This document shows, in pieces, positions 1-64,000 of a DNA stretch of 64,000 bases (position 1 is the first letter of the stretch; every line of letters starts with the position of its first letter). Location: NCBI GenBank assembly GCA_964016885.1, contig OZ024742.1, positions 169,632,001-169,696,000 of the forward strand, given 5' to 3'. The position numbers were made by a program, and so were the translations under genes. A model generated the notes under the pieces. That model was given only the letters and a program-made list of their open reading frames with translations. It had not been told where the DNA came from and searched no databases. Source of the stretch: Eledone cirrhosa. Lineage: Eukaryota.

Positions 1-1
1 T

Positions 2-3000
2 GTTACTACTAATCCTGTTGTTGTTACTACTACTCCTGTTGTTGTTACTACTACTCCTGTTGTTGTTACTACTGCTCCTGTTGTTGTTGTTGTTGTTACT
101 ACTGCTCCAGTTGTTGTTACTACTGCTCCTGTTGTTGTTACTACTGCTCGAGTTGTTGTTACTACTACTCCTGTTGTTGTTACTACTGCTCCTGTTGTTG
201 TTGTTGTTGTTGTTGTTGTTACTACTGCTCCTGTTGTTGTTATTGTTACTACTACTCCTGTTGTCGTTACTACTGCTCCTGTTGTTGTTACTACTACTCC
301 AGTTGTTGTTACTACTACTCCAGTTGTTGTTACTACTACGCCTGTTGTTGTTACTACTGCTCCAGTTGTTGTTACTTCTACTCCAGTTGTTGTTACTACT
401 GCTCCTGTTGTTGTTGTTGTTACTACTACTTCTGTTGTTGTTACTACTTCTCCAGTTGTTGTTACTACTACTCCTGTTGTTGTTACTACTACTCCTGTTG
501 TTACTACTGCTCCAGTTGTTGTTACTACTACTCCTGTTGTTGTTACTACTACTCCTGTTGTTTTTACTACTACTCCTGTTGTTGTTGTTGTTGTTACTAC
601 TGCTCCAGTTGTTGTTACTACTGCTCCTGTTGTTGTTACTACTACTCCTTTTGTTGTTACTACTGCTCCTGTTGTTGTTACTACTACTCCTGTTGTTGTT
701 GTTACTACTGCTCCTGTTGTTGTTACTACTGCTCCTGTTGTTGTTGTTGTTACTACTGCTCCAGTTGTTGTTACTACTGCTCCTGTTGTTGTTACTACTA
801 CTCCTGTGGTTGTTGTTACTACTACTCCCGTTGTTGTTACTACTGCTCCTGTTGTTGTTTCTACTGCTCTTGTTGTTGTTACTACTACTCCTGTTGTTGT
901 TACTACTACTCCTGTTGTTGTTGTTACTACTACTCCTGTTGTTGTTACTACTACTCCTGTTGTTGTTACTACTGCTCCTGTTGTTGTTACTACTACTCCT
1001 GTTGTTGTTACTACTACTCCTGTTGTTGTTACTACTACTCCTGTTGTTGTTACTACTACTCCTGTTGTTGTTACTACTACTCCTGTTGTTGTTACTACTA
1101 CTCCTGTTGTTGTTGTTACTACTACTCCTGTTGTTGTTACTACTGCTCCTGTTGTTGTTGTTGTTGTTGTTACTACTGCTCCAGTTGTTGTTACTACTGC
1201 TCCTGTTATTGTTACTACTGCTCCAGTTGTTGTTACTACTACTCCAGTTGTTGTTACTACTGCTCCTGTTGTTGTTACTACTACTCCAGTTGTTGTTACT
1301 ACTACTACTGTTGTTGTTACTACTACTCCAGTTGTTGTTACTACTACTCCTGTTGTTGTTACTCCTACTCCAGTTGTTGTTACTACTACTCCAGTTGTTG
1401 TTACTACTGCTCCTGTTGTTGTTACTACTACTCCCGTTGTTGTTACTACTGCTTCTGTTGTTGTTACTACTGCTCCTGTTGTTGTTACTACTACTCCAGT
1501 TGTTGTTACTACTGCTCCAGTTGTTGTTACTACTACTCCAGTTGTTGTTACTACTACTCCAGTTGTTGTTACTACTACTCCAGTTGTTGTTACTACTGCT
1601 CCTGTTGTTGTTACTACTACTCCAGTTGTTGTTACTACTGCTCCAGTTGTTGTTACTACTGCTCCTGTTATTGTTACTACTACTCCTGTTGTTGTTACTA
1701 CTACTCCAGTTGTTGTTACTACTACTCCAGTTGTTGTTACTACTACTCCAGTTGTTGTTACTACTGCTCCTGTTGTTGTTACTACTACTCCAGTTGTTGT
1801 TACTACTGCTCCAGTTGTTGTTACTACTACTCCAGTTGTTGTTACTACTGCTCCTGTTGTTGTTACTACTACTCTAGTTGTTGTTACTACTACTCCTGTT
1901 GTTGTTACTACTACTCCAGTTGTTGTTACTACTGCTCCTGTTGTTGTTACTACTGCTCCTGTTGTTGTTACTACTACTCCTGTTGTTGTTACTACTACTC
2001 CTGTTGTTGTTACTACTACTGCTGTTGTTGTTACTACTACTCCAGTTGTTGTTACTACTACTCCAGTTGTTGTTACTACTGCTCCTGTTGTTGTTACTAC
2101 TACTCCAGTTGTTGTTACTACTGCTCCTGTTGTTACTACTACTACAGTTGTTGTTACTACTGCTCCTGTTGTTGTTACTACTACTCCAGTTGTTGTTACT
2201 ACTGCTCCTGTTATTGTTACTACTGCTCCAGTTGTTGTTACTACTACTCCAGTTGTTGTTACTACTGCTCCTGTTGTTGTTACTACTACTCCAGTTGTTG
2301 TTACTACTACTCCTGTTGTTGTTACTACTACTCCAGTTGTTGTTACTACTACTCCTGTTGTTGTTACTACTACTCCAGTTGTTGTTACTACTACTCCTGT
2401 TGTTGTTACTACTGCTCCTGTTGTTGTTACTACTACTCCAGTTGTTGTTACTACTACTCCAGTTGTTGTTACTACTGCTCCAGTTGTTGTTACTACTACT
2501 CCAGTTGTTGTTACTACTACTCCAGTTGTTGTTACTACTACTCCAGTTGTTGTTACTACTGCTCCTGTTGTTGTTACTACTACTCCAGTTGTTGTTACTA
2601 CTGCTCCAGTTGTTGTTACTACTGCTCCTGTTATTGTTACTACTACTCCTGTTGTTGTTACTACTACTCCAGTTGTTGTTACTACTACTCCAGTTGTTGT
2701 TACTACTACTCCAGTTGTTGTTACTACTACTCCAGTTGTTGTTACTACTGCTCCTGTTGTTGTTACTACTACTCCAGTTGTTGTTACTACTGCTCCAGTT
2801 GTTGTTACTACTACTCCAGTTGTTGTTACTACTGCTCCTGTTGTTGTTACTACTACTCTAGTTGTTGTTACTACTACTCCTGTTGTTGTTACTACTACTC
2901 CAGTTGTTGTTACTACTGCTCCTGTTGTTGTTACTACTGCTCCTGTTGTTGTTACTACTACTCCTGTTGTTGTTACTACTACTCCTGTTGTTGTTACTAC

Positions 3001-6000
3001 TACTCCAGTTGTTGTTACTACTACTCCAGTTGTTGTTACTACTGCTCCTGTTGTTGTTACTACTACTCCAGTTGTTGTTACTACTGCTCCTGTTGTTACT
3101 ACTACTACAGTTGTTGTTACTACTGCTCCTGTTGTTGTTACTACTACTCCAGTTGTTGTTACTACTGCTCCTGTTATTGTTACTACTGCTCCAGTTGTTG
3201 TTACTACTACTCCAGTTGTTGTTACTACTGCTCCTGTTGTTGTTACTACTACTCCAGTTGTTGTTACTACTACTCCTGTTGTTGTTACTACTACTCCAGT
3301 TGTTGTTACTACTACTCCTGTTGTTGTTACTACTACTCCAGTTGTTGTTACTACTACTCCTGTTGTTGTTACTACTGCTCCTGTTGTTGTTACTACTACT
3401 CCCGTTGTTGTTACTACTGCTCCTTTTGTTGTTACTACTGCTCCTGTTGTTGTTACTACTGCTCCTGTTGTTGTTACTACTACTCCTGTTGTTGTTACTA
3501 CTGCTCCTGTTGTTGTTGTTGTTGTTGTTACTACTGCTCCAGTTGTTACTACTGCTCCTGTTGTTGTTACTACTGCTCCTGTTGTTGTTGTTGTTGTTCT
3601 TACTACTGCTCCAGTTGTTGTTACTATTGCTCCTGTTGTTGTTACTACTACTCCTGTTGTTGTTACTACTACTCCTGTTGTTGTTACTACTACTCCTGTT
3701 GTTGTTACTACTGCTCCTGTTGTTGTTGTTGTTGTTGTTACTACTGCTCCAGTTGTTGTTACTACTGCTCCTGTTGTTGTTACTACTGCTGCTCCAGTTG
3801 TTGTTACTACTACTCCTGTTGTTGTTACTACTACTCCTGTTGTTGTTACTACTGCCCCTGTTGTTGTTGTTGTTGTTGTTACTACTGCTCCAGTTGTTGT
3901 TACTACTACTCCTGTTGTTGTTACTACTACTCCTGTTGTTGTTACTACTACTCCTGTAGTTGTTGTTGTTTTTACTACTACTCCAGTTGTTGTTACTACT
4001 ACTCCTGTTGTTGTTACTACTACTCCTGTTGTTGTTACTACTACTCCTGTTGTTGTTACTACTACTCCTGTTGTTGTTACTACTACTCCTGTTGTTGTTA
4101 CTACTACTCCTGTTGTTGTTACTACTGCTCCTGTTGTTACTACTGCTCGAGTTGTTGTTACTACTGCTCCAGTTGTTGTTACCACTACTCCCATTGTTAC
4201 TACTGCTCCTGTTGTTGTTGTTGTTGTTACTACTGCTCCAGTTGTTGTTACTACTGCTCCTGTTGTTGTTACTACTGCTCCAGTTGTTGTTACTACTACC
4301 CCAGTTGTTGTTACTACTGCTCCAGTTGTTGTTACTACTACTCCTGTTGTTGTTAATACTACTCCAGTTGTTGTTACTACTACTCCTGTTGTTGTAACTA
4401 CTACTCCTGTTGTTGTTGTTGTTGTTGTTACTACTACTCCTGTTGTTGTTACTACTAATCCTGTTGTTGTTACTACTACTCGTCTTGTTGTTACTACTAC
4501 TCCTGTTGTTGTTACTACTACTCCTGTTGTTACTACTACTCCTGTTGATACTACTACTCCTGTTGTCGTTACTACTACTCCTGTTGTTACTACTACTCCT
4601 GTTGTTGTTACTACTGCTCCTGTTGTTGTTACTACTGCTCCAGTTGTCGTTACTACTACTCCTGTTGTTGTTACAACTACTCCTTTTGTTGTTGTTGTTG
4701 TTACTACTACTCCTGTTGTTGTTACTTCTACTCCTGTTGTTGTTGCTACTACTCCTGTTGTTGTTACTACTACTCCTGTTGTTGTTATACTACTCCTGTT
4801 GTTGTTACTACTACTCCTGTCGTTGTTGTTGTTGTTACTAATGCTCCTGTTGTTGTTACGACTACTCCTGTTGTTGTTACTACTGCTCCTGTTGTTGTTG
4901 CTACTACTCCAGTTGTTGTTACTACTGCTCCTGTTGTTGTTACTACTACTCTAGTTGTTGTTACTACTACTCCTGTTGTTGTTACTACTACTCCAGTTGT
5001 TGTTACTACTGCTCCTGTTGTTGTTACTACTGCTCCTGTTGTTGTTACTACTACTCCTGTTGTTGTTACTACTACTCCTGTTGTTGTTACTACTACTCCT
5101 GTTGTTGTTACTACTACTCCAGTTGTTGTTACTACTACTCCAGTTGTTGTTACTACTGCTCCTGTTGTTGTTACTACTACTCCAGTTGTTGTTACTACTG
5201 CTCCTGTTGTTACTACTACTACAGTTGTTGTTACTACTGCTCCTGTTGTTGTTACTACTACTCCAGTTGTTGTTACTACTGCTCCTGTTATTGTTACTAC
5301 TGCTCCAGTTGTTGTTACTACTACTCCAGTTGTTGTTACTACTGCTCCTGTTGTTGTTACTACTACTCCAGTTGTTGTTACTACTACTCCTGTTGTTGTT
5401 ACTACTACTCCAGTTGTTGTTACTACTACTCCTGTTGTTGTTACTACTACTCCAGTTGTTGTTACTACTACTCCTGTTGTTGTTACTACTACTCCAGTTG
5501 TTGTTACTACTGCTCCAGTTGTTGTTACTACTACTCCAGTTGTTGTTACTACTGCTCCTGTTGTTGTTACTACTACTCTAGTTGTTGTTACTACTACTCC
5601 TGTTGTTGTTACTACTACTCCAGTTGTTGTTACTACTGCTCCTGTTGTTGTTACTACTGCTCCTGTTGTTGTTACTACTACTCCTGTTGTTGTTACTACT
5701 ACTCCTGTTGTTGTTACTACTACTCCAGTTGTTGTTACTACTACTCCAGTTGTTGTTACTACTGCTCCTGTTGTTGTTACTACTACTCCAGTTGTTGTTA
5801 CTACTGCTCCTGTTGTTACTACTACTACAGTTGTTGTTACTACTGCTCCTGTTGTTGTTACTACTACTCCAGTTGTTGTTACTACTGCTCCTGTTATTGT
5901 TACTACTGCTCCAGTTGTTGTTACTACTACTCCAGTTGTTGTTACTACTGCTCCTGTTGTTGTTACTACTACTCCAGTTGTTGTTACTACTACTCCTGTT

Positions 6001-9000
6001 GTTGTTACTACTACTCCAGTTGTTGTTACTACTACTCCTGTTGTTGTTACTACTACTCCAGTTGTTGTTACTACTACTCCTGTTGTTGTTACTACTGCTC
6101 CTGTTGTTGTTACTACTACTCCCGTTGTTGTTACTACTGCTCCTGTTGTTGTTACTACTGCTCCTGTTGTTGTTACTACTGCTCCTGTTGTTGTTACTAC
6201 TACTCCTGTTGTTGTTACTACTGCTCCTGTTGTTGTTGTTGTTGTTGTTACTACTGCTCCAGTTGTTACTACTGCTCCTGTTGTTGTTACTACTGCTCCT
6301 GTTGTTGTTGTTGTTGTTCTTACTACTGCTCCAGTTGTTGTTACTATTGCTCCTGTTGTTGTTACTACTACTCCTGTTGTTGTTACTACTACTCCTGTTG
6401 TTGTTACTACTACTCCTGTTGTTGTTACTACTGCTCCTGTTGTTGTTGTTGTTGTTGTTACTACTGCTCCAGTTGTTGTTACTACTGCTCCTGTTGTTGT
6501 TACTACTGCTGCTCCAGTTGTTGTTACTACTACTCCTGTTGTTGTTACTACTACTCCTGTTGTTGTTACTACTGCCCCTGTTGTTGTTGTTGTTGTTGTT
6601 ACTACTGCTCCAGTTGTTGTTACTACTACTCCTGTTGTTGTTACTACTACTCCTGTTGTTGTTACTACTACTCCTGTAGTTGTTGTTGTTTTTACTACTA
6701 CTCCAGTTGTTGTTACTACTACTCCTGTTGTTGTTACTACTACTCCTGTTGTTGTTACTACTACTCCTGTTGTTGTTACTACTACTCCTGTTGTTGTTAC
6801 TACTACTCCTGTTGTTGTTACTACTACTCCTGTTGTTGTTACTACTGCTCCTGTTGTTACTACTGCTCGAGTTGTTGTTACTACTGCTCCAGTTGTTGTT
6901 ACCACTACTCCCATTGTTACTACTGCTCCTGTTGTTGTTGTTGTTGTTACTACTGCTCCAGTTGTTGTTACTACTGCTCCTGTTGTTGTTACTACTGCTC
7001 CAGTTGTTGTTACTACTACCCCAGTTGTTGTTACTACTGCTCCAGTTGTTGTTACTACTACTCCTGTTGTTGTTAATACTACTCCAGTTGTTGTTACTAC
7101 TACTCCTGTTGTTGTAACTACTACTCCTGTTGTTGTTGTTGTTGTTGTTACTACTACTCCTGTTGTTGTTACTACTAATCCTGTTGTTGTTACTACTACT
7201 CGTCTTGTTGTTACTACTACTCCTGTTGTTGTTACTACTACTCCTGTTGTTACTACTACTCCTGTTGATACTACTACTCCTGTTGTCGTTACTACTACTC
7301 CTGTTGTTACTACTACTCCTGTTGTTGTTACTACTGCTCCTGTTGTTGTTACTACTGCTCCAGTTGTCGTTACTACTACTCCTGTTGTTGTTACAACTAC
7401 TCCTTTTGTTGTTGTTGTTGTTACTACTACTCCTGTTGTTGTTACTTCTACTCCTGTTGTTGTTGCTACTACTCCTGTTGTTGTTACTACTACTCCTGTT
7501 GTTGTTATACTACTCCTGTTGTTGTTACTACTACTCCTGTCGTTGTTGTTGTTGTTACTAATGCTCCTGTTGTTGTTACGACTACTCCTGTTGTTGTTAC
7601 TACTGCTCCTGTTGTTGTTACTACTCCTGTTGTTGTTACTACTACTCCAGTTGTTGTTGTTATTGTTACTAGTACTCCTGTTGTTGTTACTACTACTCCT
7701 GTTGTTGTTACTACTACTCCAGTTGTTGTTACTACTGCTCCTGTTGTTGTTACTACTGCTCCTGTTGTTGTTACTACTACTCCTGTTGTTGTTACTACTA
7801 CTCCTGTTGTTGTTACTACTACTCCTGTTGTTGTTACTACTACTCCAGTTGTTGTTACTACTACTCCAGTTGTTGTTACTACTGCTCCTGTTGTTGTTAC
7901 TACTACTCCAGTTGTTGTTACTACTGCTCCTGTTGTTACTACTACTACAGTTGTTGTTACTACTGCTCCTGTTGTTGTTACTACTACTCCAGTTGTTGTT
8001 ACTACTGCTCCTGTTATTGTTACTACTGCTCCAGTTGTTGTTACTACTACTCCAGTTGTTGTTACTACTGCTCCTGTTGTTGTTACTACTACTCCAGTTG
8101 TTGTTACTACTACTCCTGTTGTTGTTACTACTACTCCAGTTGTTGTTACTACTACTCCTGTTGTTGTTACTACTACTCCAGTTGTTGTTACTACTACTCC
8201 TGTTGTTGTTACTACTACTCCAGTTGTTGTTACTACTGCTCCAGTTGTTGTTACTACTACTCCAGTTGTTGTTACTACTGCTCCTGTTGTTGTTACTACT
8301 ACTCTAGTTGTTGTTACTACTACTCCTGTTGTTGTTACTACTACTCCAGTTGTTGTTACTACTGCTCCTGTTGTTGTTACTACTGCTCCTGTTGTTGTTA
8401 CTACTACTCCTGTTGTTGTTACTACTACTCCTGTTGTTGTTACTACTACTCCAGTTGTTGTTACTACTACTCCAGTTGTTGTTACTACTGCTCCTGTTGT
8501 TGTTACTACTACTCCAGTTGTTGTTACTACTGCTCCTGTTGTTACTACTACTACAGTTGTTGTTACTACTGCTCCTGTTGTTGTTACTACTACTCCAGTT
8601 GTTGTTACTACTGCTCCTGTTATTGTTACTACTGCTCCAGTTGTTGTTACTACTACTCCAGTTGTTGTTACTACTGCTCCTGTTGTTGTTACTACTACTC
8701 CAGTTGTTGTTACTACTACTCCTGTTGTTGTTACTACTACTCCAGTTGTTGTTACTACTACTCCTGTTGTTGTTACTACTACTCCAGTTGTTGTTACTAC
8801 TACTCCTGTTGTTGTTACTACTGCTCCTGTTGTTGTTACTACTACTCCCGTTGTTGTTACTACTGCTCCTGTTGTTGTTACTACTGCTCCTGTTGTTGTT
8901 ACTACTGCTCCTGTTGTTGTTACTACTACTCCTGTTGTTGTTACTACTGCTCCTGTTGTTGTTGTTGTTGTTGTTACTACTGCTCCAGTTGTTACTACTG

Positions 9001-12000
9001 CTCCTGTTGTTGTTACTACTGCTCCTGTTGTTGTTGTTGTTGTTCTTACTACTGCTCCAGTTGTTGTTACTATTGCTCCTGTTGTTGTTACTACTACTCC
9101 TGTTGTTGTTACTACTACTCCTGTTGTTGTTACTACTACTCCTGTTGTTGTTACTACTGCTCCTGTTGTTGTTGTTGTTGTTGTTACTACTGCTCCAGTT
9201 GTTGTTACTACTGCTCCTGTTGTTGTTACTACTGCTGCTCCAGTTGTTGTTACTACTACTCCTGTTGTTGTTACTACTACTCCTGTTGTTGTTACTACTG
9301 CCCCTGTTGTTGTTGTTGTTGTTGTTACTACTGCTCCAGTTGTTGTTACTACTACTCCTGTTGTTGTTACTACTACTCCTGTTGTTGTTACTACTACTCC
9401 TGTAGTTGTTGTTGTTTTTACTACTACTCCAGTTGTTGTTACTACTACTCCTGTTGTTGTTACTACTACTCCTGTTGTTGTTACTACTACTCCTGTTGTT
9501 GTTACTACTACTCCTGTTGTTGTTACTACTACTCCTGTTGTTGTTACTACTACTCCTGTTGTTGTTACTACTGCTCCTGTTGTTACTACTGCTCGAGTTG
9601 TTGTTACTACTGCTCCAGTTGTTGTTACCACTACTCCCATTGTTACTACTGCTCCTGTTGTTGTTGTTGTTGTTACTACTGCTCCAGTTGTTGTTACTAC
9701 TGCTCCTGTTGTTGTTACTACTGCTCCAGTTGTTGTTACTACTACCCCAGTTGTTGTTACTACTGCTCCAGTTGTTGTTACTACTACTCCTGTTGTTGTT
9801 AATACTACTCCAGTTGTTGTTACTACTACTCCTGTTGTTGTAACTACTACTCCTGTTGTTGTTGTTGTTGTTACTACTACTCCTGTTGTTGTTACTACTA
9901 ATCCTGTTGTTGTTACTACTACTCGTCTTGTTGTTACTACTACTCCTGTTGTTGTTACTACTACTCCTGTTGTTACTACTACTCCTGTTGATACTACTAC
10001 TCCTGTTGTCGTTACTACTACTCCTGTTGTTACTACTACTCCTGTTGTTGTTACTACTGCTCCTGTTGTTGTTACTACTGCTCCAGTTGTCGTTACTACT
10101 ACTCCTGTTGTTGTTACAACTACTCCTTTTGTTGTTGTTGTTGTTACTACTACTCCTGTTGTTGTTACTTCTACTCCTGTTGTTGTTGCTACTACTCCTG
10201 TTGTTGTTACTACTACTCCTGTTGTTGTTATACTACTCCTGTTGTTGTTACTACTACTCCTGTCGTTGTTGTTGTTGTTACTAATGCTCCTGTTGTTGTT
10301 ACGACTACTCCTGTTGTTGTTACTACTGCTCCTGTTGTTGTTACTACTCCTGTTGTTGTTACTACTACTCCAGTTGTTGTTGTTATTGTTACTAGTACTC
10401 CTGTTGTTGTTACTACTACTCCTGTTGTTGTTGTTGTTGTTGTTACTACTACTCCTGTTGTTGTTACTACTACTCCAGTTGTTGTTACTACTGCTCCTGT
10501 TGTTGTTACTACTACTCCAGTTGATGTTACTAGTACTCCAGTTGTTGTTACTATTACTCCTTTTGTTGTTACTACTACTCCTGTTGTTGTTACTACTACT
10601 CCAGTTGTTGTTACTACTACTCCTGTTGTTGTTACTACTACTCCAGTTGTTGTTACTACTACTTCTGTTGTTGTTACTACTACACCAGTTGTTGCTAATA
10701 CTACTCCTGTTGTTGTTACTACTGCTCCTGTTGTTACTACAACTCCTGTTGTTGTTACTACTACTCCTGTTGTTGTTACTACTATTCCTGTTGTTGTTGT
10801 TGTTGTTACTACTGCTCCAGTTGTTGTTACTACTGCTCCTGTTGTTGTTACTACTACTCCTGTTGTTGTTACTACTACTCCAGTTGTTGTTACTTCTGCT
10901 CCTGTTGTTGTTACTACTACTCCAGTTGTTGTTACTACTACTCCTGTTGTTGTTACTACTACTCCAGTTGTTGTTACTACTGCTCCTGTTGTTGTTACTA
11001 CTACTCCAGTTGTTGTTACTACTACTCCTGTTGTTATTACTACTACTCCTGTTGTTGTTGTTGTTGTTACTACTCCTGTTGTTGTTACTACTACTCCTGT
11101 TATTATTACTACTACTCCAGTTGTTGTTACTACTACTCCAGTTGTTGTTACTACTACTCCTGTTGTTGTTACTACTACTCCAGTTGTTGTTGTTACTACT
11201 ACTCCTGTTGTTGTTACTACTACTCCAGTTGTTATTACTACTACTCCTGTTGCTGTTACTACTCCTCCAGTTGTTGTTACTACTACTCCTGTTGTTACTA
11301 CTACTCCAGTTGTTGTTACTACTACTCCAGTTGTTGTTACTACTACTCCTGTTGTTACTACTACTCCTGTTGTTGTTACTACTACTCCTGTTGTTGTTAC
11401 TACTACTCCTGTTGTTGTTACTACTACTCCAGTTGTTGTTGTTGTTGTTACTTGTACTCCTGTTGTTGTTATTACTACTCCTGTTGTTGTTACTCCTACT
11501 CCTGTTGTTGTTGTTACTACTGCTCCTGTTGTTGTTACTACTACTCCAGTTGTTGTTGATGTTATTACTACTGCTCCAGTTGTTGTTACTACTACTCCTG
11601 TTGTTGTTGTTACTACTACTCATGTTGTTGTTGTTACCAGTACTCCTGTTGTTGTTACTTCTACTCCAGTTGTTGTTACTACTACTCCAGTTGTTGTTAC
11701 TACTACTCCAGTTGTTGTTACTACTACTCCTGTTGTTGTTACTACTACTCCAGTTGTTGTTACTACTACTCCTGTTGTTGTTACTACTACACTAGTTGTT
11801 GTTACTACTACTCCTGTTGTTGTTGTTGTTGTTACTACTACTCCTGTTGTTGTTACTACTACTCCTGTTGTTGTTACTACTACTCCAGTTGTTGTTACTA
11901 CTACTCCTGTTGTTGTTACTACTACTCCAGTTGTTGTTACTACTGCTCCTGTTGTTGTTACTACTACTCCAGTTGTTGTTGTTGTTGTTACTACTACTCC

Positions 12001-15000
12001 TGTTGTTGTTGTTGTTGTTGTTAGTACTACTCCTGTTGTTGTTGTATTTGTTACTACTACTCCTGTTGTTGTTGTTACTACTACTCCAGTTGTTGTTACT
12101 ACTGTTCCTGTTGTTGTTACTACTACTCCAGTTGTTGTTACTACTGCTCCTGTTGTTGTTACTACTACTCCAGTTGTTGTTGTTGTTACTACTACTCCTG
12201 TTGTTGTTACTACTTCTCCAGTTCTTGTTACTACTGCTCCAGTTGTTGTTACTACTACTCCAGTTGTTGTTGTTGTTGGTTCTACTACTCCTGTTGTAGT
12301 TGTTGTTGTTGTTACTTCTACTCCTGTTGTTGTTGTATTTTTTACTACTACTCCTGTTGTTGTTACTACTACTCCAGTTGTTGTTACTACTGTTCCTGTT
12401 GTTGTTACTACTACTCCTGTTGTTGTTACTACTACTCCTGTTGTTGTTACTACTGCTCCTGTTTTTGTTACTACTATTCCTGTTGTTGTTACTATTACTC
12501 CAGTTGTTGTTACTACTGCTCCTGTTGTTGTTACTACTACTCCTGTTGTTGTTACTACTACTCCTGTTGTTGTTACTACTACTCCTGTAGTTGTTGTTAC
12601 TACTGCTCCTGTTGTTGTTACTACTACACCTGTTGTTTTTGTTATTATTACTACTACTCCTGTTGTTGTTACTACTACTCCAGTTGTTGTTATTACTACT
12701 CCAGTTGTTGTTACTACTGTTCCTGTTGTTGTTACTACTAATCCAGTTGTTGTTGTTGTTATTACTACTACTCCTGTTGTTGTTACTACTACTCCAGTTG
12801 TTGTTACTACTGCTCCTGTTGTTGTTACTACTACTCCAGTTGTTGTTACTACTACTCCTGTTGTTGTTACTACTACTCCTGTTGTTCTTACTACTACTCC
12901 AGTTGTTGTTACTACTGCTCCTGTTGTTGTTACTACTACTCCAGTTGTTGTTACTACTACTCCTGTTGTTGTTACTACTACTCCTGATGTTGTTACTACT
13001 ACTCCTGTTAATGTTACTACTACTCCTGTTGTTGTTGTTGTTGTTACTACTACTCCAGTTGTTGTTACTACTACCCCTGTTGTTGTTACTACTTCTCCAG
13101 TTGTTGTTGTTGTTGTTACTACTGCTCCAGTTGTTGTTACTACTGCTCCTGTTGTTGTTACTACTACTCCTGTTGTTGTTACTACTACTCCAGTTGTTGT
13201 TACTACTACTCCTGTTGTTGTTACTACTACTCCTGTTGTTGTTACTACTACTCCAGTTGTTGTTACTACTACTCCAGTTGTTGATACTACTACTCCAGTT
13301 ATTGTTACTACTACTCCTGTTGTTGTTACTACTACTCCAGTTGTTGTTACTACTACTCCTGTTGTTGTTACTCCTGCTCCTGTTGTTGTTACTACTGCTC
13401 CAGTTGTTGTTACTACTGCTCCTGTTGTTGTTACTACTACCGGTTGTTGTTACTACTACTCCAGTTGTTGTTACTACTACTCCAGTTGTTGTTACTACTA
13501 CTCCTGTTGTTGTTGTTCTTGTTACTACTACTCCTGTTGTTGTTACTACTACTCCTGTTGTTGTTACTACTACTCCTGTTGTTGTTACTACTACTCCTGT
13601 TGTTGTTACTACTACTCCAGTTGTTGTTACTACTGCTCCTGTTGTTGTTACTACTACTCCTGTTGTTGTTACTACTACTCCTGTTGTTGTTGTTGTTGTT
13701 ACTACTACTTCTGTTTTTGTTACTACTGCTCCTGTTGTTGTTACTACTGCTCCAGTTGTTGTTACTACTGCTCCAGTTGTTGTTACTACTACTCCTGTTG
13801 TTGTTACTACCGCTCCAGCTGTTGTTACTACTGCTCCAGTTGTTGTTACTACTACTCCAGTTGTTGTTACTACTACTCCTGTTGTTGTTACTACTACTCT
13901 AGTTGTTGTTACTACTACTCCTGTTGTTGTTACTACTACTCCTGTTGTTGTTACTACTACTCCTGTTGTTGTTACTACTACTCCTGTTGTTACTACTACT
14001 CCTGTTGTTGTTACTACTACTCCTGTTGTTACTACTACTCCTGTTGTTGTTACTAATACTCCTGTTGTTGTTACTACTACTCCTGTTGTTGTTACTACTA
14101 CTCCTGTTGTTGTTACTACTGCTCCAGTTGTCGTTACTACTACTCCTGTTGTTGTTACTACTGCTCCTGTTGTTGTTACTACTACTCCAGTTGTTACTAC
14201 TACTCCAGTTGTTGTTACTACTACTCCTGTTGTTGTTACTACTACTCCTGTTGTTGTTACTACTACTCCAGTTGTTGTTACTACAACTCCTGTTGTTGTT
14301 ACTACTACTCCAGTTGTTGTTACTACTACTCCTGTTGTTGTTACTACTACACCAGTTGTTGTTACTACTACTCCTGTTGTTGTTACCACTACTCCAGTCG
14401 TTGTTGTTACTACTCCTGTTGTTGTTACTACTACTCCTGTTGTTGTTACTTCTACTCCTGTTGTTGTTACTACTACTCCTGTTGTTGTTACCACTACTCC
14501 AGTCGTTGTTGTTACTACTCCTGTTGTTGTTACTACTACTCCTGTTGTTGTTACTACTACTCCAGTTGTTGTTGTTGTTACTAGTACTCCTGTTGTTGTT
14601 ACTACTACTCCTGTTGTTGTTACTACTACTCCTGTTGTTGTTACTACTACTCCTGTTGTTGTTACTACTACTACAGTTGTTGTTACTACTGCTCCTGTTG
14701 TTGTTACTACTACTCCAGTTGTTACTACTACTCCAGTTGTTGTTACTACTACTCCTGTTGTTGTTACTACTACTCCTGTTGTTGTTACTACTACTCCAGT
14801 TGTTGTTACTACAACTCCTGTTGTTGTTACTACTACTCCAGTTGTTGTTACTACTACTCCTGTTGTTGTTACTACTACACCAGTTGTTGTTAATACTACT
14901 CCTGTTGTTGTTACTACTACTCCAGTTGTTGTTACTACTGCTCCTGTTGTTGTTACTACTACTCCAGTTGTTGTTACTACTACTCCTGTTGTTGTTACTA

Positions 15001-18000
15001 CTACTCCAGTTGTTGTTACTACTGCTCCTGTTGTTGTTACTACTACTCCTGTTGTTGTTACTACTACTCCTGTTGTTGTTACTACTACTCCTGTTGTTGT
15101 TACTACTACTCCTGTTGTTGTTACTACTACTCCAGTTGTTGCTACTACTGCTCCTGTTGTTGTTACTACTACTCCTGTTGTTGTTACTACTACTCCAGTT
15201 GTTGTTACTACTACTCCTGTTGTTGTTACTACTACTCCTGTTGTTGTTGTTGTTGTTGTTACTACTGCTCCAGTTGCTGTTACTACTGCTCCTGTTGTTG
15301 TTACTACTGCTCCTGTTGTTGTTACTACTGCTCCAGTTGTTGTTACTACTGCTCCTGTTGTCGTTACTGCTGCTCCTGTTGTTGTTACTACTGCTCCTGT
15401 TATTGTTACTACTGCTCCTGTTGTTGTTCTTCTTACTACTGCTTCAGTTGTTGTTGCTACTGTTCCTGTTGTTGTTACTACTACTCCTGTTGTTGTTACT
15501 ACTACTCCAGTTGTTGTTACTACTACTCCTGTTGTTGTTACTACTACTCCTGTTGTTGTTACTACTACTCCTGTTGTTGTTACTACTGTTCCTGTTGTTG
15601 TTGTTGTTGTTACTACTACTCCTGTTGTTGTTACTACTGCTCCAGTTGTTGTTACTACTGCTCCTGTTGTTGTTACTACTGCTCGAGTTGTTGTTACTAC
15701 TACTCCTGTTGTTGTTACTACTACTCCTGTTGTTGTTACTACTGCTCCAGTTGTTGTTACTACTACTCCTGTTGTTGTTACTACTACTCCTGTTGTTGTT
15801 ACTACTACTCCTGTTGTTGTTACTACTACTCCTGTTGTTGCTACTACTGCTCCAGTTGTTGTTACTACTGCTCCAGTTGTTGTTACTACTACTCCTGTTG
15901 TTGTTACTACTACTCCTGTTGTTGTTACTACTACTCCTGTTGTTGTTACTACTACTCCTGTTGTTGCTACTACTGCTCCAGTTGTTGTTACTACTGCTCC
16001 AGTTGTTGTTACTACTGCTCCTGTTGTTGTTACTACTGCTCGAGTTGTTGTTACTACTACTCATGTTGTTGTTACTACTACTCCTGTTGTTGTTACTACT
16101 ACTCCTGTTGTTGTTACTACTACTCCTGTTGTTGCTACTACTGCTCCAGTTGTTGTTACTACTGCTCCAGTTGTTGTTACTACTGCTCCTGTTGTTGTTA
16201 CTACTGTTGTTGTTGTTGTTACTACTACTCCTGTTGTTGTTACTACTACTCCAGTTGTTGTTACTACTGCTCCTGTTGTTGTTACTACTACTCCAGTTGA
16301 TGTTACTAGTACTCCAGTTGTTGTTACTATTACTCCTTTTGTTGTTACTACTACTCCTGTTGTTGTTACTACTACTCCAGTTGTTGTTACTACTACTTCT
16401 GTTGTTGTTACTACTACACCAGTTGTTGCTAATACTACTCCTGTTGTTGTTACTACTGCTCCTGTTGTTACTACAACTCCTGTTGTTGTTACTACTACTC
16501 CTGTTGTTGTTACTACTATTCCTGTTGTTGTTGTTGTTGTTACTACTGCTCCAGTTGTTGTTACTACTGCTCCTGTTGTTGTTACTACTACTCCTGTTGT
16601 TGTTACTACTACTCCAGTTGTTGTTACTTCTGCTCCTGTTGTTGTTACTACTACTCCAGTTGTTGTTACTACTACTCCTGTTGTTGTTACTACTACTCCA
16701 GTTGTTGTTACTACTGCTCCTGTTGTTACTACTACTCCTGTTGTTGTTACTACTACTCCTCTTGTTGTTACTACTATACCTGTTGTTGTTACTACTACTC
16801 CTGTTGTTGTTACTACTACTCCAGTTGTTGTTACTACTGCTCCTGTTGTTGTTACTACTACTCCTGTTGTTGTTACTACTACTCCTGTTGTTGTTACTAC
16901 TACTCCTGTTGTTGTTACTACTACTCCAGTTGTTGTTACTACTGCCCCTGTTGTTGTTACTACTAATCCTGTTGTTGTTACTACTACTCCTGTTGTTGTT
17001 GTTGTTGTTACTAGTCCTCCTGTTGTTGTTACTACTCCTGTTGTTACTACTACTCCAGTTGTTGTTGTTGTTACTACTACTCCAGTTGTTGTTACTACTA
17101 CTCCTGTTGTTGTTACTACTACTCCTGTTGTTGTTACTACTACTCTAGTTGTTGTTACTACTACTCCTGTTGTTATTACTACTACTCCTGTTGTTGTTGT
17201 TGTTGTTACTACTCCTCCTGTTTTTGTTACTACTACTCCTGTTGTTGTTGTTGTTACTACTACTCCTGTTGTTGTTACTACTACTCCTGTTGTTATTACT
17301 ACTACTCCAGTTGTTGTTACTACTACTCCAGTTGTTGTTACTACTACTCCTGTTGTTGTTACTACTACTCCAGTTGTTGTTGTTACTACTACTCCTGTTG
17401 TTGTTACTACTACTCCAGTTGTTATTACTACTACTCCTGTTGCTGTTACTACTCCTCCAGTTGTTGTTACTACTACTCCTGTTGTTACTACTACTCCAGT
17501 TGTTGTTACTACTTCTCCAGTTGTTGTTACTACTACTCCTGTTGTTACTACTACTCCTGTTGTTGTTACTACTACTCCTGTTGTTGTTACTACTACTCCT
17601 GTTGTTGTTACTACTACTCCAGTTGTTGTTGTTGTTGTTACTTGTACTCCTGTTGTTGTTATTACTACTCCTGTTGTTGTTACTCCTACTCCTGTTGTTG
17701 TTGTTACTACTGCTCCTGTTGTTTTTACTACTACTCCAGTTGTTGTTGTTGTTATTACTACTGCTCCAGTTGTTGTTACTACTACTCCTGTTGTTGTTGT
17801 TACTACTACTCATGTTGTTGTTGTTACCAGTACTCCTGTTGTTGTTACTTCTACTCCAGTTGTTGTTACTACTACTCCAGTTGTTGTTACTACTACTCCA
17901 GTTGTTGTTACTACTACTCCTGTTGTTGTTACTACTACTCCAGTTGTTGTTACTACTACTCCTGTTGTTGTTACTACTACACTAGTTGTTGTTACTACTA

Positions 18001-21000
18001 CTCCTGTTGTTGTTGTTGTTGTTACTACTACTCCTGTTGTTGTTACTACTACTCCAGTTGTTGTTACTACTGCTCCTGTTGTTGTTACTACTACTCCAGT
18101 TGTTGTTGTTGTTGTTACTACTACTCCTGTTGTTGTTGTTGTTGTTGTTACTACTACTCCTGTTGTTGTTGTATTTGTTACTACTACTCCTGTTGTTGTT
18201 GTTACTACTACTCCAGTTGTTGTTACTACTGTTCCTGTTGTTGTTACTACTACAGTTGTTGTTACTACTGCTCCTGTTGTTGTTACTACTACTCCAGTTG
18301 TTGTTGTTGTTACTACTACTCCTGTTGTTGTTACTACTTCTCCAGTTCTTGTTACTACTGCTCCAGTTGTTGTTACTACTACTCCAGTTGTTGTTGTTGT
18401 TGGTTCTACTACTCCTGTTGTAGTTGTTGTTGTTGTTACTTCTACTCCTGTTGTTGTTGTATTTTTTACTACTACTCCTGTTGTTGTTACTACTACTCCA
18501 GTTGTTGTTACTACTGTTCCTGTTGTTGTTACTACTACTCCTGTTGTTGTTACTACTACTCCTGTTGTTGTTACTACTGCTCCTGTTTTTGTTACTACTA
18601 CTCCTGTTGTTGTTACTATTACTCCAGTTGTTGTTACTACTGCTCCTGTTGTTGTTACTACTACTCCTGTTGTTGTTACTACTACTCCTGTTGTTGTTAC
18701 TACTACTCCTGTAGTTGTTGTTACTACTGCTCCTGTTGTTGTTACTACTACACCTGTTGTTTTTGTTATTATTACTACTACTCCTGTTGTTGTTACTACT
18801 ACTCCAGTTGTTGTTATTACTACTCCAGTTGTTGTTACTACTGTTCCTGTTGTTGTTACTACTAATCCAGTTGTTGTTGTTGTTATTACTACTACTCCTG
18901 TTGTTGTTACTACTACTCCAGTTGTTGTTACTACTGCTCCTGTTGTTGTTACTACTACTCCAGTTGTTGTTACTACTACTCCAGTTGTTGTTACTACTAC
19001 TCCTGTTGTTCTTACTACTACTCCAGTTGTTGTTACTACTGCTCCTGTTGTTGTTACTACTACTCCAGTTGTTGTTACTACTACTCCTGTTGTTGTTACT
19101 ACTACTCCTGTTGTTGTTACTACTACTCCTGTTGATGTTACTACTACTCCTGTTGTTGTTGTTGTTGTTACTACTACTCCAGTTGTTGTTACTACTACCC
19201 CTGTTGTTGTTACTACTTCTCCAGTTGTTGTTGTTGTTGTTACTACTGCTCCAGTTGTTGTTACTACTGCTCCTGTTGTTGTTACTACTACTCCTGTTGT
19301 TGTTACTACTACTCCAGTTGTTGTTACTACTACTCCTGTTGTTGTTACTACTACTCCTGTTGTTGTTACTACTACTCCAGTTGTTGTTGCTACTACTCCA
19401 GTTGTTGATACTACTACTCCAGTTATTGTTACTACTACTCCTGTTGTTGTTACTACTACTCCAGTTGTTGTTACTACTACTCCTGTTGTTGTTACTCCTG
19501 CTCCTGTTGTTGTTACTACTGCTCCAGTTGTTGTTACTACTGCTCCTGTTGTTGTTACTACTACCTGTTGTTGTTACTACTACTCCAGTTGTTGTTACTA
19601 CTACTCCAGTTGTTGTTACTACTACTCCTGTTGTTGTTGTTCTTGTTACTACTACTCCTGTTGTTGTTACTACTACTCCTGTTGTTGTTACTACTACTCC
19701 TGTTGTTGTTACTACTACTCCTGTTGTTGTTACTACTACTCCAGTTGTTGTTACTACTGCTCCTGTTGTTGTTACTACTACTCCTGTTGTTGTTACTACT
19801 ACTCCTGTTGTTGTTGTTGTTGTTACTACTACTTCTGTTTTTGTTACTACTGCTCCTGTTGTTGTTACTACTGCTCCAGTTGTTGTTACTACTGCTCCAG
19901 TTGTTGTTACTACTACTCCTGTTGTTGTTACTACCGCTCCAGCTGTTGTTACTACTGCTCCAGTTGTTGTAACTACTACTCCAGTTGTTGTTACTACTAC
20001 TCCTGTTGTTGTTACTACTACTCTAGTTGTTGTTACTACTACTCCTGTTGTTGTTACTACTACTCCTGTTGTTGTTACTACTACTCCTGTTGTTGTTACT
20101 ACTACTCCTGTTGTTACTACTACTCCTGTTGTTGTTACTACTACTCCTGTTGTTACTACTACTCCTGTTGTTGTTACTAATACTCCTGTTGTTGTTACTA
20201 CTACTCCTGTTGTTGTTACTACTACTCCTGTTGTTGTTACTACTGCTCCAGTTGTCGTTACTACTACTCCTGTTGTTGTTACTACTACTACTCTTGTTGT
20301 TGTTGTTGTTACTACTACTCCTGTTGTTGTTACTTCTACTCCTGTTGTTGTTACTACTACTCCTGTTGTTGTTACCACTACTCCAGTCGTTGTTGTTACT
20401 ACTCCTGTTGTTGTTACTACTACTCCTGTTGTTGTTACTACTACTCCAGTTGTTGTTGTTGTTACTAGTACTCCTGTTGTTGTTACTACTACTCCTGTTG
20501 TTGTTACTACTACTCCTGTTGTTGTTACTACTACTCCTGTTGTTGTTACTACTACTCCAGTTGTTGTTACTACTGCTCCTGTTGTTACTACTACTCCAGT
20601 TGTTGTTACTACTACTCCAGTTGTTGTTACTACTACTCCTGTTGTTGTTACTACTACTCCTGTTGTTGTTACTACTACTCCAGTTGTTGTTACTACAACT
20701 CCTGTTGTTGTTACTACTACTCCAGTTGATGTTACTACTACTCCTGTTGTTGTTACTACTACACCAGTTGTTGTTAATACTACTCCTGTTGTTGTTACTA
20801 CTACTCCAGTTGTTGTTACTACTGCTCCTGTTGTTGTTACTACTACTCCAGTTGTTGTTACTACTACTCCTGTTGTTGTTACTACTACTCCAGTTGTTGT
20901 TACTACTGCTCCTGTTGTTGTTACTACTACTCCTGTTGTTGTTACTACTACTCCTGTTGTTGTTACTACTACTCCTGTTGTTGTTACTACTACTCCTGTT

Positions 21001-24000
21001 GTTGTTACTACTACTCCAGTTGTTGTTACTACTGCTCCTGTTGTTGTTACTACTACTCCTGTTGTTGTTACTACTACTCCAGTTGTTGTTACTACTACTC
21101 CTGTTGTTGTTACTACTACTCCTGTTGTTGTTGTTGTTGTTGTTACTACTGCTCCAGTTGTTGTTACTACTGCTCCTGTTGTTGTTACTACTGCTCCTGT
21201 TGTTGTTACTACTGCTCCAGTTGTTGTTACTACTGCTCCTGTTGTTGTTACTGCTGCTCCTGTTGTTGTTACTGCTGCTCCTGTTATTGTTACTACCGCT
21301 CCTGTTGTTGTTGTTCTTACTACTGCTCCAGTTGTTGTTGCTACTGTTCCTGTTGTTGTTACTACTACTCCTGTTGTTGTTACTACTACTCCAGTTGTTG
21401 TTACTACTACTCCTGTTGTTGTTACTACTACTCCTGTTGTTGGTACTACTACTCCTGTTGTTGTTACTACTGTTCCTGTTGTTGTTGTTGTTGTTACTAC
21501 TACTCCTGTTGTTGTTACTACTGCTCCAGTTGTTGTTACTACTGCTCCTGTTGTTGTTACTACTGCTCGAGTTGTTGTTACTACTACTCCTGTTGTTGTT
21601 ACTACTACTCCTGTTGTTGTTACTACTGCTCCAGTTGTTGTTACTACTACTCCTGTTGTTGTTACTACTACTCCTGTTGTTGTTACTACTACTCCTGTTG
21701 TTGTTACTACTACTCCTGTTGTTGCTACTACTGCTCCAGTTGTTGTTACTACTACTCCTGTTGTTGTTACTACTACTCCTGTTGTTGTTACTACTACTCC
21801 TGTTGTTGTTACTACTACTCCTGTTGTTGCTACTACTGCTCCAGTTGTTGTTACTACTGCTCCAGTTGTTGTTACTACTGCTCCTGTTGTTGTTACTACT
21901 GCTCGAGTTGTTGTTACTACTACTCATGTTGTTGTTACTACTACTCCTGTTGTTGTTACTACTACTCCTGTTGTTGTTACTACTACTCCTGTTGTTGCTA
22001 CTACTGCTCCAGTTGTTGTTACTACTGCTCCAGTTGTTGTTACTACTGCTCCTGTTGTTGTTACTACTGTTCGAGTTGTTGTTACTACTACTCCTGTTGT
22101 TGTTACTACTACTCCTGTTGTTGTTACTACTGCTCCAGTTGTTGTTACTACTGCTCCTGTTGTTGTTACTACTGCTCGAGTTGTTGTTACTACTACTCCT
22201 GTTGTTGTTACTACTACTCCTGTTGTTGTTACTTCTACTCCTGTTGTCGTTACTACTACTCCTGTTGTTGTTACTACTGCTCCAGTTGTTGTTACTGCTG
22301 CTCCAGTTGTTGTTACTACTACTCCAGTTGTTGTTACTACTACTCCTGTTGTTGTTACTACTACTCCTGTTGTTGTTACTACTACTCCTGTTGTTGTTGT
22401 TGTTGTTACTACTACTCCAGTTGTTGTTACTACTGCTCCTGTTGTTGTTGTTGTTGTTGTTACTACTGCTCCTGTTGTTGTTACTACTGCTCCATTTGTT
22501 GTTACTACTGCTCCAGTTGTTGTTACTACTACTCCTGTTGTTGTTACTACTGCTCCTGTTGTTGTTGTTGTTGTTGTTGTTGTTACTACTGCTCCTGTTG
22601 TTGTTACTACTGCTCCTGTTGTTGTTACTACTACTCCTGTTGTTGTTACTATTGCTCCTGTTGTTGTTGTTATTGTTACTACTACTCCTGTTGTCGTTAC
22701 TACTACTCCTGTTGTTGTTACTACTACTCCAGTTGTTGTTACTACTACTCCTGTTGTTGTTACTACTGCTCCAGTTGTTGTTACTACTACTCCAGTTGTT
22801 GTTACTACTACTCCTGTTGTTGTTACTACTACTCCAGTTGTTGTTACTACTCATCCTGTTGTTGTTACTACTGCTACATTTGTTGTTACTACTACTCCTG
22901 TCGTTGTTACTTCTGCTCCTGTTGTTGTTGTTGTTGTTGTTGTTACTACTGCTCCTGTTGTTGTTACTACTACTCCAGTTGTTGTTACTACTCATCCTGT
23001 TGTTGTTACTACTGCTCCAGTTGTTGTTACTACTACTCCTGTTGTTGTTACTACTGCTCCTGTTGTTGTTTTTGTTGTTGTTGTTACTACTGCTCCTGTT
23101 GTTGTTACTACTACGCCAGTTGTTGTTGTTGTTACTACTACTCCTGTTGTTGTTACTACTGCTCCAGTTGTTGTTACTACTACTCCTGTTGTTGTTACTA
23201 CTACTCCTGTTGTTACTACTGCTCCAGTTGTTGTTACTACTACTCCTGTTGTTGTTACTACTACTCCTGTTGTTTTTACTACTGCTCCTGTTGTTGTTGT
23301 TGTTTTTACTACTGCTCCAGTTGTTGTTACTATTGCTCCTGTTGTTGTTACTACTACTCCTGTGGTTGTTGTTACTACTACTCCTGTTGTTGTTACTACT
23401 GCTCCTGTTGTTGTTGTTACTACTACTCCTGTTGTTGTTACTACTACTCCTGTTGTTGTTACTACTGCTCCTGTTGTTGTTACTACTACTCCTGTTGTTG
23501 TTACTACTGCTCCTGTTGTTGTTGTTACTATTACTCCTGTTGTTGTTACTACTGCTCCAGTTGTTGTTACTACTACTCCTGTTGTTGTTACTACTACTCC
23601 TGTTGTTACTACTGCTCCAGTTGTTGTTACTACTACTCCTGTTGTTGTTACTACTACTCCTGTTGTTGTTACTACTGCTCCTGTTGTTGTTGTTGTTACT
23701 ACTGCTCCAGTTGTTGTTACTATTGCTCCTGTTGTTGTTACTACTGCTCCTGTTGTTGTTGTTACTACTACTCCTGTTGTTGTTACTACTACTCCTGTTG
23801 TTGTTACTACTGCTCCTGTTGTTGTTACTACTACTCCTGTTGTTGTTACTACTACTCCTGTTGTTGTTGTTACTACTACTCCTGTTGTTGTTACTACTGC
23901 TCCTGTTGTTGTTGTTGTTGTTGTTACTACTACTCCTGTTGTTGTTACTACTGCTCCTGTTATTGTTACTACTGCTCCAGTTGTTGTTACTACTACTCCA

Positions 24001-27000
24001 GTTGTTGTTACTACTGCTTCTGTTGTTGTTAGTACTACTCCAGTTGTTGTTGCTACTACTCCTGTTGTTGTTACTACTACTCCAGTTGTTGTTACTACTA
24101 CTCCTGTTGTTGTTACTACTGCTCCAGTTGTTGTTACTACTGCTCCTGTTGTTGTTACTACTGTTCGAGTTGTTGTTACTACTACTCCTGTTGTTGTTAC
24201 TACTACTCCTGTTGTTGTTACTACTGCTCCAGTTGTTGTTACTACTGCTCCTGTTGTTGTTACTACTGCTCCTGTTGTTGTTACTACTGCTCCAGTTGTT
24301 GTTACTACTGCTCGAGTATTTGTTACTACTACTCCTGTTGTTGTTACTACTACTCCTGTTGCTGTTACTACTACTCCTGTTGTTGTTACTACTACTCCTG
24401 TTGTTGTTACTACTGCTCCAGTTGTTGTTGTTACTACTGCTCCAGTTGTTGTTACTACTACTCCTGTTGTTTTTACTACTACTCCTGTTGTTGTTACTAC
24501 TGCTCGAGTATTTGTTACTACTACTCCTGTTGTTGTTACTACTACTCCTGTTGTTGTTACTACTACTCCTGTTGTTGTTGTTGTTGTTACTACTACTCCA
24601 GTTGTTGTTACTACTGCTCCTGTTGTTGTTGTTGTTGTTGTTACTACTGCTCCTGTTGTTGTTACTACTGCTCCATTTGTTGTTACTACTGCTCCAGTTG
24701 TTACTACTACTCCTGTTGTTGTTACTACTGCTCCTGTTGTTGTTGTTGTTGTTGTTGTTACTACTGCTCCTGTTGTTGTTACTACTACTCCTGTTGTTGT
24801 TACTATTACTCCTGTTGTTGTTACTACTGCTCCTGTTGTTGTTGTTATTGTTACTACTACTCCTGTTGTCGTTACTACTACTCCTGTTGTTGTTACTACT
24901 ACTCCAGTTGTTGTTACTACTACTCCTGTTGTTGTTACTACTGCTCCAGTTGTTGTTACTACTACTCCAGTTGTTGTTACTACTACTCCTGTTGTTGTTA
25001 CTACTACTCCAGTTGTTGTTACTACTCATCCTGTTGTTGTTACTACTGCTACATTTGTTGTTACTACTACTCCTGTCGTTGTTACTACTGCTCCTGTTGT
25101 TGTTGTTGTTGTTACTACTGCTCCTGTTGTTGTTACTACTACTCCAGTTGTTGTTACTACTCATCTTGTTGTTGTTACTACTGCTCCAGTAGTTGTTACT
25201 ACTACTCCTGTTGTTGTTACTACTGCTCCTGTTGTTGTTGTTGTTGTTGTTGTTGTTACTACTGCTCCAGTTGTTGTTACTACTACTCCTGTTGTTGTTA
25301 CTACTACTCCTGTTGTTACTACTGCTCCAGTTGTTGTTACTACTACTCCTGTTGTTGTTACTACTACTCCTGTTGTTTTTACTACTGCTCCTGTTGTTGT
25401 TGTTGTTTTTACTATTGCTCCAGTTGCTGTTACTACTGCTCCTGTTGTTGTTACTACTACTCCTTTTGTTGTTACTACTGCTCCTGTTGTTGTTACTACT
25501 ACTCCTGTTGTTGTTGTTACTACTACTCCTGTTGTTGTTACTACTGCTCCTGTTGTTGTTGTTACTACTGCTCCAGTTGTTGTTACTATTGCTCCTGTTG
25601 TTGTTACTACTACTCCTGTGGTTGTTGTTACTACTACTCCTGTTGTTGTTACTACTGCTCCTGTTGTTGTTGTTACTACTACTCCTGTTGTTGTTACTAC
25701 TACTCCTGTTGTTGTTACTACTGCTCCTGTTGTTGTTACTACTACTCCTGTTGTTGTTACTACTACTCCTGTTGTTGTTGTTACTACTACTACTGTTGTT
25801 GTTACTACTGCTCCTGTTGTTGTTGTTGTTGTTGTTACTACTGCTCCAGTTGTTGTTACTACTGCTCCTGTTATTGTTACTACTGCTCCAGTTGTTGTTA
25901 CTACTACTCCAGTTGTTGTTACTACTGCTCCTGTTGTTGTTAGTACTACTCCAGTTGTTGTTGCTACTACTCCTGTTGTTGTTACTACTACTCCAGTTGT
26001 TGTTACTACTACTCCTGTTGTTGTTACTACTACTCCAGTTGTTGTTACTACTGCTCCTGTTGTTGTTACTACTACTCCAGTTGTTGTTACTACTACTCCT
26101 GTTGTTGTTACTACTGCTCCTGTTGTTGTTACTACTACTCCCGTTGTTGTTGTTCTTACTACTGCTCCAGTTGTTGTTGCTACTGTTCCTGTTGTTGTTA
26201 CTACTACTCCTGTTGTTGTTACTACTACTCCTGTTGTTGTTACTACTACTCCTGTTGTTGTTACTACTGTTACTGTTGTTGTTGTTGTTGTTGTTACTAC
26301 TGCTCCAGTTGTTGTTACTACTGCTCCTGTTGTTGTTACTACTGCTCGAGTTGTTGTTACTACTACTCCTGTTGTTGTTACTACTACTCCTGTTGTTGTT
26401 ACTACTGCTCCAGTTGTTGTTACTACTACTCCTGTTGTTGTTACTACTACTCCTGTTGTTGTTACTACTACTCCTGTTGTTGTTACTACTACTCCTGTTG
26501 TTGCTACTACTGCTCCAGTTGTTGTTACTACTGCTCCAGTTGTTGTTACTACTACTCCTGTTGTTGTTACTACTACTCCTGTTGTTGTTACTACTACTCC
26601 TGTTGTTGTTACTACTACTCCTGTTGTTGCTACTACTGCTCCAGTTGTTGTTACTACTGCTCCAGTTGTTGTTACTACTGCTCCTGTTGTTGTTACTACT
26701 GCTCGAGTTGTTGTTACTACTACTCCTGTTGTTGTTACTACTACTCCTGTTGTTGTTACTACTACTCCTGTTGTTGTTACTACTACTCCTGTTGTTGTTA
26801 CTACTACTCCTGTTGTTGCTACTACTGCTCCAGTTGTTGTTACTACTGCTCCAGTTGTTGTTACTACTGCTCCTGTTGTTGTTACTACTGTTCGAGTTGT
26901 TGTTACTACTACTCCTGTTGTTGTTACTACTACTCCTGTTGTTGTTACTACTGCTCCAGTTGTTGTTACTACTGCTCCTGTTGTTGTTACTACTGCTCGA

Positions 27001-30000
27001 GTTGTTGTTACTACTACTCCTGTTGTTGTTGCTACTACTCCTGTTGCTGTTACTACTACTCCTGTTGTTGTTACTACTACTCCTGTTGTTGTTACTACTG
27101 CTCCAGTTGTTGTTACTACTGCTCCAGTTGTTGTTACTACTGCTCGAGTTGTTGTTACTACTACTCCTGTTGTTGTTACTACTACTCCTGTTGTTGTTAC
27201 TACTACTCCTGTTGTTGTTGTTGTTGTTACTACTACTCCAGTTGTTGTTACTGCTGCTCCTGTTGTTGTTGTTGTTGTTGTTACTATTGCTCCTGTTGTC
27301 GTTACTACTGCTCCATTTGTTGTTACTACTGCTCCAGTTGTTGTTACTACTACTCCTGTTGTTGTTACTACTGCTCCTGTTGTTGTTGTTGTTGTTGTTG
27401 TTACTACTGCTCCTGTTGTTGTTACTACTGCTCCTGTTGTTGTTACTACTGCTCCAGTTGTTGTTACTACTACTCCAGTTGTTGTTACTACTACTCCTGT
27501 TGTTGTTACTACTACTCCTGTTGTTGTTACTACTGCTCCTGTTGTTGTTGTTGTTGTTGTTGTTACTACTGCTCCTGTTGTTGTTACTACTACTCCAGTT
27601 GTTGTTGTTGTTACTACTACTCCTGTTGTTGTTACTACTGCTCCAGTTGACCTTACTACTACTCCTGTTGTTGTTACTACTACTCCTGTTGTTACTACTG
27701 CTCCAGTTGTTGTTACTACTACTCCTGTTGTTTTTACTACTGCTCCTGTTGTTGTTGTTGTTTTTACTACTGCTCCAGTTGTTGTTACTACTGCTCCTGT
27801 TGTTGTTACTACTACTCCTTTTGTTGTTACTACTGCTCCTGTTGTTGTTACTACTACTCCTGTTGTTACTACTGCTCCAGCTGTTGTTACTACTGCTCCT
27901 GTTGTTGTTACTACTGCTCCTGTTGTTGTTACTACTGCTCCAGTTGTTGTTACTACTACTCCTGTTGTTGTTACTACTGCTCCAGTTGTCGTTACTACTA
28001 CTCCTGTTGTTGTTACTACTACTCCTATTGTTACTACTACTCCTGTTGTTGTTACTACTACTGCTGTTGTTTTTACTACTGCTCCTGTTGTTGTTGTTGT
28101 TTTTACTACTGCTCCAGTTGTTGTTACTACTGCTCCTGTTGTTGTTACTACTACTCCTTTTGTTGTTACTACTGCTCCTGTTGTTGTTACTACTACTCCT
28201 GTTGTTGTTACTACTACTCCAGTTGTTGTTACTACTGCTCCTGTTGTTGTTACTACTACTCCTGTGGTTGTTGTTACTACTACTCCTCTGGTTGTTACTA
28301 CTGCTCCTGTTGTTGTTGTTACTACTACTCCTGTTGTTGTTACTATTACTCCTGTTGTTGTTACTACTGCTCCTGTTGTTGTTACTACTACTCCTGTTGT
28401 TGTTACTACTACTCCTGTTGTTGTTGTTACTACTACTCCTGTTGTTGTTACTACTGCTCCTGTAGTTGTTGTTGTTGTTGTTACTACTGCTCCAGTTGTT
28501 GTTACTACTGCTCCTGTTATTGTTACTACTGCTCCAGTTGTTGTTACTACTACTCCAGTTGTTGTTACTACTGCTCCTGTTGTTGTTGTTGTTGTTGTTG
28601 TTACTACTGCTCCTGTTGTTGTTACTACTACTCCAGTTGTTGTTGTTGTTACTACTACTCCTGTTGTTGTTACTACTGCTCCAGTTGTCCTTACTACTAC
28701 TCCTGTTGTTGTTACTACTACTCCTGTTGTTACTACTGCTCCTGTTGTTTTTACTACTGCTCCTGTTGTTGTTGTTGTTTTTACTACTGCTCCAGTTGTT
28801 GTTACTACTGCTCCTGTTGTTGTTACTACTACTCCTTTTGTTGTTACTACTACTCCTGTTGTTGTTACTACTACTCCTGTTGTTACTACTGCTCCAGCTG
28901 TTGTTACTACTGCTCCTGTTGTTGTTACTACTGCTCCTGTTGTTGTTACTACTGCTCCAGTTGTTGTTACTACTACTCCTGTTGTTGTTACTACTGCTCC
29001 AGTTGTCGTTACTACTACTCCTGTTGTTGTTACTACTACTCCTATTGTTACTACTACTCCTGTTGTTGTTACTACTACTGCTGTTGTTTTTACTACTGCT
29101 CCTGTTGTTGTTGTTGTTTTTACTACTGCTCCAGTTGTTGTTACTACTGCTCCTGTTGTTGTTACTACTACTCCTTTTGTTGTTACTACTGCTCCTGTTG
29201 TTGTTACTACTACTCCTGTTGTTGTTACTACTACTCCAGTTGTTGTTACTACTGCTCCTGTTGTTGTTACTACTACTCCTGTGGTTGTTGTTACTACTAC
29301 TCCTCTGGTTGTTACTACTGCTCCTGTTGTTGTTGTTACTACTACTCCTGTTGTTGTTACTATTACTCCTGTTGTTGTTACTACTGCTCCTGTTGTTGTT
29401 ACTACTACTCCTGTTGTTGTTACTACTACTCCTGTTGTTGTTGTTACTACTACTCCTGTTGTTGTTACTACTGCTCCTGTTGTTGTTGTTGTTGTTGTTA
29501 CTACTGCTCCAGTTGTTGTTACTACTGCTCCTGTTATTGTTACTACTGCTCCAGTTGTTGTTACTACTACTCCAGTTGTTGTTACTACTGCTCCTGTTGT
29601 TGTTAGTACTACTCCAGTTGTTGTTGCTACTACTCCTGTTGTTGTTACTACTCCAGTTGTTGTTACTACTACTCCTGTTGTTGTTACTACTACTCCAGTT
29701 GTTGTTACTACTGCTCCTGTTGTTGTTAATACTACTCCAGTTGTTGTTACTACTACTCCTGTTGTTGTTACTACTGCTCCTGTTGTTGTTACTACTACTC
29801 CTGTTGTGGTTACTACTACTCCTGTTGTTGTTACTACTACTCCTGTTGTTGTTACTACTACACCTGTTGTTGTTACTACTACTCCTGTTGTTGTTACTAT
29901 TACTCCTGTTGTTGTTGTTCTTACTACTGCTCCAGTTGTTGTTACTATTGCTCCTGTTGTTGTTACTACTACTCCTGTTGTTGTTACTACTACTCCTGTT

Positions 30001-33000
30001 GTTGTTACTACTACTCCTATTGTTGTTACTACTGTTCCTGTTGTTGTTGTTGTTGTTGTTACTACTGCTCCAGTTGTTGTTACTACTGCTCCTGTTGTTG
30101 TTACTACTGCTCCAGTTGTTGTTACTACTACTGCAGTTGTTGTTACTACTGCTCGAGTTGTTGTTACTACTACTCCTGTTGTTACTACTACTCCTGTTGC
30201 TGTTACTACTACTCCTGTTGTAGTTGTTGTTTTTACTACTACTCCAGTTGTTGTTACTACTACTCCTGTTGTTGTTACTACTACTCCTGTTGTTGTTACT
30301 ACTGCTCCTGTTGTTGTTACTACTGCTCCAGTTGTTGTTACTACTACTCCTGTTGTTGTTACCACTACTCCAGTTGTTGTTACTACTGCTCCTGTTGTTG
30401 TTACTACTACTCCAGTTGTTGTTACTACTACTCCTGTTGTTGTTACTACTGCTCCTGTTGTTGTTACTACTACTCCTGTTGTTGTTACTACTACTCCTGT
30501 TGTTGTTACTACTACTCCTGTTGTTGTTACTACTACACCTGTTGTTACTACTACTCCTGTTGTTGTTACTACTACTCCCGTTGTTGTTACTACTGCTCCT
30601 GTTGTTGTTACTACTGCTCCTGTTGTTGTTACTACTACTCCTATTGTTGTTACTACTGCTCCTGTTGTTGTTGTTGTTGTTGTTACTACTGCTCCAGTTG
30701 TTGTTACTACTGCTCCTGTTGTTGTTACTACTGCTCCAGTTGTTGTTACTACTACTGCAGTTGTTGTTACTACTGCTCGAGTTGTTGTTACTACTACTCC
30801 TGTTGTTACTACTACTCCTGTTGCTGTTACTACTACTCCTGTTGTAGTTGTTGTTTTTACTACTACTCCTGTTGTTGTTACTACTACTCCTGTTGTTGTT
30901 ACTACTCTCCTGTTGTTGTTACTACTACTCCTGCTCTTGTTACTACTACTCCTGTTGTTGTTACTACTACTCCTATTGATGTTACTACTGCTGCTGTTGT
31001 TGTTGTTATTGTTACTACTACTCCTGTTGTCGTTACTACTACTCCTGTTGTTGTTACTACTACTCCAGTTGTTGTTACTACTACTCCTGTTGTTGTTCCT
31101 ACTGCTCCAGTTGTTGTTACTACTACTCCAGTTGTTGTTACTACTACTCCTGTTGTTGTTACTACTACTCCAGTTGTTGTTACTACTCATCCTGTTGTTG
31201 TTACTACTGCTACATTTGTTGTTACTACTACTCCTGTCGTTGTTACTACTGCTCCTGTTGTTGTTGTTGTTGTTGTTGTTACTACTGCTCCTGTTGTTTT
31301 TACTACTACTTCAGTTGTTGTTACTACTCATCCTGTTGTTGTTACTACTGCTCCAGTTGTTGTTACTACTACTCCTGTTGTTGTTACTACTGCTCCTGTT
31401 GTTGTTGTTGTTGTTGTTACTACTGCTCCTGTTGTTGTTACTACTACTCCAGTTGTTGTTGTTGTTACTACTACTCCTGTTGTTGTTACTACTGCTCCAG
31501 TTGTTGTTACTACTACTCCTGTTGTTGTTACTACTACTCCTGTTGTTACTACTGCTCCAGTTGTTGTTACTACTACTCCTGTTGTTGTTACTACTACTCC
31601 TGTGGTTTTTACTACTGCTCCTGTTGTTGTTGTTGTTTTTACTACTGCTCCAGTTGTTGTTACTACTGCTCCTGTTGTTGTTACTACTACTCCTTTTGTT
31701 GTTACTACTGCTCCTGTTGTTGTTACTACTACTCCTGTTGTTGTTGTTACTACTACTCCTGTTGTTGTTACTACTGCTCCTGTTGTTGTTGTTGTTACTA
31801 CTGCTCCAGTTGTTGTTACTACTGCTCCTGTTGTTGTTACTACTACTCCTGTGGTTGTTGTTACTACTACTCCTGTTGTTGTTACTACTGCTCCTGTTGT
31901 TGTTGTTACTACTACTCCTGTTGTTGTTACTACTACTCCTGTTGTTGTTACTACTGATCCTGTTGTTGTTACTACTACTCCTGTTGTTGTTACTACTACT
32001 CCTGTTGTTGTTGTTACTACTACTCCTGTTGTTTTTACTACTGCTCCTGTTGTTGTTGTTGTTACTACTGCTCCAGTTGTTGTTACTACTGCTCCTGTTA
32101 TTGTTACTACTGCTCCAGTTGTTGTTACTACTACTCCAGTTGTTGTTACTACTGCTCCTGTTGTTGTTAGTACTACTCCAGTTGTTGTTGCTACTACTCC
32201 TGTTGTTGTTACTACTATTCCAGTGGTTGTTACTACTACTCCTGTTGTTGTTACTACTACTCCAGTTGTTGTTACTACTACTCCTGTTGTTGTTACTACT
32301 GCTCCTGTTGTTGTTACTACTACTCCTGTTGTTGTTGTTCTTACTACTGCTCCAGTTGTTGTTGCTACTGTTCCTGTTGTTGTTACTACTACTCCTGTTG
32401 TTGTTACTACTGCTCCTGTTGTTGTTACTACTACTCCCGTTGTTGTTGTTCTTACTACTGCTCCAGTTGTTGTTACTACTGCTCCAGTTGTTGTTACTAC
32501 TGCTCCTGTTGTTGTTACTACTGCTCCAGTTGTTGTTACTACTACTGCAGTTGTTGTTACTACTGCTCGAGTTGTTGTTACTACTACTCCTGTTGTTACT
32601 ACTACTCCTGTTGCTGTTACTACTACTCCTGTTGTAGTTGTTGTTTTTACTACTACTCCAGTTGTTGTTACTACTACTCCTGTTGTTGTTACTACTACTC
32701 CTGTTGTTGTTACTACTGCTCCTGTTGTTGTTACTACTGCTCCAGTTGTTGTTACTACTACTCCTGTTGTTGTTACTACTACTCCAGTTGTTGTTACTAC
32801 TGCTCCTGTTGTTGTTACTACTACTCCAGTTGTTGTTACTACTACTCCTGTTGTTGTTACTACTGCTCCTGTTGTTGTTACTTCTACTCCTGTTGTTGTT
32901 ACTACTACTCCTGTTGTTGTTACTACTACTCCTGTTGTTGTTACTACTACACCTGTTGTTACTTATACTCCTGTTGTTGTTACTACTACTCCCGTTGTTG

Positions 33001-36000
33001 TTACTACTGCTCCTGTTGTTGTTACTACTGCTCCTGTTGTTGTTACTACTGCTCCTGTTGTTGTTACTACTACTCATGTTGTTGTTACTACTACACCTGT
33101 TGTTGTTACTACTACTCCTGTTGTTGTTACTATTACTCCTGTTGTTGTTGTTCTTACTACTGCTCCAGTTGTTGTTACTATTGCTCCTGTTGTTGTTACT
33201 ACTACTCCTGTTGTTGTTACTACTACTCCTGTTGTTGTTACTACTACTCCTATTGTTGTTACTACTGCTCCTGTTGTTGTTGTTGTTGTTGTTACTACTG
33301 CTCCAGTTGTTGTTACTACTGCTCCTGTTGTTGTTACTACTGCTCCAGTTGTTGTTACTACTACTGCAGTTGTTGTTACTACTGCTCGAGTTGTTGTTAC
33401 TACTACTCCTGTTGTTACTACTACTCCTGTTGCTGTTACTACTACTCCTGTTGTAGTTGTTGTTTTTACTACTACTCCTGTTGTTGTTACTACTACTCCT
33501 GTTGTTGTTACTACTGCTCCTGTTGTTGTTACTACTACTCCTGCTCTTGTTACTACTACTCCTGTTGTTGTTGTTCTTGTTACTACTATTCCTGTTGTTG
33601 TTACTACTACTACTTTTGTTGTTACTACTACTCCTGTTGTTGTTACTACTACTCCTGTTGTTGTTACTACTGCTCCTGTTGTTGTTGTTATTGTTACTAC
33701 TACTCCTGTTGTCGTTACTACTACTCCTGTTGTTGTTACTACTACTCCAGTTGTTGTTACTACTACTCCTGTTGTTGTTCCTACTGCTCCAGTTGTTGTT
33801 ACTACTACTCCAGTTGTTGTTACTACTACTCCTGTTGTTGTTACTACTACTCCAGTTGTTGTTACTACTCATCCTGTTGTTGTTACTACTGCTACATTTG
33901 TTGTTACTACTACTCCTGTCGTTGTTACTACTGCTCCTGTTGTTGTTGTTGTTGTTGTTGTTACTACTGCTCCTGTTGTTTTTACTACTACTCCAGTTGT
34001 TGTTACTACTCATCCTGTTGTTGTTACTACTGCTCCAGTTGTTGTTACTACTACTCCTGTTGTTGTTACTACTGCTCCTGTTGTTGTTGTTGTTGTTGTT
34101 ACTACTGCTCTTGTTGTTGTTACTACTACTCCAGTTGTTGTTGTTGTTACTACTACTCCTGTTGTTGTTACTACTGCTCCAGTTGTTGTTACTACTACTC
34201 CTGTTGTTGTTACTACTACTCCTGTTGTTACTACTGCTCCAGTTGTTGTTACTACTACTCCTGTTGTTGTTACTACTACTCCTGTGGTTTTTACTACTGC
34301 TCCTGTTGTTGTTGTTGTTTTTACTACTGCTCCAGTTGTTGTTACTACTGCTCCTGTTGTTGTTACTACTACTCCTTTTGTTGTTACTACTGCTCCTGTT
34401 GTTGTTACTACTACTCCTGTTGTTGTTGTTACTACTACTCCTGTTGTTGTTACTACTGCTCCTGTTGTTGTTGTTGTTACTACTGCTCCAGTTGTTGTTA
34501 CTACTGCTCCTGTTGTTGTTACTACTACTCCTGTGGTTGTTGTTACTACTACTCCTGTTGTTGTTACTACTGCTCCTGTTGTTGTTGTTACTACTACTCC
34601 TGTTGTTGTTACTACTACTCCTGTTGTTGTTACTACTGATCCTGTTGTTGTTACTACTACTCCTGTTGTTGTTACTACTGCTCCAGTTGTTGTTACTACT
34701 ACTCCTGTTGTTGTTACTACTACTCCTGTTGTTGTTACTACTACTCCTGTTGTTGCTACTACTGCTCCAGTTGTTGTTACTACTGCTCCAGTTGTTGTTA
34801 CTACTACTCCTGTTGTTGTTACTACTACTCCTGTTGTTGTTACTACTACTCCTGTTGTTGTTACTACTACTCCTGTTGTTGCTACTACTGCTCCTGTTGT
34901 TGTTGTTGTTACTACTGCTCCAGTTGTTGTTACTACTGCTCCTGTTATTGTTACTACTGCTCCAGTTGTTGTTACTACTACTCCAGTTGTTGTTACTACT
35001 GCTCCTGTTGTTGTTAGTACTACTCCAGTTGTTGTTGCTACTACTCCTGTTGTTGTTACTACTACTCCAGTTGTTGTTACTACTACTCCTGTTGTTGTTA
35101 CTACTACTCCAGTTGTTGTTACTACTGCTCCTGTTGTTGTTACTACTACTCCAGTTGTTGTTACTACTACTCCTGTTGTTGTTACTACTGCTCCTGTTGT
35201 TGTTACTACTACTCCCGTTGTTGTTGTTCTTACTACTGCTCCAGTTGTTGTTGCTACTGTTCCTGTTGTTGTTACTACTACTCCTGTTGTTGTTACTACT
35301 ACTCCTGTTGTTGTTACTACTACTCCTGTTGTTGTTACTACTGTTCCTGTTGTTGTTGTTGTTGTTGTTACTACTACTCCTGTTGTTGTTACTACTGCTC
35401 CAGTTGTTGTTACTACTGCTCCTGTTGTTGTTACTACTGCTCGAGTTGTTGTTACTACTACTCCTGTTGTTACTACTACTCATGTTGCTGTTACTACTAC
35501 TCCTGTTGTAGTTGTTGTTTTTACTACTACTCCTGTTGTTGTTACTACTACTCCTGTTGTTGTTACTACTGCTCCTGTTGTTGTTACTACTACTCCTGCT
35601 CTTGTTACTACTACTCCTGTTGTTGTTGTTCTTGTTACTACTATTCCTGTTGTTGTTACTACTACTCCTTTTGTTGTTACTACTACTCCTGTTGTTGTTA
35701 CTACTACTCCTGTTGTTGTTACTACTGCTCCTGTTGTTGTTGTTATTGTTACTACTACTCCTGTTGTCGTTACTACTACTCCTGTTGTTGTTACTACTAC
35801 TCCAGTTGTTGTTACTACTACTCCTGTTGTTGTTCCTACTGCTCCAGTTGTTGTTACTACTACTCCAGTTGTTGTTACTACTACTCCTGTTGTTGTTACT
35901 ACTACTCCAGTTGTTGTTACTACTCATCCTGTTGTTGTTACTACTGCTACATTTGTTGTTACTACTACTCCTGTCGTTGTTACTACTGCTCCTGTTGTTG

Positions 36001-39000
36001 TTGTTGTTGTTGTTGTTGTTACTACTGCTCCTGTTGTTTTTACTACTACTCCAGTTGTTGTTACTACTCATCCTGTTGTTGTTACTACTGCTCCAGTTGT
36101 TGTTACTACTACTCTTGTTGTTGTTACTACTGCTCCTGTTGTTGTTGTTGTTGTTGTTACTACTGCTCCTGTTGTTGTTACTACTACTCCAGTTGTTGTT
36201 GTTGTTACTACTACTCCTGTTGTTGTTACTACTGCTCCAGTTGTTGTTACTACTACTCCTGTTGTTATTACTACTACTCCTGTTGTTACTACTGCTCCAG
36301 TTGTTGTTACTACTACTCCTGTTGTTGTTACTACTACTCCTGTGGTTTTTACTACTGCTCCTGTTGTTGTTGTTGTTTTTACTACTGCTCCAGTTGTTGT
36401 TACTACTGCTCCTGTTGTTGTTACTACTACTCCTTTTGTTGTTACTACTGCTCCTGTTGTTGTTATTACTACTCCTGTTGTTGTTGTTACTACTACTCCT
36501 GTTGTTGTTACTACTGCTCCTGTTGTTGTTGTTGTTACTACTGCTCCAGTTGTTGTTACTACTGCTCCTGTTGTTGTTACTACTACTCCTGTGGTTGTTG
36601 TTACTACTACTCCTGTTGTTGTTACTACTGCTCCTGTTGTTGTTGTTACTACTACTCCTGTTGTTGTTACTACTACTCCTGTTGTTGTTACTACTGATCC
36701 TGTTGTTGTTACTACTACTCCTGTTGTTGTTACTACTGCTCCAGTTGTTGTTACTACTATTCCTGTTGTTGTTACTACTACTCCTGTTGTTGTTACTACT
36801 GCTCCTGTTGTTGTTACTACTACTCCTGTTGTTGTTACTACTACTCCTGTTGTTGCTACTACTGCTCCTGTTGTTGTTGTTGTTACTACTGCTCCAGTTG
36901 TTGTTACTACTGCTCCTGTTATTGTTACTACTGCTCCAGTTGTTGTTACTACTACTCCAGTTGTTGTTACTACTGCTCCTGTTGTTGTTAGTACTACTCC
37001 AGTTGTTGTTGCTACTACTCCTGTTGTTGTTACTACTACTCCAGTTGTTGTTACTACTACTCCTGTTGTTGTTACTACTACTCCAGTTGTTGTTACTACT
37101 GCTCCTGTTGTTGTTACTACTACTCCAGTTGTTGTTACTACTACTCCTGTTGTTGTTACTACTGCTCCTGTTGTTGTTACTACTACTCCCGTTGTTGTTG
37201 TTCTTACTACTGCTCCAGTTGTTGTTGCTACTGTTCCTGTTGTTGTTACTACTACTCCTGTTGTTGTTACTACTACTCCTGTTGTTGTTACTACTACTCC
37301 TGTTGTTGTTACTACTGTTCCTGTTGTTGTTGTTGTTGTTGTTACTACTACTCTTGTTGTTGTTACTACTGCTCCAGTTGTTGTTACTACTGCTCCTGTT
37401 GTTGTTACTACTGCTCGAGTTGTTGTTACTACTACTCCTGTTGTTGTTACTACTACTCCTGTTGTTGTTACTACTGCTCCAGTTGTTGTTACTACTACTC
37501 CTGTTGTTGTTACTACTACTCCTGTTGTTGTTACTACTACTCCTGTTGTTGCTACTACTGCTCCAGTTGTTGTTACTACTGCTCCAGTTGTTGTTACTAC
37601 TACTCCTGTTGTTGTTACTACTACTCCTGTTGTTGTTACTACTACTCCTGTTGTTGTTACTACTACTCCTGTTGTTGCTACTACTGCTCCAGTTGTTGTT
37701 ACTACTGCTCCAGTTATGGTTACTACTACTCCTGTTGTTGTTACTACTGCTCGAGTTGTTGTTACTACTACTCCTGTTGTTGTTACTACTACTCCTGTTG
37801 TTGTTACTACTACTCCTGTTGTTGTTACTACTACTCCTGTTGTTGTTGTTGTTGTTACTACTACTCCAGTTGTTGTTACTACTGCTCCTGTTGTTGTTGT
37901 TGTTGTTACTACTGCTCCTGTTGTTGTTACTACTGCTCCATTTGTTGTTACTAATGCTCCATTTGTTGTTACTACTGCTCCTGTTCTTGTTACTACTGTT
38001 CGAGTTGTTGTTACTACTACTCCTGTTGTTGTTACTACTACTCCTGTTGTTGTTACTACTGCTCCAGTTGTTGTTACTACTGCTCCTGTTGTTGTTACTA
38101 CTGCTCGAGTTGTTGTTACTACTACTCCTGTTGTTGTTACTACTACTCCTGTTGCTGTTACTACTACTCCTGTTGTTGTTACTACTACTCCTGTTGTTGT
38201 TACTACTACTCCTGTTGTTGTTACTACTGCTCCAGTTGTTGTTACTACTGCTCCAGTTGTTGTTACTACTGCTCGAGTTGTTGTTACTACTACTCCTGTT
38301 GTTGTTACTACTACTCCTGTTGTTGTTACTACTACTCCTGTTGTTGTTGTTGTTGTTACTACTACTCCTGTTGTTGTTACTACTACTCCTGTTGTTGTTA
38401 CTACTACTCCTGTTGTTGTTACTACTGCTCCAGTTGTTGTTACTACTGCTCCATTTGTTGTTACTACTGCTCCAGTTGTTGTTACTACTACTCCTGTTGT
38501 TGTTACTACTGCTCCTGTTGTTGTTGTTGTTGTTGTTATTACTGCTCCTGTTGTTGTTACTACTGCTCCTGTTGTTGTTACTACTACTCCTGTTGTTGTT
38601 ACTACTGCTCCTGTTGTTGTTGTTATTGTTACTACTACTCCGGTTGTCGTTACTACTACTCCTGTTGTAGTTACTACTACTCCATTTGTTGTTACTACTG
38701 CTCCTGTTGTTGTTACTACTACTCCAGTTGTTGTTACTACTACTCCTGTTGTTGTTACTACTGCTCCTGTTGTTGTTACTACTACTCCCGTTGTTGTTGT
38801 TCTTACTACTGCTCCAGTTGTTGTTGCTACTGTTCCTGTTGTTGTTACTACTACTCCTGTTGTTGTTACTACTACTCCTGTTGTTGTTACTACTACTCCT
38901 GTTGTTGTTACTACTGTTCCTGTTGTTGTTGTTGTTGTTGTTACTACTACTCCTGTTGTTGTTACTACTGCTCCAGTTGTTGTTACTACTGCTCCTGTTG

Positions 39001-42000
39001 TTGTTACTACTGCTCGAGTTGTTGTTACTACTACTCCTGTTGTTGTTACTACTACTCCTGTTGTTGTTACTACTGCTCCAGTTGTTGTTACTACTACTCC
39101 TGTTGTTGTTACTACTACTCCTGTTGTTGTTACTACTACTCCTGTTGTTGCTACTACTGCTCCAGTTGTTGTTACTACTGCTCCAGTTGTTGTTACTACT
39201 ACTCCTGTTGTTGTTACTACTACTCCTGTTGTTGTTACTACTACTCCTGTTGTTGTTACTACTACTCCTGTTGTGGCTACTACTGCTCCAGTTGTTGTTA
39301 CTACTGCTTCAGTTATGGTTACTACTGCTCCTGTTGTTGTTACTACTGCTCGAGTTGTTGTTATTACTACTCCTGTTGTTGTTACTACTACTCCTGTTGT
39401 TGTTACTACTACTCCTGTTGTTGTTACTACTACTCCTGTTGTTGCTACTACTGCTCCAGTTGTTGTTACTACTGCTCCAGTTGTTGTTACTACTGCTCGA
39501 GTTGTTGTTACTACTACTCCTGTTGTTGTTACTACTACTCCTGTTGTTGTTACTACTACTCCTGTTGTTGTTACTACTACTCCTGTTGTTGTTGTTGTTA
39601 CTACTACTCCAGTTGTTGTTACTACTGCTCCTGTTGTTGTTGTTGTTGTTGTTACTACTGCTCCTGTTGTTGTTACTACTGCTCCATTTGTTGTTACTAC
39701 TGCTCCATTTGTTGTTACTACTGCTCCTGTTGTTGTTACTACTGTTCGAGTTGTTGTTACTACTACTCCTGTTGTTGTTACTACTACTCCTGTTGTTGTT
39801 ACTACTGCTCCAGTTGTTGTTACTACTGCTCCTGTTGTTGTTACTATTGCTCGAGTTGTTGTTACTACTACTCCTGTTGTTGTTACTACTACTCCTGTTG
39901 CTGTTACTACTACTCCTGTTGTTGTTACTACTACTCCTGTTGTTGTTACTACTACTCCTGTTGTTGTTACTACTGCTCCAGTTGTTGTTACTACTGCTCC
40001 AGTTGTTGTTACTACTGCTCGAGTTGTTGTTACTACTACTCCTGTTGTTGTTACTACTACTCCTGTTGTTGTTACTACTACTCCTGTTGTTGTTGTTGTT
40101 GTTGTTGTTACTACTACTCCAGTTGTTGTTACTACTGCTCCTGTTGTTGTTGTTGTTGTTGTTACTACTGATCCTGTTGTTGTTACTATTGCTCCATTTG
40201 TTGTTACTACTACTCCTGTTGTTGTTACTACTGCTCCTGTTGTTGTTGTTGTTGTTGTTGTTATTACTGCTCCTGTTGTTGTTACTACTGCTCCTGTTGG
40301 TGTTACTACTACTCCTGTTGTTGTTACTACTGCTCCTATTGTTGTTGTTATTGTTACTACTACTCCTGTTGTCGTTACTACTACTCCTGTTGTTGTTACT
40401 ACTACTCCAGTTGTTGTTACTACTACTCCTGTTGTTGTTACTACTACTCCTGTTGTTGTTACTACTACTCCAGTTGTTGTTACTACTCATCCTGTTGTTG
40501 TTACTACTGCTACATTTGTTGTTACTACTACTCCTGTCGTTGTTACTACTGCTCCTGTTGTTGTTGTTGTTGTTGTTGTTACTACTGCTCCAGTTGTTGT
40601 TACTACTACTCCTGTTGTTGTTACTACTGCTCCTGTTGTTGTTGTTGTTGTTGTTGTTATTACTGCTCCAGTTGCAGTTACTACTGCTCCTGTTGTTGTT
40701 ACTACTACTCCTGTGGTTGTTGTTACTACTACTCCTGTTGTTGTTACTACTGCTCCTGTTGTTGTTACTACTACTCCTGTTGTTGTTACTACTACTCCAG
40801 TTGTTGTTACTACTGCTCCTGTTGTTGTTACTACTACTCCAGTTGTTGTTACTACTACTCCTGTTGTTGTTACTACTACTCCTGTTGTTGTTACTACTGC
40901 TCCTGTTGTTGTTACTACTGCTCCTGTTGTTGTTACTACTGCTCCTGTTGTTGTTACTACTACTCCTGTTGTTGTTACTACTACTCCTGTTGTTGTTACT
41001 ACTGCTCCTGTTGTTGTTACTACTGCTCCTGTTGTTGTTACTACTACTCATGTTGTTGTTACTACTACACCTGTTGTTGTTACTACTACTCCTGTTGTTG
41101 TTACTATTACTCCTGTTGTTGTTGTTCTTACTACTGCTCCAGTTGTTGTTACTATTGCTCCTGTTGTTGTTACTACTACTCCTGTTGTTGTTACTACTAC
41201 TCCTGTTGTTGTTACTACTGCTCCTGTTGTTGTTGTTGTTGTTGTTACTACTGCTCCAGTTGTTGTTACTACTGCTCCTGTTGTTGTTACTACTGCTCCA
41301 GTTGTTGTTACTACTACTCCAGTTGTTGTTACTACTGCTCGAGTTGTTGTTACTACTACTCCTGTTGTTACTACTACTCCTGTTGCTGTTACTACTACTC
41401 CTGTTGTAGTTGTTGTTTTTACTACTACTCCAGTTGTTGTTACTACTACTCCTGTTGTTGTTACTACTACTCCTGTTGTTGTTACTACTACTCCTGTTGT
41501 TGTTACTACTGCTCCAGTTGTTGTTACTACTGCTCCAGTTGTTGTTTCTACTGCTCCAGTTGTTGTTACTACTACTCCTGTTGTTGTTACTTCTACTCCT
41601 GTTGTTGTTACTACTGCTCCTGTTGTTGTTGTTGTTGTTACTACTCCTGTTGTTGTTGTTGTTACTACTACTCCTGCTCTTGTTACTACTACTCCTGTTG
41701 TTGTTACTACTACTCCTGTTGTTGTTACTACTGCTCCAGTTGTTGTTACTACTGCTCCAGTTGTTGTTACTACTGCTCGAGTTGTTGTTACTACTACTCC
41801 TGTTGTTGTTACTACTACTCCTGTTGCTGTTACTACTACTCCTGTTGTTGTTACTACTACTCCTGTTGTTGTTACTACTGCTCCAGTTGTTGTTACTACT
41901 GCTCCAGTTGTTGTTACTACTGCTCGAGTTGTTGTTACTACTACTCCTGCTGTTGTTACTACTACTCCTGTTGTTGTTACTACTACTCCTGTTGTTGTTA

Positions 42001-42613
42001 CTACTGCTCCTGTTGTTGTTGTTGTTGTTGTTGTTACTACTGCTCCATTTGTTGTTACTACTGCTCCAGTTGTTGTTACTACTACTCCTGTTGTTGTTAC
42101 TACTGCTCCTGTTGTTGTTGTTGTTGTTGTAGTTAATACTGCTCCTGTTGTTGTTACTACTGCTCCTGTTGTTGTTACTACTACTCCTGTTGTTGTTACT
42201 ACTGCTCCTGTTGTTGTTGTTATTGTTACTACTACTCCTGTTGTCGTTACTACTACTCCTGTTGTTGTTACTACTACTCCAGTTGTTGTTACTACTACTC
42301 CTGTTGTTGTTACTACTGCTCCAGTTGTTGTTACTACTGCTCCAGTTGTTGTTACTACTACTCCTGTTGTTGTTACTACTACTCCAGTTGTTGTTACTAC
42401 TCATCCTGTTGTTGTTACTACTGCTACATTTGTTGTTACTACTACTCCTGTCGTTGTTACTACTGCTCCTGTTGTTGTTGTTGTTGTTGTTGTTGTTACT
42501 ACTGCTCCTGTTGTTGTTACTACTACTCCAGTTGTTGTTACTACTCATCCTGTTGTTGTTACTACTGCTCCAGTTGTTGTTACTACTACTCCTGTTGTTA
42601 TTACTACTGCTCC

Positions 42614-42644
<31 letters not shown>

Positions 42645-45600
42645 ACTACTGCTCCTGTTGTTGTTACTACTACTCCAGTTGTTGTTGTTGTTACTACTAC
42701 TCCTGTTGTTGTTACTACTGCTCCAGTTGTTGTTACTACTACTCCTGTTGTTGTTTCTACTACTCCTGTTGTTACTACTGCTCCAGTTGTTGTTACTACT
42801 ACTCCTGTTGTTGTTACTACTACTCCTGTTGTTTTTACTACTGCTCCTGTTGTTGTTGTTGTTTTTACTACTGCTCCAGTTGTTGTTACTACTGCTCCTG
42901 TTGTTGTTACTACTACTCCTGTTGTTGTTGTTACTACTACTCCTGTTGTTGTTACTACTGCTCCTGTTGTTGTTACTACTGCTCCAGTTGTTGTTACTAC
43001 TGCTCCTGTTGTTGTTACTACTACTCCTGTGGTTGTTGTTACTACTACTCCTGTTGTTGTTACTACTGCTCCTGTTGTTGTTGTTACTACTACTCCTGTT
43101 GTTGTTGTTCTTGTTACTACTATTCCTGTTGTTGTTACTACTACTCCTGTTGTTGTTACTACTACTCCTGTTGTTGTTACTACTACTCCTGTTGTTGTTA
43201 CTACTGCTCCTGTTGTTGTTACTACTGCTCGAGTTGTTGTTACTATTACTCCAGTTGTTGTTACTACTGCTCCAGTTGTTGTTACTACTACTCCTGTTGT
43301 TACTACTGCTCCTGTTGTTGTTGTTGTTGTTACAACTGCTCCAGTTGTTGTTACTACTGCTCCTGTTGTTGTTACTACTGCTCCAGTTGTTGTTACTACT
43401 GCTCCAGTTGTTGTTACTACTACTCCTGTTGTTGTTACTACTACTCCAGTTGTTGTTACTACTACTCCTGTTGTTGTTACTACTACTCCTGTTGTTGTTG
43501 TTGTTACTACTACTGCTGTTGTTGTTGTTGTTACTACTAATCCTGTTGTTGTTACTACTACTCCTGTTGTTGTTACTACTACTCCTGTTGTTGTTACTAC
43601 TACTCCAGTTGTTGTTGTTGTTGTTACTACTACTCCTGTTGTTGTTACTACTACTCCTGTTGTTGTTACTACTACACCTGTTGTTGTTTTGTTGTTACTA
43701 CTACTCCTGTTGTTGTTACTACTACTCCTGTTGTTGTTGTTACTACTACTCCTCTTGTTGTTACTACAACTCCTGTTGTTGTTACTACTACTCCTGTTGT
43801 TATTACTACTACTCCAGTTGTTGTTACTACTACTCATGTTGTTGTTACTACTGCTACTGTTGTTGTTACTACTACTCCAGTTGTTGTTACTACTACTCCT
43901 GTTGTTGTTGTTCTTGTTACTACTACTCCTGTTGTTGTTACTACTACTCCTGTTGTTGTTACTACTACTCCTGTTGTTGTTAGTACTACTCCAGTTGTTG
44001 TTACTACTGCTCCTGTTGTTGTTACTACTACTCCTGTTGTTGTTACTACTACTCCTGTTGTTGTTGTTGTTGTTACTACTACTCCTGTTTTTGTTACTAC
44101 TGCTCCTGTTGTTGTTACTACTGCTCCAGTTGTTGTTACTACTGCTCCAGTTGTTGTTACTACTACTCCTGTTGTTGTTACTACCGCTCCAGCTGTTGTT
44201 ACTACTGCTCCAGTTGTTGTTACTACTACTCCAGTTGTTGTTAATACTACTCCTGTTGTTGTTACTACTACTCTAGTTGTTGTTACTACTACTCCAGTTG
44301 TTACTACTACTCCTGTTGTTGTTACTACTACTCCTGTTGTTGTTACTACTACTCCTGTTGTTGTTACTACTACTCCTGTTGTTGTTACTACTACTCCAGT
44401 TGTTGTCACTACTACTCCAGTTGTTGTTACTACTACTCCTGTTGTTGTTACTACTACTCCTGTTATTACTACTGCTCCTGTTGTTGTTACTACTACTCCT
44501 GTTGTTGTTACTACTACTCCTGTTGTTGTTACTACTACTCCTGTTGTTGTTACTACTGCTCCAGTTGTCGTTACTACTACTCCTGTTGTTGTTACTACTA
44601 CTCCTTTTGTTGTTATTGTAGTTACTACTACTCCTGTTGTTGTTACTTCTACTCCTGTTGTTGTTACTACTACTCCTGTTGTTGTTACTACTACTCCAGT
44701 TGTTGTTGTTACTACACCTGTTGTTGTTACTACTACTCCTGTTGTTGTTACTACTACTCCTGTTGTTGTTACTACTACTCCTGTCGTTGTTGTTGTTGTT
44801 ACTAATGCTCCTGTTGTTGTTACGACTACTCCTGTTGTTGTTACTACTGCTCCTGTTGTTGTTACTACTCCTGTTGTTGTTACTACTACTCCAGTTGTTG
44901 TTGTCATTGTTAATAGTACTCCTGTTGTTGTTACTACTACACCTGTTGTTGTTGTTGTTGTTACTACTACTCCTGTTGTTGTTACTACTACTCCAGTTGT
45001 TGTTACTACTGCTCCTGTTGTTGTTACTACTACTCCAGTTGTTGTTACTACTACTCCTGTTGTTGTTACTACTACTCCAGTTGTTGTTACTACTACTCCT
45101 GTTGTTGTTACTACTACTCCAGTTGTTGTTACTACTACTCCTGTTGTTGTTACTACTACACCAGTTGTTGTTAATACTACTCCTGTTGTTGTTACTACTA
45201 CTCCAGTTGTTGTTACTACTGCTCCAGTTGTTGTTACTACTGCTCCTGTTGTTGTTACTACTACTCCAGTTGTTGTCACTACTGCTCCTGTTGTTGTTGT
45301 TGTTGTTACTACTCCTGTTGTTGTTGTTGTTACTACTACTCCTGCTCTTGTTACTACTACTCCTGTTGTTGTTACTACTACTCCTGTTGTTGTTACTACT
45401 GCTCCAGTTGTTGTTACTACTGCTCCAGTTGTTGTTACTACTGCTCGAGTTGTTGTTACTACTACTCCTGTTGTTGTTACTACTACTCCTGTTGCTGTTA
45501 CTACTACTCCTGTTGTTGTTACTACTACTCCTGTTGTTGTTACTACTGCTCCAGTTGTTGTTACTACTGCTCCAGTTGTTGTTACTACTGCTCGAGTTGT

Positions 45601-48600
45601 TGTTACTACTACTCCTGCTGTTGTTACTACTACTCCTGTTGTTGTTACTACTACTCCTGTTGTTGTTGTTGTTGTTGTTACTACTACTCCAGTTGTTGTT
45701 ACTACTACTCCTGTTGTTGTTACTACTACTCCTGTTGTTGTTACTACTGCTCCATTTGTTGTTACTACTGCTCCAGTTGTTGTTACTACTACTCCTGTTG
45801 TTGTTACTACTGCTCCTGTTGTTGTTGTTGTTGTTGTAGTTAATACTGCTCCTGTTGTTGTTACTACTATTCCTGTTGTTGTTACTACTACTCCTGTTGT
45901 TGTTACTGCTGCTCCTGTTGTTGTTGTTATTGTTACTACTACTCCTGTTGTCGTTACTACTACTCCTGTTGTTGTTACTACTACTCCAGTTGTTGTTACT
46001 ACTACTCCTGTTGTTGTTACTACTGCTCCAGTTGTTGTTACTACTACTCCAGTTGTTGTTACTACTACTCCTGTTGTTGTTACTACTACTCCAGTTGTTG
46101 TTACTACTCATCCTGTTGTTGTTACTACTGCTACATTTGTTGTTACTACTACTCCTGTCGTTGTTACTACTGCTCCTGTTGTTGTTGTTGTTGTTCTTGT
46201 TACTACTGCTCCTGTTGTTGTTACTACTACTCCAGTTGTTGTTACTACTCATCCTGTTGTTGTTACTACTGCTCAAGTTGTTGTTACTACTACTCCTGTT
46301 GTTGTTACTACTGCTCCTGTTGTTGTTGTTGTTGTTGTTGTTACTACTGCTCCTGTTGTTGTTACTACTACTCCAGTTGTTGTTGTTGTTACTACTACTC
46401 CTGTTGTTGTTACTACTGCTCCAGTTGTTGTTACTACTACTCCTGTTGTTGTTTCTACTACTCCTGTTGTTACTACTGCTCCAGTTGTTGTTACTACTAC
46501 TCCTGTTGTTGTTACTACTACTCCTGTTGTTTTTACTACTGCTCCTGTTGTTGTTGTTGTTTTTACTACTGCTCCAGTTGTTGTTACTACTGCTCCTGTT
46601 GTTGTTACTACTACTCCTTTTGTTGTTACTACTGCTCCTGTTGTTGTTACTACTACTCCTGTTGTTGATGTTACTACTACTCCTGTTGTTGTTACTACTG
46701 CTCCTGTTGTTGTTACTACTGCTCCAGTTGTTGTTACTACTGCTCCTGTTGTTGTTACTACTACTCCTGTGGTTGTTGTTACTACTACTCCTGTTGTTGT
46801 TACTACTGCTCCTGTTGTTGTTATTACTACTACTCCTGTTGTTGTTACTACTACTCCAGTTGTTGTTACTACTGCTCCTGTTGTTGTTACTACTACTCCA
46901 GTTGTTGTTACTACTACTCCTGTTGTTGTTACTACTGCTCCTGTTGTTGTTACTACTACTCCCGTTGTTGTTACTACTGCTCCTGTTGTTGTTACTACTG
47001 CTCCTGTTGTTGTTACTACTGCTCCTGTTGTTGTTACTACTACTCATGTTGTTACTACTACACCTGTTGTTGTTACTACTACTCCTGTTGTTGTTACTAC
47101 TACTCCAGTTGTTGTTACTACTACTCCTGTTGTTGTTACTACTACTCCAGTTGTTGTTACTACTACTCCTGTTGTTGTTACTACTACACCAGTTGTTGTT
47201 AATACTACTCCTGTTGTTGTTACTACTACTCCAGTTGTTGTTACTACTACTCCTGTTGTTGTTACTACTGCTCCAGTTGTTGTTACTACTGCTCCAGTTG
47301 TTGTTACTACTGCTCCAGTTGTTGTTACTACTACTCCTGCTGTTGTTACTACTACTCCTGTTGTTGTTACTACTACTCCTGTTGTTGTTGTTGTTGTTGT
47401 TACTACTACTCCAGTTGTTGTTACTACTACTCCTGTTGTTGTTACTACTACTCCTGTTGTTGTTACTACTGCTCCATTTGTTGTTACTACTGCTCCAGTT
47501 GTTGTTACTACTACTCCTGTTGTGTTACTACTGCTCCTGTTGTTGTTGTTGTTGTTGTAGTTAATACTGCTCCTGTTGTTGTTACTACTGCTCCTGTTGT
47601 TGTTACTACTACTCCTGTTGTTGTTACTACTGCTCCTGTTGTTGTTGTTATTGTTACTACTACTCCTGTTGTCGTTACTACTACTCCTGTTGTTGTTACT
47701 ACTACTCCAGTTGTTGTTACTACTACTCCTGTTGTTGTTACTACTGCTCCAGTTGTTGTTACTACTACTCCAGTTGTTGTTACTACTACTCCTGTTGTTG
47801 TTACTACTACTCCAGTTGTTGTTACTACTCATCCTGTTGTTGTTACTACTGCTACATTTGTTGTTACTACTACTCCTGTCGTTGTTACTACTGCTCCTGT
47901 TGTTGTTGTTGTTGTTGTTGTTACTACTGCTCCTGTTGTTGTTACTACTACTCCAGTTGTTGTTACTACTCATCCTGTTGTTGTTACTACTGCTCAAGTT
48001 GTTGTTACTACTACTCCTGTTGTTGTTACTACTGCTCCTGTTGTTGTTGTTGTTGTTGTTGTTACTACTGCTCCTGTTGTTGTTACTACTACTCCAGTTG
48101 TTGTTGTTGTTACTACTACTCCTGTTGTTGTTACTACTGCTCCAGTTGTTGTTACTACTACTCCTGTTGTTGTTTCTACTACTCCTGTTGTTACTACTGC
48201 TCCAGTTGTTGTTACTACTACTCCTGTTGTTGTTACTACTACTCCTGTTGTTTTTACTACTGCTCCTGTTGTTGTTGTTTTTACTACTGCTCCAGTTGTT
48301 GTTACTACTGCTCCTGTTGTTGTTACTACTACTCCTTTTGTTGTTACTACTGCTCCTGTTGTTGTTACTACTACTCCTGTTGTTGTTGTTACTACTACTC
48401 CTGTTGTTGTTACTACTGCTCCTGTTGTTGTTACTACTGCTCCAGTTGTTGTTACTACTGCTCCTGTTGTTGTTACTACTACTCCTGTGGTTGTTGTTAC
48501 TACTACTCCTGTTGTTGTTACTACTGCTCCTGTTGTTGTTGTTACTACTACTCCTGTTGTTGTTACTACTACTCCAGTTGTTGTTACTACTGCTCCTGTT

Positions 48601-51600
48601 GTTGTTACTACTACTCCAGTTGTTGTTACTACTACTCCTGTTGTTGTTACTACTGCTCCTGTTGTTGTTACTACTACTCCCGTTGTTGTTACTACTTCTC
48701 CTGTTGTTGTTACTACTGCTCCTGTTGTTGTTACTACTGCTCCTGTTGTTGTTACTACTACTCATGTTGTTACTACTACACCTGTTGTTGTTACTACTGC
48801 TCCTGTTGTTGTTGTTCTTACTACTGCTCCAGTTGTTGTTACTATTGCTCCTGTTGTTGTTACTACTACTCCTGTTGTTGTTACTACTACTCCTGTTGTT
48901 GTTACTACTACTCCAGTTGTTGTTACTACTGCTCCTGTTGTTGTTACTACTACTCCTGTTGTTGTTACTACTACTCCTGTTGTTGTTACTACTACTCCTG
49001 CTGTTGTTACTACTGCTCCTGTTGTTGTTACTACTACTCCTGTTGTTGTTACTACTACTCCTGTTGTTGTTACTACTACTCCTGTTGTTACTACTACTCC
49101 TGTTGCTGTTACTACTACTCCTGTTGTAGTTGTTGTTTTTACTACTACTCCAGTTGTTGTTACTACTACTCCTGTTGTTGTTACTACTACTCCTGTTGTT
49201 GTTACTACTACTCATGTTGTTGTTACTACTGCTCCAGTTGTTGTTACTACTGCTCCAGTTGTTGTTACTACTCCTCCAGTTGTTGTTACTACTACTCCAG
49301 TTGTTGTTACTTCTACTCCTGTTGTTGTTACTACTGCTCCTGTTGTTGTTGTTGTTGTTACTACTCCTGTTGTTGTTGTTGTTACTACTACTCCTGTTGT
49401 TGTTACTACTACTCCAGTTGTTGTTGTTACTACTCCTGTTGTTGTTACTACTACTCCAGTTGTTGTTACTACTACTCCTGTTGTTGTTACTACTACTCCT
49501 GTCGTTGTTGTTGTTGTTACTAATGCTCCTGTTGTTGTCACGACTACTCCTGTTGTTGTTACTACTGCTCCTGTTGTTGTTACTACTCCTGTTGTTGTTA
49601 CTACTACTCCAGTTGTTGTTGTCATTGTTAATAGTACTCCTGTTGTTGTTACTACTACACCTGTTGTTGTTGTTGTTGTTACTACTACTCCTGTTGTTGT
49701 TACTACTACTCCAGTTGTTGTTACTACTGCTCCTGTTGTTGTTACTACTACTCCAGTTGTTGTTACTACTACTCCAGTTGTTGTTACTACTACTCCTGTT
49801 GTTGTTACTACTACTCCTGTTGTTGTTACTACTACTCCAGTTGTTGTTACTACTACTCCTGTTGTTGTTACTACTACTCCAGTTGTTGTTACTACTACTC
49901 CTGTTGTTGTTACTACTACACCAGTTGTTGTTAATACTACTCCTGTTGTTGTTACTACTACTCCAGTTGTTGTTACTACTGCTCCAGTTGTTGTTACTAC
50001 TGCTCCTGTTGTTGTTACTACTACTCCAGTTGTTGTCACTACTGCTCCTGTTGTTGTTGTTGTTGTTACTACTCCTGTTGTTGTTGTTGTTACTACTACT
50101 CCTGCTCTTGTTACTACTACTCCTGTTGTTGTTACTACTACTCCTGTTGTTGTTACTACTACTCCAGTTGTTGTTACTACTGCTCCAGTTGTTGTTACTA
50201 CTGCTCGAGTTGTTGTTACTACTACTCTTGTTGTTGTTACTACTACTCCTGTTGCTGTTACTACTACTCCTGTTGTTGTTACTACTACTCCTGTTGTTGT
50301 TACTACTGCTCCAGTTGTTGTTACTACTGCTCCAGTTGTTGTTACTACTGCTCGAGTTGTTGTTACTACTACTCCTGCTGTTGTTACTACTACTCCTGTT
50401 GTTGTTACTACTACTCCTGTTGTTGTTGTTGTTGTTGTTACTACTACTCCAGTTGTTGTTACTACTACTCCTGTTGTTGTTACTACTACTCCTGTTGTTG
50501 TTACTACTGCTCCATTTGTTGTTACTACTGCTCCAGTTGTTCTTACTACTACTCCTGTTGTTGTTACTACTGCTCCTGTTGTTGTTGTTGTTGTTGTAGT
50601 TAATACTGCTCCTGTTGTTGTTACTACTGCTCCTGTTGTTGTTACTACTACTCCTGTTGTTGTTACTACTGCTCCTGTTGTTGTTGTTATTGTTACTACT
50701 ACTCCTGTTGTCGTTACTACTACTCCTGTTGTTGTTACTACTACTCCAGTTGTTGTTACTACTACTCCTGTTGTTGTTACTACTGCTCCAGTTGTTGTTA
50801 CTACTACTCCAGTTGTTGTTACTACTACTCCTGTTGTTGTTACTACTACTCCAGTTGTTGTTACTACTCATCCTGTTGTTGTTACTACTGCTACATTTGT
50901 TGTTACTACTACTCCTGTCGTTGTTACTACTGCTCCTGTTGTTGTTGTTGTTGTTGTTGTTACTACTGCTCCTGTTGTTGTTACTACTACTCCAGTTGTT
51001 GTTACTACTCATCCTGTTGTTGTTACTACTGCTCCAGTTGTTGTTACTACTACTCCTGTTGTTGTTACTACTGCTCCTGTTGTTGTTGTTGTTGTTGTTG
51101 TTACTACTGCTCCTGTTGTTGTTACTACTACTCCAGTTGTTGTTGTTGTTACTACTACTCCTGTTGTTGTTACTACTGCTCCAGTTGTTGTTACTACTAC
51201 TCCTGTTGTTGTTTCTACTACTCCTGTTGTTACTACTGCTCCAGTTGTTGTTACTACTACTCCTGTTGTTGTTACTACTACTCCTGTTGTTTTTACTACT
51301 GCTCCTGTTGTTGTTGTTGCTTTTACTACTGCTCCAGTTGTTGTTACTACTGCTCCTGTTGTTGTTACTACTACTCCTTTTGTTGTTACTACTGCTCCTG
51401 TTGTTGTTACTACTACTCCTGTTGTTGTTGTTACTACTACTCCTGTTGTTGTTACTACTGCTCCTGTTGTTGTTACTACTGCTCCAGTTGTTGTTACTAC
51501 TGCTCCTGTTGTTGTTACTACTACTCCTGTGGTTGTTGTTACTACTACTCCTGTTGTTGTTACTACTGCTCCTGTTGTTGTTGTTACTACTACTCCTGTT

Positions 51601-54600
51601 GTTGTTACTACTACTCCAGTTGTTGTTACTACTGCTCCTGTTGTTGTTACTACTACTCCAGTTGTTGTTACTACTACTCCTGTTGTTGTTACTACTGCTC
51701 CTGTTGTTGTTACTACTACTCCCGTTGTTGTTAATACTGCTCCTGTTGTTGTTACTACTGCTCCTGTTGTTGTTACTACTGCTCCTGTTGTTGTTACTAC
51801 TACTCATGTTGTTACTACTACTCCTGTTGTTGTTACTACTGCTCCTGTTGTTGTTACTACTGCTCCAGTTGTTGTTACTACTGCTCCTGTTGTTGTTACT
51901 ACTACTCCTGTGGTTGTTGTTACTACTACTCCTGTTGTTGTTACTACTGCTCCTGTTGTTGTTGTTACTACTTCTCCTGTTGTTGTTACTACTACTCCAG
52001 TTGTTGTTACTACTGCTCCTGTTGTTGTTACTACTACTCATGTTGTTACTACTACACCTGTTGTTGTTACTACTGCTCCTGTTGTTGTTGTTGTTGTTAC
52101 TACTACTCCTGTTGTTGTTACTACTACTCCAGTTGTTGTTACTACTACTCCTGTTGTTGTTACTACTGCTCCTGTTGTTGTTACTACTGCTCCAGTTGTT
52201 GTTACTACTGCTCCTGTTGTTGTTACTACTACTCCTGTGGTTGTTGTTACTACTACTCCTGTTGTTGTTACTACTGCTCCTGTTGTTGTTGTTACTACTA
52301 CTCCTGTTGTTGTTACTACTACTCCAGTTGTTGTTACTACTGCTCCTGTTGTTGTTACTACTACTCCAGTTGTTGTTACTACTACTCCTGTTGTTGTTAC
52401 TACTGCTCCTGTTGTTGTTACTACTACTCCCGTTGTTGTTACTACTGCTCCTGTTGTTGTTACTACTGCTCCTGTTGTTGTTACTACTGCTCCTGTTGTT
52501 GTTACTACTACTCATGTTGTTACTACTACACCTGTTGTTGTTACTACTACTCCTGTTGTTGTTACTACTACTCCAGTTGTTGTTACTACTACTCCTGTTG
52601 TTGTTACTACTACTCCAGTTGTTGTTACTACTACTCCTGTTGTTGTTACTACTACACCAGTTGTTGTTAATACTACTCCTGTTGTTGTTACTACTACTCC
52701 AGTTGTTGTTACTACTACTCCTGTTGTTGTTACTACTGCTCCAGTTGTTGTTACTACTGCTCCAGTTGTTGTTACTACTGCTCGAGTTGTTGTTACTACT
52801 ACTCCTGCTGTTGTTACTACTACTCCTGTTGTTGTTACTACTACTCCTGTTGTTGTTGTTGTTGTTGTTACTACTACTCCAGTTGTTGTTACTACTACTC
52901 CTGTTGTTGTTACTACTACTCCTGTTGTTGTTACTACTGCTCCATTTGTTGTTACTACTGCTCCAGTTGTTGTTACTACTACTCCTGTTGTTGTTACTAC
53001 TGCTCCTGTTGTTGTTGTTGTTGTTGTAGTTAATACTGCTCCTGTTGTTGTTACTACTGCTCCTGTTGTTGTTACTACTACTCCTGTTGTTGTTACTACT
53101 GCTCCTGTTGTTGTTGTTATTGTTACTACTACTCCTGTTGTCGTTACTACTACTCCTGTTGTTGTTACTACTACTCCAGTTGTTGTTACTACTACTCCTG
53201 TTGTTGTTACTACTGCTCCAGTTGTTGTTACTACTACTCCAGTTGTTGTTACTACTACTCCTGTTGTTGTTACTACTACTCCAGTTGTTGTTACTACTCA
53301 TCCTGTTGTTGTTACTACTGCTACATTTGTTGTTACTACTACTCCTGTCGTTGTTACTACTGCTCCTGTTGTTGTTGTTGTTGTTGTTGTTACTACTGCT
53401 CCTGTTGTTGTTACTACTACTCCAGTTGTTGTTACTACTCATCCTGTTGTTGTTACTACTGCTCAAGTTGTTGTTACTACTACTCCTGTTGTTGTTACTA
53501 CTGCTCCTGTTGTTGTTGTTGTTGTTGTTGTTACTACTGCTCCTGTTGTTGTTACTACTACTCCAGTTGTTGTTGTTGTTACTACTACTCCTGTTGTTGT
53601 TACTACTGCTCCAGTTGTTGTTACTACTACTCCTGTTGTTGTTTCTACTACTCCTGTTGTTACTACTGCTCCAGTTGTTGTTACTACTACTCCTGTTGTT
53701 GTTACTACTACTCCTGTTGTTTTTACTACTGCTCCTGTTGTTGTTGTTTTTACTACTGCTCCAGTTGTTGTTACTACTGCTCCTGTTGTTGTTACTACTA
53801 CTCCTTTTGTTGTTACTACTGCTCCTGTTGTTGTTACTACTACTCCTGTTGTTGTTGTTACTACTACTCCTGTTGTTGTTACTACTGCTCCTGTTGTTGT
53901 TACTACTGCTCCAGTTGTTGTTACTACTGCTCCTGTTGTTGTTACTACTACTCCTGTGGTTGTTGTTACTACTACTCCTGTTGTTGTTACTACTGCTCCT
54001 GTTGTTGTTGTTACTACTACTCCTGTTGTTGTTACTACTACTCCAGTTGTTGTTACTACTGCTCCTGTTGTTGTTACTACTACTCCAGTTGTTGTTACTA
54101 CTACTCCTGTTGTTGTTACTACTGCTCCTGTTGTTGTTACTACTACTCCCGTTGTTGTTACTACTTCTCCTGTTGTTGTTACTACTGCTCCTGTTGTTGT
54201 TACTACTGCTCCTGTTGTTGTTACTACTACTCATGTTGTTACTACTACACCTGTTGTTGTTACTACTGCTCCTGTTGTTGTTGTTCTTACTACTGCTCCA
54301 GTTGTTGTTACTATTGCTCCTGTTGTTGTTACTACTACTCCTGTTGTTGTTACTACTACTCCTGTTGTTGTTACTACTACTCCAGTTGTTGTTACTACTG
54401 CTCCTGTTGTTGTTACTACTACTCCTGTTGTTGTTACTACTACTCCTGTTGTTGTTACTACTACTCCTGCTGTTGTTACTACTGCTCCTGTTGTTGTTAC
54501 TACTACTCCTGTTGTTGTTACTACTACTCCTGTTGTTGTTACTACTACTCCTGTTGTTACTACTACTCCTGTTGCTGTTACTACTACTCCTGTTGTAGTT

Positions 54601-57600
54601 GTTGTTTTTACTACTACTCCAGTTGTTGTTACTACTACTCCTGTTGTTGTTACTACTACTCCTGTTGTTGTTACTACTACTCATGTTGTTGTTACTACTG
54701 CTCCAGTTGTTGTTACTACTGCTCGAGTTGTTGTTACTACTCCTCCAGTTGTTGTTACTACTACTCCAGTTGTTGTTACTTCTACTCCTGTTGTTGTTAC
54801 TACTGCTCCTGTTGTTGTTGTTGTTGTTACTACTCCTGTTGTTGTTGTTGTTACTACTACTCCTGTTGTTGTTACTACTACTCCAGTTGTTGTTGTTACT
54901 ACTCCTGTTGTTGTTACTACTACTCCAGTTGTTGTTACTACTACTCCTGTTGTTGTTACTACTACTCCTGTCGTTGTTGTTGTTGTTACTAATGCTCCTG
55001 TTGTTGTCACGACTACTCCTGTTGTTGTTACTACTGCTCCTGTTGTTGTTACTACTCCTGTTGTTGTTACTACTACTCCAGTTGTTGTTGTCATTGTTAA
55101 TAGTACTCCTGTTGTTGTTACTACTACACCTGTTGTTGTTGTTGTTGTTACTACTACTCCTGTTGTTGTTACTACTACTCCAGTTGTTGTTACTACTGCT
55201 CCTGTTGTTGTTACTACTACTCCAGTTGTTGTTACTACTACTCCAGTTGTTGTTACTACTACTCCTGTTGTTGTTACTACTACTCCTGTTGTTGTTACTA
55301 CTACTCCAGTTGTTGTTACTACTACTCCTGTTGTTGTTACTACTACTCCAGTTGTTGTTACTACTACTCCTGTTGTTGTTACTACTACACCAGTTGTTGT
55401 TAATACTACTCCTGTTGTTGTTACTACTACTCCAGTTGTTGTTACTACTGCTCCAGTTGTTGTTACTACTGCTCCTGTTGTTGTTACTACTACTCCAGTT
55501 GTTGTCACTACTGCTCCTGTTGTTGTTGTTGTTGTTACTACTCCTGTTGTTGTTGTTGTTACTACTACTCCTGCTCTTGTTACTACTACTCCTGTTGTTG
55601 TTACTACTACTCCTGTTGTTGTTACTACTACTCCAGTTGTTGTTACTACTGCTCCAGTTGTTGTTACTACTGCTCGAGTTGTTGTTACTACTACTCTTGT
55701 TGTTGTTACTACTACTCCTGTTGCTGTTACTACTACTCCTGTTGTTGTTACTACTACTCCTGTTGTTGTTACTACTGCTCCAGTTGTTGTTACTACTGCT
55801 CCAGTTGTTGTTACTACTGCTCGAGTTGTTGTTACTACTACTCCTGCTGTTGTTACTACTACTCCTGTTGTTGTTACTACTACTCCTGTTGTTGTTGTTG
55901 TTGTTGTTACTACTACTCCAGTTGTTGTTACTACTACTCCTGTTGTTGTTACTACTACTCCTGTTGTTGTTACTACTGCTCCATTTGTTGTTACTACTGC
56001 TCCAGTTGTTCTTACTACTACTCCTGTTGTTGTTACTACTGCTCCTGTTGTTGTTGTTGTTGTTGTAGTTAATACTGCTCCTGTTGTTGTTACTACTGCT
56101 CCTGTTGTTGTTACTACTACTCCTGTTGTTGTTACTACTGCTCCTGTTGTTGTTGTTATTGTTACTACTACTCCTGTTGTCGTTACTACTACTCCTGTTG
56201 TTGTTACTACTACTCCAGTTGTTGTTACTACTACTCCTGTTGTTGTTACTACTGCTCCAGTTGTTGTTACTACTACTCCAGTTGTTGTTACTACTACTCC
56301 TGTTGTTGTTACTACTACTCCAGTTGTTGTTACTACTCATCCTGTTGTTGTTACTACTGCTACATTTGTTGTTACTACTACTCCTGTCGTTGTTACTACT
56401 GCTCCTGTTGTTGTTGTTGTTGTTGTTGTTACTACTGCTCCTGTTGTTGTTACTACTACTCCAGTTGTTGTTACTACTCATCCTGTTGTTGTTACTACTG
56501 CTCCAGTTGTTGTTACTACTACTCCTGTTGTTGTTACTACTGCTCCTGTTGTTGTTGTTGTTGTTGTTGTTACTACTGCTCCTGTTGTTGTTACTACTAC
56601 TCCAGTTGTTGTTGTTGTTACTACTACTCCTGTTGTTGTTACTACTGCTCCAGTTGTTGTTACTACTACTCCTGTTGTTGTTTCTACTACTCCTGTTGTT
56701 ACTACTGCTCCAGTTGTTGTTACTACTACTCCTGTTGTTGTTACTACTACTCCTGTTGTTTTTACTACTGCTCCTGTTGTTGTTGTTGCTTTTACTACTG
56801 CTCCAGTTGTTGTTACTACTGCTCCTGTTGTTGTTACTACTACTCCTTTTGTTGTTACTACTGCTCCTGTTGTTGTTACTACTACTCCTGTTGTTGTTGT
56901 TACTACTACTCCTGTTGTTGTTACTACTGCTCCTGTTGTTGTTACTACTGCTCCAGTTGTTGTTACTACTGCTCCTGTTGTTGTTACTACTACTCCTGTG
57001 GTTGTTGTTACTACTACTCCTGTTGTTGTTACTACTGCTCCTGTTGTTGTTGTTACTACTACTCCTGTTGTTGTTACTACTACTCCAGTTGTTGTTACTA
57101 CTGCTCCTGTTGTTGTTACTACTACTCCAGTTGTTGTTACTACTACTCCTGTTGTTGTTACTACTGCTCCTGTTGTTGTTACTACTACTCCCGTTGTTGT
57201 TAATACTGCTCCTGTTGTTGTTACTACTGCTCCTGTTGTTGTTACTACTGCTCCTGTTGTTGTTACTACTACTCATGTTGTTACTACTACTCCTGTTGTT
57301 GTTACTACTGCTCCTGTTGTTGTTACTACTGCTCCAGTTGTTGTTACTACTGCTCCTGTTGTTGTTACTACTACTCCTGTGGTTGTTGTTACTACTACTC
57401 CTGTTGTTGTTACTACTGCTCCTGTTGTTGTTGTTACTACTTCTCCTGTTGTTGTTACTACTACTCCAGTTGTTGTTACTACTGCTCCTGTTGTTGTTAC
57501 TACTACTCATGTTGTTACTACTACACCTGTTGTTGTTACTACTGCTCCTGTTGTTGTTGTTGTTGTTACTACTACTCCTGTTGTTGTTACTACTACTCCA

Positions 57601-60600
57601 GTTGTTGTTACTACTACTCCTGTTGTTGTTACTACTGCTCCTGTTGTTGTTACTACTGCTCCAGTTGTTGTTACTACTGCTCCTGTTGTTGTTACTACTA
57701 CTCCTGTGGTTGTTGTTACTACTACTCCTGTTGTTGTTACTACTGCTCCTGTTGTTGTTGTTACTACTACTCCTGTTGTTGTTACTACTACTCCAGTTGT
57801 TGTTACTACTGCTCCTGTTGTTGTTACTACTACTCCAGTTGTTGTTACTACTACTCCTGTTGTTGTTACTACTGCTCCTGTTGTTGTTACTACTACTCCC
57901 GTTGTTGTTACTACTGCTCCTGTTGTTGTTACTACTGCTCCTGTTGTTGTTACTACTGCTCCTGTTGTTGTTACTACTACTCATGTTGTTACTACTACAC
58001 CTGTTGTTGTTACTACTACTCCTGTTGTTGTTACTACTACTCCAGTTGTTGTTACTACTACTCCTGTTGTTGTTACTACTACTCCAGTTGTTGTTACTAC
58101 TACTCCTGTTGTTGTTACTACTACACCAGTTGTTGTTAATACTACTCCTGTTGTTGTTACTACTACTCCAGTTGTTGTTACTACTACTCCTGTTGTTGTT
58201 ACTACTGCTCCAGTTGTTGTTACTACTGCTCCAGTTGTTGTTACTACTGCTCGAGTTGTTGTTACTACTACTCCTGCTGTTGTTACTACTACTCCTGTTG
58301 TTGTTACTACTACTCCTGTTGTTGTTGTTGTTGTTGTTACTACTACTCCAGTTGTTGTTACTACTACTCCTGTTGTTGTTACTACTACTCCTGTTGTTGT
58401 TACTACTGCTCCATTTGTTGTTACTACTGCTCCAGTTGTTGTTACTACTACTCCTGTTGTTGTTACTACTGCTCCTGTTGTTGTTGTTGTTGTTGTAGTT
58501 AATACTGCTCCTGTTGTTGTTACTACTGCTCCTGTTGTTGTTACTACTACTCCTGTTGTTGTTACTACTGCTCCTGTTGTTGTTGTTATTGTTACTACTA
58601 CTCCTGTTGTCGTTACTACTACTCCTGTTGTTGTTACTACTACTCCAGTTGTTGTTACTACTACTCCTGTTGTTGTTACTACTGCTCCAGTTGTTGTTAC
58701 TACTACTCCAGTTGTTGTTACTACTACTCCTGTTGTTGTTACTACTACTCCAGTTGTTGTTACTACTCATCCTGTTGTTGTTACTACTGCTACATTTGTT
58801 GTTACTACTACTCCTGTCGTTGTTACTACTGCTCCTGTTGTTGTTGTTGTTGTTGTTGTTACTACTGCTCCTGTTGTTGTTACTACTACTCCAGTTGTTG
58901 TTACTACTCATCCTGTTGTTGTTACTACTGCTCAAGTTGTTGTTACTACTACTCCTGTTGTTGTTACTACTGCTCCTGTTGTTGTTGTTGTTGTTGTTGT
59001 TACTACTGCTCCTGTTGTTGTTACTACTACTCCAGTTGTTGTTGTTGTTACTACTACTCCTGTTGTTGTTACTACTGCTCCAGTTGTTGTTACTACTACT
59101 CCTGTTGTTGTTTCTACTACTCCTGTTGTTACTACTGCTCCAGTTGTTGTTACTACTACTCCTGTTGTTGTTACTACTACTCCTGTTGTTTTTACTACTG
59201 CTCCTGTTGTTGTTGTTTTTACTACTGCTCCAGTTGTTGTTACTACTGCTCCTGTTGTTGTTACTACTACTCCTTTTGTTGTTACTACTGCTCCTGTTGT
59301 TGTTACTACTACTCCTGTTGTTGTTGTTACTACTACTCCTGTTGTTGTTACTACTGCTCCTGTTGTTGTTACTACTGCTCCAGTTGTTGTTACTACTGCT
59401 CCTGTTGTTGTTACTACTACTCATGTTGTTACTACTACACCTGTTGTTGTTACTACTACTCCTGTTGTTGTTACTACTACTCCAGTTGTTGTTACTACTA
59501 CTCCTGTTGTTGTTACTACTACTCCAGTTGTTGTTACTACTACTCCTGTTGTTGTTACTACTACACCAGTTGTTGTTAATACTACTCCTGTTGTTGTTAC
59601 TACTACTCCAGTTGTTGTTACTACTACTCCTGTTGTTGTTACTACTGCTCCAGTTGTTGTTACTACTGCTCCAGTTGTTGTTACTACTGCTCGAGTTGTT
59701 GTTACTACTACTCCTGCTGTTGTTACTACTACTCCTGTTGTTGTTACTACTACTCCTGTTGTTGTTGTTGTTGTTGTTACTACTACTCCAGTTGTTGTTA
59801 CTACTACTCCTGTTGTTGTTACTACTACTCCTGTTGTTGTTACTACTGCTCCATTTGTTGTTACTACTGCTCCAGTTGTTGTTACTACTACTCCTGTTGT
59901 TGTTACTACTGCTCCTGTTGTTGTTGTTGTTGTTGTAGTTAATACTGCTCCTGTTGTTGTTACTACTGCTCCTGTTGTTGTTACTACTACTCCTGTTGTT
60001 GTTACTACTGCTCCTGTTGTTGTTACTACTGCTCCAGTTGTTGTTACTACTGCTCCTGTTGTTGTTACTACTACTCCTGTGGTTGTTGTTACTACTACTC
60101 CTGTTGTTGTTACTACTGCTCCTGTTGTTGTTGTTACTACTACTCCTGTTGTTGTTACTACTACTCCAGTTGTTGTTACTACTGCTCCTGTTGTTGTTAC
60201 TACTACTCCAGTTGTTGTTACTACTACTCCTGTTGTTGTTACTACTGCTCCTGTTGTTGTTACTACTACTCCCGTTGTTGTTAATACTGCTCCTGTTGTT
60301 GTTACTACTGCTCCTGTTGTTGTTACTACTGCTCCTGTTGTTGTTACTACTACTCATGTTGTTACTACTACTCCTGTTGTTGTTACTACTGCTCCTGTTG
60401 TTGTTACTACTGCTCCAGTTGTTGTTACTACTGCTCCTGTTGTTGTTACTACTACTCCTGTGGTTGTTGTTACTACTACTCCTGTTGTTGTTACTACTGC
60501 TCCTGTTGTTGTTGTTACTACTTCTCCTGTTGTTGTTACTACTACTCCAGTTGTTGTTACTACTGCTCCTGTTGTTGTTACTACTACTCATGTTGTTACT

Positions 60601-63600
60601 ACTACACCTGTTGTTGTTACTACTGCTCCTGTTGTTGTTGTTGTTGTTACTACTACTCCTGTTGTTGTTACTACTACTCCAGTTGTTGTTACTACTGCTC
60701 CTGTTGTTGTTACTACTACTCCTTTTGTTGTTACTACTACTCCTGTTGTTGTTGTTACTACTACTCCTGTTGTTGTTACTACTGCTCCTGTTGTTGTTAC
60801 TACTGCTCCAGTTGTTGTTACTACTGCTCCTGTTGTTGTTACTACTACTCCTGTGGTTGTTGTTACTACTACTCCTGTTGTTGTTACTACTGCTCCTGTT
60901 GTTGTTGTTACTACTACTCCTGTTGTTGTTACTACTACTCCAGTTGTTGTTACTACTGCTCCTGTTGTTGTTACTACTACTCCAGTTATTGTTACTACTA
61001 CTCCTGTTGTTGTTACTACTGCTCCTGTTGTTGTTACTACTACTCCCGTTGTTGTTACTACTTCTCCTGTTGTTGTTACTACTGCTCCTGTTGTTGTTAC
61101 TACTGCTCCTGTTGTTGTTACTACTACTCATGTTGTTACTACTACACCTGTTGTTGTTACTACTACTCCTGTTGTTGTTACTATTACTCCTGTTGTTGTT
61201 GTTCTTACTACTGCTCCAGTTGTTGTTACTATTGCTCCTGTTGTTGTTACTACTACTCCTGTTGTTGTTACTACTACTCCAGTTGTTGTTACTACTGCTC
61301 CTGTTGTTGTTACTACTACTCCTGTTGTTGTTACTACTACTCCTGTTGTTGTTACTACTACTCCTGCTGTTGTTACTACTGCTCCTGTTGTTGTTACTAC
61401 TACTCCTGTTGTTGTTACTACTACTCCTGTTGTTGTTACTACTACTCCTGTTGTTACTACTACTCCTGTTGCTGTTGCTACTACTCCTGTTGTAGTTGTT
61501 GTTTTTACTACTACTCCAGTTGTTGTTACTACTACTCCTGTTGTTGTTACTACTACTCCTGTTGTTGTTACTACTACTCATGTTGTTGTTACTACTGCTC
61601 CAGTTGTTGTTACTACTGCTCCAGTTGTTGTTACTACTCCTCCAGTTGTTGTTACTACTACTCCAGTTGTTGTTACTTCTACTCCTGTTGTTGTTACTAC
61701 TGCTCCTGTTGTTGTTGTTGTTGTTACTACTCCTGTTGTTGTTGTTGTTACTACTACTCCTGTTGTTGTTACTACTACTCCAGTTGTTGTTGTTACTACT
61801 CCTGTTGTTGTTACTACTACTCCTGTTGTTGTTACTACTACTCCTGTTGTTGTTACTACTACTCCTGTCGTTGTTGTTGTTGTTACTAATGCTCCTGTTG
61901 TTGTTACGACTACTCCTGTTGTTGTTACTACTGCTCCTGTTGTTGTTACTACTCCTGTTGTTGTTACTACTACTCCAGTTCTTGTTAATACTGCTCCTGT
62001 TGTTGTTACTACTACTCCAGTTGTTGTTACTACTACTCCAGTTGTTGTTACTACTACTCCTGTTGTTGTTACTACTACTCCTGTTGTTGTTACTACTACT
62101 CCAGTTGTTGTTACTACTACTCCTGTTGTTGTTACTACTACTCCAGTTGTTGTTACTACTACTCCTGTTGTTGTTACTACTACACCAGTTGTTGTTAATA
62201 CTACTCCTGTTGTTGTTACTACTACTCCAGTTGTTGTTACTACTGCTCCAGTTGTTGTTACTACTGCTCCTGTTGTTGTTACTACTACTCCAGTTATTGT
62301 CACTACTGCTCCTGTTGTTGTTGTTGTTGTTGTTACTACTCCTGTTGTTGTTGTTGTTACTACTACTCCTGCTCTTGTTACTACTACTCCTGTTGTTGTT
62401 ACTACTACTCCTGTTGTTGTTACTACTACTCCAGTTGTTGTTACTACTGCTCCAGTTGTTGTTACTACTGCTCGAGTTGTTGTTACTACTACTCTTGTTG
62501 TTGTTACTACTACTCCTGTTGCTGTTACTACTACTCCTGTTGTTGTTACTACTACTCCTGTTGTTGTTACTACTGCTCCAGTTGTTGTTACTACTGCTCC
62601 AGTTGTTGTTACTACTGCTCGAGTTGTTGTTACTACTACTCCTGCTGTTGTTACTACTACTCCTGTTGTTGTTACTACTACTCCTGTTGTTGTTGTTGTT
62701 GTTGTTACTACTACTCCAGTTGTTGTTACTACTACTCCTGTTGTTGTTACTACTACTCCTGTTGTTGTTACTACTGCTCCATTTGTTGTTACTACTGCTC
62801 CAGTTGTTCTTACTACTACTCCTGTTGTTGTTACTACTGCTCCTGTTGTTGTTGTTGTTGTTGTAGTTAATACTGCTCCTGTTGTTGTTACTACTGCTCC
62901 TGTTGTTGTTACTACTACTCCTGTTGTTGTTACTACTGCTCCTGTTGTTGTTGTTATTGTTACTACTACTCCTGTTGTCGTTACTACTACTCCTGTTGTT
63001 GTTACTACTACTCCAGTTGTTGTTACTACTACTCCTGTTGTTGTTACTACTGCTCCAGCTGTTGTTACTACTACTCCAGTTGTTGTTACTACTACTCCTG
63101 TTGTTGTTACTACTACTCCAGTTGTCGTTACTACTCATCCTGTTGTTGTTACTACTGCTACATTTGTTGTTACTACTACTCCTGTCGTTGTTACTACTGC
63201 TCCTGTTGTTGTTGTTGTTGTTGTTGTTACTACTGCTCCTGTTGTTGTTACTACTACTCCAGTTGTTGTTACTACTCATCCTGTTGTTGTTACTACTGCT
63301 CCAGTTGTTGTTACTACTACTCCTGTTGTTGTTACTACTGCTCCTGTTGTTGTTGTTGTTGTTGTTGTTACTACTGCTCCTGTTGTTGTTACTACTACTC
63401 CAGTTGTTGTTGTTGTTACTACTACTCCTGTTGTTGTTACTACTGCTCCAGTTGTTGTTACTACTACTCCTGTTGTTGTTTCTACTACTCCTGTTGTTAC
63501 TACTGCTCCAGTTGTTGTTACTACTACTCCTGTTGTTGTTACTACTACTCCTGTTGTTTTTACTACTGCTCCTGTTGTTGTTGTTGTTTTTACTACTGCT

Positions 63601-63999
63601 CCAGTTGTTGTTACTACTGCTCCTGTTGTTGTTACTACTACTCCTTTTGTTGTTACTACTGCTCCTGTTGTTGTTACTACTACTCCTGTTGTTGTTGTTA
63701 CTACTACTCCTGTTGTTGTTACTACTGCTCCTGTTGTTGTTACTACTGCTCCAGTTGTTGTTACTACTGCTCCTGTTGTTGTTACTACTACTCCTGTGGT
63801 TGTTGTTACTACTACTCCTGTTGTTGTTACTACTGCTCCTGTTGTTGTTGTTACTACTACTCCTGTTGTTGTTACTACTACTCCAGTTGTTGTTACTACT
63901 GCTCCTGTTGTTGTTACTACTACTCCAGTTGTTGTTACTACTACTCCTGTTGTTGTTACTACTGCTCCTGTTGTTGTTACTACTACTCCCGTTGTTGTT
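2..63999 (+). CDS. Candidate giant Thr/Val/Pro-rich mucin- or adhesin-like repeat region (VVVTT[T/A]P)n, partial at both ends and interrupted by 8 frameshifts (may be a pseudogene or non-coding)
   Basis: The only register of six with no in-register stop. Nine in-phase segments: 2-4786, 4789-7506, 7509-10229, 10232-13438, 13443-19562, 19567-30906, 30909-43688, 43691-47521, 47524-63999. No start context, signal peptide or globular domain is present. Stop-freedom is partly automatic because the codons are NNT or CCA. Confidence 0.3.
1400..3400. repeat. Approximately 984-bp local tandem duplication
   Basis: Rare CTA triplet at 1874 and 2858; track ORF starts 1878 and 2862 with matching variant patterns. 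Boundaries approximate. Confidence 0.8.
2750..10420. repeat. Higher-order repeat, period 2720-2726 bp, about 3 copies, each carrying the same 1-nt deletion
   Basis: Identical shadow ORFs at 2862/5582/8308, 3960/6680/9406 and near-identical ones at 4410/7130/9856. GTTATACT lesion at 4787/7507/10230; AAT-GCT marker at 4840/7560/10283. Confidence 0.95.
10450..22070. repeat. Higher-order repeat, period about 5.8-6.2 kb, 2 diverged copies
   Basis: Paired markers: GAT-GTT-ACT-AGT 10523/16299; CAT-(GTT)4-ACC-AGT 11621/17811; GGT-TCT 12278/18402; 2-nt deletion 13439/19563; ACC-GCT-CCA-GCT 13809/19933. Confidence 0.92.
19567..30906 (+). CDS. In-phase (VVVTT[T/A]P)n segment, 3780 codons (core of track ORF 18715..32637)
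   Basis: Bounded by the 2-nt deletion at 19563-19566 and the 1-nt deletion at 30907-30908. The poly-Leu ends of the track ORF are out-of-register flanks. Confidence 0.28.
27520..29590. repeat. Approximately 1.02-kb tandem duplication
   Basis: The rare CCT-CTG-GTT variant occurs at 28288 and 29305 (1017 bp apart). CCA-GCT and CCT-ATT markers are paired in the same order. Confidence 0.88.
30900..37400. repeat. Higher-order repeat, about 3 copies, periods about 2.68 kb and 2.06 kb
   Basis: ACT-GAT-CCT marker at 31956/34638/36696; CAT-CCT..ACA-TTT marker at 31188/33870/35925; shadow ORF starts 33457/35512. Confidence 0.88.
30909..43688 (+). CDS. In-phase (VVVTT[T/A]P)n segment, 4260 codons (core of track ORF 31602..44276)
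   Basis: Bounded by lesions at 30907 and 43689. Contains the only two in-register ATG codons I found (37716, 39315), both internal variants of a GTT triplet. Confidence 0.28.
46680..59420. repeat. Near-perfect 5469-bp higher-order repeat, about 2.3 copies
   Basis: Shadow ORFs offset by exactly 5469 bp (47576/53045/58514, 49130/54599, 50615/56084, 49212/54681). Few differences seen, e.g. CCA vs CGA at 49255/54724 and the 1-nt deletion at 47522. Confidence 0.96.
47524..63999 (+). CDS. Longest uninterrupted (VVVTT[T/A]P)n segment, 5492 codons, running off the window end and missing from the ORF track
   Basis: Triplet phase (position mod 3 = 1) holds from the lesion at 47522 to the window end. 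The track's antisense ORF 47044..63279 confirms no phase change over most of it. Confidence 0.3.
57981..59990. repeat. Block of about 570 bp re-copied at a 1440-bp offset
   Basis: TCATGTTGTTACTACTACAC at 57981 and 59421; GTA-GTT-AAT marker and shadow ORF starts 58514/59954. Confidence 0.8.
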
Positions 64000-64000
64000 A

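What the first reader, a model, noticed from the sequence alone, without database searches (positions are those of the whole stretch)
1..64000. A >64-kb triplet-phased array that could be an extremely large repeat exon ((VVVTT[T/A]P)n, about 21,300 codons) or a codon-like satellite
Seen: one + register has no in-register stop across the window, while the other five do. Poly-Leu is stopped by CTA-GTT and GTA-GTT variants, Cys/Tyr by AAT/AGT/GAT variants, antisense Ser/Asn by CTA/TCA, antisense VVVTTTG by CAT variants, and the last antisense register is stop-rich by consensus. Established: Thr/Pro-rich tandem repeats are the O-glycosylated stalks of mucins and fungal adhesins, and mucin repeat domains are usually encoded by one large exon. 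Inference: if coding, this would be a titin-scale surface protein with an unusual about 40% Val stalk. Caveat: no single substitution of GTT, ACT, GCT, CCT or CCA gives a stop, so openness alone is not evidence of selection.
Basis: partly seen in the sequence, partly recalled or inferred. Interest (0 to 1): 0.75.

Follow-up and report, generated by a model that had tools for sequence, protein, structure and literature searches.

The report
Octopus satellite mimicking a mucin exon
This 96-kb run of a 21-base repeat in an octopus-type genome changes reading frame 16 times, and no mucin exons were found beside it, so it is most likely ordinary non-coding satellite DNA that only looks like a giant mucin exon.

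Summary
The repeat is real; the 21,300-codon frame is not. The window lies inside a single-locus 96,164-bp array of 4,379 units (VVVTT[T/A]P when read in register). No in-register stop occurs, but no single substitution can make one. The register shifts 8 times in the window and 16 times in the array (7-10 independent events). Several shifts sit in diverged duplicated blocks, so random read errors are unlikely. Every + frame has 38-47 stops; the longest + ORF in the window is 5,599 codons.

Substitutions show no clear protein constraint (pN/pS 1.3-1.5). Frameshifts per substitution match the adjacent non-coding 47-bp array. Two mucin-type repeat exons in the same assembly (128.8 kb and about 82 kb) keep their frame and end at splice donors near NIDO exons. 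The neighbours are MRG15-, RBM4- and PDCD7-like genes; no mucin exon was found.

Best reading: a non-coding satellite grown from a compound trinucleotide microsatellite (0.86). Expression could not be tested.

The parts
1..64000 (.). Central two-thirds of a 96,164-bp single-locus 21-bp tandem array (G000:C3:169617140-169713303; 4,379 units, 322 distinct)
   Evidence: all 988 genome-wide hits of a 35-mer and all 2,101 of a 20-mer lie in this array
4787..4788 (+). First frameshift (net one base lost); ends the 6,549-codon in-register stretch that begins at the array's 5' edge; stop codon follows at 4952
7507..7508 (+). Same frameshift in a duplicated ~2.72-kb block
   Evidence: 6 substitutions in 1.2 kb against the 4787 copy
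10230..10231 (+). Third copy of the same frameshift
   Evidence: 27 and 33 substitutions against the other two copies
13439..13439 (+). Frameshift (net two bases lost), repeated at 19563 in a 6,124-bp duplication
19563..19563 (+). Second copy of the 13439 frameshift
   Evidence: 6 substitutions in 1.2 kb between copies
30907..30908 (+). Single-copy frameshift
43689..43690 (+). Frameshift, repeated 21.8 kb downstream at window position 65452 (outside the window)
   Evidence: 15 substitutions in 1.2 kb between copies
47522..47523 (+). Single-copy frameshift
47203..63999 (+). Longest + ORF inside the window, 5,599 codons; includes 5,469-bp higher-order block copies

Best explanation
The array is most likely a non-coding, single-locus satellite that probably grew from a compound trinucleotide microsatellite ((GTT)n(ACT)n plus one CC[T/A] triplet), and its stop-free register follows from its five triplets, none of which can become a stop by one base change. 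Shown: unit length varies in 3-base steps, mostly in the GTT run; kilobase blocks (2.35, 2.72, 5.47, 6.12 and 11.35 kb, among others) are duplicated; frameshifts were copied along with the blocks; the array lies between RBM4-like and PDCD7-like genes, about 370 bp from a 33-kb non-coding 47-bp array. Inferred: replication slippage makes the 3-base changes, unequal crossing-over makes the block duplications, and nothing selects for the reading frame.
For: (1) 16 register shifts in 96 kb, from 7-10 independent events. Copies that share a shift differ by 6-33 substitutions per 1.2 kb, so the shifts predate the duplications. (2) Frameshift events per substitution event: 7-10 to 542 here, 3 to 154 in the adjacent non-coding 47-bp array (Fisher p 0.47-1.0), and 0 to 513 in a mucin-type repeat exon at C8 (p 0.016-0.002). 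(3) A 42,948-codon ORF at C6 and the ~82-kb C8 repeat exon are assembled without a frameshift, apart from one N gap in C8. (4) pN/pS is 1.37-1.47 over five collapse settings; in GTT codons, T at position 2 versus 3 changed 54:54, 63:63, 65:65, 64:70 and 57:54; synonymous variants do not spread to more copies (p 0.57). (5) Pfam scans of 300 of 455 filtered ORFs within 100 kb and 121 of 308 in the next 100 kb found transposon domains, RRM, MRG, ankyrin and C2H2, and no mucin or extracellular domain. (6) The first in-register ORF has no unique N-terminal part and the array ends in a stop about 40 bases past its edge; the C8 and C6 controls have unique coding ends and GTAAG donors.
Against: The first 19.6 kb (6,549 codons) has no frameshift. 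An AG just before the array scores in the top 10% of 304 flank AGs and is in phase 1, and a weak phase-1 GT follows the array. In a stricter single-substitution test, T changes at position 2 versus all third positions gave a ratio of 0.66 (25 versus 76 events, p 0.07). The C8 control itself gave pN/pS 0.41 and 0.90, so near-neutral substitution does not by itself exclude a mucin exon. The 542 and 513 denominators came from different counting methods, and the two controls were the 2 of 10 sampled loci that showed long open repeats. Exons under 45 codons or outside Pfam would have been missed, and 155 of 455 near and 187 of 308 far ORFs were not scanned.
Confidence: 0.86

Rival explanations
1. 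The array is the decayed remnant of a once-coding mucin-type exon that kept expanding after the gene died.
For: The unit is Thr/Pro-rich with a 7-codon period like the TTTTTLP unit at C8; a fair phase-1 acceptor precedes it and a weak phase-1 donor follows it; this genome builds giant repeat exons.
Against: No remnant exon was found on either side; the product would be 44% Val, GRAVY +1.5; the spacer before the array has no homologue beyond two 38-50-base matches; no related full-length protein was found.
Confidence: 0.07
2. The first 19.6 kb is a working last exon: it is spliced at the AG before the array and translated for about 6,600 Val/Thr/Pro residues to the stop at window 4952, and the rest is 3' UTR or downstream DNA.
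For: 6,549 in-register codons without a shift; acceptor in the top 10% of flank AGs.
Against: Shift-free stretches of 17.9, 12.8 and 11.3 kb also occur further on; no upstream signal-peptide exon was found: 1 candidate on + in about 14 kb, and it reads through a dinucleotide repeat; there would be no anchor or C-terminal domain.
Confidence: 0.04
3. The exon is intact in the animal and the frameshifts are assembly errors.
For: Long tandem arrays are hard to assemble (general knowledge; also said of mucin PTS regions in PMC3549977, passages read). The shifts could not be checked against reads.
Against: The same shift recurs in blocks that differ by 6-33 substitutions; two other giant repeat exons in the same assembly have no shift; the flanks still lack exons.
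Confidence: 0.02

Closest known systems
Single-locus minisatellite / simple-sequence satellite with higher-order repeats (PMC5615363, passages read)
   Same: 10-100-bp unit; origin at one genomic place; longer units built from shorter ones; higher-order blocks of several monomers.
   Different: The array is 96 kb at one locus in a gene-bearing region, and its unit is made wholly of triplets, which gives one stop-free register.
Mucin PTS/VNTR exons (human and chicken MUC2, PMC3549977, passages read; the NIDO-linked mucin-type exons at G000 C6 and C8)
   Same: Thr/Pro-rich 7-codon unit, very long array, variable unit number.
   Different: Frame broken 16 times; 44% Val and hydrophobic; no unique coding ends, no strong donor, and no VWD, NIDO, AMOP, SEA or similar exon found nearby.
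The adjacent 47-bp minisatellite (G000:C3:169583846-169616765)
   Same: Same locus, tens of kb long, similar share of non-triplet indels.
   Different: Its 47-bp unit cannot hold a frame; no sequence relation to the 21-bp unit is apparent by eye.

Membership tests
Mucin PTS exon | One continuous reading frame through the repeat | tested here: not met
   16 register shifts; 38-47 stops in each + frame
Mucin PTS exon | Thr/Ser/Pro-rich, hydrophilic product | tested here: inconclusive
   Thr 35% and Pro 13%, but Val 44% and GRAVY +1.5 against -0.24 for C8
Mucin PTS exon | Flanking exons for a signal peptide and extracellular or anchor domains | tested here: not met
   421 flank ORFs scanned against Pfam without such a domain; signal-peptide scan gave one implausible candidate. 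Short or unknown exons are not excluded.
Mucin PTS exon | Splice sites in matching phase at both ends | tested here: inconclusive
   Phase-1 AG in the top 10% of flank AGs; only weak GT sites after the array
Mucin PTS exon | Transcribed, translated and O-glycosylated | not testable with these tools
   No RNA run was listed for this stretch
Minisatellite / satellite DNA | Head-to-tail tandem array of a short unit | tested here: met
   21-bp period, 4,379 units
Minisatellite / satellite DNA | Higher-order block duplications that spread variants | tested here: met
   59% of units lie in an exact duplicate of 12 units; block lags of 2.35-16.8 kb, several not multiples of 3
Minisatellite / satellite DNA | No coding constraint | tested here: met
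   Frameshift share like the non-coding control; pN/pS 1.3-1.5; one stricter test gave 0.66 at p 0.07
Minisatellite / satellite DNA | Heterochromatic or centromeric location, many loci | tested here: not met
   Single locus among housekeeping-type genes; chromatin state not testable

The most novel reading that the evidence does not exclude
The first 19.6 kb of the array is spliced into an undetected gene and makes a ~6,600-residue Val/Thr/Pro polymer: a mucin-like exon being born from, or dying back into, satellite DNA, caught next to intact giant mucin exons in the same genome.
Probability: 0.06. Interest if true: 0.7.

Novelty: new member of a known kind. Interest (0 to 1): 0.13.

Why it matters
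As a satellite it matters little: one more long single-locus repeat in a repeat-rich octopod genome. Its use is as a matched negative control. This genome holds giant mucin-type exons with a similar 7-codon Thr/Pro unit, and the comparison shows what separates the two: frameshift load and exon context discriminate, while a stop-free register does not and substitution spectrum does so only weakly. If the novel case held, it would show a satellite-to-mucin transition directly.

Tried and rejected
Expression: no RNA holder listed for the array's 5' edge. The two runs listed, X1 and X2 (one sample, possibly the assembly's source), cover non-coding flank without splice-type joints and so behave as DNA; they hold the spacer in one piece. 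This says nothing about expression.

Protein look-alikes of the repeat: one weak hit among 7,996 longer candidates (E 7.5e-6, 13% covered, a glycoside-hydrolase-type protein by its Pfam numbers). ESM Atlas hits were all under 0.9, with low recognition.

Control loci: the three AMOP loci sampled, four of six further NIDO loci and one GSDH locus showed no long open repeat in the 10-kb stretches sampled.

An ambiguity-excluding codon analysis dropped too many classes to compare and was replaced.

The idea that the array sits in an MRG15 intron: the Tudor-knot family search did not find the local exons, but motif search placed the 5' chromo-barrel exons at C3:169,468-169,471 kb, about 146 kb from the array; the very first exon was not located.

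Antisense coding: both non-consensus-stop antisense registers are interrupted (21 and 62 stops in the array).

An origin of the 47-bp unit from a dispersed repeat: only weak matches, E 0.16.

Four paper searches listed nothing on this array; only listings were seen except for the two papers cited.

Full report
What is in the window. The window is one tandem array with a 21-bp period. It lies at G000:C3:169632001-169696000 in a 3.0-Gb genome. With the flanks fetched, the array spans C3:169617140-169713303, 96,164 bp, or window -14,860 to 81,303. It has 4,379 units, 322 distinct; 3,648 are seven triplets long, and most length variation is in the GTT run. All 988 genome-wide matches to a 35-mer and all 2,101 to a 20-mer fall inside it, so it is a single locus. 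The genome is octopod-type: a neighbouring exon is 55% identical to a PDCD7 protein labelled Octopus vulgaris.

The open frame. No single substitution of the five consensus triplets gives a stop, so this needs no selection. But the register is not a reading frame. The three + frames hold 38, 47 and 47 stops. The register shifts 8 times in the window and 16 times in the array. The longest + ORF in the window is 5,599 codons, and an antisense Asn/Ser frame reaches 5,651. The longest ORF in the whole array is 6,616 codons, from just before the 5' edge to a stop at window 4952.

The frameshifts look real. By unit context the 16 shifts fall into 10 groups, or 7 if all copies of the same two-base loss share one origin. 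Three copies sit in a ~2.72-kb block triplication, two in a 6,124-bp duplication, two 21.8 kb apart, and three more near the 3' end. Copies sharing a shift differ by 6, 27, 33, 6 and 15 substitutions per 1.2 kb. The simplest reading is that the shifts arose first and were then amplified. I could not check them against raw reads.

Variant spectrum. After collapsing variants that share unit context, pN/pS was 1.37-1.47 over five settings. The like-for-like test, T at position 2 versus 3 of GTT, gave 54:54, 63:63, 65:65, 64:70 and 57:54. Synonymous variants did not spread to more copies than non-synonymous ones (p 0.57). Against this, a stricter test on units one substitution from the four commonest units gave pN/pS 1.29 overall but 0.66 for T alone (25 versus 76 events, p 0.07).

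Controls in the same assembly. Prompted by note e1-9545403, I sampled ten loci beside AMOP, NIDO or GSDH exons; two showed long open repeats and were fetched whole. C6:95772487-95901330 is one ORF of 42,948 codons that ends at a GTAAG donor, 9.6 kb before a NIDO exon. C8:46257360-46339554 (-) is a TTTTTLP/TTTEP repeat with about 900 unique residues in front, open for 13,792 and 13,539 codons on either side of a 200-N gap, ending at GTAAGT 2.6 kb from a NIDO exon. That these are expressed mucins is inferred, not shown. At our array's rate, 7-13 shifts would be expected in the C8 repeat; none occur. Its pN/pS was 0.41 and 0.90, so substitution spectrum separates the two only partly. The non-coding control is the 47-bp array just upstream (32,920 bp, 701 units): 3 non-triplet indel events to 154 substitution events. 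Our array's 7-10 to 542 does not differ from that (Fisher p 0.47-1.0) and does differ from C8's 0 to 513 (p 0.016-0.002). The 542 and 513 were counted by different methods, and the controls were recognised by their open frames.

Gene context. Upstream lie a ~370-bp spacer with no real homologue elsewhere, the 47-bp array, about 14 kb of repeat-rich DNA, and a single-exon RRM plus zinc-knuckle ORF whose RRM matches RBM4B (the zinc knuckle is read by eye). MRG15-like exons lie further up on the - strand. Downstream are transposon fragments, then a PDCD7 first exon 70 kb away and an ankyrin-repeat gene. Pfam scans of 300 of 455 filtered ORFs of 45 codons or more within 100 kb and 121 of 308 in the next 100 kb found no mucin or extracellular domain. 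A scan for signal-peptide exons between RBM4 and the array gave one candidate on +, reading through a dinucleotide repeat. In favour of an exon, the AG 27 bases before the array is phase 1 and in the top 10% of 304 flank AGs, and a weak phase-1 GT follows the array. Micro-exons, which earlier notes report elsewhere in this genome, are not excluded.

The would-be protein. It would be 44% Val, 35% Thr, 13% Pro, GRAVY +1.5, against 66% Thr and GRAVY -0.24 at C8. No convincing relative was found. The scan's own look-up by sequence found no look-alike.

Mechanism. Most likely a short compound microsatellite of GTT and ACT runs gained a CC[T/A] triplet and became a 21-bp unit. Slippage (inferred) changes unit length in 3-base steps, which keeps the register without selection. 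Unequal crossing-over (inferred) copied kilobase blocks: 59% of units lie in an exact 12-unit duplicate, with lags from about 0.6 to 16.8 kb. Rare 1-2-base indels were copied with them. This follows the general model of satellite birth by slippage and local amplification by unequal crossing-over (PMC5615363, passages read). Trinucleotide-rich simple sequence directly flanks both ends of the array.

Verdict. Non-coding single-locus satellite 0.86; decayed mucin exon 0.07; working 19.6-kb last exon 0.04; intact exon with assembly errors 0.02. A new member of a known kind, of low interest, useful as a negative control beside this genome's giant mucin-type exons. Expression remains untested.

Noticed in passing
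G000:C8:46257360-46339554 (-), loci L056, L057, L061-L067: An ~82-kb simple-repeat mucin-type exon (TTTTTLP and TTTEP units, about 27,000 codons, ~900 unique residues in front), open on both sides of a 200-N gap, ending at a GTAAGT donor 2.6 kb from a NIDO exon. No TAA/TAG among 1,354 Glu codons. A better giant-mucin candidate than the window.
   Followed up: partly
G000:C6:95772487-95901330 (+), loci L044-L046, L070-L080: One ORF of 42,948 codons before a NIDO exon; probably the locus of note e1-9545403.
   Followed up: partly
G000:C3:169583846-169616765 (L006-L009): A 32.9-kb, 47-bp minisatellite of 701 units, about 370 bp upstream of the 21-bp array; two unrelated giant arrays side by side.
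   Followed up: partly
L004:7038-7943 (+): Single-exon RBM4/lark-like ORF with one RRM and an apparent CCHC knuckle. DNA-run contigs with several differences map on it, which hints at a paralogue or second allele.
   Followed up: no
G000:C3:169811964-169819079 (L092-L093): A 7.1-kb 21-24-bp minisatellite between two ankyrin-repeat exons, so likely intronic; another local repeat expansion.
   Followed up: no
window 47047-63999 (-): An antisense Asn/Ser frame of 5,651 codons (NNNRSSS-type unit with an N-x-S motif per unit); broken by 21 stops over the whole array, so likely chance.
   Followed up: yes
G000:C3 about 169,779,000 (L019): A 200-N assembly gap between the array and PDCD7; sequence missing there could hide exons.
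   Followed up: no
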